Positions 1 through 31,765 of a stretch of 31,765 nucleotides of DNA are shown here, in pieces. The notes beneath the pieces were generated by a model that was not told the origin of the DNA, ran no database searches, and worked only from the letters and a program-made list of their open reading frames with translations. The stretch's first letter is position 1; each line of letters starts with the position of its first letter. The position numbers were made by a program, and so were the translations under genes. This stretch comes from a virus. The DNA lies in IMG/VR virus record IMGVR_UViG_3300005947_000002, positions 1 to 31,765 of that record; one strand, given 5' to 3'.

Positions 1-70
1 TCTCATACGCCGTGACCGCACAGTAGAGCGTCGTGGTAATAGTCGTCTTGCAATTGGGCTCACCCTCGAT
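1..70. repeat. Terminal overlap, copy 1 (identical to 31696-31765); implies a circular or circularly permuted genome of 31,695 bp
   Basis: Direct comparison of the window ends: tctcatacgccgtgaccgcacagtagagcgtcgtggtaatagtcgtcttgcaattgggctcaccctcgat occurs at both ends. Confidence 0.95.
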
Positions 71-193
71 ACCTCGCCGGTCCAGCAGATATACCAGGCA
101 GGGCAGGTTGTCGCCAATGGCAGTCCGCGGATAGATATAGAAGACATTGAGCCCCGTTGTGCCGAGGATTGCCGTGACGTCGTTACTCTTCAC
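1..193 (-). CDS. Tail terminator / tail-completion-like protein, 5' part of a gene that wraps the window ends (continues 31695 down to 31562; 108 codons in total)
   Basis: GTG at 193-191 overlaps the TGA of the upstream gp10-like gene (GTGA). The frame stays open across the junction to TAG at 31564-31562. It sits between the head-tail connector genes and the tail tube genes. Confidence 0.55.
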   Translation of the reverse strand, partial: MKSNDVTAILGTTGLNVFYIYPRTAIGDNLPCLVYLLDRRGIEGEPNCKTTITTTLYCAVTAYE

Positions 194-627
194 AGGCACC
201 CCTTCAGCACGCGGATACAGTCGTCGCGCTTATCCTTGAACGCCTGCTCGACCCAACGGTCCGCATGCTGGCCGGACGTGCGGTGAAACTGTCCATCGAT
301 GTCCTTGTAGACCCAGGGGACCTTCTTCGCTTTCGACCCGCCCGGACCTTCCGCATAGATGCCGGTGCCCCAATGGACATACTTCGCGTAGGGCATGCCG
401 ACGTAGACCAGCCCGATGATGCTTGACCCTTCTTGCATAGCGGGCAGGAACTTCGTGCTGGTGGTCAGGTTGTGCGTCCGGTTGGTATAGGCGTGGTTCT
501 CGCGGGCATAGGTGCTGATGGTATCCGTGCACCAGTCGACGGCGATCATCATCTTGGCTCTGATCGCGTCGGTGACCTTCAGGATCTCCGACTGTGGGAT
601 AGTGAAGGTAACGTCAAAGGACGACAT
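190..627 (-). CDS. HK97 gp10-family head-tail/tail-completion protein (145 aa)
   Basis: ATG at 627 is preceded by AAGGAGG. The sequence MSSFDVTFTIPQSE...GMPYAKYVHWGTG...WVEQAF resembles the HK97 gp10 family as I recall it. I rejected the 53-codon upstream extension in the ORF track (Arg/Ser/Thr-rich, overlaps the previous gene). Confidence 0.7.
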   Translation of the reverse strand: MSSFDVTFTIPQSEILKVTDAIRAKMMIAVDWCTDTISTYARENHAYTNRTHNLTTSTKFLPAMQEGSSIIGLVYVGMPYAKYVHWGTGIYAEGPGGSKAKKVPWVYKDIDGQFHRTSGQHADRWVEQAFKDKRDDCIRVLKGCL

Positions 628-943
628 TGAGCTCAACCTCCTTGTGCGTGCCATAGTCACGGACGCGCACGACGTCGTAGGACGTGCCCGCCACGACGAT
701 GCGGTTACCGACGGCCACGACGGTCGCTGGACTCTCGCTTGCCACGTACAGGACATTCGTGACGGTGACACCTGCACCCTCTTCATACCGCGTGAGGCTC
801 ATGCTCGCGGGAAGCAGCGGGCCCTCGCTTACCGCAACGGGCGTCCAGTGCGGCACCTGTCTGCCACCGGCAAGCGTCTCGAACGTCGCGGTCTGCAGCG
901 TGAAGGCCTTGACGTATGAGTCGAAGATGTCCAGATAGCTCAT
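614..943 (-). CDS. Head closure / head-tail adaptor protein (109 aa)
   Basis: ATGA overlap with the upstream gene at 940-943. Size and position between the gp6-like and gp10-like genes fit this role. No strong motif recognised. Confidence 0.55.
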   Translation of the reverse strand: MSYLDIFDSYVKAFTLQTATFETLAGGRQVPHWTPVAVSEGPLLPASMSLTRYEEGAGVTVTNVLYVASESPATVVAVGNRIVVAGTSYDVVRVRDYGTHKEVELNVVL

Positions 944-1266
944 AGGATGGAGATGTCTCCCTCGTCGACTGGCGCGTCGTGATAGAGCGGGATCGTGCCG
1001 CCACGGTTGCGCCTGAGCTCCGCAATGGCCGCCAGGATGCCCTCGGTGCTGTAGCTGATGCCGCCGATCGAACGAGCAACAGGCACCGTGCCAATGAGCG
1101 CCTTCAGGCAGGCGATCGCACAGCCGGTCGTGTCATAGATCGTCACAGCATCTTCGTCAACGGTCGTATAGCCGGCCAGCAAGGTGGTGATCTGCTCGTC
1201 GGTCAGGTTTCCTGAGATGAGCAGCGATGTGGCCTTGACGGCGGCGAGTGCGGTAATCTCACTCAC
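940..1266 (-). CDS. gp6-like head-tail connector protein (108 aa)
   Basis: GTGA overlap at 1263-1266. The N-terminal pattern (ALAAVKATSLLISGNLTDEQITTLL) and its position after the capsid gene are typical of phage gp6-like connectors. Confidence 0.55.
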   Translation of the reverse strand: MSEITALAAVKATSLLISGNLTDEQITTLLAGYTTVDEDAVTIYDTTGCAIACLKALIGTVPVARSIGGISYSTEGILAAIAELRRNRGGTIPLYHDAPVDEGDISIL

Positions 1267-1598
1267 TTCGGGGTCTCCATGAGCAGTTCCTTACACCGCT
1301 GCTTGATCGCAGGGTCACGGTAGAGCGACGCAGCCCACTCGATGTAAGTCCGGTCGGTCTTGATGACTTCCTCGGGGCTCTTACCTGGGTACGACTTGCC
1401 GCCAAAGACGAGAGCAGCAGGAGCTCCGGGTTGAACGTCCGGCTCGGGAGTAGTCGCTACAGTCGGCGCATCCGACAACACGACTACGGTTCCCTTCGCC
1501 TTGCCGTTCGCCGGGTTCTGATCACAGAGGACCTCGTGGCCGTCGCGCGCCAGGGCGTCCCAGCAATCTGTCCCGCAATACTGACACTTCACGTGCAT
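1263..1598 (-). CDS. Hypothetical protein; N-terminal CxxC...C zinc-ribbon-like segment and C-terminal FGGKSYPGKSPEEV...YIEWA (DUF3820-like) segment
   Basis: ATG at 1598 lies 5 nt after GGGAGG. The track start at 1619 is a TTG without an SD. GC3 is high. Confidence 0.6.
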   Translation of the reverse strand: MHVKCQYCGTDCWDALARDGHEVLCDQNPANGKAKGTVVVLSDAPTVATTPEPDVQPGAPAALVFGGKSYPGKSPEEVIKTDRTYIEWAASLYRDPAIKQRCKELLMETPK

Positions 1599-1619
1599 AG
1601 ATACCTCCCATTCAGGCAA

Positions 1620-1637
1620 GGGGGCCCGAAGGCCCCC
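1620..1637 (-). terminator. GC-rich hairpin (GGGGGCC-cgaa-GGCCCCC) just downstream of the major capsid gene
   Basis: Perfect 7-bp stem with a 4-nt loop in the 29-nt gap after the capsid stop. There is no clear U-run, so it may be an attenuator or mRNA stabiliser rather than a full terminator. Confidence 0.5.
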
Positions 1638-1649
1638 TCATTCTCAGAG

Positions 1650-2774
1650 CTAGTCAGAGATGAAGCGCTCCGCCATTTTCGCGTTGAGAACCTTGACGCC
1701 GTACAGGATCTCGAAGAGCATGGTGTCGATGTGATTCGTGGTGTCTCGCTCATAGGTGAGCATCACGTTCAGCCCTTTGTCGAACAGAACCTTGGAAGGG
1801 CAGGCCTGTGAGGGAGCTTCGGGAACCGTGACGAGGGCGATGGCATTCTTGTGGAAGGCCAGGCTCTGTGACTTGCCCGAGCTGACGACGGTCTCGCCGG
1901 TGATGGCCTTCGCTCCGCTGATGGCGATCTGGATGCCAGGGGCGAAGTAGATCACACAACCGGTCGCGGTCTGGGTGGCATCGGCGGTCAGCGTGTAGAC
2001 CTGGGTGTCGCCCGCGATGGTGAATGTGTACCCATGGGGCAGAAGCCCTACGGTCGCGTCGGTGTCGGTGACAGTCATGGTGACTGCGCCGAGAGCAACA
2101 GGAGTGGGCGTCGAAGCGTTGGTCAGTGAACCGACCAGCGTGCCTTCGGTCGCGACCTGCTGCGACCTGCCAATATTGAAGCCCATAGCCTCCTTGAACT
2201 GGCCTCTGGCCACGGCGTCCGTGTTGCCACGAGCTGCCAGGGAGGCGATGGCCTCGATGGACATGTACTTCGCGTAGGACATGGGGTCCATGACAAGGTT
2301 CAGGAGTCCGTCATCCATGGGACACTGGCGGGTCGACAGGTCGGCTGCCAGGAGAGCGAGGTCGGCAAGGCTAGCGGTCGCACTCTGTTCCCGGACGTAG
2401 GGGATGTCGCGGGCGAGTGCCATGAGGTTGGTGTCAACCTTCTCCGCAATGGCGCGGACGGCAGGGATGACGATCTGCTCGTTGAAGTCGTTGATCCTCA
2501 GCGAGGCGTCTTCGGCAGTGTAGGCGACCAGAACACCATCACGGTGGTCGATCTTGAGCGAGATGCTGGATTCGTTTATGCCCTGAACGGACATGCCCGC
2601 CTGAACCGGCTCGGCGGTGAACGTGGCCGGACCCTTCACGGTGATGGTGTCGCCGACCTTGACGAAGTCCTTGCTGAACCCGCGGTGGACAAGGTTGCCC
2701 ATGACCAGAGCGGACTGCAGGTGCGTCAGGAACTCGTTTGCTACAACGGTAGGGGTGATGAACACATTAGGCAT
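1650..2774 (-). CDS. Major capsid protein (HK97 fold, P22-coat-like family; 374 aa)
   Basis: The N-terminus MPNVFITPTVVANEFLTHLQSALVMGNLVHRGFSKDFVKVGDTITVKGP matches the P22-coat-like pattern as I recall it. It follows the scaffold gene. TAGGAGG lies upstream. Confidence 0.8.
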   Translation of the reverse strand: MPNVFITPTVVANEFLTHLQSALVMGNLVHRGFSKDFVKVGDTITVKGPATFTAEPVQAGMSVQGINESSISLKIDHRDGVLVAYTAEDASLRINDFNEQIVIPAVRAIAEKVDTNLMALARDIPYVREQSATASLADLALLAADLSTRQCPMDDGLLNLVMDPMSYAKYMSIEAIASLAARGNTDAVARGQFKEAMGFNIGRSQQVATEGTLVGSLTNASTPTPVALGAVTMTVTDTDATVGLLPHGYTFTIAGDTQVYTLTADATQTATGCVIYFAPGIQIAISGAKAITGETVVSSGKSQSLAFHKNAIALVTVPEAPSQACPSKVLFDKGLNVMLTYERDTTNHIDTMLFEILYGVKVLNAKMAERFISD

Positions 2775-2788
2775 AGTTTAGACGCCTC

Positions 2789-3400
2789 CTAAGCGTCGGG
2801 GTGTGCGATCCTCCACGCGCGGTACTGCTCTGGGGTCATACCGTCGACCTCAGCCGCGGAAGGGTTGGAGATGTTGCCTCCACCGGCTCCCATGCGGTAT
2901 CCGGAACCAGTCTGTGCTACGAGGTAGGGCTTCTCTTTCAGTAATGCATCAACGGCTTCTTTTACGCCGGTCAGTTTGCCGTCTGCTGCGATCGTGACCT
3001 TGGACTTGTCAAACATGGCCACAACTGCATCAGGATCGACAGCCCCGGCAGTATGAGCTGCCGCGAGGACAGCATTGGTGATGGTCGAGTTCTGGTACGC
3101 TGTCTTCAAGTTTGTGATCTCGGCGTCCTTGGTAGCAGCAAGCTCCTTGAACTTGCCTTGCTCTGCCAGGGCCGCTTCGTCGGCGGTCTTCTTATCGGTG
3201 GCGATCTTGTCGAGCTGTGCCTGCTTCTCTGCCTCTCTCTTCTCGGCAGCTATAGCTCTCACATCCATCTCGTGAAAGCGCTCGTAGGGGATCGTCGCCT
3301 CATGCTTGTCTTCGGCACCTGTCTCCGTTTTTACGACCGTCGTCGTGGTGTCGGTTGCTTTCTCTTCGCCTGGTCCAAAGTACCTGTGTGTAAAGTTCAT
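2789..3400 (-). CDS. Scaffolding protein (GP20-like; 203 aa)
   Basis: Charged coiled-coil centre (REAEKQAQLDKIATDKKTADEAALAEQGKFKELAATKD) and a C-terminal ...GVKEAVDALLKEKPYLV motif. It sits directly upstream of the capsid gene. AAGGGAGA SD. Confidence 0.75.
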   Translation of the reverse strand: MNFTHRYFGPGEEKATDTTTTVVKTETGAEDKHEATIPYERFHEMDVRAIAAEKREAEKQAQLDKIATDKKTADEAALAEQGKFKELAATKDAEITNLKTAYQNSTITNAVLAAAHTAGAVDPDAVVAMFDKSKVTIAADGKLTGVKEAVDALLKEKPYLVAQTGSGYRMGAGGGNISNPSAAEVDGMTPEQYRAWRIAHPDA

Positions 3401-3442
3401 ATCTGTCTCCCTTTCCGCCTTAACGCTGGCGAACGCGAAGTC

Positions 3443-3694
3443 TTACGAACGGTTGTTTGCACTGCTTGATCCTTTCAGAACATCGAGTCTTCCTTCGCCC
3501 AGGATGTCGCCGGACCCACATAGCCGGGCCTCTGCGTCGACTGCCCGGTTGCGCCATGCGTTCAAGTCGTCGAGAGCCTTCAGATAGTCCGCCATGGGAA
3601 CGCTGCCCTGTACTGGCGGCAGCAGGCCCTTTGCCTGGTTCTGCTTCGACTTCTCTGCTTGCCGGGCGCGAAAGGCGAGCATCTTCTCGGTCAT
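3443..3694 (-). CDS. Hypothetical protein (83 aa)
   Basis: ATGA overlap with the MuF-like gene at 3691-3694. The track start at 3748 lies inside the upstream gene and was rejected. Confidence 0.5.
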   Translation of the reverse strand: MTEKMLAFRARQAEKSKQNQAKGLLPPVQGSVPMADYLKALDDLNAWRNRAVDAEARLCGSGDILGEGRLDVLKGSSSANNRS

Positions 3695-4494
3695 AGCTGC
3701 TTCAGTGCCGCGATCATCTCGTCGGCCGTCGGCAGCACGTCGTTCCATGAATCGACACAGAACGGGTGATAGGGTGGCAAGTCTGCGCCTTCCTTGTCCA
3801 CGATGATCCGCGTGCCTGGGTCGCCGATAGCCGCACGACAGATCTCACACGTCGGGTCGCCGTCCTCACCACGCACGAGCTCCACCTTTGAGATGAACGG
3901 CATGGCGTCGGTGATGGCCTTGCGGTCGCAGGTCCACGCCGTGTTGACCTCGTTCACGTAGAGTCGCCGCACGTTGAACGCCAGGTTGTCCGTGCCCTTC
4001 TGAGTGAGTGACGCGGCGAGCTTCTCTTCAACCTGCTTGAACGACCAGCCCTCATTGACCGACTGCGTAATTACATCGGTGATGGTATGCTGCGCGCCGT
4101 CGGCATAGTTCCACAGGGCCTTCGAGAGCGAGAACCCTTCCGTCTCGCGCCACTTCTTGACTTCTGCCAGGGCGACTGAATCGAACCCGCCGCCGAGGAT
4201 ATAGCCGAGCGCCTGCTGCCACGGTGCAGGAAGGGCGATAGGATACTGGGCGAGATAGACCTTGTAGCTCTCTGCCTGGTACTTGTCGGCCAGGGCGAGG
4301 GTCTGCCGCACCAGGCTGTCGCACATCCGGACGCCCTGAATGGCAGCCCACGACGTAAGCGCGTCCAGGGCCGTCCGGCCCGTCTTCGTGGTCAGCAGCG
4401 CGCCACCCTGTGCCGCCAGCGCAGAGGCCTGCTCAACGTAGGAATCTACGTAAGCTTGTGTATGCTGCTCTGCGATACGGGCGAGGTCGTTCAT
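3691..4494 (-). CDS. Head morphogenesis / minor capsid protein (SPP1 gp7 / Mu F-like; 267 aa)
   Basis: NEVNTAW...GDPTCEICRA...PPYHPFCVD pattern is typical of the Mu F family. TGATG junction with the portal gene. Confidence 0.8.
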   Translation of the reverse strand: MNDLARIAEQHTQAYVDSYVEQASALAAQGGALLTTKTGRTALDALTSWAAIQGVRMCDSLVRQTLALADKYQAESYKVYLAQYPIALPAPWQQALGYILGGGFDSVALAEVKKWRETEGFSLSKALWNYADGAQHTITDVITQSVNEGWSFKQVEEKLAASLTQKGTDNLAFNVRRLYVNEVNTAWTCDRKAITDAMPFISKVELVRGEDGDPTCEICRAAIGDPGTRIIVDKEGADLPPYHPFCVDSWNDVLPTADEMIAALKQL

Positions 4495-5858
4495 CAGATG
4501 GGCGGCACGATGTTCGGCAGCTTGAAGATGGAGGTCGCGGCAGCCTGTTGCTCGGCCTGCCTTTCAGCGATGATGCTGTCGATCTGCGTCTGGTTCATGC
4601 CCTGCCTGCGCAGGAGCTCAGCCTGCGAGATCGCACCGGCGCTATAGAGTTTCAGGTCGGTATCGATGTTGGATTGCACAAACGGCTCTTCCCACTCGAC
4701 GTGCACCGGCATGATGTTCTGGGTCCGCACTTTCAGGATGAGTTGGAACACCCGCGCCCAGGCAGAACCGAGCGTCGTCTGTGCCTCATAGACCTTGTCG
4801 ATGAGTGGCCCGCTCATTTCCTGCATCGCTACGCCGGAGGGGGCCGCTTTCGGGTCCAGATAACTCATGGGTGTGGCCGTCACACGTGCCAGGTGGTCGA
4901 TGCGCTTGTCCACGGAGTTCCACATGTCGGCCATGTCCTGCGGGGGGATGACGGTCAGACTGGCCTTCTCGTTGTCTAGCATCCACGCGCCCCAAACTTC
5001 CCGGGAGAGGCCATCTGGGTTCTTCTTCAGGAACTCGTCACTGTCGATACCAAAGACCGCCAGCTGCTGCCCGCCGTTGAAGTACGAGCGGATCATCGCG
5101 TCCTGGACCAGGCGGTTGATGTCGTTCTGGATGGGCAGCGCGTTCTCCAGCTCCGAAGTCCCGAAGGCCGATAAGCCGATCTTGTTGCGGAAGTGGACGA
5201 CCGGGATGACGCCGAGGTCGTTCTTGACGATCTCTTCCAGACCGTCGAACGTCCAGCCATGCCAGGCGTTGCCTTCACCGGACACGCTGTACTGCCGCTG
5301 CACGGTCTTGGCGGTCATGGTATCGCGACGAACGACGGGCTTCCCCACGAACATCTTGCCGAGTTCCTCTTCGTTCCACTGATGCACACACCGAATCGGC
5401 TTGAGCTTGTCGGCGGGCGAGTAGGTCATGTCGATGTCCTGAGATGCCAGCACGCGCACAAAGGCATGCCCCGTCTTCTTGCCGAGCTCGTCATATTCCG
5501 GCCAGACGACCATGAAGCCGTCGCCATCGATGCCCGTCGTGCGGTGGATCTCCGTGCTCTGCAGTTCCAGCTGGTTGTACTCGTATTCTTCGGTCAGGAT
5601 CGCCTGATCGGCGCCTGTCCCGCCTGTATAGCTCTTGAGGTCCAGCTTGGCAACCATGGCGTCGACAACCGCCGCGCAGAGGTTGGTCCTGATGCCTAGC
5701 CGGCCGGCGAGTTCCGCCTGAATCTTGAGTGGCAGATAGACCCGATACACGCCCTCATAGGCGTTCTCGTAGAGGGCAAGGCGGGACTTGCCGCGCTGAA
5801 CCGCCAGGGCTTCGCTGCGACTAAACGACTGCTCGATGACGTCGACTGTCTCAAACAT
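4494..5858 (-). CDS. Portal protein (SPP1 gp6-like; 454 aa)
   Basis: Size and position between terL and the MuF-like gene. ATG at 5858 lies 4 nt after GGAGGG. I rejected the upstream 25 codons of the track ORF. Confidence 0.85.
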   Translation of the reverse strand: MFETVDVIEQSFSRSEALAVQRGKSRLALYENAYEGVYRVYLPLKIQAELAGRLGIRTNLCAAVVDAMVAKLDLKSYTGGTGADQAILTEEYEYNQLELQSTEIHRTTGIDGDGFMVVWPEYDELGKKTGHAFVRVLASQDIDMTYSPADKLKPIRCVHQWNEEELGKMFVGKPVVRRDTMTAKTVQRQYSVSGEGNAWHGWTFDGLEEIVKNDLGVIPVVHFRNKIGLSAFGTSELENALPIQNDINRLVQDAMIRSYFNGGQQLAVFGIDSDEFLKKNPDGLSREVWGAWMLDNEKASLTVIPPQDMADMWNSVDKRIDHLARVTATPMSYLDPKAAPSGVAMQEMSGPLIDKVYEAQTTLGSAWARVFQLILKVRTQNIMPVHVEWEEPFVQSNIDTDLKLYSAGAISQAELLRRQGMNQTQIDSIIAERQAEQQAAATSIFKLPNIVPPI

Positions 5859-7434
5859 TCCGCCCTCCATGGCTCTGTCTCTGTGCGTTCGCCTGCGTGA
5901 AGCACCCGTTCCCAGCGTCGTACAGATCGTCATTCGCTCCGACGCCCAGCACGCTCATCTCGTCCAGGAAGGCCTCGTTCCACGGCCCCTCGACGATGCG
6001 GACATTGTCCATCTCGGCAGCAGCCAGGAACGCAGCACCGCGCTCGAACTTGTTGCCTGTCACCTTGTCGCCGTGGAAGTCGTAGCCAGGAAGGACATGG
6101 CGGGCGTAGTTGTCGATGGTATTGACGCCCGATGACCCAGGTTCCTGTTCCATCCAGATTGCCAGGTGCGTCTTTCGCGCCGTTACGTATTCGGTGTCCA
6201 GCTGGGCGCACTGCTTGACCAAGGCCTCGACGTGCATGGGGCTCAGGCGGTCGCGCGTCATGTGCAGGATATAGAACACGCCCTCGAGCATGCCGCCCAG
6301 GCAGGACGCGGTATAGTCCGGGTCCTTGCCAGGCCGCACTTCGGTGGCGGCGAGATCCCAGCGGCGAATGAGCTGCTTGATGCCGGCGGGCGCAGCGGGC
6401 ACGATCTTGAACCACTCGCGCTTCGCCAGGGCCCCTTCACGCGGGACAGGGTTCTGCTGATATTGTGCGGAGTAGCCGTACGAACCAAGACGTTCCTTCG
6501 CGGCAGCCAGTTCGTCGGGGCCTTCGCGTTCCGGCCAGAGCAGATCGCCTTCCTTGCGTTCGACGACCTGGCCACTCAGCGGGAAGATGATGCGCTCGTC
6601 GTGCTCAGCCGTCGTGGGGATGGTCAGGAACGTCCAGTCGTCGTGCTGCCGCGTGGCCTGGATGTGGCCGATCAGGTCCTGCGTATGAAGCCGCTGCATA
6701 ATGACGACAATGGCGTCCTCCTTCTTGTTGTCGAGCCGGTCATAGAAGGAACGGTCGAAGAAGGTGTTGGCGGCGTCGCGGTACGCTTCACTGTCTCCAT
6801 GGACGGCGGCTACCAGATCGTCCGCTACCAGGAAGTTTCCACCGAAGCCAGTCACGTTCGACGCAACGGTCATAGCACGCATGACACCCATGGCCGTGTT
6901 GGAGTATTCCGTTTTGAGGTTGTTGTCGCCCGCCAGCTGGACCTTGTCGCCCCAACGCTCCTGGTACCACTGCGAGCTAAGGATGGCGCGGCGGTCGAGG
7001 GAGTGCTTCGTGCTCAGCGTCTCAGAATGACTCGCGAACAGGAACCGTGCGCCGGGCTTCTGTGCCCAGTGCCAGGTCGGCCACATGATGGACACGAGAG
7101 TGGACTTCATGCAACGTGGCTCGATCTCGATGGCAAGGCGTCTGATCTGGTGCATGCTGACTGCCTGCAGGTGTTCGCAGATATAGCCGATGTGCCAATT
7201 GTCGATATAGTCCGTGCTCGGATTGATGATCGGCCAGGCGCGGGCGACGAACTCGGACAGCGAACGTCCGCAGAGTTCGGCTTCGATCGCCGGGGCATTC
7301 TCGACGAGGAACTTCAGGGCAGCAGAGTTATCCACAGCCGTAAATCGCGGTTTGCGTTCATGGAGCGTACCCTGCGCCCCGCTCTGCAAGCGTGTTTTAT
7401 TTTTCGCAGCGTAAACATTTTGCGTCGGTGTCAT
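5851..7434 (-). CDS. terL: Terminase large subunit (527 aa)
   Basis: ATPase region with PRCMKST (Walker A-like) and FLVADDL (Walker B-like). C-terminal nuclease-like half. Sits between terS and the portal gene. Confidence 0.9.
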   Translation of the reverse strand: MTPTQNVYAAKNKTRLQSGAQGTLHERKPRFTAVDNSAALKFLVENAPAIEAELCGRSLSEFVARAWPIINPSTDYIDNWHIGYICEHLQAVSMHQIRRLAIEIEPRCMKSTLVSIMWPTWHWAQKPGARFLFASHSETLSTKHSLDRRAILSSQWYQERWGDKVQLAGDNNLKTEYSNTAMGVMRAMTVASNVTGFGGNFLVADDLVAAVHGDSEAYRDAANTFFDRSFYDRLDNKKEDAIVVIMQRLHTQDLIGHIQATRQHDDWTFLTIPTTAEHDERIIFPLSGQVVERKEGDLLWPEREGPDELAAAKERLGSYGYSAQYQQNPVPREGALAKREWFKIVPAAPAGIKQLIRRWDLAATEVRPGKDPDYTASCLGGMLEGVFYILHMTRDRLSPMHVEALVKQCAQLDTEYVTARKTHLAIWMEQEPGSSGVNTIDNYARHVLPGYDFHGDKVTGNKFERGAAFLAAAEMDNVRIVEGPWNEAFLDEMSVLGVGANDDLYDAGNGCFTQANAQRQSHGGRNV

Positions 7435-7504
7435 AGCGAGACCTGCAGCCCGCTATCCATGCGGTGTGATTCTGCGGAATACGAACATCGGAACACGAAG
7501 GGCG

Positions 7505-8080
7505 TCACTGTTGCCCCTTGAGTTTTTCGACCAGGGTGAGGGCGGCTTTCAATTCGGTCTCACTGACCTTGGTGAGGTCGGGCTTGCCGGCGTCGACATG
7601 GCCGGACAGGTTCACATCCTGCTTGTCACGCCACGTCTTGGGCTCTCTGTTCTTCAACCAGAAAATACAGGCGGCGACATCCGGCGCAATTTCCACACGG
7701 CATGACACCACGTCGCCATCCTTGGTGACCTTGTCTTCGTAGGCGGTATATCCGCAGGCGCGCTGGTAGAGTGATTTCACAACGTGCGCGTCGGCGCTCT
7801 CTTTCGTGTCGTTTATGGCGGTTGAAAAATCCGGGTAGATACTCTTCCACTTCTTCAGGGTGCTGAGGCTAATTCCCATGGCCGCGGCGATCTGTGGCTC
7901 AGTCTTGCCGGTAATGGCGAGCGACCACGCCCAGCGAGGGTGCAGCTCCTTGTCATAAGGAAGAGACGGACGGCCGCGGCCGCGTTTCTCTTCAGGAGGC
8001 TTCGGGGCTGGCGGCGTATGAATCACAGGCACGTGCAGTGCCTTGTTTGACTTCTTCGGGCTGATCGGGAGCTTAGACAT
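7505..8080 (-). CDS. terS: Terminase small subunit (HTH type; 191 aa)
   Basis: WAWSLAITGKTEPQIAAAMGISLSTLKKWK HTH followed by HVVKSLYQRACGY...AACIFWLKNR, typical of small terminases. AAGGGG SD. Confidence 0.8.
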   Translation of the reverse strand: MSKLPISPKKSNKALHVPVIHTPPAPKPPEEKRGRGRPSLPYDKELHPRWAWSLAITGKTEPQIAAAMGISLSTLKKWKSIYPDFSTAINDTKESADAHVVKSLYQRACGYTAYEDKVTKDGDVVSCRVEIAPDVAACIFWLKNREPKTWRDKQDVNLSGHVDAGKPDLTKVSETELKAALTLVEKLKGQQ

Positions 8081-8234
8081 CGCAAGCCCCTTGCTTCGAC
8101 ATCACGGGACGATAACCGGCCGAACCGTGAGCATCTGTGACAAGGGGCCTGCAGTGGAAGGAGGGCATGTGATGGCACGTAAACCACGCGACATCATATC
8201 AGTGTCTGTGCCGTACCCTCGTTTCATCGTGCTG

Positions 8235-8254
8235 CGACCTCCTAGATCGGTTGT
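8235..8254 (-). promoter_or_regulatory. Start-associated element, copy E (minus strand ACAACCGATCTAGGAGGTCG), upstream of the terS leader
   Basis: Variant of the 21-nt element. It lies 10 nt upstream of an ATG (8227) that opens a 41-codon ORF ending 21 nt before terS. Confidence 0.6.
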
Positions 8255-8287
8255 GCACTCTCATGTTATGGCACTGTGGAAGTTCGG

Positions 8288-8812
8288 TCAACTATGCGCG
8301 ACTGTTACTAATCCTGCAGGGAAGTTCAGATGGACACGGCTGCCGACCATGCCCTTGTTCGCGTACTCGCGGGCGATACGGTCGTGTTCCCTGGCTGCCG
8401 TCTCCGGGTCATTCACGTAGCGGCTGGTGACGACGTGCGTCTTATGTGTCCGGGGATCTGTCGTATTGACCACTGCCCGCCACTTGCCCTTGCCGACGGG
8501 CGCGATGCCAAAGTAGGTATGCCTTGGTGCCAATGGTTGCAGTGGGCGGACGTACTTCGTGTGGACCGAGGACAGGCGTTCGACCCTTGCCAGGACCGTC
8601 CCGTTCCATAAGCGGTACATGTCCCGGATACCATCTGTCGTCTGTAGAATGACCTTGCCCTCCATGATGCGCAGATCGGCGACGACATCCGCAAGTAGGA
8701 GGACGAATCCGAGGGTGGGGCCTGAGACTTCACACAACGTGCATGACGCGCTCAGGATGACGTATCCTCTAGCTGCGAGCGCTGCAGCCACATGCTCTCC
8801 AGTGTTTGTCAT
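8288..8812 (-). CDS. AP2-domain DNA-binding protein (174 aa)
   Basis: HTYFGIAPVGKGKWRAVV...YVNDPETAAREHDRIAREYANKGMVGSRVHLNFP fits the AP2/ERF-type pattern seen in phage and homing-endonuclease-associated proteins. The start codon is uncertain. Confidence 0.7.
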   Translation of the reverse strand: MTNTGEHVAAALAARGYVILSASCTLCEVSGPTLGFVLLLADVVADLRIMEGKVILQTTDGIRDMYRLWNGTVLARVERLSSVHTKYVRPLQPLAPRHTYFGIAPVGKGKWRAVVNTTDPRTHKTHVVTSRYVNDPETAAREHDRIAREYANKGMVGSRVHLNFPAGLVTVAHS

Positions 8813-9725
8813 CTATCGTTCCTTCCCAGCGCCAAACGCCAGCGTTCTCGTCGTGCCGTCTTTCTGTCCTTCGGCGCAGCACCTTTCGTTGGCCGGTTTT
8901 TTCCATGCGTGGCGCTGCGGTTACACTGCCCTGCCTTCTTATATTATGCGGATGGCCGAAACCCCCGCTCGAGGAACGTACTGATCTCCGTAAGACACCC
9001 GGCGTCGTAGAGGGTGCCACTCTGCGGGAAGAAGGCATAGCGCCGCCAGGGTGCGTACCACTTGATGACGCCCAAGATGGCAAGCCCCTGGAGGTTCCTC
9101 CCCGCCCATATGCGCGTCTTGCCAGAACTGCTATGCCCAAGCTCTTCAAAGCGCAGGTACACGGTGTCACCTCAGCCCCGACGTATTCCTTGCATTGAAC
9201 AGTGGGCTTCGGGCAACGAATGGGCCCGACACATTCCTTGCAGTCCTGTCCTACTCGTTCGCACCCGATACACAGACAGCAGTTGTGCATGCAGTCCTGT
9301 TCCTTGCCGTCGGGAGCGCGGAAGTCCGGACAGAGACCCATCTTGCCGCCGTGCTTCATACAATGCTCGAACCCCTTGCAGTCGTGACAGCTCTTGCCCT
9401 CGTTGGCACAGTCAAGGCAAAGACAGTCGGAGCAATCCCATAGGACTTTGCCTTCGGAGTACCACTTGCCGTTCAGCAGCAAGGCTATTGGCTTTTTCGT
9501 AGGCTTGATGGCAAGGTCAAGCAGCGCGTGTATCTCACATGGCAGGTGGATCTCTTCGAGGTGTGGCACATCCTTCAACGTGCACGGAACAAACCCATGC
9601 TGACAGCCGTTATAAACGACGCAGCGGGCGCCACGCAGAACACAGTAGTCCTCAACTATGACCTGCTCGATAGGTTCAGGAAACAGACTATCCACATACC
9701 CGGAATCAATCTGACGGGGTCTCAT
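8769..9725 (-). CDS. Cysteine-rich protein; credible coding is roughly 9163-9725, and the rest of the open frame overlaps two downstream genes
   Basis: ATGA overlap with the methyltransferase at 9722-9725. There are multiple CxxC clusters (CSDCLCLDC, CHDC, CMHNCCLCIGC, CKEC). After about residue 188 the translation becomes Arg/Ser/Gly-rich, and no in-frame stop occurs until 8769. Confidence 0.5.
   Translation of the reverse strand: MRPRQIDSGYVDSLFPEPIEQVIVEDYCVLRGARCVVYNGCQHGFVPCTLKDVPHLEEIHLPCEIHALLDLAIKPTKKPIALLLNGKWYSEGKVLWDCSDCLCLDCANEGKSCHDCKGFEHCMKHGGKMGLCPDFRAPDGKEQDCMHNCCLCIGCERVGQDCKECVGPIRCPKPTVQCKEYVGAEVTPCTCALKSLGIAVLARRAYGRGGTSRGLPSWASSSGTHPGGAMPSSRRVAPSTTPGVLRRSVRSSSGGFGHPHNIRRQGSVTAAPRMEKTGQRKVLRRRTERRHDENAGVWRWEGTIDDKHWRACGCSARS
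8944..9162 (-). CDS. Conserved-looking small hypothetical protein (72 aa)
   Basis: GTG start with GAGGTG 7 nt upstream. Hand-counted GC3 is about 70 percent, typical of coding here. The GKTRIW...LGVIKWYAPWRRYAFFP...CLTEISTFL pattern resembles small phage proteins I recall (unverified). Confidence 0.6.
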   Translation of the reverse strand: MYLRFEELGHSSSGKTRIWAGRNLQGLAILGVIKWYAPWRRYAFFPQSGTLYDAGCLTEISTFLERGFRPSA

Positions 9726-10700
9726 ACAGCAACCTCGTCGATTGCCTTGATGCTTCGCATGAGTTCCATGGCGACCTGCGGGACTATGGAGTTGCCGAGC
9801 GCTTTTAGCCTTTGTGTCCGATGTCCTGATTTGGACAGTTCAAGTCCGTCCAGCCTGACGGGTAGCCCATCATCCACTCGACAAAGGGCGGTTGCAGCTT
9901 CAACCCATCCTTGGTTCCAGTCGGGGAAGTCCCCATTCCATAAGTGATGACGTTCGGCAGCTGGCTCATGTGAGGCCGTTTCCTCTGCATATGCTTCGGC
10001 CCGTTTGCTCCCTTGTAATCTCTCGTCGCAGGCGTTGGCAGTAATGCGATCTGTGTCCCCAGATCGTCGCCCCCACTGCCTTTCCGGCTCGCTCTCGCAT
10101 AGTCCGGACCCGATGGAGACGCCTTCGGTGTCGCGACAAGCGACAATCCAGACTCTGTCTCTTTTGTGCGGCGCGCCGATAGCCGCAGCTGGAATAATGA
10201 GCGGTTGAACTTCGTAGCCCAATCGCTCCAAGTCAGTACACACCTGTTCGAGTGCCATGTTGACGATCCCAGGCACGTTTTCACCAATGACCCAATGGGG
10301 CCTTGTCTCGGATATAACCCTAAACATTGCAGGCCAGAGATAGCGGTCGTCTGCCCCCCCCCCGTCGTTTTCCTGCTTGACTGAACGGCTGGCAGGGGAA
10401 GCCACCGGTGAGGAGGTCAAGACGTCCGTCAAGCTCATCGAGTGTTTGCTGCCCTCTCTGTGCTGTGTTGACTTCATGGGATCCCAGCTGTCCGCTGCTC
10501 TCGGGGTCGGCAATAAGTCGTTCGGCTGATAGAGTTCGGATGTCATCATAGACGTTCACCCCCGGAAATCGCAATTTGAGCAGCGCCTGACAATACGGAT
10601 CGATCTCGCAGAAACCGACACAGTGGTAATCGGCACCCCACACTGTCTGAGCGGCAAGGGCAAAACCACCAATGCCAGAGAACAGGTCCAAGTGGTTCAT
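9722..10700 (-). pseudogene. DNA (cytosine-5)-methyltransferase, split over three reading frames (frameshifted, recoded or decaying)
   Basis: Frame A (10700 down to 10320) has DLFSGIGG (motif I), EIDPYC and GGFPCQPFSQAGKRRG (motif IV). Frame B (10549 down to 9722) has DDRYLWP, GENVPG (VI), APHKRDRVWIVA (VIII) and RLKALGNSIVPQ (X). Frame C (10287 down to 9805) has LVATPKASPSGPD, LLPTPATRDYKG and FVEWMMGYPSGWTDL (TRD / motif IX-like). Confidence 0.65.
10354..10363. repeat. Homopolymer C10 (G10 on the coding strand) at the motif IV frame break of the methyltransferase
   Basis: Counted directly in ctgCCCCCCCCCCgtcg. G9 or G12 would fuse frame A to frame B, giving GKRRGGADDRYLWP. Confidence 0.95.
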
Positions 10701-10900
10701 GGCGTCACCTCGAGCGTACCAAGGCAGCGGGCGAGACGGCTTGTCTGGATCGTGAACTGGTCGCCGTTCGTAGCCGTCAGCTCAACCCATTGCTGCACCC
10801 CGTTGCCGACGACGAGGCCCTTGAAGATACGGCCGTCGACCAGGACGAGCTCGACCTTCTGGCCGGGCACAAGTTTCTTGATGACACCGTTGTTGGTCAT
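10697..10900 (-). CDS. Hypothetical protein (67 aa)
   Basis: ATGA overlaps at both ends (10897-10900 and 10697-10700). High GC3. Confidence 0.55.
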   Translation of the reverse strand: MTNNGVIKKLVPGQKVELVLVDGRIFKGLVVGNGVQQWVELTATNGDQFTIQTSRLARCLGTLEVTP

Positions 10901-11067
10901 AGTGTCACCCACCACAAACGTGTCCGCTCAATGTTTTCTTCCTTCGTGAACGCGGTTTGGAACTTCTCGTCTATCTCCCGCTGTTCTGCCGTCCGCCGTT
11001 TCTTCTTCTCCGCTGTGACGGCTCTCCTTTGACTGTTACGGATTGCCCTGCTTTCTGCGGTCGTCAT
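10897..11067 (-). CDS. Hypothetical basic protein (56 aa)
   Basis: ATGA overlaps at 11064-11067 and 10897-10900. The track start at 11148 lies inside the upstream gene and was rejected. Confidence 0.5.
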   Translation of the reverse strand: MTTAESRAIRNSQRRAVTAEKKKRRTAEQREIDEKFQTAFTKEENIERTRLWWVTL

Positions 11068-11603
11068 GGGGTCACCCCGGGAATGTACAGCACTTCCACG
11101 CGCACGTTGTGACGCCTTCCCCAGTGTATTGCCGCGTCCGTTGACCATAGGAACACGTCGAGCTTGTTGCCATGGATGGCGCCCCCTGTGTCGATGACGG
11201 TACAGGGCTTGCCGTCGTTATAACCAGGGATGACGACCAGCGAGCCGAAGGGCAGCACGGACAAGTCTGCAGCAATGCCACCAACGTAGACGCGCTTACC
11301 GCTGGCTGTCACCAATGGAGACGCGTCACATTCGGCAACGGTCGGACTATAGGCCGTGATCTCCATGGAGAGAACCATGACGGGTTCTGAGTATCGCGTC
11401 GTTACCTTGTCGATGGGAAGGGCTACGGCTGCCAGCCGACGAGCGACCCGGAAGTTGACGACATCGCCCGCGCTTGCCCGTTTTGGTGACGCCGCCACGG
11501 CTGCAATGAGTAGGACAATGGCAATCGCCCAGATAACGACCAGCACGGCTACGAGGATATCAAACCAACTGATGGGTTCTGTCCCACGCGATGACCACTT
11601 CAT
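11064..11603 (-). CDS. 3D-domain (RlpA/MltA-like double-psi barrel) protein with an N-terminal transmembrane anchor (179 aa)
   Basis: TM segment ISWFDILVAVLVVIWAIAIVLLIAAVAA, then ITAYSPTVAECDASP...GGIAAD...LPFGS...VIDTGGAI.GNKLDVF, the 3D-domain pattern. ATGA overlap at 11600-11603. Confidence 0.7.
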   Translation of the reverse strand: MKWSSRGTEPISWFDILVAVLVVIWAIAIVLLIAAVAASPKRASAGDVVNFRVARRLAAVALPIDKVTTRYSEPVMVLSMEITAYSPTVAECDASPLVTASGKRVYVGGIAADLSVLPFGSLVVIPGYNDGKPCTVIDTGGAIHGNKLDVFLWSTDAAIHWGRRHNVRVEVLYIPGVTP

Positions 11604-12034
11604 GGTGCCACCTGCCGCTCGTGCCACCAGGCCTCGAGTTCTTCGACTTCACGGATGACCAGATAGATAGCACCGGCTGATTCGAAACGTACCTGCCATT
11701 CCTTCTGTGGATCACTCTGGTCGGTTGTCGGACGCTTCATTTCGATGCCAATGAGACGGCCCGTGCCAGGTTCGATCGCCAGGATGTCGGGCAGACCCTT
11801 GACGCCGTAGCGAATGAACGACCGTCCGATCGTGCCATTTTTCCGGGTGTATTCGTGCTTGGCTGCGCCGGTGTTCTGCCTCCAGAATACGAAATCTTGC
11901 ATAGCGAGCCAAGCGAGGACAGCTGCCTGTCGTGGGGTTTCCTTGCGGGTCTTGCGAGCGTACGCTTCCGGGTCAAGAACCTCGTTGGAACAATCTGATA
12001 CCGGCTTGCGCCGTCGTTCTGCTGCGATGCTCAT
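11600..12034 (-). CDS. VRR-NUC domain nuclease (PD-(D/E)xK; 144 aa)
   Basis: GLPDILAI...LIGIEMKRP core is typical of VRR-NUC. It is preceded by start-associated element copy D. Confidence 0.7.
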   Translation of the reverse strand: MSIAAERRRKPVSDCSNEVLDPEAYARKTRKETPRQAAVLAWLAMQDFVFWRQNTGAAKHEYTRKNGTIGRSFIRYGVKGLPDILAIEPGTGRLIGIEMKRPTTDQSDPQKEWQVRFESAGAIYLVIREVEELEAWWHERQVAP

Positions 12035-12037
12035 GTG

Positions 12038-12058
12038 CGATCCTCCTAGATCGATTGT
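12038..12058 (-). promoter_or_regulatory. Start-associated element, copy D (minus strand ACAATCGATCTAGGAGGATCG)
   Basis: Ends 3 nt before the ATG at 12034. Lies in a 40-nt gap after the upstream stop. Confidence 0.7.
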
Positions 12059-12074
12059 TGCGTACAGTCAGATG

Positions 12075-12302
12075 CTAGTGCTGGTGTTCTGCTACGGTGC
12101 CTCCTGCTGGTACCTCAAAGTCACGGCGGTCTTTCCATTCCGCCTTCTTCCCCTTGTTCCACGTTGATACCGGGGTCAAGTACCCCACAACCCTGGAATA
12201 TACGAGGCACCCGGTGCGTTTCTCTACGGGAACAGCGATGACCCCCTGGTAGAGAAGATCGTGGTTCTCGTTCTCTGTCCAACCGTCAGGAAGCTCAGTC
12301 AT
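12075..12302 (-). CDS. Stand-alone NrdD C-terminal (glycyl-radical-domain-like) mini-protein (75 aa)
   Basis: CLVYSRVVGYLTPVSTWNKGKKAEWKDRRDF matches the C-terminal glycyl-radical segment of class III ribonucleotide reductases (RVxGY...WNxGKxxExxxR) as I recall it. ATGA overlap at 12299-12302. Confidence 0.65.
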   Translation of the reverse strand: MTELPDGWTENENHDLLYQGVIAVPVEKRTGCLVYSRVVGYLTPVSTWNKGKKAEWKDRRDFEVPAGGTVAEHQH

Positions 12303-12568
12303 GGAGTCTCCTCAAACAAGTGGAAGACGTAGGGCGGTTGCTGAAACGTTCCGATATACTGCACATTGCGCCCTTCGGGAATCAATAAGCCGGTGCCGTA
12401 GAGCCTGAACGTGCGGGTCTCACACCTAGCGTCTACATCGGGAACCAGCGCCCACAAACACGGCGCTCCATTCTGTAATTGCAACGCAAGAATACTCGCG
12501 CCCTTCGGCATGTCTATGGCAAAACAGTCGACGCCTTCATCCAACTTGAACTTCCAGATCGCCCTCAT
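12299..12568 (-). CDS. Conserved phage hypothetical protein (89 aa)
   Basis: IWKFKL...MPKGASILALQLQNGAPCLWALV...YGTG...YIGTFQ...VFHLFE is a pattern I recall from a widespread phage DUF family. ATGA overlaps at both ends. Confidence 0.6.
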   Translation of the reverse strand: MRAIWKFKLDEGVDCFAIDMPKGASILALQLQNGAPCLWALVPDVDARCETRTFRLYGTGLLIPEGRNVQYIGTFQQPPYVFHLFEETP

Positions 12569-12693
12569 GGCTTCATCCTCCTTTGCTCTCGGTCAATGCT
12601 GATACCGATGTATAGTGCCATCCCTACCGCTCCGAATATCACTCCAGCAATGAAACAAAACCATCCAACGAAGTTCACCCAACCTTGGCTCAT
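12565..12693 (-). CDS. Small membrane peptide (42 aa), not in the ORF track
   Basis: ATG at 12693 overlaps the Gp37/68 stop (ATGA), and its own stop overlaps the next ATG (ATGA at 12565-12568). It has one hydrophobic helix, WVNFVGWFCFIAGVIFGAVGMALYIGI. Confidence 0.5.
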   Translation of the reverse strand: MSQGWVNFVGWFCFIAGVIFGAVGMALYIGISIDREQRRMKP

Positions 12694-13544
12694 TGTGACA
12701 CCCCCATTGCCTTCGTCTTCACTTCGTTCTCGAGTGTCTCAAGTTCTTTCTCAGACAACTTCGTTTGCAATCCCTTCGGATACCACTGGACAAGATCTTC
12801 GGGAATGATCTGCTTCAGGCTTTGCTTCAGGAAGACGGGAATGCCATGAGCAACGGCAGTGTCAACAAGACTCTCGACCCATGCTGTCTTTGGCTGCTGG
12901 TTCCTCGATCCTGGTCCCGTCATCGCGCCGATGACCAACCAGTCGATGGTATCTTCCCATTCCATGTTCTCGGTGATGTCCTCGAGTAGGGGTTCTGCAC
13001 TCGCCCAGGTATGCCAGCCTTCCTCATGGAGTGGCCACAGGTGATCGCGGAAGGTGCTAGTGTCGTTCTTCGTGTCGAAGGTCGCACCCAGCCACCAATT
13101 GGCGTGCGGCTTGATTTTCTCCTGGTAGATGAACAATTGCTCGTACCGCATCGGGTTCTTGGTCAAAAACAGATATTGGTGCTGAGGGTTCATCTCGCAC
13201 GTTGCCAGGACGGAGTAGATCCAGTCATTGGGTACCCAGTCACCGAACAGGTCACACATCGAACCCACGAAGATACGAGAGGGCTTCTGAACTCTCCCTG
13301 GTTCTGGCAGCCGATAACTGTGGAGCGTCGGAGCAAAGCCATACTTCCAGGAGCCGCCAGCACTTCTTGCCTTCCTGATCTCATGAAGGCCATTGCCCGG
13401 CTGGGTGCAATCGTCCCAGTTGTCGGTTTCCTTAGGAGTGAATCTCTGCGCCATTCGCCGGGCATAGCAGTAGTCACAACCATGTTGGCAGCCCGTAACA
13501 GGATTCCAGGAGTAGTCTGCCCAGTCGATGCGTGTGCGGTTCAT
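12690..13544 (-). CDS. Phage Gp37/Gp68-family (DUF5131, three-Cys, radical-SAM-like) protein (284 aa)
   Basis: The N-terminus RIDWADYSWNPVTGCQHGCDYCYARRMA is the family hallmark. Here the cysteines have canonical CX3CX2C spacing. Confidence 0.8.
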   Translation of the reverse strand: MNRTRIDWADYSWNPVTGCQHGCDYCYARRMAQRFTPKETDNWDDCTQPGNGLHEIRKARSAGGSWKYGFAPTLHSYRLPEPGRVQKPSRIFVGSMCDLFGDWVPNDWIYSVLATCEMNPQHQYLFLTKNPMRYEQLFIYQEKIKPHANWWLGATFDTKNDTSTFRDHLWPLHEEGWHTWASAEPLLEDITENMEWEDTIDWLVIGAMTGPGSRNQQPKTAWVESLVDTAVAHGIPVFLKQSLKQIIPEDLVQWYPKGLQTKLSEKELETLENEVKTKAMGVSQ

Positions 13545-14356
13545 ACGGTCATCTCCCTGTCAGGCTCTTCCTTCGCCTTCATGACTTCAATAGTGTTCAG
13601 GATTGCTTGAGCATCTTCCCGGATATGCTCCATTTCCCGAGGAAACGGTAGGGTCAGCGCCTCATCGAGAGATTTGGCAATACCATACCACTCCCTGATG
13701 TTGTGCCTCTTACAAACATCTTTTATGTCATCCAGCTCGTCGAGATCTGCCTTCACGTTGTGGAGCCGGTCGATCTCGCATTGCAGCTCTGCCAACTTCT
13801 GTGGCAGTTTCGTCGCGAGACTTCGACCAAGAATGTGGGAGCTAGATTTATCTTTCAGGTATTCTTCGATCCATACCTTCTTCGAGTTGAAGAACGGCAG
13901 CCGGTCTGAGTCCAGCTTTGACATGATGATATACATGAGCATGTCAGCACTGGGCGTGATGTCTCGATGTATAGCTTTCTTCTTCATGACGACGGTCCTC
14001 GACTCAGGCCGGTAGTACATCAGACCGCATTCCAGTGGTATCTCCGTACGGTCGATGATGCCGGAGGGGCAGACAAGGTAAAACTCGTGGACGTAGCCGA
14101 AGTACTGATACCACTTGGCATCACGCAGGAAATCGCCACGGCTGATCTTGATTTCGTAACCTGAGATGCACGGCTTGCTCCAAGACTTCGCAATAGACAG
14201 GCCATCCAGAATCAGCAAGCCACCATCTGCTGGGACATATTGAGTCGGACCGTTCTTGACCTGAGTCATGAAGAAAGACGGAGGGGCTTGTAGGGCGCAT
14301 CTGTTGGCCAGCGCAGTCGAAATATCCAAGGACGAGACGGCATCAACTGTTGCCAT
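13541..14356 (-). CDS. MmcB-like PD-(D/E)xK nuclease-fold protein (271 aa)
   Basis: GYEIKISRGDFLRDAKW...HEFYLVCP core. ATG at 14356 lies 5 nt after AAGGAGAG. I rejected the track start at 14380. Confidence 0.6.
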   Translation of the reverse strand: MATVDAVSSLDISTALANRCALQAPPSFFMTQVKNGPTQYVPADGGLLILDGLSIAKSWSKPCISGYEIKISRGDFLRDAKWYQYFGYVHEFYLVCPSGIIDRTEIPLECGLMYYRPESRTVVMKKKAIHRDITPSADMLMYIIMSKLDSDRLPFFNSKKVWIEEYLKDKSSSHILGRSLATKLPQKLAELQCEIDRLHNVKADLDELDDIKDVCKRHNIREWYGIAKSLDEALTLPFPREMEHIREDAQAILNTIEVMKAKEEPDREMTV

Positions 14357-14570
14357 TAGCGCTCTCCTTTGGGTCAACAACTGAAGTCCGAATCATCATG
14401 TACGTGCCATCGCCCATCCCGAACTGAAAGAGAGAGGCGTCCAGTATCCGCCTGCGTTCTGCTCTGACAACTGCAGCAGCGAAGACGTCAAGTTCCTCGC
14501 CACTCCATACGTGGCCCCGGTCTACCATGCGTTGTTTAAGTTCTTCAACTGAGATAAATTCCACGCTCAT
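14343..14570 (-). CDS. Hypothetical protein (75 aa)
   Basis: ATGA overlap at 14567-14570. Compositionally plausible as coding. Confidence 0.5.
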   Translation of the reverse strand: MSVEFISVEELKQRMVDRGHVWSGEELDVFAAAVVRAERRRILDASLFQFGMGDGTYMMIRTSVVDPKESANGNS

Positions 14571-14848
14571 GCCGTCACCTTCTTGTTCAGCTCCTGGACA
14601 ACGATCATGCGGTAGTATCGCCGTGCGTTATGGTATACACCTGTTCCATCCACGGGGTAACCTTCGTCCTTCTCGTCCTGCATCATCCGGAAGGCGTCGA
14701 CTGGAATGTCTGTCGTGACTTCCTTGTCACGCGGCATCCAGGGGACATAACAGATCCACTTCCCTTCCTCGAGGGCAAACTTCACGCGCCAGTAGTAACG
14801 GAAGGTGACTGTCACCTTCTCCTGCGAGGGCTTGATGTTCTCGTTCAT
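14567..14848 (-). CDS. Hypothetical protein (93 aa)
   Basis: ATGA overlaps at 14845-14848 and 14567-14570. Confidence 0.5.
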   Translation of the reverse strand: MNENIKPSQEKVTVTFRYYWRVKFALEEGKWICYVPWMPRDKEVTTDIPVDAFRMMQDEKDEGYPVDGTGVYHNARRYYRMIVVQELNKKVTA

Positions 14849-15381
14849 GGCTGCCTCCGTTCTGCTGCCACGGAGGTACCGACAACGTCGAAGTCGGCTG
14901 CCGCGTCAGCGTCGCTCACGTCATCGTCATGCGCCAATTCTCTCAATGCCCCCGCGGCCTGGTACTGGACGGTTGCCAGATACTCTGTGCCGTCTTTGTT
15001 GAACCGTTTCACCGGGAAGTGCATGCCAGCGTCAAACCCGATCTCGACGAACTGGTTGGGGTAACTCTCCAGGGCTTCGACCAGCGGGCGCCACTTTGCA
15101 GCAAGGTCCATGAAACGGCACATCACGGCCGTGGTACCTTGAAGTTTGAGGCGTGTTTCCTTGAGAGCGTGCGCATATCCACCCGCTGCATGAAACTTCC
15201 CGGCCAGGAAGGCACGCTTGCGCTCTTCCCTGCGGTTCGCCTCTCTCATCATCCCGTCAGTGTATACCCGCTCAAAGTCTGCCGCGAAGTCCGCAGCGTG
15301 CGCCTCAGCGTCTTCACAACGACACATGAGCGAGGCGTGTTCTGTATCGGTCATGATCACGAGCTTGCCGAGGCGTCTCAT
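14845..15381 (-). CDS. Hypothetical protein (178 aa)
   Basis: ATGA overlap at 15378-15381 sets the start at MRRLGKLVIMTD. I rejected the 74-codon upstream extension in the track. Confidence 0.55.
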   Translation of the reverse strand: MRRLGKLVIMTDTEHASLMCRCEDAEAHAADFAADFERVYTDGMMREANRREERKRAFLAGKFHAAGGYAHALKETRLKLQGTTAVMCRFMDLAAKWRPLVEALESYPNQFVEIGFDAGMHFPVKRFNKDGTEYLATVQYQAAGALRELAHDDDVSDADAAADFDVVGTSVAAERRQP

Positions 15382-15563
15382 TTTGCCACCTGACGCACAA
15401 TGTACCCGTTCGCTGCCGATGCACGCTGATCGAACTCTTTGCAAATAATCTGTTCTGCTACTACGCCAGGGCGGACAGCACACATCATTGTCTGACGATG
15501 CAGGCGAGCGTTCAGGGCACATTCTTGGTGCTTGCAGATCTCGCAAAGAATGGCGCGCTTCAT
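15378..15563 (-). CDS. Small Cys-containing hypothetical protein (61 aa)
   Basis: ATGA overlaps at both ends. A CEICKHQEC...C pattern suggests a small zinc-binding protein. Confidence 0.5.
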   Translation of the reverse strand: MKRAILCEICKHQECALNARLHRQTMMCAVRPGVVAEQIICKEFDQRASAANGYIVRQVAK

Positions 15564-15811
15564 GACTGCGCCTCGTAATCTGCGTCATTGTAACCATCGG
15601 CATAGATGAACTTCACATGAGGTTCAATGCGATCGCACAAGTATTGTTGGAAGTCTGCCATGACATCATCATCGATGTGGACCAGGACGCCACCGAGTCC
15701 ATCTTCCCTCTTCTCCAAGCAGTGAAGGATGTCAACCATGATGTTGCAGACCTCATGCGCTACGTCTGGTTCAAGGTGGCGCTGCCAGTCTTCGCCCGTT
15801 CCCGTCATCAT
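15560..15811 (-). CDS. Acidic hypothetical protein (83 aa)
   Basis: ATGA overlap with the antirepressor stop at 15808-15811. I rejected the 160-codon Arg/Pro/Gly-rich extension in the track ORF. Confidence 0.55.
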   Translation of the reverse strand: MMTGTGEDWQRHLEPDVAHEVCNIMVDILHCLEKREDGLGGVLVHIDDDVMADFQQYLCDRIEPHVKFIYADGYNDADYEAQS

Positions 15812-16578
15812 GACGCTACCCCCTGGACCAGCTGCCGGATGAACTCCACGCCCTTCTGGTAGACAACGGTCTTGAAGTACAGGTGCTGGTTTCCGTCCGG
15901 ATCTGTCCAGGACGTCTCGATGACCCGGAAGTACCCGGCGTCGACATAGCGCTGGTACGGGCGATTGTTGTCCTGGAGAATCGACTTCTTCCGGAGCAAG
16001 TCGAATAGGTTCGTCCTTCCCAGTCCAGGAACGGCCAGCGTCTTGGCGACCGTGCCGATGTCCGTGGTGTCGGAGCTCGAGGCTACGGTGTCGAAGAAGG
16101 CGACCTTCGGGGCCTCGAGCGCCAGCTGCTGCGTCTGTTGTTCGATCTGCTCTGCCTGCTTGGCTGCCAGGTATAACGCCTGGCTGAACGTCGTCGGGAC
16201 GGGCGCGATTGCCACAGAGTTGCTGGGTACAGACGGGATGGTGTAGGTGCCGGTGTGCTGAAGCGATGGCAGGACCGTACCCGCGATCCATTCACGGAGC
16301 GTGAAGGCCTTCTGCTTCCGGGAACGGACAATGAGCTTGAAGATCCCCGTGTCGGAGACGGCTGTCATATTCTGACGGCCGCCAGGGGTAGACATTGAAA
16401 GTGCTCCCTTTTCGTCGTCGTTCAGGCGCGCGACCTGTGTCTTCCAGTGAGGAATGCCAAGGACCTGCGCAACGTCCTGGGCGACGAACCAGATCTTGCC
16501 CTCGATGACCGACGTCCGCACCGGCTCCTTGCCGGCATACTGAAACGTCGTGATGCTGCTTTCAACTGTTGTTTCCAT
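15808..16578 (-). CDS. Antirepressor-type protein, Bro-N domain plus KilA-C domain (256 aa)
   Basis: N-terminal FQYAGKEPVRTSVIEGKIWFVAQDVAQVLG...FKLIVRSRKQKAFTLREWI (Bro-N) and C-terminal TVAKTLAV..LGRTNLFDLLRKKSIL...PYQRYVDAGYF (KilAC). Preceded by element copy C. Confidence 0.8.
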   Translation of the reverse strand: METTVESSITTFQYAGKEPVRTSVIEGKIWFVAQDVAQVLGIPHWKTQVARLNDDEKGALSMSTPGGRQNMTAVSDTGIFKLIVRSRKQKAFTLREWIAGTVLPSLQHTGTYTIPSVPSNSVAIAPVPTTFSQALYLAAKQAEQIEQQTQQLALEAPKVAFFDTVASSSDTTDIGTVAKTLAVPGLGRTNLFDLLRKKSILQDNNRPYQRYVDAGYFRVIETSWTDPDGNQHLYFKTVVYQKGVEFIRQLVQGVAS

Positions 16579-16580
16579 TG

Positions 16581-16601
16581 CGATCCTCCTAGATCGATTG
16601 T
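16581..16601 (-). promoter_or_regulatory. Start-associated element, copy C (minus strand ACAATCGATCTAGGAGGATCG)
   Basis: Ends 2 nt before the ATG at 16578. Lies in a 33-nt gap after the DnaC-like stop. Confidence 0.7.
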
Positions 16602-16611
16602 GACTACTGTT

Positions 16612-17313
16612 CTAACGCATAGATGGGCCTGTGTAGGTAATCCACTCGCATTGTGCCCGCCACCGGTCGGCGATACAGGCCAGTTCGCCGCCTTTGTACC
16701 CAGGCACGACAATTGTTTGTCCGTTCTCACCCTTGACCTCGCGCGTATCCCAGCCATCAGGTGGCACGTTGCTCGTTATGAAGACCGGACGCCTCTTCTG
16801 ATACCGGCTGTTTGCGATTTCATAGAAGGCTGCCACGGCCGCTTTGCCCCCAGCCTCATGCCCGAGATCGTCCAGGACCAGGACCTTCGCCGCCTTGGCA
16901 TCCCGGACAACGGCGCGCGCCTCTTCGCCCTGCTTGCCATAGATACAGTCCAGGACGCTGAACAGGTGTGGTGCGGTCCAGATTGAGAGGGCATGTTCAG
17001 GGAGAGGTAGATCGCCTTTTTCCAGCAGGTCCTGCCAGCAGCGCCACTTGAGGAACTCGAGCGCGCAGTGGACGGCAGACGTCGTCTTTCCGGTACCCTT
17101 CGGCCCCATGAACACGATGCCCGTTTTCTGCACGGTAGCGAACTGCAACGCCGCCTCGAGCTGAGAACGCGCGCGGCATAACCGTGGATCCCAGATGAGA
17201 CACTCATTTCCGAAGTCGTCACTCAGCCGGATGCCGCGGACGATATACGACATCCACTGGGCGAACCGTTCGCGGTACAGCCCGATCATCTCTTCCGAAA
17301 ATGTCCCAGCCAT
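16612..17313 (-). CDS. DnaC/IstB-like AAA+ helicase loader (233 aa)
   Basis: Walker A GPKGTGKTT and Walker B VLVLDDLG. TGATG junction with the initiator gene. Confidence 0.8.
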   Translation of the reverse strand: MAGTFSEEMIGLYRERFAQWMSYIVRGIRLSDDFGNECLIWDPRLCRARSQLEAALQFATVQKTGIVFMGPKGTGKTTSAVHCALEFLKWRCWQDLLEKGDLPLPEHALSIWTAPHLFSVLDCIYGKQGEEARAVVRDAKAAKVLVLDDLGHEAGGKAAVAAFYEIANSRYQKRRPVFITSNVPPDGWDTREVKGENGQTIVVPGYKGGELACIADRWRAQCEWITYTGPSMR

Positions 17314-17882
17314 CAGCGTTCCTCATCCTTGTCCGGGTTGAAGGTTTCTTGATGGTACCGGTCCTTGTGCGGGTCATAGGTGCCGGAAGAGATACCAGCC
17401 CAGGTCTTGTCCTCGAGGGTCTGTGGCTTGGTTTGGTCTTGGGTTTTGGAACCATTTAAGGAAGGCCCTCTTGTTGTTGTAGTACCTATTGTTATTGTAG
17501 GTACCGATTTCGGTAACGGTTTCGTTACGGATTTCGGTAACGTTACGGATTTCGGTAACTCCTGCCACTCTCCATAATGCTTGTTAAATTCATACCTGCA
17601 AAGACGAGTGTTACCGATTTCGGTAAAGGTTTTGATGATGATGTTCCGTTCTGCCAGGCGCTTGAGCGTGTTGGCGACATGCGTTTTGTCAATTCCGGTC
17701 CCGTCGACGAACTGTGCCAGACTGATCAGGTCAGATTTTTTGCTCCACCCGTAGGTCTTGCGGAGAAGGAAATGCAAAACGCGCCCCTCGTACCCGCTAA
17801 GCTGGGTGCGTGCAAGCGCGTCCATAATTGGATTGGCAACCGGCGTATAGCCGTCAGTGAGCTGTGGGTTGACCTTGCTCAT
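17313..17882 (-). CDS. Replication initiator, phage O-like N-terminal winged-helix domain (189 aa)
   Basis: GYTPVANPIMDALARTQLSGYEGRVLHFLLRKTYGWSKKSDLISLAQFVDGTGIDKTHVANTLKRLAERNII fits the phage replication protein O N-terminal pattern. The iterons encode its repeated LPKSVT peptide. Confidence 0.75.
   Translation of the reverse strand: MSKVNPQLTDGYTPVANPIMDALARTQLSGYEGRVLHFLLRKTYGWSKKSDLISLAQFVDGTGIDKTHVANTLKRLAERNIIIKTFTEIGNTRLCRYEFNKHYGEWQELPKSVTLPKSVTKPLPKSVPTITIGTTTTRGPSLNGSKTQDQTKPQTLEDKTWAGISSGTYDPHKDRYHQETFNPDKDEER
17501..17626. repeat. Four 16-bp palindromic iterons, TTAC(C/G)GATTTCGGTAA, inside the initiator gene (putative origin)
   Basis: Copies at 17501-17516 (first base g), 17525-17540, 17543-17558 and 17611-17626. 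Each is TTACCGA-tt-TCGGTAA. AT-rich ttgttgttgtagtacctattgttattgtag adjoins at 17471-17500. Confidence 0.75.
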
Positions 17883-17933
17883 GACGTTAGCTGTCGGAGG
17901 GATGCTGCTGAGGTAGTGCTGTCTCGATGCATG

Positions 17934-18101
17934 TCATCGTCGCGATCCCTTTCCACTGTCCAAATGTAAAGAAGAGGGACGGGGCCGGGATCGTGGAAGC
18001 GGCGGCAGGTTCTCCTGCCTCAGAACGGTAGCTGACCGTCTGCCGCATCCCTCTATGACCATCGTACAGGAATTCGAAACTGTGTCAATACCCTTCGTCA
18101 T
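17934..18101 (-). CDS. Possible small ORF (55 aa) behind a degenerate start-associated element
   Basis: ATG at 18101 follows GCGATCTGGGAGGATATT. GC3 is only about 50 percent and the C-terminal half is Arg/Pro/Ser-rich, so the region may be non-coding. Confidence 0.25.
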   Translation of the reverse strand: MTKGIDTVSNSCTMVIEGCGRRSATVLRQENLPPLPRSRPRPSSLHLDSGKGSRR

Positions 18102-18102
18102 A

Positions 18103-18165
18103 ATATCCTCCCAGATCGCATAAAGAGCCATATATGCCAGGGCGCCAACCGATCTAGGAGGATCA
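18103..18165. promoter_or_regulatory. Inverted pair of start-associated elements (about 14-bp arms, one mismatch, about 30-nt spacer) upstream of the replication genes
   Basis: 18105-18118 atcctcccagatcg faces 18150-18163 cgatctaggaggat. The right-hand copy points away from all genes and has no start codon after it. It is bracketed by GCCAGGG (18137-18143) and CCCTGGC (18180-18186). Confidence 0.6.
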
Positions 18166-18192
18166 ACTAAGGTATAACACCCTGGCGGATTC

Positions 18193-18220
18193 ACCTTAGA
18201 CAACACCGGCATTTTGTCAA
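18193..18220 (-). promoter_or_regulatory. Candidate sigma70-type promoter, TTGACA-16 nt-TAAGGT, reading into the replication module
   Basis: Perfect -35 hexamer (plus-strand tgtcaa, 18215-18220) and a weak -10 (18193-18198). The host sigma specificity is unknown. Confidence 0.3.
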
Positions 18221-18402
18221 GCATCTGCCTGTTCACGGATCAGCACTGGGCGCTGGCAGTATCTGCGGTACAACTGCCACAGCTCTTCCGTCTCCTGGAC
18301 GCGCCCGCTGCGACGAGCTGCCGGGGCACGCTGCCTGATAACCGCTTCGAGTGCTGCAGGCGACCGCCACATGCGGCCGAGTTCAGCGTATGTAATCAAC
18401 AT
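18217..18402 (-). CDS. Hypothetical protein (61 aa)
   Basis: AGGTGA lies 4 nt upstream of the ATG. Hand-counted GC3 is about 66 percent. Confidence 0.5.
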   Translation of the reverse strand: MLITYAELGRMWRSPAALEAVIRQRAPAARRSGRVQETEELWQLYRRYCQRPVLIREQADA

Positions 18403-18406
18403 ATCA

Positions 18407-19168
18407 TCACCTGGCTACTCCCATACCAAACCGCTCTTCGGGGGTGTGGGCGCCTTTTGAGCTGTTGCAATGACCGCACGCTGGTACCACGTTGTCCTTC
18501 GAGTGCTTGCCACCCTTGGATAGCGGGCGCACATGGTCAAGGGTCAGGCGCTCCGTTTTCTTGCCACAATATGCACAGTGGCCATTGTACAGGGCGAGTA
18601 CGTCATGCCATTGAGCCAGCGTGAGCAGTTCGTCGGTCGGGGTGTTGGCGTACTTGAGAGAGCGGCGCTTAGCCTTATTCAAAGCGCAGGCCTCTAGGTT
18701 CGCTTTCTGCCATTTAGCGAACCCCTCGCTGCATTTCTCTGGGTTGGCTTTGCGGTATTTACTGGCATACTCGAGGTGTTTCTTCAGGTGCGCTTTATAG
18801 TAGTTAGCGGCTTTCTCCCGGTTGGCTTTATACCGTTTAGCGTCATATTCGCGGCGTTTCTCTAGATTCGCTTTCCGCCATTTAGCGTGTTGCTCGCGGA
18901 CTTTCTCTGGGTTGGCCTTACGATATCGGGCAGATTTCTGTTTCCTTTTTTCTGGGTTCGCTTTGCGCCATGCGGCACCAGACAAACGGTGTTGCTCGCG
19001 GACTTTCTCTGGGTTGGCTTTCTGCCATGCGACAACCTGCTCGCGCTTAGCATCATATGCGCATTCCTTGCAGTATTTCGAATTGCCGGTTGTCGGCTGG
19101 TATTCCTTCCCGCACTTCTGACAGGCATTCGTTTTGTAGGTCATGGCACGCCGGACACTTGAGGTCAT
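18407..19168 (-). CDS. HNH endonuclease with an N-terminal zinc ribbon and repeated (W/Y)xKANPEK motifs (253 aa)
   Basis: C-terminal CAYCG...LTLDHVRPLSKGG.HSKDNVVPACGHCNSSKG is the HNH motif. CQKCG...CKEC lies at the N-terminus. A 30-nt exact repeat occurs at 18887-18916 and 18989-19018. Confidence 0.85.
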   Translation of the reverse strand: MTSSVRRAMTYKTNACQKCGKEYQPTTGNSKYCKECAYDAKREQVVAWQKANPEKVREQHRLSGAAWRKANPEKRKQKSARYRKANPEKVREQHAKWRKANLEKRREYDAKRYKANREKAANYYKAHLKKHLEYASKYRKANPEKCSEGFAKWQKANLEACALNKAKRRSLKYANTPTDELLTLAQWHDVLALYNGHCAYCGKKTERLTLDHVRPLSKGGKHSKDNVVPACGHCNSSKGAHTPEERFGMGVAR

Positions 19169-19172
19169 GGCG

Positions 19173-19403
19173 TCACCGTGTCCCGGTAGCCACCTGGTCC
19201 GATGGCGTTGTGGTCCGGTGGCCAGTGGGCGCGATGGTCAACCGTTCACGGTCGCGCAAGCACATATCATAGAGCCCTCTCAGGTCACCAATGTCGTCGA
19301 GCAGGACCTTGTTCTCACGGCGCAGGCGGGCGACCTCCACGCCCGCCGCCATGATCTGCGCCTCTTCGAGACGTGACAGGATCCTATGCCCGAACCAGCG
19401 CAC
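19173..19403 (-). CDS. Hypothetical coiled-coil protein (76 aa; start uncertain)
   Basis: High GC3. GTG at 19403 lies after AGGTG. An internal ATG (residue 18) is an alternative start. Confidence 0.5.
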   Translation of the reverse strand: MRWFGHRILSRLEEAQIMAAGVEVARLRRENKVLLDDIGDLRGLYDMCLRDRERLTIAPTGHRTTTPSDQVATGTR

Positions 19404-19575
19404 GGGACACCTGGTGGGTCACCATATCGGCCAGCTGCTGAGCCTGGTCAAGAGTAAGGTCTACGATGAAGGCGTTCGTTGAGATCTTGTACGGTCCCCA
19501 GGCACACCCGCGCACGTCCTGGACCGGCAGTTCGCCTACCTTGATTCCGGCCACATGCAATGCGAGGATCTTCAT
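19384..19575 (-). CDS. Hypothetical protein (63 aa)
   Basis: ATGA overlap at 19572-19575 sets the start at MKILALHVAG. I rejected the track extension. Confidence 0.55.
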   Translation of the reverse strand: MKILALHVAGIKVGELPVQDVRGCAWGPYKISTNAFIVDLTLDQAQQLADMVTHQVSRALVRA

Positions 19576-20633
19576 TCGAACCTCTTCCCGAACTCCTGGG
19601 GGTCCGCGGGGGCATATCCGTCCTGCAGCTGCCGGATGAGACATGCCGCGTAGTCGGCGTCGATGGTCAGCACCTTCCCGTCGATGGTCACAGTCGGCGG
19701 GTCTGCATGGACATTGATACTCTGGATGCTCAGTTGCGCGAAGTCCTCGGTCGTCTTGCCGGCTGCGAGCCCTTCGATCGCCGCCAGCTGGTCACGTTGC
19801 ACCGGAGCTCCTAGAGTCTTGGGTGTTTCTTTGGGAAGTTCCTCACCAATGCCATCAACGACGTCCTCGAGTTCGTCCGGCCTGCTCTCGTCCGGTTCCG
19901 GCACGGCCACAGTCCCGCCATCTTCGCCAGCCTTCAACGCAGGCGCCAGGGACGTGGGCAGCTTCGCCAGATCTGCGATCGTCCCCTCATACGCCAGGTG
20001 CATGTAGCGGATCCGCTTCTTGACCGACCCCTTGACCGGATCCTGACGGTCGACTTCCCGTTCCATGAGGCTCAGCTTCAGGGGCACGAAGGCCAGACGC
20101 CCGTTGAGAGCCGCCTTCACGACACCGATGTCATTGAGCAGCTCGCGCAGTCCATTCCAGCTGTGGCTATCGATCTGGTACGTCCCGATGCCGGGTACGT
20201 TCAGCACGTTGACCATGAGGTTCAGCGTCGGCGCGCAGCCCTTGGGCTTCACTTCGCCGTTGCCGTCAATGTACTGATTGAACTTGCAGAGCTTCGGCCC
20301 TGGGCATTCGAGCTCGATGCGTGTGCCGGTCTTGAGGTCCAGGCGCTTCGCCATCAGACCGTCACCCTTGCACAAAGGAGCGATCGTGGACGTGCCGTAC
20401 AGCTTGTAGAAATGCGGCAGGATCACGTCCACGTCGTTGCTGAGGAACATGACAGAGAGTTCCTTCGGCTGCTCGCCGTAGACCGCCCTGACCTCGTCCG
20501 GACAGACGAAGTAATCGGTCGCCTGCGGATAACCCTTCTTGTCTTTGACGTCGCGAAACTTCCGGACGCCCAAGTGTATTTTCCCAAGACGGGGCATATA
20601 GCGCTGCCCGTCTGTAATCCCTGTGATTGGCAT
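19572..20633 (-). CDS. Conserved phage early protein of unknown function (353 aa; replication/recombination-module context)
   Basis: MPRLGKIHLGVRK....GYPQATDYFVCPDEVRAVYGEQPKELSVMF...LCKGDG... resembles a widespread phage family that I cannot name. Preceded by element copy B. Confidence 0.7.
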   Translation of the reverse strand: MPITGITDGQRYMPRLGKIHLGVRKFRDVKDKKGYPQATDYFVCPDEVRAVYGEQPKELSVMFLSNDVDVILPHFYKLYGTSTIAPLCKGDGLMAKRLDLKTGTRIELECPGPKLCKFNQYIDGNGEVKPKGCAPTLNLMVNVLNVPGIGTYQIDSHSWNGLRELLNDIGVVKAALNGRLAFVPLKLSLMEREVDRQDPVKGSVKKRIRYMHLAYEGTIADLAKLPTSLAPALKAGEDGGTVAVPEPDESRPDELEDVVDGIGEELPKETPKTLGAPVQRDQLAAIEGLAAGKTTEDFAQLSIQSINVHADPPTVTIDGKVLTIDADYAACLIRQLQDGYAPADPQEFGKRFE

Positions 20634-20634
20634 A

Positions 20635-20655
20635 CGATCCTCCTAGATCGATTGT
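20635..20655 (-). promoter_or_regulatory. Start-associated element, copy B (minus strand ACAATCGATCTAGGAGGATCG)
   Basis: Ends 1-2 nt before the ATG at 20633. Lies in a 44-nt gap after the HTH gene stop. Confidence 0.7.
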
Positions 20656-20663
20656 TGGTGGTG

Positions 20664-21275
20664 CTACTTCTTCGCTGTTACTGTGTCAGCTGTTCCAAGG
20701 TCAGTCCCGTGAGCTTCTTCAGCTTCATCGCATTGGTCAGGTTCGGGCGCGACATTCCGCCCGCCCACGACCAGGCTGTCTGATAACTCACCCCCATGTT
20801 CCTGGCCAGCCAGGCCGTCGACTTGTGCTGCTTCTGCAACCACAGTGCCAACGGTCTCAATTCCTGCTTCTGTTCCATTCTGCTCCTTTCCCGGCTCATC
20901 GTGCCGGACGACCTCACTCAGATACTGCGCCCATGCGCCGCCCCTCGTTCCACTTCCTGCGCCGTGCTGGCCGCGTCGGTCGATCATGTGAAAAAGTCCG
21001 TCGAAGCGTGAACGCCGGCAGCGCAGTGTTTGGTCACGCGGCTTGCCTTCCTTCCAGTCGTCGCCCGTCAATACAAGATCGACCGCGCGGTAGTAGTTCT
21101 GATGCTTCACTTCACCCATGTGGTAGAACAGGACGGTGATCGGTTCAGCCGAGTGCGCCGTCACTCCCACGACGTAGCCAAATTCTCCATCCTCGCTGGA
21201 CCCGTCGACGATCTTCACTTCCTGGTGCAGGTACCGACTTCGCAACTCCATGATGTCTTCGCGTTCGTCTTCCAT
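20664..21275 (-). CDS. First early ORF (203 codons open); credible coding is about 20880-21275, and the rest overlaps the HTH gene
   Basis: ATG at 21275 lies directly behind element copy A. The N-terminal 130 residues look protein-like. There is no in-frame stop until 20664, and the frame loses its GC3 bias after about 20880. Confidence 0.45.
   Translation of the reverse strand: MEDEREDIMELRSRYLHQEVKIVDGSSEDGEFGYVVGVTAHSAEPITVLFYHMGEVKHQNYYRAVDLVLTGDDWKEGKPRDQTLRCRRSRFDGLFHMIDRRGQHGAGSGTRGGAWAQYLSEVVRHDEPGKEQNGTEAGIETVGTVVAEAAQVDGLAGQEHGGELSDSLVVGGRNVAPEPDQCDEAEEAHGTDLGTADTVTAKK
20678..20878 (-). CDS. Cro/YdaS-like helix-turn-helix regulator (66 aa)
   Basis: ATG at 20878 lies 4 nt after AAGGAG. 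KSTAWLARNMGVSYQTAWSWAGG is an HTH. GC3 is about 85 percent in this frame versus about 45 percent in the overlapping 203-aa frame (hand count on 20701-20760). Confidence 0.7.
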   Translation of the reverse strand: MEQKQELRPLALWLQKQHKSTAWLARNMGVSYQTAWSWAGGMSRPNLTNAMKLKKLTGLTLEQLTQ

Positions 21276-21276
21276 A

Positions 21277-21297
21277 CGATCCTCCTAGATCGGTTGT
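21277..21297 (-). promoter_or_regulatory. Start-associated element, copy A (minus strand ACAACCGATCTAGGAGGATCG)
   Basis: Ends 1-2 nt before the ATG at 21275, at the head of the leftward early operon. Confidence 0.7.
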
Positions 21298-21319
21298 GCT
21301 GATGCTATATTATCTGCTG

Positions 21320-21348
21320 TTGATAACACATCATGAAAGAATAGTGAA
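21320..21348 (-). promoter_or_regulatory. Candidate leftward early promoter, TTCACT-17 nt-TATCAA
   Basis: Best sigma70-like hexamer pair in the AT-rich part of the divergent intergenic region. Each hexamer matches only 4 of 6 positions. Confidence 0.25.
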
Positions 21349-21416
21349 GACTATCACGCCACCAGGGAGAACATCGCCCGTCCTGATGCCTGCAGACATA
21401 GTAGCGGCCACATTGC

Positions 21417-21482
21417 CCCCCTGGCGCGATGGTCAGTACGCCCACGGGCGCGTTGTCCCCCTGGCGCTTGCGCCATCGCGCC
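21417..21482. promoter_or_regulatory. Operator/centromere-like repeats in the divergent region upstream of the RHH-parA operon
   Basis: Direct repeat CCCCCTGGCGC at 21417-21427 and 21457-21467 (40-nt period). Perfect 10-bp inverted repeat GGCGCGATGG / CCATCGCGCC at 21423-21432 and 21473-21482. Palindrome GGCGC-tt-GCGCC at 21463-21474. Confidence 0.5.
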
Positions 21483-21528
21483 AACTGTGATACACTTGCA
21501 GCCGGTCTAGGAGACATAGGAGGTACAT

Positions 21529-21744
21529 ATGGCTTCTGGATTCTGCAGCAGGACGTATCACATCGCCGACCCGCGTGTCATTGAACTCATCCGGACCGTC
21601 GCCCACATCGAACACCGTACCGAATCCGCTATCCTCGCTGACGCTGTCGAGTATCGCTACGGCCCGAACTCGCCGGTCGTCGAACCAGAGGAAGAGCTGC
21701 CGCTGCACTTCGTCACGGAGGGCGATGGAGACGATGCCCGCTAA
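21529..21744 (+). CDS. Ribbon-helix-helix (Arc/CopG-like) DNA-binding protein (71 aa)
   Basis: TAGGAGG lies 5 nt upstream. RTYHIADPRVIELIRTVAHIEHRTESAILADAVEYRY fits a beta-strand plus two helices, followed by an acidic tail. Confidence 0.65.
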   Translation: MASGFCSRTYHIADPRVIELIRTVAHIEHRTESAILADAVEYRYGPNSPVVEPEEELPLHFVTEGDGDDAR

Positions 21745-22495
21745 GGTGATCGCCGTCGCCAATCAGAAGGGCGGCGTTGGTAAGACCACAATCGCCTTCC
21801 ACCTGGCGCATTACCTGACCCGGCGAGGACGCGTCCTGGTCATCGACCTGGACCCGCAGGGTAGTCTGACCAGCTCCTTCGTGCCGCCCGCCGATGTGCC
21901 GGACAAGAACAGTATCATGCTGGCCTTTGGTGACGAGATCCCGACGCCCGCCGAAGTCGGCCAGAACCTCGACCTGCTGGGCGCGAACATCAGTCTCAGC
22001 AAACGTGAGGCCATGAAAGACAAGGACGACGACGTGCTGGCTTCGGTCCGCTGGGTCCTGAGCGAGGTCACGACACCCTATGCAGCTGTCGTCATCGACG
22101 TGCCCCCGACACTCGGTCAACTCTTCCGGGCTGCAATGCTGGCAGCCGACGTCCTGGTTATCCCCATTCTGCCGGACGAGTACCTGGACATGGCCATCGA
22201 CGGCATGGCACAGAGCATTGCGGCCATGCGCATCAAGTGGAACCCCAAACTCTCGGTGGCCGGCATCGTCCTGAACCAGGTCCGGTACAACGTCGTCGAT
22301 GATCGTGAGACGATCGTGCGCGTGCGAGACAAGTACAAGGAGGCGGTGTTTGCCAGCGAACTGCCCCTGGCCAACGCGATCCGTGGTGCAATGCGGCGGC
22401 ACATGCCAGTGTGGAACTGGCAGGCGAAGTCCAAGGCAGCAGACGCATACTTGAGCCTCATGGCCGAGATCGAAGGGAGGGTGTGGCATGACTAA
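21725..22495 (+). CDS. parA: ParA/Soj-family partition ATPase (about 254-257 aa; start at 21725 or 21734)
   Basis: Deviant Walker A: KVIAVANQKGGVGKTT. Also VLVIDLDPQGS and VVIDVPP motifs. The upstream part of the track ORF (from 21575) overlaps the RHH gene and was rejected. Confidence 0.85.
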   Translation: METMPAKVIAVANQKGGVGKTTIAFHLAHYLTRRGRVLVIDLDPQGSLTSSFVPPADVPDKNSIMLAFGDEIPTPAEVGQNLDLLGANISLSKREAMKDKDDDVLASVRWVLSEVTTPYAAVVIDVPPTLGQLFRAAMLAADVLVIPILPDEYLDMAIDGMAQSIAAMRIKWNPKLSVAGIVLNQVRYNVVDDRETIVRVRDKYKEAVFASELPLANAIRGAMRRHMPVWNWQAKSKAADAYLSLMAEIEGRVWHD

Positions 22496-22748
22496 GCGAC
22501 CCAGGAGCTTTCTCGAGGAAGAAGCGACCAGGGGCGAAGAACCGCGGGCCGAGATCCACTTTCGCATCGACTGGGCCGACAAGCTCGAACTGCTCACCCA
22601 CATCCTCAAGCAACGACGCCCGATGGCTGACTGGCTGCGTGAGGCTGCTGTCGAGAAAATGGCGCGCGAGCTCGAGGCCGAGATGCACAAGGCAGCCGAG
22701 CCGGAAGAGGCAGCCAATATCTCAGATCTGCTCTTGCGTCACGAGTAA
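22488..22748 (+). CDS. ParG-like small RHH centromere-binding protein (86 aa)
   Basis: GGGAGGG lies 6 nt upstream, and the start overlaps the parA end. EIHFRIDWADKLELLTHILKQRRPMADWLREAAVEKM fits an RHH. Size and position match type Ib partition adaptors. Confidence 0.6.
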   Translation: MTKRPRSFLEEEATRGEEPRAEIHFRIDWADKLELLTHILKQRRPMADWLREAAVEKMARELEAEMHKAAEPEEAANISDLLLRHE

Positions 22749-23149
22749 CAGTCGCTGAAAGTTGCACGGCAGCCAGGCCATCGTATTGTACAGGTGGCTA
22801 CTTCTACATGTATCCTCCTTGGTCAACGGGCGCCAGCCACGCCCGTCCATGTAACGGCAGCGGGCGCGTGGTGTGAACGACAGACGCCCTGGCATCCCGA
22901 CTCTCTCTGAGGGTCGCCCGACACTGAGGACACCGCCCAGCGTCTCATATGGGGCGTGGTACTCTGTTCGGGTATGTATCCCGATCGTGAGCAAGCAGGT
23001 TCCACACCTGCCCGCCCCAACCTATGGTGCGTACCGACCCTCGCAGGGAACTGGCGCACCAACCTTTGCCCCGTATCACCTCACCCGTGCGCCGGGGCCT
23101 GTTCATTTTGTGACGTGCGGCTATGCTGTCGAATCATAGGGAGGCAATC
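22749..23149 (+). other. About 400-nt ORF-free, GC-rich, hairpin-dense region (candidate structured RNA / long 5' UTR / centromere)
   Basis: No ORF here has an SD or a GC3 bias. Perfect 7-bp hairpin ACGGGCG-ccagcca-CGCCCGT at 22826-22846. GGTGCG...CGCACC at 23026-23060 encloses CCCT-cgc-AGGG. CCACGCCC (22837) pairs with GGGCGTGG (22952). Confidence 0.35.
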
Positions 23150-23296
23150 ATGGACACAGTACCAGAGAAGATCGACCTGACGCCGGAAGAGAGGAAGGAA
23201 TTGAAGCTGAAGGCGGCGAGTCAGCTTGCCAATGTCCTGCTTTGGCTCGGAGTGACCGCGATCGGGATTGGTCTCCTGGTGGCATTCCTCAAATAG
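23150..23296 (+). CDS. Small tail-anchored membrane peptide (48 aa), not in the ORF track
   Basis: GGGAGG lies 5 nt upstream of the ATG. MDTVPEKIDLTPEERKELKLKAASQLANVLLWLGVTAIGIGLLVAFLK has a charged N-terminus and a C-terminal TM helix. Confidence 0.55.
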   Translation: MDTVPEKIDLTPEERKELKLKAASQLANVLLWLGVTAIGIGLLVAFLK

Positions 23297-23507
23297 GGAG
23301 ATCCGTGCCCGCCGTCTGCAGGGCGCCTGTCCTGTCAGCGTAAACCGTACCCGGACGTACAAATACACGTCTCTCTCCGCGAGATCTCTTCCTAGGGCCT
23401 CTTTTCGTCATGCCGGTCTGCCCAGGGAGCAATCTGACCCCAAATTGCGACGGCCGACCTGGAAAAAGCATCGGCCGAGGATCTCTTCCTGCTCTTGGCA
23501 GGTGAGG

Positions 23508-23927
23508 CTACAACTTCAACTCTTCCGTCGGCTGAAAATTCTGCGTAGGCATATCCCCAGTAGTGTCTCCTGTAAGCGCCGGGGTCGTTGTAACCGTCTC
23601 GGTCTTTGTCGATGCACCAGGGACAACGGGCGTGACAGTTTGTGTAGTTGTGACGTTGCCACCCTTGATGCGAGTAAGTATGTCATTTACAGCGTTGGAA
23701 CCACGGGAGATAACGATACCCGTGACCACGTAGTCGAAGACAGGTATCCCGCCTTCGATGCCAAGTAGACCGATGATTCCAACTTTCCACACGATGCAGA
23801 CGGAGATCCCGAGGACGATAGATGCGACCAGCTTGACCCACTTGGGGCAAGGGATGTCGCCCAATGTCATGTTGATGACGGCCTCGACAAGAATTGCAAA
23901 GACAAGCAGAATCAAAAACTGTGTCAT
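23508..23927 (-). CDS. Putative holin (139 aa)
   Basis: Three hydrophobic segments followed by a Thr-rich tail. Sits immediately downstream of the endolysin. AGGAG lies 9 nt upstream of the ATG at 23927. Confidence 0.6.
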   Translation of the reverse strand: MTQFLILLVFAILVEAVINMTLGDIPCPKWVKLVASIVLGISVCIVWKVGIIGLLGIEGGIPVFDYVVTGIVISRGSNAVNDILTRIKGGNVTTTQTVTPVVPGASTKTETVTTTPALTGDTTGDMPTQNFQPTEELKL

Positions 23928-23939
23928 GGTTTGCATCTC

Positions 23940-24701
23940 CTATATTTTACCCTTGGCCCGATAAAGCGACCAAGCAAGAAAGTTTGCGTCCATCAACTTC
24001 GTAGGGGACGTTCCCTTGTCAAAAATACCCTGATCAATACACCACTGCATCGCAGTAGAAAGGGCCGGAGCAGGAACAACTGGTACTGGCGTTACAACAG
24101 GCGTTACAACTGGATTCGTCATCGGTGCCTCCCAAGCTCCGAAGTCGTCTTGCTTGCTCTCATTCAGATCCACTGATGCCCCACCGACGGTCTGACCATT
24201 GAGGTACTGGTAGAAATGCGTATGAGCGGACACCTGGCCATTGCTCCATCCCCGCGTCTGCCAGAACCACTGAGCGGTTTTGTTGGCAAAGCACCGCTCC
24301 ACGACATAATACGAACCATAGACGCCTACCCTGGCAGCCCCGATGACGCTTGCGACGCCTCGCAGATAGAGGTCAATCGCAGGCTGTTGTGCCGATGTGC
24401 CAGCGAAGTCCACGGCAAAGTAGATAGGCCGTGACTCTGGAAAGCCGATAGCGCGAGCAAAGGCAAGGGCTGTCTTGCCATCTGTGACACCTGCTGCCTG
24501 ACCCTCAAGCGCACGGCCTGCATATGATTCATAGATGAGGACTAATCCGAGTCCTGCTGCCCTGATCGCCGTGGCTTCTGCTTTGGTGATCCCCTTTCCC
24601 CCTGGAGTTGGAGTGAATAGGTAACGAGCCACAGCCCCATATCCTTCGGCCTTGACCCTCTTTGGGTCAGGACGTCCACCTGAATAGTCCAATATTTTCA
24701 T
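23940..24701 (-). CDS. Endolysin, glycoside-hydrolase-like (DUF1906 / GH25-like) catalytic domain plus a C-terminal domain (253 aa)
   Basis: ILDYSGGRP...GYGAVARYL...ITKAEATAIRAAGLGLVLIYES...IYFAVDF...VGVYGSYY matches the DUF1906-type muramidase-like pattern. A Pro/Val/Thr linker separates the C-terminal domain. Confidence 0.7.
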   Translation of the reverse strand: MKILDYSGGRPDPKRVKAEGYGAVARYLFTPTPGGKGITKAEATAIRAAGLGLVLIYESYAGRALEGQAAGVTDGKTALAFARAIGFPESRPIYFAVDFAGTSAQQPAIDLYLRGVASVIGAARVGVYGSYYVVERCFANKTAQWFWQTRGWSNGQVSAHTHFYQYLNGQTVGGASVDLNESKQDDFGAWEAPMTNPVVTPVVTPVPVVPAPALSTAMQWCIDQGIFDKGTSPTKLMDANFLAWSLYRAKGKI

Positions 24702-24716
24702 AGTATCACACTCCTT

Positions 24717-25361
24717 TTACTTAGAAAGCACGCTGATAATGGTTACGACAACCGCTACTATGGCAAGAATGAGACTCCCAATGGAGACGAAGAGTGACGT
24801 GTCCTGCCGCCTGTTGCCGCGAGATTCATCCGTTCCCTTCTCCTGTCCCTGAGACAAATCAAGTCGTCGTGTCAGACGCAGTTCGAGGTTGCTGATATTC
24901 TGGTCTCTTCCACTGCCGGCTTCTCGCAGATGCTGCGACTCAGAATCGAACTTATCTCCGAGGCCCTTCAATCGGATATCCAGTTCTTCCTTCGTCGCGA
25001 ATGATGCAGCTTGGTCTCCCAACTGTTGCCGGAACTCATTGACAGACTCAAACCGCTTGTCAGCAGCGGTCTCAGCTTTGGCGACAGCCTTTTCTGAGGC
25101 TGCCATGGCTGCATTGACGGCCTTTTCTGAGGCTGCCATGGCCGTATTGACAGCTTCTTTTTGTGCTTGGAAAGCTGTCACCATGGCTGTGGACTGTTCA
25201 GTCTTTGCGGTCGTCATGGCGGTTTGCTGTGCATCAAAAGCTGAATCGACAGCCTTCGTTTGCATGACGAATCGCTCTTGAAGCATGTCCTTCATGTCGG
25301 AGAGTTGGATATCTTCGTATTCTTTCAGGGTATCCACAGTCCACACGGTCTCGGTTCTCAC
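24717..25361 (-). CDS. Coiled-coil protein with a C-terminal transmembrane anchor (214 aa)
   Basis: GTG start lies 5 nt after AGGAGGG and overlaps the upstream stop (GTGA). C-terminal LFVSIGSLILAIVAVVVTIISVL. A 33-bp tandem duplication (25088-25109 and 25121-25142) encodes AMAASEKAV twice. Confidence 0.6.
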   Translation of the reverse strand: MRTETVWTVDTLKEYEDIQLSDMKDMLQERFVMQTKAVDSAFDAQQTAMTTAKTEQSTAMVTAFQAQKEAVNTAMAASEKAVNAAMAASEKAVAKAETAADKRFESVNEFRQQLGDQAASFATKEELDIRLKGLGDKFDSESQHLREAGSGRDQNISNLELRLTRRLDLSQGQEKGTDESRGNRRQDTSLFVSIGSLILAIVAVVVTIISVLSK

Positions 25362-25462
25362 TTCGCCCCTCCTACGCAGTTACAAAGAAATACCACGTCC
25401 ATCAGCACTACAGTAATCAACACGGCCCATGCTATGACCGTCAACCATGTGGGGAACTTCAT
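25358..25462 (-). CDS. Small membrane peptide (34 aa), not in the ORF track
   Basis: MKFPTWLTVIAWAVLITVVLMDVVFLCNCVGGAK. Its stop overlaps the next GTG start. Its ATG overlaps the TGA of a 4-codon mini-ORF (MQLR) that carries the AGGAGG. Confidence 0.35.
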   Translation of the reverse strand: MKFPTWLTVIAWAVLITVVLMDVVFLCNCVGGAK

Positions 25463-25525
25463 CTCAGTTGCATGACGACCTCCTAAGGAACACGAGTGAG
25501 TTGAAAGCGACTGATCCATTCCATG

Positions 25526-26014
25526 TTATGGTTTTGTCGGTTTCACTGCCTTGACCGTCGTCACCTGTGCCGTTGTCATCATCCCCTTCGCCACGGCAAC
25601 AGAGAGCATCGGAGCAGACCACAATCCATTGTCATAGTTCTTCTGGATAATGGTCGTGTTACCCAGTACGTTCTTGCTTGCATCCGCCACGTCGGGGAGG
25701 GCAAGGATATTTGCGAACTCAGCCGCCGCCGCCATGCGTTCATCGGCACCAATGACAACTGGTGCAGGTGTGTTGATAATGGTTTCAATGGCGGTGATGG
25801 CCGCAGCCTCTGACAGTGCAGGGTCAATGTTATGAATTGCCCGCATCGCAGCCAAGTTCTCTACCGCCTGACACACATCGCCGTTTACTTCGATGATATG
25901 TACAAACGAGTCGACGGCAGGAAAGTGTGCCTTGATTTTTGCAGGGTCAGCAATCTCACCGTTCGGGAACATGTACGTTTTGTTGCCCGTAAACTTCTCT
26001 AATTTAAGCACCAT
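25526..26014 (-). CDS. Hypothetical tail-fibre-associated protein (162 aa)
   Basis: Clean ORF downstream of the fibre gene, in the lower-GC block. No motif recognised. Confidence 0.5.
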   Translation of the reverse strand: MVLKLEKFTGNKTYMFPNGEIADPAKIKAHFPAVDSFVHIIEVNGDVCQAVENLAAMRAIHNIDPALSEAAAITAIETIINTPAPVVIGADERMAAAAEFANILALPDVADASKNVLGNTTIIQKNYDNGLWSAPMLSVAVAKGMMTTAQVTTVKAVKPTKP

Positions 26015-26019
26015 TCCTC

Positions 26020-27090
26020 CTAAGAATATTGATAGGCATCAACAGCGGACCTAAAAGAACCAGCGGCATCAGCAAGTCCTCCACCAAAAAGTGCGTAAGT
26101 ACCTATTGTGGTGGCAGCAAGTTGCCATCTTGCCACAGAAAGCACGGTTGGTATAGAACGGATAAGTGAAGTATCGTAGGCATCAACGACGGCACTGACA
26201 ACAGCAGCCTTTCCCCCACCAAAGAGTGCATAGTTTCCAACGGTGGTCGCGGCCAAATGACTCCTTGCTACAGAGAGAACCGTGGGTGTAGAACGAACAA
26301 GAGAGGTATTGAAAGCATCAACGACAGCACTGGGGCTAGTGAGTAACCCCCCGCCCAAGAGTGCATAACCCCCTATGGTAGTTGCGGCTAGATTCGTACG
26401 TGCAGCAGAAAGAGTGACGGGATTTGAACGAACAAGGGATGTATTGTAAGCATCAAATCTGACCCCTGTGGCGCCAGAGTTGCTTCCTCCACCAAAAATG
26501 GCATAATTGCCAACAGTAGTCGCAGTAAGACCATCACGTGGCCAAGAGAGAACGGTTGGCGTAGAACGAACAAGGGACGTATTGTAGGCATCGACGGTAG
26601 TCAACGAATTATAACCATCGGCTCCTCCACCGAAGAGTGCATAGTTCCCTACGGTGGTAGCAGCGAGACCATACCGTGCTACAGAAAGGGCAGTTGGAGT
26701 AGAACGAACAAGAGATGCGTCGTATGCGTCGACGGTGTTTCTAAGTATTTGATTACCACCAGAGGTGATATCCTGCCCCCCACCGAAGAGTGCATAGTTC
26801 CCAATGGTAGTTGCAGCCAGTTTGCCTCTTGGTGCAGAAAGAGCAGTTGGAGTAGAACGAACAAGGGATACATTATAGGCATTGACAGTCGTCCAGGTAG
26901 TATAACTAAAACCATAAGCAGTACTCCCTCCTCCAAACAGTGCGTAACCCCCTACAGTAACAGCGACCAAAAGACAACGAGCCACAGAGAGGGGGGTAGC
27001 AACACCATAGTAAGAAAGAACAGGAACAAATGTCCCGATGACGCGAGATAGTTGAAACCTTCCCACCCACGGAAACGACTTTGCGCTCAT
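26020..27090 (-). CDS. Tail fibre / receptor-binding protein with seven Kelch-like repeats (predicted beta-propeller; 356 aa)
   Basis: Seven tandem units of about 47-50 aa, each with LS(V/A)AR..LAATT(V/I)GNYALFGGG......VDAY(N/D)TSLVRSTPT. ATGA overlap at 27087-27090. Confidence 0.7.
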   Translation of the reverse strand: MSAKSFPWVGRFQLSRVIGTFVPVLSYYGVATPLSVARCLLVAVTVGGYALFGGGSTAYGFSYTTWTTVNAYNVSLVRSTPTALSAPRGKLAATTIGNYALFGGGQDITSGGNQILRNTVDAYDASLVRSTPTALSVARYGLAATTVGNYALFGGGADGYNSLTTVDAYNTSLVRSTPTVLSWPRDGLTATTVGNYAIFGGGSNSGATGVRFDAYNTSLVRSNPVTLSAARTNLAATTIGGYALLGGGLLTSPSAVVDAFNTSLVRSTPTVLSVARSHLAATTVGNYALFGGGKAAVVSAVVDAYDTSLIRSIPTVLSVARWQLAATTIGTYALFGGGLADAAGSFRSAVDAYQYS

Positions 27091-27374
27091 GCCACGATCC
27101 CCAGGCCCTTGGCGTCCCAGCCCACATAATCGCAGCCAGCGTTGGTGATCGTCGCGGTCGTGTACCAGTCGCCCACCTTATTGACCGAGACCACGTGTGA
27201 CTCGGGCGTTCCTGTGGCAGCCACGGCGGTAACATGGACCACCGGGCGATCCTTGAACTTGTGCAGGAACGTGATGGTCGTCCCGGTTACTTCGCCGTAG
27301 TCAATCTGCTGACCGATCTGCCCTACGTAAGACTTGATGGCGCCGTTGATCAGATCGCTGCCCCGTCTGCTCAT
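27087..27374 (-). CDS. Hypothetical tail protein (95 aa)
   Basis: ATGA overlaps at both ends. Sits between the distal tail genes and the fibre gene. Confidence 0.5.
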   Translation of the reverse strand: MSRRGSDLINGAIKSYVGQIGQQIDYGEVTGTTITFLHKFKDRPVVHVTAVAATGTPESHVVSVNKVGDWYTTATITNAGCDYVGWDAKGLGIVA

Positions 27375-28381
27375 ACGATCATCGCCTCGAGGGTTGTGGT
27401 CACAGCAGTCGGCGTGATGTCGATGACCGATGAAGACACCTTGTAATGCCCCAGCTGGCCATTGACGTCATGCCAGTCGAACTGTTTCCAGAGCGTGTTC
27501 ATGAGCAGCCCAGCCCGCTGGACGGTGAGACCTTGCGCCGCCTGCCGGTCGAGCTTGTAGAGTTCGTCGGCCATGTCCTGCAACTTGGTATCCTTGAGCT
27601 GCCAGACCTCGGCGAGGAATGGGTTGACCTTCTTGCTCAGGTTGTAGTTGGTGAGGTCCGGCGTTATCCCGCTCATGCCCGCGATCTTGCCAGTGCCGGT
27701 GTTGCTGTTGGCCACCACGACATCTGAGTGGATCTGGTCATAGTGGAGGCCATAGCTCGCACCCATGATCAGCGGGTCGGTCTCTGACAGCGAGATCGTG
27801 CCAATGGGCGCCGTGTAGCAGGGCGCGACGATCGCGAACCGTCCCGTCTCGGGCACGGCGTAGATCGCGTAGCCCAGCCACTGCAGGATCTGCTGAATCT
27901 CTGCCAGGTAGGTTGAATTGGCTGCCAGGTAGATGCCACCGTCGCAGATGTCGGTCATGGGCGTGGTATTGGTGACCAGGATGTCGCAGGAGATCCCGGA
28001 CAGGGCGGATACGGCAGTCACCAGCGCCTGCAGAAGAGCACCGACGGTGCTCACCGTCCAGGACTTCTGAATGAGCGGCAGTTTCCAAGCTGAGAGTCGG
28101 TCGCTAAATGGCAAGTTGCTTGTGACGCCGTCCTTGAGTCGCTCCACCGTCCTGTCATCGAGTTCATAGTGATACGTCGTGTCGTCGATGGTGATCAGCC
28201 ACTCGCCGGCCAAGTTCCTCACGTCCATGACCGGCGACGGCTCAAAGCCCTCGAGCGTCGCGCCGCCCCCGTCGAACACCGAAGTCTTGAGCTGGATGTG
28301 CATCGGCAGATAGTTGGCCGTGGGCAGAGTGCCATAAAATGGAACAGCAATCGAGACGTCCGGTAGTCTTATGGTCGCCAT
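27371..28381 (-). CDS. Distal tail / baseplate-hub-like protein (336 aa)
   Basis: ATG at 28381 (MATIRLPDVSIAV). I rejected the 98-codon Arg-rich extension in the track. Lies downstream of the tape measure gene. Confidence 0.55.
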   Translation of the reverse strand: MATIRLPDVSIAVPFYGTLPTANYLPMHIQLKTSVFDGGGATLEGFEPSPVMDVRNLAGEWLITIDDTTYHYELDDRTVERLKDGVTSNLPFSDRLSAWKLPLIQKSWTVSTVGALLQALVTAVSALSGISCDILVTNTTPMTDICDGGIYLAANSTYLAEIQQILQWLGYAIYAVPETGRFAIVAPCYTAPIGTISLSETDPLIMGASYGLHYDQIHSDVVVANSNTGTGKIAGMSGITPDLTNYNLSKKVNPFLAEVWQLKDTKLQDMADELYKLDRQAAQGLTVQRAGLLMNTLWKQFDWHDVNGQLGHYKVSSSVIDITPTAVTTTLEAMIV

Positions 28382-28716
28382 AGCTCTATAGTGACCAGGT
28401 CTTGCTTGGCGACGTCCCGGCTGTCGTTCGAGGCGATGACCTGGGCGTCGACGCTCGCGAGTGAGTACGTCTGTCCGCCGAAGGTGATCGCCTCCTCGTT
28501 GTCCTTGAGACCGGTCATCAGGTCGGTGAACTTGGAGGCTCCTGCTGTGTGGATGACGAGACGGCGCTTCCAGTACCCGACGCCCCGGAACCCGATGGCA
28601 CCCCGGAGACCTGGGGCAATGGAACCCACAGGCGTCCAGACGTCGCCGGGCGTGGTTTCTTCGACGTAGGCGCACGTGCTTGTCCGTGTGGTATCATTTG
28701 GGATGGCGTAGCTCAT
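28369..28716 (-). CDS. Small distal tail component (115 aa)
   Basis: ATG at 28716 lies 4 nt after GGAGGG and directly follows the tape-measure stop. Confidence 0.5.
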   Translation of the reverse strand: MSYAIPNDTTRTSTCAYVEETTPGDVWTPVGSIAPGLRGAIGFRGVGYWKRRLVIHTAGASKFTDLMTGLKDNEEAITFGGQTYSLASVDAQVIASNDSRDVAKQDLVTIELWRP

Positions 28717-28717
28717 A

Positions 28718-30358
28718 TCACCCTCCAAAGGCAGCACTGCTGCCGAGCGCAGCCATGACTTTGGCGAAGACCAGGGAGCCGAGCGTTTCTTTCAGCTTGC
28801 TGAGTGCCGACTGATCGACCTTGATAGACGTGCCGTCGATCTTCAAGGTCAGTTGTAGCTCTGCTTTCTTGACCTTGACCGCACCGGACAGACTGCCGAT
28901 GTACGAGCTCAGGCCATTGACGTTGACCCCGGACACGTTGATTGGTGACCAGGTCGCGGCGTCCTTCGCTGCCTTCGCGGCGTCCTTCGCTGCCATGTCC
29001 GCGTACTTCTTCTCGATCTCTGCCCGCCTGGCTGCCGATGTTTCTGTGATCAGCACCTTGTCTAAGCCCGCCTTCTTCCAGGCTGCCACGTCCAGGTCAA
29101 GGTCATGAAGCTCCTGCTGCTTCTCCGTGTGCGAGGCGTCATAGAGCTGGTGCTGGAGGTCGAGGTTGGCGGTGATCTGGTCTCCGGTGAACGCGCCGGT
29201 CAGCGTAGGCGTGGGTCTGTTGTTGGAGAGGACAAGAGCATTCTGCATACCTTCCGTCCAGGTGCGATCCGGCCGCGTCATACCAGCTGCAGCTATCCCG
29301 GGTGTCGTCGTCAGCCCGTTGTCGTAGTTGTTGCCGTACGTTGGATTGAACGCATTGAGCAGTTTCTCGCGGGTAGCAGCCCAGGCGTCAGAGTTCGCTG
29401 CCTTGACCGCTGCGATACCCACCGTCAAGGGCAGAGCTGCCAACCCCAGGAGTTTCAGTAGCGCAGCCCAGCCGGCGCCCGCTGTCAGGGTGTCGATACT
29501 CGTTTTCAGAGCTGCGATGGCCACGACGGTCTTCAACGCCGCGCCACTTACCAGCAAGATGCCTCCAGCCGCCAGCGCACTCTGCGTGATGAGGCCTTTC
29601 ATGGAGTCCGGGGCATCGTTGAACTTCTCAACAAGGCTGGTCATGCCGGTTGCTGCTTTGGTGAGCTCAGGGATAAGACTCGTACCCAGGGACTCGCCCA
29701 GTTCGTCGATCGCACTCTTGAGCTTCTTGCCCCCGCCCTCGAGGCCGGACACTTTGGCGGCTGCCTGTCCTGCGTAGACTTGGAGCTGTTTCAGCACATC
29801 GTTGAAGTCGACTGTGCCATCGGCGCTCTTCTTAATGATCACGCCGTAGCGCTGGAACAACCCGACGTTGCCCGTCATGGCTTGTGCGCTTGCCCTGAAC
29901 GCCTGCTCGAGATCCATGCCCGTCACGGCACTCATGTCCAGCAGCCGGGGGAGTAGCGCCTCTGCTTGCGTCTCAGTCAGTTTCATGGTTGAAGCGAACG
30001 CCAGCGCGGACTTCTGTGTTTCGTCGTCGACCGTCGTCTGCTTGCGCAGGCTGTTGGTCAGATCGTCGATGTGCGCCATCGTGGCGATCGAATACTGACC
30101 CGTATTCTTGAGGGAGGTCGCCAGACTCTTCTGGACCGTCTCAGCGGCAGCAGCGTCTTTGGTCATGACCCCGACGCCTGCTATGAGGGCGGCCCCTGCG
30201 ACCATGGCCATCGTGCCGGCCTTCGACATGACGGCCAGCTGGTCGGCTTGTGACTTCTTGTCAGCAGCGGCCTGTTTGTCGCGTAGTTTCTGGAGCGCCG
30301 CCTCCGCGCCGCCCGTATTGACTGTTACATTGCCCTGAATATCAAACTCTTCGCTCAT
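28718..30358 (-). CDS. Tail tape measure protein (546 aa)
   Basis: Long Ala-rich helical protein with internal hydrophobic segments. Lies directly after the G/GT chaperone (TGATG junction). Confidence 0.85.
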   Translation of the reverse strand: MSEEFDIQGNVTVNTGGAEAALQKLRDKQAAADKKSQADQLAVMSKAGTMAMVAGAALIAGVGVMTKDAAAAETVQKSLATSLKNTGQYSIATMAHIDDLTNSLRKQTTVDDETQKSALAFASTMKLTETQAEALLPRLLDMSAVTGMDLEQAFRASAQAMTGNVGLFQRYGVIIKKSADGTVDFNDVLKQLQVYAGQAAAKVSGLEGGGKKLKSAIDELGESLGTSLIPELTKAATGMTSLVEKFNDAPDSMKGLITQSALAAGGILLVSGAALKTVVAIAALKTSIDTLTAGAGWAALLKLLGLAALPLTVGIAAVKAANSDAWAATREKLLNAFNPTYGNNYDNGLTTTPGIAAAGMTRPDRTWTEGMQNALVLSNNRPTPTLTGAFTGDQITANLDLQHQLYDASHTEKQQELHDLDLDVAAWKKAGLDKVLITETSAARRAEIEKKYADMAAKDAAKAAKDAATWSPINVSGVNVNGLSSYIGSLSGAVKVKKAELQLTLKIDGTSIKVDQSALSKLKETLGSLVFAKVMAALGSSAAFGG

Positions 30359-30761
30359 CAGTCCCCCACGCCATACGGCTTCTCGCCGAGTCGGTGTTCA
30401 GAGCCAATGACCTCGAGCGCCGTGAGCAGCATGACGGGCATAGCGTCCACATCAGCCAGGGTCAGGCGCATGAGGTCTCCGTGAATCAAGTTGAGGACTT
30501 CTCTAGCTCTGGTGCCCCAGTAGTCGAGCTCTGTTCTGTCCCAGAGCCAGTGGCACCTTCCACGAAAAAATACTTGAACGCTCCCAGGATGTCCTCGGCC
30601 GTGAGCTTCTCGCCTGTTGTCACTGATTTACCACGGTGCATCGCGACCAGGTCATGGACAAGTCCGGGATCTCCTTTGAGATATTCCTCATACGACATCC
30701 CGTAGACACTCACGTGGTACTTGCCAAAGAGCTGGTCGACTTGACCCTTGGTGATCTCCAT
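30358..30761 (-). CDS. Tail assembly chaperone GT, predicted -1 frameshift fusion (134 aa)
   Basis: After T_TTT_TTC (30570-30564) the -1 frame stays open to the TGA at 30360-30358, which overlaps the tape-measure ATG. GC3 after the slip site is about 70 percent in the -1 frame versus about 48 percent in the 0 frame (hand count). Confidence 0.6.
30486..30761 (-). CDS. Tail assembly chaperone G (91 aa)
   Basis: ATG at 30761 overlaps the upstream TGA (TGATG). Sits directly upstream of the tape measure gene and contains the slip site. Confidence 0.65.
   Translation of the reverse strand: MEITKGQVDQLFGKYHVSVYGMSYEEYLKGDPGLVHDLVAMHRGKSVTTGEKLTAEDILGAFKYFFVEGATGSGTEQSSTTGAPELEKSST
30564..30570 (-). 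promoter_or_regulatory. Slippery heptanucleotide T_TTT_TTC for -1 programmed frameshifting
   Basis: Minus-strand aag taT TTT TTC gtg, in X_XXY_YYZ register with the G frame. Confidence 0.6.
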
Positions 30762-31147
30762 CACACTACGGCGGCGTGGACGGTTCCGTTGAAGTCGAAC
30801 ATCCAGTTGCCGCGGTTGACATCGAGGCCCGCATGCTTGATGGTCACTAGCACACTGCCACTCGTGACTGGAACCGTATTGGCACTCGAGGCCACGACGG
30901 TTGCTTCCAGCCCGACGAGGGCATCAGAATCGGCCCAGCCCTTGAACTCTGCCGTGCCACTCACCGTGGTCTTCTTCTTGGTCATGACCGACTGTGCGAC
31001 GCTCTGCCGCGCGTCATTGTTCAGGACCTCCAATTCCGTCTCAGCATTGGAGTCGAACTTGAGCCCTTCGATGATCATGCCCGTGGGGCCGCCGGTGATC
31101 GTGATGGATGAACCAGGGCCCATCCCGTACGCATATCCGCTATCCAT
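30761..31147 (-). CDS. Putative major tail (tube) protein (128 aa)
   Basis: Lies immediately upstream of the chaperone genes. The beta-rich sequence is small for a tube protein, so the assignment between this ORF and the next is uncertain. Confidence 0.45.
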   Translation of the reverse strand: MDSGYAYGMGPGSSITITGGPTGMIIEGLKFDSNAETELEVLNNDARQSVAQSVMTKKKTTVSGTAEFKGWADSDALVGLEATVVASSANTVPVTSGSVLVTIKHAGLDVNRGNWMFDFNGTVHAAVV

Positions 31148-31158
31148 GTTGCATCTCC

Positions 31159-31548
31159 TTATTCCACCGCAGAAGGCGATGGTGTCATGTCTACAACGGC
31201 GACGTACACGCCGGTCGGAGTCGCGTCACAGGTGAAGTCGATCATGGTTGTGGCACTCTTGAACCAGTCCGTCGGCAAGGTCGAAGACACCCACATGCCG
31301 GGCTTGCCGGTCACGGCAGCGGGAACGGTGATCGGACCCACGGCGGTGACAATGCCCAGGTTGCTGGCCTTCGGGCGCGTGATGGTCACGGTATGCGTTG
31401 CGCTGTCCGTATTGATGACCACCAGGTGCATGTATTCCGAGTCGGCCGCCACGTTGTTCCCGTTCGTCCCGTCGGCCAGAGCCAGCGTGACGATCTTGCC
31501 GACGTTCATTGCCTTGCTGACTTGCTTCGTGAGTAGTGTTACTGGCAT
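31159..31548 (-). CDS. Putative tail tube / tail-associated protein (129 aa)
   Basis: AAGGAGA SD. Sits between the terminator-like gene and the 128-aa tail gene. Confidence 0.45.
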   Translation of the reverse strand: MPVTLLTKQVSKAMNVGKIVTLALADGTNGNNVAADSEYMHLVVINTDSATHTVTITRPKASNLGIVTAVGPITVPAAVTGKPGMWVSSTLPTDWFKSATTMIDFTCDATPTGVYVAVVDMTPSPSAVE

Positions 31549-31561
31549 GGTGTCTCCTTAT

Positions 31562-31765
31562 CTATCCCTGAATGGGAATGGTCCAGGTGCCCTTCGCAAT
31601 ATCCAACGCTAATTCGTACTGGTCGACCCGCCGGACATTCGCCCGGTCAAGGCAGAACAGCTTCTCGACCATGGCGTCCACCCTGTCAGCCAGGCTCTCA
31701 TACGCCGTGACCGCACAGTAGAGCGTCGTGGTAATAGTCGTCTTGCAATTGGGCTCACCCTCGAT
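31562..31765 (-). CDS. 3' part of the wrapping tail terminator-like gene (same gene as 1-193; 31696-31765 duplicates 1-70)
   Basis: The frame is continuous with 1-193 through the 70-nt overlap. Stop TAG at 31564-31562. Confidence 0.55.
   Translation of the reverse strand: MEGEPNCKTTITTTLYCAVTAYESLADRVDAMVEKLFCLDRANVRRVDQYELALDIAKGTWTIPIQG
31696..31765. repeat. Terminal overlap, copy 2 (identical to 1-70)
   Basis: Direct comparison of the window ends. Confidence 0.95.

Follow-up and report, generated by a model that had tools for sequence, protein, structure and literature searches.

Short hairpins that overlap the translational start region are well known as operators in phages, and include the MS2/R17 coat-protein operator, Mu Com-mom and the targets of T4 RegA and RegB; CsrA-type sites have GGA in the loop. 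The cluster K mycobacteriophages carry a start-associated sequence (SAS), GGGATAGGAGCCC (Pope et al. 2011, PMC3203893; Adephagia study, PMC11373665).

Here we describe an element repeated before gene starts in an uncultured 31.7-kb phage, of which the whole stretch of 31,765 nt was analysed (the window). With a translational operator, an RNA-processing site and a DNA operator as candidate roles, the evidence leans towards a role at the level of the mRNA. We favour, at about even confidence for and against, a SAS-like reading in which the element would be an mRNA-level translation-initiation hairpin, either an operator or an insulated ribosome-binding site. That the element folds in vivo, acts on translation and is read by a trans-acting factor is what we infer from its sequence and conservation.

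Copies of the element and their genomic setting

The exact sequence ACAAYCGATCTAGGAGGATCG occurs four times on the minus strand and a variant lies in the terS leader, a set for which the chance expectation is 0 (dinucleotide shuffles gave 0 matches). These five copies are as the first-pass annotation had described them, including the 1-3 nt that separate the exact copies from their start codons and the 10 nt between the variant and ATG 8227. Its picture of one copy at the head of each of five modules is incomplete, as the phage carries at least eight element copies or derivatives, of which one is inverted and contributes to a long helix. Absent from that annotation are the degenerate forward copy, the inverted copy, the degenerate par-leader copy and the element-like sequence at 22814-22824. 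The copies and associated sites are as follows.

21277-21297, minus strand: copy 1, type 1 (ACAACCGATCTAGGAGGATCG), 1 nt before ATG 21275 of the first early gene (20664-21275)
20635-20655, minus strand: copy 2, 1 nt before ATG 20633 of a Gp3-like gene (19572-20633)
16581-16601, minus strand: copy 3, 2 nt before ATG 16578 of a Bro-N/KilAC antirepressor gene (15808-16578)
12038-12058, minus strand: copy 4, 3 nt before ATG 12034 of a VRR-NUC gene (11600-12034)
8234-8254, minus strand: copy 5, variant ACAACCGATCTAGGAGGTCGC, before ATG 8227 of a 41-aa ORF (8102-8227), followed by terS (7505-8080)
18104-18118, minus strand: degenerate forward copy CGATCTGGGAGGATA, before ATG 18100; 3' arm of the long helix
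18145-18165, plus strand: inverted copy CCAACCGATCTAGGAGGATCA, not followed by a start codon
18104-18164, minus strand: predicted 14-bp helix of anti-element and degenerate element, loop of about 33 nt
21504-21523, plus strand: degenerate copy GGTCTAGGAGA (alone 21504-21514, in the par-operon leader), then another SD (TAGGAGG), both in the leader of a 71-aa ORF (21529-21744) followed by ParA
22814-22824, minus strand: conserved element-like sequence GACCAAGGAGG
21307-21312, minus strand: TAATAT, a -10-like hexamer 9 nt ahead of copy 1, in the presumed early promoter
8263-8291, minus strand: TTGACC-17-TAACAT, a late promoter-like site 8 nt ahead of copy 5
21491-21496, plus strand: -10-like TACACT in the par leader, 7 nt upstream of the degenerate copy GGTCTAGGAGA
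18061-18088, minus strand: promoter-like site TTGACA-16-TACGAT (10/12 match), directly downstream of the long helix

Copy 2 begins 8 nt beyond the TAG that ends the upstream gene and is identical in its L053 orthologue. The terS-leader copy reads ACAACCGATCTAGGAGG-TCGC, with the A of GGAGGATCG deleted and GGAGG 10 nt from ATG 8227, and the same one-base deletion is kept at the terS site of four relatives (L057, L058, L059, L060).

Gaps of 30, 33, 40 and 60 nt precede the genes headed by the copies first described, most other genes overlap their upstream neighbour by 4 or 1 nt, and a bare GGAGG is used by few, much as the first-pass annotation had it. The element is found only at these 30-60 nt breaks in the overlapping gene string and right after promoter-like sites; every cistron without translational coupling has a copy, including the first genes behind the early and late promoters. 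Upstream of their own early-gene copy, by 8 nt, relatives carry TATACT or TATTGT, and the late site is kept as TTGAC-N17-TAnnAT in 5 relatives (alignment A2). The promoter-like site at 18061-18088 precedes the replication genes RepO (17313-17882) and DnaC-like (16612-17313), and its TTGAC is invariant in 8 genomes covering all three sequence types described below (alignment A4).

Three sequence types and the predicted hairpin

The element is present at orthologous sites in 12 related uncultured phage contigs, where it takes three forms: type T1, CGAUCU-AGGA-GGAUCG; type T2, UGAG(A)CCU-UGG-AGGCUCA; and type T3, GGACU-GGGG-AGUCU. Each well-sampled genome has mostly one type, usually with one inverted copy, and two types occur together in the chimeric genomes L056, L001 and L072. 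In L056 the par leader contains two occurrences of the type-2-like GACCTTGGAAC, in keeping with the type 2 copy that this genome has at its early promoter. Across the 13 genomes the SD of nearly all forward copies stands 4-10 nt, mostly 5-7, from the start codon, which is ATG in all but three cases. At the VRR-NUC site 16 of 19 element columns are invariant compared with 4/26 in the 30 columns upstream (7 genomes, alignment A1), a contrast that indicates purifying selection, and at the antirepressor site 16 of 21 columns are invariant (5 genomes, alignment A3). Candidatus Cryosericum is the likely host. A plain GGAGG is found in a Cryosericum contig and in an unrelated phage whose lysin is 75% identical, and the 16-mer core has at most one copy in any bacterial genome; the element is not a host-wide signal. 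An earlier suggestion had drawn attention to its GATC and CTAG sites. A methylation role for them fails, since T2 and T3 contain neither site and these are thus not what the element is for; the genome as a whole also shows no depletion of GATC, with 176 sites where 163 are expected.

Nearly all copies are predicted to fold as a 5-7 bp hairpin around the SD. The first-pass annotation had likewise proposed that the inverted arms pair, and comparison of the relatives upholds the hairpin, albeit with a different geometry: in place of a 5-bp stem and 6-nt loop, the predicted T1 fold (-5.3 kcal/mol) has an AGGA tetraloop on a 6-bp stem whose closing pair is U.G. The one-base-deletion form of copy 5 folds as CGAUCU-AGG-AGGUCG. 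T1, one-base-deletion T1, T2 and most T3 copies all form a stem enclosing the SD, with energies between -3.6 and -9 kcal/mol. The hairpin is thus stable across types but weak, at -4 to -7 kcal/mol. In native context most T1 copies have a base-pair probability of 0.8-1.0 (copy 1, 0.87); that of copy 2 is 1.00. A complementary 3' arm is missing in 4/11 T3 copies and in one T2 copy.

Alignment of T1 with T3 gave 90% of cells paired, with 4/6 stem pairs changed on both sides, and its covariation score was reached by 0/500 shuffles and collapsed in slid controls, figures that represent effectively three lineages and a structure derived from the same sequences. Compensation is also seen in the outermost pair at L058 1620 (C-G to U-A), in T2 (U-A versus C-G, L069 versus L001) and in stem extensions of the terS copies of L058 and L059. 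The reasoning that the idea would fall if relatives kept the SD and lost its flanks can now be set against these data: the relatives keep more than the SD, with the flanks either retained or both arms replaced in a compensatory way. This retention of a hairpin with altered letters argues that the element is a real control element. G.U wobbles inside the stems and long helices pair on the sense strand only, which favours RNA over duplex DNA.

Within a type the 5' half and SD are conserved base for base, and the 3' arm is less conserved. Such conservation exceeds the needs of a stem, so that either the sequence itself is read by something or the copies are homogenised. Homogenisation is central to an explanation that we consider improbable, in which the element would be a good ribosome-binding site whose long identity stems from gene conversion among copies and co-infecting phages, serving as a crossover point for module swaps and a landing site for HNH homing-endonuclease genes, with the strong SD as its sole regulatory role. 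In several comparisons homology with relatives does stop where the element begins on its 5' side; 11072-12058, for example, matches L057, but L057 and L054 have a different gene upstream. In L057 (twice), L001 and L069 an HNH gene upstream of a copy stops 10-30 nt short of it, and both the uniformity of type within genomes and the block-wise chimeras are expected from gene conversion and recombination. The shuffling of modules by way of repeated regulatory motifs has a precedent in the T4-type PeSL cassettes (PMC2839356, PMC4122927). However, 21 nt is short for homologous recombination and many comparisons cross the element unbroken (for example 15808-18372 against L056). Conversion alone leaves unexplained a stem in each type, a terS-site deletion fixed in five phages, and the inverted copy with its conserved helix.

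The inverted copy and the long helix

On the minus-strand mRNA the inverted copy is the exact complement of the element, that is, an anti-SD sequence. Inverted copies occur in five other relatives (L056, L058, L059, L069, L074), with a weaker match in L072, and such a copy pairs with a forward one to give a helix of 9-20 bp, immediately ahead of the conserved promoter-like site. The helix at 18104-18164 (minus strand; MFE -48.3 kcal/mol, z -2.4) is predicted to bury the SD of the ORF starting at 18100. Equivalent helices form in L056, L059, L069, L072 and L074, each from its own sequence type and several with U.G wobbles, and the longest, in L056, is of about 20 bp; L058 has complementary arms, but the long helix is absent from its MFE fold. 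The arms follow genome type (GGAGGAU/AUCCUCC, GGAGAA/UUCUCC, GACCUUGGAGG/CCUCCAAGGUC and GACUGGGG/CCCCAGUC). The inverted copy also retains the prefix CCAACC, which cannot pair with its local partner, a retention that the local helix alone leaves unexplained.

In a processing and stability cassette, the long helix would serve as an RNase III-type site. An endoribonuclease would cut the polycistronic mRNA at or just upstream of the copies (prefix ACAAY), so that each module transcript would begin with the short leader of the primary early and late transcripts, shielded from 5' decay by a 5'-proximal hairpin and a bound ribosome. The predicted early and late 5' ends lie 1-3 nt upstream of the prefix (-10 hexamer, 8-9 nt, ACAAY), and processed internal copies would thus mimic primary 5' ends; the L056 helix also counts in its favour. 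In phages T7 and SP82, conserved intergenic hairpins are where early polycistronic mRNA is processed, and Gram-positive bacteria have SD-like 5' stabilisers, both of which support this idea. Against it, the small hairpin is far below RNase III length, and the prefix varies between types and shows little conservation in L058 and L059. We regard a processing site as very unlikely.

Conservation of the inverted copy also counts in favour of a stoperator-like DNA operator, in our judgement an unlikely explanation: the inverted copy is conserved as well as the forward ones, including the prefix unneeded for RNA pairing. A phage repressor would bind the 21-bp site as duplex DNA, blocking promoter clearance at the early, late and par promoters and elongation at internal sites, and so silencing the whole genome of a plasmid-like prophage (ParA is present and no integrase was found). 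Three promoter-like sites have a copy at about +6 to +25, with the inverted pair upstream of a fourth, and all forward copies are co-oriented with transcription in short intergenic gaps, like L5 stoperators (PMC9283540, PMC6550527). Mostly one type per genome is expected of sites co-evolving with a repressor, and the par-leader type equals the early-promoter type within the same genome. Yet a DNA site needs no SD, whereas here an SD is always in the site, 5-7 nt from ATG, even where space is ample. The stems allow G.U and not the equivalent A.C, compensatory changes maintain them, and chimeric genomes tolerate two types. No repressor is recognisable, searches of the small proteins against Pfam, PHROGs and PDB being empty. 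The long helix lies 1, 15 or 56 nt from the downstream -35, a variation that misfits a phased DNA-bound activator.

The translation-initiation hairpin that we favour would be a self-contained cassette, with a strong SD ((A/G)GGAGG) 5-7 nt from ATG inside a 5-7 bp hairpin that presents the first bases of the SD in a 3-4 nt loop and holds its last two G's in the stem. It would be used where stop-start overlap cannot supply ribosomes from an upstream gene, namely at the first gene after the early, late and par promoters and at three internal module junctions; at promoter-proximal copies about 6-8 nt would separate the transcript 5' end from the start of the hairpin. By fixing the local fold of the ribosome-binding site, the hairpin would keep changeable neighbour genes from altering it, and the module-first genes, sharing one operator, could have ribosome loading set or throttled jointly. 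One inverted copy may have been recruited as an anti-SD strand, its long helix with the degenerate forward copy placed at the end of the immediate-early block, directly before the replication-gene promoter, where it would serve as a barrier, processing site or SD trap. No candidate trans-acting factor is tied to element type; a 67-aa Sm-like protein does not co-vary with it.

Likeness to described systems

Phage hairpin operators and CsrA sites resemble the element as short hairpins that take in a phage gene's SD or start codon, with GGA in a 3-4 nt loop, and, as with RegA, RegB and CsrA, one factor could govern several cistrons. They differ in being single sites or a loose consensus rather than a 21-nt repeat, and no homologues of coat protein, Com, RegA, RegB or CsrA were found in the window. 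The T4-type PeSL (promoter-early plus stem-loop) sequences are likewise repeated motifs that border variable gene blocks at recombination junctions (PMC2839356, PMC4122927), but comprise a terminator stem-loop and early promoter, not a ribosome-binding site; a terminator-promoter layout is seen here only at 18061-18164, in the long helix and downstream promoter.

Cluster A stoperators (L5, Bxb1, TipsytheTRex) share with the element many short asymmetric sites in short intergenic gaps genome-wide, an orientation that follows transcription, a genome-specific consensus and one copy at the early promoter (PMC9283540, PMC6550527). In contrast to the element, they are DNA sites for an immunity repressor, without an SD, a fixed distance to start codons or stem covariation, and no equivalent repressor was identified here.

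The likeness to cluster K SAS, first pointed out from the window alone, holds feature by feature. Both are short asymmetric repeats with an SD core between inverted outer arms (GGG...CCC in SAS, GAUC...GAUC here), a few nt upstream of starts that are overwhelmingly ATG, mainly at non-structural genes from different families. Both have a single orientation plus one inverted copy away from gene starts, a subset right behind sigma-70/SigA-like promoters (ESAS in cluster K; early, late and par here), and no counterpart in the host genome. The differences are also clear. The sequences are unrelated, at 21 nt here and 13 nt in SAS, as are the phage lineage and likely host phylum, and copies number 5-8 here and 11-19 in SAS. 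Here one copy heads the late (terS) operon, the arms show compensatory variation in three types where SAS arms are essentially invariant, and an inverted and a forward copy make a conserved long helix beside a promoter; 17-bp inverted repeats of the ESAS kind were not seen. Together these comparisons suggest that the element is most like the cluster K SAS, and would be a similar but distinct element.

Placement and specificity of the element

The two ends of the window (1-70 and 31696-31765) are identical 70-nt direct repeats, and the whole represents a complete, circular or circularly permuted genome of 31,695 bp. Almost all of its genes lie on the minus strand, with ParA on the plus strand, and they run in the order early promoter region, first early gene, Gp3-like gene, HNH gene, replication genes (RepO, with iterons, and DnaC-like), Bro-N/KilAC antirepressor, VRR-NUC, methyltransferase, terS, terL, portal, head, tail and lysis genes; no integrase was seen among them. 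The four iterons (17502-17632; 21 nt, TACCGATTTCGGTAACGGTTT, partly palindromic) are inside the RepO-like gene and, by analogy with lambda, probably form the replication origin. Two overlapping ORFs, 10320-10700 and 9722-10549, make up the C5 cytosine methyltransferase gene (9722-10700, minus strand), a split that suggests a frameshift or a sequencing error. In the tail region, six tandem repeats of about 135 nt (26067-26896) encode a Kelch-like protein (…VDAYNTSLVRSTPTxLSxAR…LAATTVGNYALFGGG), probably the receptor-binding protein.

This genome is unlike that of any cultured phage: none of 50,697 phage records gave a DNA match, and terL identity to them does not exceed 36%. A chromosomal gene in a Candidatus Cryosericum MAG (L067, GCA_054635355.1) encodes a homologue of the endolysin, with 60% identity over the full length; it is a DUF1906/Rv2525c-like glycoside hydrolase inside a cell-envelope polysaccharide cluster. 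As this homologue sits on a contig of equal G+C (57.6% against 57.7%), Candidatus Cryosericum is the likely host group; the lysin homologue is the only host clue.

The minus-strand copies reported by the first-pass annotation, four identical and one variant in the terS leader, were confirmed: ACAAYCGATCTAGGAGGATCG has four exact minus-strand matches in the window, and dinucleotide shuffles gave none. The five start-linked copies therefore stand, but the count was incomplete, having missed an inverted copy, two degenerate copies and one element-like site.

Copies of the element in the window
8234-8254, minus strand: fifth copy, terS leader, ACAACCGATCTAGGAGG-TCGC, one A deleted
12038-12058, minus strand: exact copy, ends 3 nt before ATG 12034
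16581-16601, minus strand: exact copy, ends 2 nt before ATG 16578
18104-18118, minus strand: degenerate forward copy CGATCTGGGAGGATA, precedes the ATG at 18100
18145-18165, plus strand: inverted copy CCAACCGATCTAGGAGGATCA, no start codon after it
20635-20655, minus strand: exact copy, ends 1 nt before ATG 20633
21277-21297, minus strand: exact copy, ends 1 nt before ATG 21275
21504-21514, plus strand: degenerate copy GGTCTAGGAGA, leader of the plus-strand 71-aa ORF and ParA
22814-22824, minus strand: conserved element-like GACCAAGGAGG; over 22812-22824, GACCAAGGAGGAT

The contrast drawn in that annotation between gaps at the copies and overlaps elsewhere was upheld by a gene-start census. An overlap of 4 or 1 nt with the preceding gene, together with a weak Shine-Dalgarno (SD) sequence or none, is found at most genes, whereas the gaps ahead of element-bearing genes are 30, 33, 40 and 60 nt. 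The spacer from SD to ATG is 5-7 nt, and 10 nt at terS. Every forward copy holds an SD whose distance to the start codon is fixed; that codon is ATG after all window forward copies and nearly all copies in relatives; the exceptions are a GTG (L059 9118) and two TTG codons (L075; L069 12170).

These relatives, 12 contigs designated by L numbers, were gathered by exact-pattern scans and by look-ups via terL and a 67-aa protein. In them the element occupies orthologous places: the terS leader, a position 3' of the early promoter, and positions ahead of the genes for the Gp3-like protein, the antirepressor and VRR-NUC; an inverted and a degenerate copy, as a pair, precede the replication genes. 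The element is an island of conservation: across seven genomes, invariance at the VRR-NUC site extends to 16 of 19 element columns, against 4/26 among the 30 columns upstream. Two more distant terL relatives (L062, L063) proved to be unrelated phages without the element.

An exact scan of 185,579 genomes with the 16-mer core returned 48 unrelated single hits and no multi-copy genome, and a host-wide motif was rejected. Plain GGAGG is found in host (Cryosericum) genes and in an unrelated phage with a 75%-identical lysin. Since the scan hits are single and unrelated and both host and unrelated phage use plain GGAGG, the flanks appear specific to the phage family rather than a host translation signal. 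Extended SD pairing was not supported either: host genes use the bare motif, and only (A/G)GGAGG pairs with the 16S 3' tail, the flanks staying unpaired with this general bacterial tail, which may not be the host's. Rfam gave no family above the gathering threshold anywhere in the window, and no tRNA, tmRNA or known RNA family was found there.

Three sequence types and a predicted hairpin

The element occurs as three sequence types with GAYCU...GGAG in common.

Sequence types of the element
T1: ACAAYCGATCT(A/G)GGAGGATC(G/A/T); the window, L057, L058, L059, L060
T2: (T/C)GAGACCTTGGAGG(C/T)TC(A/G); all L069 sites including the inverted copy, some of L056, L001, L061
T3: gcRGACTRGGGAG(TCT); L072-L075, with an inverted match also in L074 and L072

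A methylation or restriction role for the GATC and CTAG sites was ruled out, as GATC is not depleted in the genome (176 observed, 163 expected) and both sites are absent from T2 and T3.

Folds predicted with ViennaRNA place T1 in CGAUCU-AGGA-GGAUCG (-5.3 kcal/mol), with base-pair probabilities of 0.8-1.0 for most copies in their native context, T2 in UGAG(A)CCU-UGG-AGGCUCA, with a bulged A, and T3 in GGACU-GGGG-AGUCU. The terS variant is predicted to fold as CGAUCU-AGG-AGGUCG, its one-base deletion shifting the register with six pairs kept. The arm covariation that the first-pass annotation had advised looking for in relatives was found. When T1 and T3 hairpins are aligned without gaps, pairing holds in 90% of cells and both arms compensate, four of the six pairs changing on both sides; the covariation score was matched by none of 500 shuffles, in a test whose independent lineages number only about three. 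The pairing collapsed once partners were slid by one column, and swap and random-flank tests agree with compensatory pairing. The outer pair changes from C-G to U-A at L058 1620, T2 compensates between L069 (U-A) and L001 (C-G), the terS copies of L058 and L059 gain extra pairs, and the native 3' flanks of most copies rank in the best 1-12% of all 4-mers. Together, this natural variation, with three compensating types, a fixed one-base-deletion form and a covarying helix at the inverted copy, favours a reading in which an RNA hairpin encloses the ribosome-binding site.

We put the most weight, an even chance, on the element being an mRNA-level translation-initiation hairpin, which would act both as an insulated, standard ribosome-loading site and as the common operator of every translationally uncoupled cistron. 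This reading is favoured by the fixed link to SD and ATG, by the covariation of the stem, G.U pairs included, by the fixation of the one-base-deletion form at terS and by host genes that lack the flanks. Two features count against a hairpin: the complementary 3' arm is missing in four of 11 T3 copies and in one T2 copy, and the 5' half is invariant base for base within a type, more than a stem alone requires. A DNA operator, a linker and an RNA processing cassette, weighed below, each account for some features that the hairpin leaves unexplained.

The types are distributed in a concerted manner. All copies are T2 in L069 and T3 in L073 and L074; at all four orthologous forward copies and at the inverted copy alike, loop position 12 is A for the window clade and G for L058 and L059. 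L056, L001 and L072 are block-wise chimeras of types, and the par leader of L056 holds T2-like repeats, like the T2 copy at the early promoter of the same genome. Such concerted types require that the copies either undergo gene conversion or co-evolve with a trans-acting reader, and the existence of chimeric genomes implies that types are at least tolerated together.

It is unlikely, on our estimate, that the hairpins go further and serve as a phage-private address label for translation, in which a phage-encoded factor would read the type-specific 5' arm and loop and switch module-first genes together. T1, T2 and T3 would then be mutually incompatible specificities, like immunity groups but at ribosome loading. 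One candidate reader is a 67-aa protein (10697-10900, minus strand) restricted to the family, with only 23 homologues among 5.8 billion proteins; the other would be an RNA segment with the element's complement, better matched to distant copies than to its local partner. The 67-aa protein is 66-87% identical to the window's copy in all relatives. Its AF2 model (pLDDT 88.9) has Foldseek matches mostly to Sm/LSm proteins (TM about 0.5, E 0.05-0.25), and it is possibly a phage Sm-like RNA-binding protein; across relatives its sequence did not track element type. Regulator searches (Pfam, PHROGs, PDB sequence) gave no hits for the first early protein, the 71-aa and 86-aa par-operon proteins, or the 61-aa and 174-aa proteins. 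A dedicated reader, protein or RNA, would represent a new layer of coordinated phage gene control and a source of portable, insulated ribosome-binding-site parts. The natural variants, with three types and compensating arms, are ready-made mutant and compensatory-mutant sets for tests of mechanism.

Separately, the upstream/-35 sequence of the late promoter recurs on the plus strand at 22744-23112 (AGTAACAGTCGCTGAAAGTTGCAC-16-TATTGT), where it points rightwards. A transcript from it would carry AUCCUCCUUGGUC, complementary to the minus-strand GACCAAGGAGGAT, and would end at a terminator-like GCCCCG...CGGGGC with a U-run at about 23066-23112; a 48-aa membrane ORF (23151-23296, plus strand) lies beyond. 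The middle of this region varies between relatives, and Rfam found nothing at E<=1 in 22700-23200. The region may encode a small RNA with an anti-SD segment, or may just be a leader.

Promoters, the inverted copy and neighbouring genes

The late copy lies 8 nt 3' of a conserved TTGACC-17-TAACAT, the early copy 9 nt 3' of TAATAT (8 nt 3' of the matching hexamer in relatives) and the par-leader copy 7 nt 3' of TACACT. With -10-like hexamers 7-9 nt upstream, the 5' ends of primary transcripts would fall 1-3 nt ahead of the element. At the internal copies, three in all, which lie 8-16 nt past the upstream stop codon, a promoter scan and manual inspection found no conserved -35/-10. That every copy is part of a promoter was therefore rejected, such a hexamer being limited to the copies at the early, late and par promoters. 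A 174-aa protein (8288-8812, minus strand), encoded directly ahead of the late promoter, has a C-terminal AP2-like motif by eye (YFGI…GKWRA…LNFP) and no significant Pfam hit; a protein so placed could be an activator of late genes or belong to a homing nuclease.

The window, L056, L058, L059, L069 and L074 have one inverted copy each, with a weaker match in L072. Only that of L059 has a start codon within 12 nt, which opens a 6-codon ORF; a plus-strand gene or antisense promoter was rejected, with no start codon and no promoter conserved across relatives. Read on the mRNA, the inverted copy gives the element's complement, matching distant forward copies of the window at 19 of 21 positions, a better fit than to its local partner. 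That partner, the degenerate forward copy, lies about 30 nt downstream, and the two are predicted to pair in a long helix of 14 bp (-48.3 kcal/mol, z -2.4). Counterparts of 9-20 bp are predicted in L056, L059, L069, L072 and L074, each in its own genome's type and with U.G wobbles, and L059 has a double change, GGAGAA/UUCUCC; in L058 the arms are complementary, yet the MFE fold lacks the long helix. On the translation-initiation reading, a single recruitment of the element sequence, in inverted orientation, would have supplied an anti-SD strand here.

An invariant promoter-like TTGAC(A)-16/17-TAnnnT always lies 3' of the long helix, ahead of the replication genes (window 18088-18061), and the distance from helix to -35 is 1, 15 or 56 nt. 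Because this spacing varies, an RNA element ending the upstream transcript, as a barrier, processing site or SD trap, suits the helix better than a phased DNA-bound activator. That all copies form a stoperator-like DNA operator, against which the fixed link of each forward copy to SD and ATG speaks, we consider unlikely, and that they form an RNA processing or stability cassette very unlikely.

Between the promoter-like site and RepO, a conserved GC-rich segment (17887-18060, minus strand; columns 190-260 of A4, the alignment of this locus) has nested GCGGCAG...CTGCCGC and GGCAGG/CCTGCC, with compensatory changes in L058, and may be a structured leader or origin-associated RNA. Small ORFs at 18100-17934 and 18048-17887 lie in two frames; as L058 has a single 71-aa ORF there, the window may carry a frameshift.

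Free-standing HNH endonuclease genes end 10-30 nt upstream of copies in L057 (6210-6850, 14063-14650), L001 (8288-8560) and L069 (360-992), and both L057 genes have an identical 3' end (…GAATGGAACGCGAAGAGACTGA…); homing may be targeted to the element or to its edge. HNH insertions elsewhere, among them that of the window (18407-19168), do not adjoin a copy. Within the window's HNH gene, five 45-nt tandem repeats (18692-18971) encode a repeated ...KANPEK... motif that falls within the protein's N-terminal half. We regard it as quite unlikely that the element is solely a recombination or homing linker with no regulatory role; the compensating arms point instead to the translation-initiation hairpin.

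Comparison with known systems

Stoperators of cluster A phages (PMC9283540, PMC6550527) are duplex DNA sites, bound by an immunity repressor that stops elongation, and their position is free of SD and start codon. In contrast, the element's forward copies are always SD-linked, and Pfam, PHROGs and PDB searches with the window proteins listed above found no repressor. The PeSL of T4-type phages (PMC2839356, PMC4122927) combines a terminator stem-loop with an early promoter and flanks variable ORFs, whereas internal element copies have no promoter-like site; in the window, only 18061-18164 has a comparable helix-then-promoter layout. Both systems resemble the element in genome-wide distribution and a link to mosaic junctions, and both lack its SD coupling.

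The first-pass annotation had likened the element to the start-associated sequences (SAS) of cluster K mycobacteriophages, known since 2011 (PMC3203893) and still described as of undefined or unknown role in 2024-2025 papers. The likeness holds for layout and fails for sequence, host and phage lineage. SAS lie 3-9 bp upstream of the start codon and include an SD core, as the element, its SD included, ends 1-3 nt before ATG; both have inverted arms (around AGGAG in SAS), a strong ATG preference, a single orientation with one inverted copy off gene starts, and a subset near promoters (SigA-like for SAS). The 13-bp SAS consensus GGGATAGGAGCCC, however, differs from ACAAYCGATCTAGGAGGATCG at more than 2 positions, with only TAGGAG in common, and no repeats like the ESAS, inverted repeats found at a subset of SAS (PMC11373665), were found in the window. 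SAS belong to Mycobacterium phages of cluster K, the element to an unrelated lineage with Candidatus Cryosericum as likely host, and comparative hairpin evidence is available for the element but not for its cluster K counterparts. Judged by sequence, host and lineage, the element is outside the SAS family, an independent variant of the same design; its family would represent a separate invention of the SAS layout in phages of a barely studied candidate phylum.

Follow-up and report, generated by a model that had tools for sequence, protein, structure and literature searches.

On the minus strand of the window, the 31,765-nucleotide stretch of viral DNA analyzed here, the motifs of a C5-cytosine methyltransferase lie between positions 9722 and 10700 but are spread, as assembled, over three reading frames (A, B and C). 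This raises the question of whether the locus is a decaying pseudogene, a recoded gene or a pair of overlapping genes, three options that a sequence-only reading of the same DNA had placed side by side. Long overlaps between genes of one strand are regarded as uncommon in bacteria and DNA phages, and the locus bears on whether a nested layout, with a two-subunit mechanism known experimentally from M.EcoHK31I, is general to a phage family. The conservation of the layout and a stop-free +1 frame favor the overlapping-gene option and argue against decay and recoding. We consider it likely that the locus encodes two proteins from overlapping frames, a catalytic alpha chain and a nested beta chain that is the probable DNA-recognition subunit.

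Methyltransferase motifs in three frames

The C5-methyltransferase motifs identified at the locus include I (FxGxG), IV (PCQ), VI (ENV), VIII (RxR) and X (GN), read directly as DLFSGIGGF, GGFPCQPFS, GENVPG, HKRDRVWIV and LGNSIVPQ. No single uninterrupted frame holds all of the motifs at this locus: motifs I-IV fall in frame A, motifs V-VIII and X in frame B, and a motif-IX-like element in frame C, which is +1 relative to frame B. Frame B is open from 10549 to 9722 and holds APHKRDRVWIVA and RLKALGNSIVPQ, while frame C is open from 10416 to its TAA and reads, in order, LVATPKASPSGPD, LLPTPATRDYKG and FVEWMMGYPSGWTDL. These translations agree with the sequence-only reading, which had assigned motifs VIII and X to one frame and had recognized between them, in the +1 frame, target-recognition and motif IX sequences, here the PTP-type modules and the motif-IX-like FVEWMMGYPSGWT; its hand-counted GC3 values also held on recomputation (0.66 in frame C and 0.53 in frame B over 10141-9808). 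Profile searches matched the frame-A ORF to PF00145 (E = 4.5e-18, profile positions 1-83) and phrog_363 (E = 1.7e-27), and the frame-B ORF to the same two profiles (E = 1.3e-19, limited to PF00145 profile positions 62-176, and E = 1.6e-37, respectively).

The break between frames A and B is a run of ten G (G10), which divides motifs I-IV from motifs V-X, whereas the arrangement of frames B and C is conserved in relatives. The frame-C ORF extends upstream across this tract into the beginning of the frame-B ORF. Read through the tract, the locus holds two ORFs (Table 1): an alpha ORF (10700-9722) carrying motifs I-VIII and X without motif IX, and a beta ORF (10549-9805) in the +1 frame that lies wholly inside it and is interrupted by G10.

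Table 1. Features of the methyltransferase locus. All coordinates are given on the minus strand; frame B codons are at 10720-3k and frame C codons at 10719-3k.
Feature	Coordinates	Strand	Frame and content
Alpha ORF, N-terminal part, as assembled	10320..10700	(-)	Frame A, 126 aa; PF00145, phrog_363
Alpha start	10700	(-)	ATG
Alpha motif I	10688-10662	(-)	DLFSGIGGF
Alpha motif IV	10406-10389	(-)	GGFPCQ
Stop of alpha N-terminal part	10320	(-)
Alpha ORF, C-terminal part	9722..10354	(-)	Frame B after the tract; PF00145, phrog_363
Alpha motif VI	10282-10274	(-)	ENV
Alpha motif VIII	10174-10139	(-)	APHKRDRVWIVA
Alpha passenger linker	10138-9812	(-)	109 codons, Asp/Glu/Arg/Gly-rich
Alpha motif X	9811-9776	(-)	RLKALGNSIVPQ
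Alpha stop	9724-9722	(-)	TGA
Beta ORF, N-terminal part	10364..10549	(-)	Frame B before the tract; colinear with L003 beta; P0001/L134 compared
Beta start	10549	(-)	ATG
Beta PTP module 1	10516-10418	(-)	LLPTPRAADSW...SLTDVL
Beta ORF, C-terminal part	9805..10353	(-)	Frame C after the tract, 182 aa plus stop; phrog_1008
Beta PTP module 2	10140-10045	(-)	LVATPKASPSGPD from 10140
Beta PTP module 3	10044-9946	(-)	LLPTPATRDYKG from 10044
Beta motif-IX-like element	9885-9841	(-)	FVEWMMGYPSGWTDL
Beta stop	9807-9805	(-)	TAA
G10 homopolymer	10354..10363	(-)	C10 on the plus strand; in the dual-coding zone

The alpha ORF begins at an ATG that overlaps the stop of the upstream ORF (ATGA) and is preceded, 6 nt upstream, by GAGGTG. 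It leaves its frame at the G tract and continues beyond it with ADDRYLWP, motif VI and motif VIII, followed by the passenger linker, in which no ExxRxMGFP-like motif (motif IX) was found, and by motif X. The beta ORF covers approximately three quarters of alpha, comprising motifs IV-VIII and the insertion between motifs III and IV, and starts within alpha's Tyr-Asp codons with GGGGGTG 8 nt upstream. Its first PTP module lies in the insertion between motifs III and IV and, after reading QTTAISG...SSTWHSNRCVLTW...LFQL over alpha motifs V-VIII, it enters the other two modules and the motif-IX-like element, ending directly before alpha motif X. Beta hence carries three (L/V)xPTPxAxxD recognition-type copies and a motif-IX-like element; in canonical C5-methyltransferases, recognition modules and motif IX make up the small DNA-recognition domain. 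The KLQPPFVEWMMGYPSGWT segment of beta, nearly invariant across the beta family, resembles motif IX in pattern and position, and we keep the assignment at that level because sequence searches with beta against Pfam, NCBIfam and PDB chains returned no match.

Conservation of the nested frame

[quoted passage not shown] The alpha and beta products measure, respectively, 399 and 312 aa in L003, 330 and 309 in L005, 361 and 241 in L002, 321 and 189 in L004, 296 and 410 in L006, and 355 and 273 in L134. Beta is intact and nested in L003, L134, L005, L002 and L004, as well as in Paenibacillus phage Bloom and Acinetobacter phage ABMM1, and L126, L127 and L131 share the nested layout. Beta ORFs start at an ATG of their own with Shine-Dalgarno-like sequences, and whole beta modules have been lost or gained by indels between relatives (e.g. 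135 nt between L002 and L004). To restore one continuous protein, the sequence-only reading had called for the loss of 1 nt near 10135 and the gain of 1 nt near 9812. The intact relatives, however, are framed like the window at both places, and no indel needs repair: this gene family, when intact, conserves its two-frame layout. Neither error nor decay accounts for the changes of frame at 10140 and 9810, and the G10 tract is the only real lesion at the locus.

We compared the stops observed in the +1 frame with those expected from synonymous shuffles of the alpha frame. Downstream of the G tract, the +1 frame of the window contains no stops against 4.6 expected (p = 0.0008). The +1 frame is equally free of stops in ABMM1 (4.9 expected, p = 4e-4), in L003 (7.4 expected; 0 of 5000 shuffles) and in Bloom, at 44% GC (7.4 expected; 0 of 5000 shuffles), whereas the +2 frame of ABMM1 and L003 contains 22-28 stops. 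Codon-position substitution patterns were examined in the L126, L127 and L131 trio because the L002/L004 pair had too few substitutions for a clear test. In the alpha-only regions of the trio, changes collect at alpha position 3 (0.50-0.53 per site). Over the PTP modules, beta position 3 is the fastest (0.64), and identity is 0.39 in beta versus 0.21 in the alpha frame; over the motif IX region, it is once more beta position 3 that changes fastest (0.35 versus 0.11 and 0.16), with identities of 0.78 and 0.66, respectively. Across motifs IV-VIII, the rate at alpha position 3 drops to 0.34, as constraint on both frames would predict. Judged by these substitution patterns, beta and not alpha is the conserved frame in the stretch corresponding to 9815-10140. 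Purifying selection confined to frame B, the outcome that the sequence-only reading had set against its own proposal, was not what the relatives revealed; in them, frame C (beta) is under purifying selection, and not frame B alone.

These results make it exceedingly improbable that the locus is a decaying pseudogene in which two compensating frameshifts put the target-recognition domain (TRD) and motif IX out of frame. The locus is broken at G10 as assembled and this copy could be non-functional, but the changes of frame at 10140 and 9810 are shared by relatives that maintain long intact ORFs in both frames, the +1 frame is significantly free of stops, and purifying selection in that stretch falls on the +1 frame. 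Recoding, by a +1 shift after motif VIII and a -1 shift before motif X that would yield one polypeptide with motifs I-VIII, TRD, IX and X, is also quite improbable. The joined order is that of canonical C5-methyltransferases, a single +1 shift would give this order in Gordonia phage Float294 and in mycobacteriophages, and the beta stop lies only a few codons ahead of motif X in every relative. Against this, the beta frame is open for 100-300 codons upstream of the required shift point, beginning in ABMM1 and L005 as early as 4 nt past the alpha ATG, and beta has its own ATG, a Shine-Dalgarno-like site and a conserved N-terminal part. Furthermore, no shared slippery heptamer was seen at either junction in the window, L003 or L134, two successive shifts would be inefficient, and M.EcoHK31I functions as two chains.

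In the two-protein reading that we favor, the alpha frame would encode motifs I-VIII and X, which make up the large domain responsible for catalysis in a C5-cytosine methyltransferase. Two stretches, one separating motif III from motif IV and the other motif VIII from motif X, would be read in this frame only as linkers of odd composition. Beta, at approximately 247 aa, would be translated in the +1 frame from its own start and Shine-Dalgarno-like site at 10549 and would terminate at the TAA preceding motif X (9807-9805). By analogy with M.EcoHK31I, both chains would associate into one active enzyme.

Homology searches indicate that beta is widely distributed. The frame-C ORF matches PHROG 1008 with E = 1e-19, and beta matches to this group range from E = 1e-19 to 1e-36. 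The frame-C translation matched 104 database proteins at E <= 1e-5, and a beta profile search retrieved 52,878 cluster representatives at E <= 1e-3, with no Pfam domain in 97 of the best 100 of these matches. Beta is carried by 282 phage records, and both genes are annotated in Paenibacillus phage records. On the strength of these sequence matches, beta is a protein family of its own, for which neither Pfam nor NCBIfam holds a model, even though the similarity among betas over motifs IV-VIII is in part a by-product of alpha conservation. Overlaps of about 250 codons with both frames under selection appear to be routine in the alpha/beta methyltransferase family. Automated annotation gives only one of the two proteins, as the sequence-only reading had anticipated, and because gene callers usually report one protein, phage methyltransferase catalogues, specificity predictions and pseudogene calls are systematically incomplete for this family.

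Beta could instead be a real nested gene whose product is not a methyltransferase subunit but a regulator, an anti-restriction factor or another DNA-binding protein. Its similarity to any solved methyltransferase or Pfam family lacks statistical support, and the AlphaFold2 monomer model of the C-terminal part of the window's beta (70-sequence alignment; mean pLDDT 59, pTM 0.28) is mostly unstructured, with confidence confined to the motif IX helix. We nevertheless regard this alternative as improbable. Beta ends in KLxPxFVEWMMGYPxGWT, with the pattern and position of the motif IX that alpha lacks; in Float294-type loci, P0046 and P0100 the beta sequence runs in frame into motif X (LGNGVVPQ); and each of the approximately 20 beta-like loci for which the DNA was read overlaps a C5-methyltransferase alpha gene.

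Relationship to known two-chain methyltransferases

M.AquI (CYCGRG) is a two-subunit C5-methyltransferase encoded by two separate consecutive genes. The sequence-only reading had invoked it as a precedent, and, as in M.AquI, the putative enzyme is split in the variable region, with parts of the small domain on a second polypeptide. M.AquI is not, however, the nearest system. Its beta subunit carries motifs IX and X, and the description in PMC3404938 is confined to how the motifs are divided between its two subunits, whereas beta in the window is nested and has no motif X. Float294 and its mycobacteriophage relatives, in which beta comprises TRD, IX and X, are closer to M.AquI, yet their beta overlaps alpha by several hundred nucleotides.

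The system that comes nearest is M.EcoHK31I (E. coli HK31; YGGCCR), whose beta chain is read in a different frame from DNA lying wholly within the gene for alpha; activity requires the two chains together (Lee, Kam and Shaw 1995, described in PMC2836561 and PMC3404938). [quoted passage not shown] Unlike the window, the predicted TRD of M.EcoHK31I has been assigned to alpha, and its beta is described with motif IX only. In the window, it is beta that holds the PTP recognition-type modules, and the variable region of alpha is passenger sequence of low complexity; some three quarters of alpha is overlapped by beta, motifs IV-VIII and the III-IV insertion included; and the putative enzyme is phage-borne, with no partner endonuclease identified in the three adjacent ORFs checked.

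The PHROG 363/PHROG 1008 pair of Paenibacillus phage Bloom (BLOOM_56 and BLOOM_57, MH454077; both annotated as DNA cytosine methyltransferase) belongs to the alpha and nested +1 beta families of the window, but presents only about 30-35% identity to the window and has no poly-G tract. Two Paenibacillus phage papers list the methyltransferase genes and do not comment on nesting. Our search of the literature on nested methyltransferase genes in phages yielded only papers related to M.EcoHK31I, which is also the one enzyme in that literature for which the nested layout is shown experimentally.

The G10 tract in the dual-coding stretch

The G10 tract is the sole homopolymer longer than six in the 31.8-kb genome, and it shifts both ORFs by one base. 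As assembled, it yields a truncated alpha (126 aa) and a chimera joining the N-terminal part of beta to the C-terminal part of alpha (275 aa); neither ORF is intact, and the enzyme may not be made in this genome. A tract of nine (G9) would join the two parts of each ORF, giving an intact alpha of about 325 aa and an intact beta of about 247 aa, and at that length the alignments of both window ORFs to L003 and P0001 run through the tract ungapped. Within the same subfamily, the homologous tract is G8 and in frame in L126, L127, L129, L131 and L132, and out of frame by +1 in L093 (G9) and L089 (G10). In another methyltransferase family, 53 contigs from many independent assemblies comprise five with G7, 25 with G8 (in frame) and 23 with G9. 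These comparisons cover distant relatives rather than near-identical genomes: the nearest relatives of the locus have only about 40-55% identity, a DNA-level search of the phage collection returned only short 70% matches over motifs IV-VI, and exact-flank scans of viral and metagenome contigs found no near-identical genome.

Since relatives carry the tract at both in-frame and out-of-frame lengths, it is probably hypermutable and was captured here at a length that is out of frame. The competing explanation, that the metagenome assembly miscounted as G10 a true G9, which leaves both ORFs intact, is credible but falls somewhat short of probable. The tract is the only run longer than six in the genome, it is too long by exactly one base, and sequencing of long G runs is error-prone. 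The range of lengths among relatives speaks against a miscount, and the 5/25/23 split over 53 contigs seems too high for consensus errors.

Homopolymer-driven phase variation of DNA methyltransferases is known from bacterial phasevarions, where poly-C/G tracts lie in type III mod genes (as cited in PMC3711429). As in those genes, a long G/C homopolymer inside a methyltransferase ORF sets the frame and its length varies among related genomes. Unlike phasevarions, the window tract belongs to a phage gene and falls where two frames are read, so that one slip re-pairs the halves of two proteins instead of turning one gene off. The tract is a possible population-level switch of phage DNA methylation. 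Because both frames code at the tract, it is conceivable, if unlikely, that it switches among three states instead of simply on and off. G9 would then give alpha and beta, the presumed active enzyme; G10, the state seen, would give a truncated alpha (I-IV) and a chimera of the beta N-terminal part with alpha (V-X); and G11 would give a fusion of alpha (I-IV) to the beta C-terminal part with the recognition modules and motif IX. If so, a phage population could hedge between methylated DNA, which type II restriction would spare, and unmethylated DNA, which methyl-dependent restriction would spare, and even between alternative forms of the enzyme. In at least six subfamilies of phage C5-methyltransferases, long G tracts are found at this position downstream of motif IV, a recurrence suggesting that selection may maintain them.

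Overlapping reading frames in the window and its relatives

The window is a complete virus record of 31,765 bp with direct repeats at its termini. Three-frame translation resolved a C5-cytosine methyltransferase gene into a 0-frame ORF (alpha) and an ORF nested in its +1 frame (beta), the latter carrying PTP recognition-type modules. The frame-A and frame-B ORFs match PF00145 (Pfam), and a search of the window frames with the same model found no match in frame C.

Features of the methyltransferase locus, its neighbors and related loci (window coordinates unless a database locus is named; frame C is +1 of frame B)
Feature	Position	Strand	Content
Methyltransferase gene (alpha)	10700-9722	minus	C5-cytosine methyltransferase
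Nested ORF (beta)	10549-9805	minus	PTP modules, motif-IX-like block
Frame A		minus	MNHLDLFSGIGG...GGFPCQPFSQAGKRRG, motifs I-IV; stop 12 codons past the G run
Frame B	open 10549 to 9722	minus	Upstream of the G run, MMTSELYQPNDLLPTPRAADSW...SLTDVL...; past it, ADDRYLWP...GENVPG...APHKRDRVWIVA, a 109-codon Asp/Glu/Arg/Gly-rich string and RLKALGNSIVPQ, motifs V-VIII and X
Frame C past the G run	ends at TAA 9807-9805	minus	QTTAISG...SSTWHSNRCVLTW...LFQL...LVATPKASPSGPD...LLPTPATRDYKG...FVEWMMGYPSGWTDLNCPNQDIGHKG
First PTP module of beta	10516-10418	minus	LLPTPRAADSW...SLTDVL
G10 tract	10354-10363		Shifts both nested ORFs
318-aa ORF	8769-9725	minus	Start overlaps the alpha stop (ATGA)
187-aa protein	11064-11627	minus	N-terminal hydrophobic segment, C-terminal domain
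Inconsistent gene calling in the nested family	L134 421-1242; L009 1009-1905; L012 901-1437

The sequence-only reading had placed the recognition modules and motif IX of 9805-10141 in the frame +1 to motifs VIII and X, with frame B open throughout; this description proved accurate, as did its GC3 estimate (0.66 in frame C vs 0.53 in frame B). Its further claim, that 1-nt indels near 10135 and 9812 are needed to restore one continuous protein, does not hold, since relatives switch frame at those two places too. When viral contigs were searched with the frame-C peptide, five loci matched at 40-47% identity; at each, the catalytic motifs all lie in one long ORF, whose +1 frame holds another long ORF. 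Alpha and beta measure, respectively, 399 and 312 aa in L003, 330 and 309 aa in L005, 296 and 410 aa in L006, 361 and 241 aa in L002, 321 and 189 aa in L004, and 355 and 273 aa in L134, the contig locus that encodes the database protein closest to the frame-C peptide. The +1 ORF of the relatives ends in (F/W)VEW(L/M)MG(F/Y)PxGWT, and in both frames the parts of the window gene are colinear with L003; those in frames B and C that flank the G run join without gaps if the run is nine (SVKQENDGGGQTTAISG vs SARQDSEGERKMTVISG). The frame arrangement of the locus is conserved and is not damage.

The window beta ATG at 10549 is built from the Tyr-Asp codons of alpha (TAT GAT) and lies 8 nt downstream of GGGGGTG; beta of L003 starts at the homologous codon. 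The first PTP module of beta is a third module, at the N-terminus of the +1 ORF, and L003 and L134 have it at the corresponding place. It falls within a roughly 30-codon insertion between motifs III and IV of alpha, which therefore carries two passenger linkers. Across all the relatives examined, beta stops just before or within the motif X codons. Among cellular genomes, Candidatus Saccharibacteria and Adlerbacteria MAGs hold the closest relatives of the window alpha (L013-L016; 41-43% identity), a weak hint about the host range of the phage lineage.

Selection on both frames

When the synonymous codons of alpha were shuffled and +1-frame stops counted across the nested ORF, no stops were observed in Paenibacillus phage Bloom (44% GC; 7.4 expected, 0/5000 shuffles), L003 (7.4 expected, 0/5000 shuffles), Acinetobacter phage ABMM1 (4.9 expected, p = 4e-4) or the window downstream of the G run (4.6 expected, p = 8e-4). 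In ABMM1 and L003, by comparison, 22-28 stops interrupt the +2 frame.

Codon-position substitutions were assessed in three moderately diverged relatives from the window's subfamily (L126, L127 and L131). Differences pile up at alpha position 3 in alpha-only coding regions (0.50-0.53 per site), and this rate falls to 0.34 in motifs IV-VIII, as expected if the synonymous sites of alpha are also second positions of beta. Across the beta-aligned PTP-module stretch, beta position 3 is fastest (0.64) and identity is 0.39 in beta vs 0.21 in the alpha frame; the motif IX stretch behaves likewise (beta position 3 at 0.35 vs 0.11 and 0.16; identity 0.78 vs 0.66), and past the beta stop the pattern reverts to alpha position 3. 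These patterns therefore place purifying selection on frame C across the homologue of 9805-10141, the opposite of the frame-B-only selection that the sequence-only reading had set against its own frame assignment. Indels among relatives are gains or losses of whole beta modules (e.g. 135 nt, L002 vs L004), which the alpha linker length simply tracks. Together, these comparisons indicate that both frames are maintained.

Among the three explanations originally offered for 9805-10141, the overlapping gene stands, with the layout conserved in relatives and frame C under selection. We rejected a decaying pseudogene, relatives having intact long ORFs in both frames with identical frame changes, and likewise recoding, in favor of the overlapping gene.

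A poly-G tract of variable length

The G10 tract, the genome's only homopolymer longer than 6 and absent from the sequence-only reading, is the one real lesion of the locus. With nine G, alpha (~325 aa) and beta (~247 aa) are both predicted to be intact; G10, as assembled, would yield a truncated alpha of 126 aa and a 275-aa chimera of the beta N-terminus and alpha C-terminus, and G11 would fuse alpha motifs I-IV to the beta C-terminus. Scanning viral contigs for at least 9 G located 4-12 nt after the GCNGG of motif IV identified 77 contigs, all with genuine motif IV contexts, tracts of 9-17 G and several C5-methyltransferase subfamilies represented; motif VI differs in frame from motif IV in ~40% of them. 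In the window's subfamily, five loci (L126, L127, L129, L131 and L132) carry an in-frame G8 at the homologous position, and two, L093 (G9) and L089 (G10), have one base too many, as the window does. Across 53 contigs of an unrelated large-phage family, drawn from many independent assemblies, the tract is G7 in five, G8 (the in-frame length) in 25 and G9 in 23. This is the 'AGKQGGG' methyltransferase family of 60-140 kb phages (L022, L096-L125 and others), and its tract lengths constitute a natural data set on poly-G switching in phage methyltransferases.

Viral and metagenome collections contained no contig near-identical to the window at the tract. A simple miscount of the window's G10 is a real possibility, if somewhat short of an even chance, but the length variation across many independent assemblies of relatives looks like hypermutability rather than consensus error. 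As assembled, the window copy is caught out of frame at the tract.

Precedents, products and annotation

The window locus is a nested alpha/beta C5-methyltransferase of the kind typified by bacterial M.EcoHK31I, a kind that is known and under-described. In M.EcoHK31I, an alpha and a beta chain have to come together, and beta is coded wholly within the alpha gene in a different frame; removing the beta starts by alpha-silent mutations abolishes methylation, and beta in trans restores it (PMC2836561; PMC3404938). The window locus shares this nested architecture and differs in that its recognition-type modules sit on beta, its beta spans about three quarters of alpha and the enzyme is phage-borne. 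In Gordonia phage Float294, alpha ends after motif VIII and an overlapping +1 ORF carries the modules and motifs IX and X, an arrangement resembling the split of two-subunit M.AquI, but with overlap.

Alpha matches PF00145 and phrog_363, and beta matches phrog_1008, annotated "DNA methyltransferase" (E = 1e-19 to 1e-36); sequence searches of beta against Pfam, NCBIfam and PDB chains gave no match. A 70-sequence beta profile retrieved 52,878 cluster representatives at E <= 1e-3 from 1.84 billion proteins, and 97 of the 100 best of these 52,878 lack a Pfam domain; beta thus forms a very large family of mostly free-standing proteins with no curated model. Its near-invariant core is PTP...PTPKASPSGPDYAR..R..SGGDDLA...PTP...L.P.(F/W)VEW(L/M)MG.P.GWT, the last block having the pattern and position of motif IX, which alpha lacks. 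In canonical C5-methyltransferases the variable region and motif IX form the small DNA-recognition domain, and motifs I-VIII and X the large domain (PMC3404938). On the simplest reading, alpha would be the large and beta the small domain, produced as two polypeptides that then associate. Modelled by itself with AlphaFold2, beta gives a poor structure (pLDDT 59) that is confident only at the motif IX helix; this fits a chain folding on a partner and proves nothing. The database protein P0055 (227 aa) lacks motifs IV-VIII and reads in a single frame from motif I through PTP modules and motif IX to the pre-X segment and motif X; the in-frame order of its motifs IX and X is the canonical one. Either it arose by deletion or its gene call spans a frameshift in the contig.

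The architecture is striking and mostly missing from annotation and curated families, and it is already known, with a 1995 precedent and annotation as two genes in some phage records. By tblastn, one beta protein matches 282 phage records (Mycobacterium 155, Paenibacillus 48, Arthrobacter 33, Gordonia 15, Synechococcus 6, and others, by host). Both nested CDS carry a cytosine methyltransferase annotation in Paenibacillus phage records, and the two papers on these phages leave the nesting undiscussed. GenBank annotates alpha alone in ABMM1, where an unannotated 298-aa +1 ORF starts 4 nt after the alpha ATG, and in Escherichia phage ESSI2_ev129, whose annotated CDS has the beta-like match in its +1 frame. 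For mycobacteriophages Severus and Hammer the annotation gives two consecutive methylase genes, and the beta-like match runs across both. In L134 the JGI metagenome gene caller called beta and missed alpha.

Directly downstream of alpha, the 318-aa ORF has a Cys-rich first half and an Arg/Ser/Gly/Pro-rich low-complexity second half resembling an out-of-frame read; it found no PHROG match and may hide another frame change. The 187-aa protein matches PHROGs annotated peptidase or L-alanyl-D-glutamate peptidase (E down to 7e-17) and is probably a cell-wall hydrolase.
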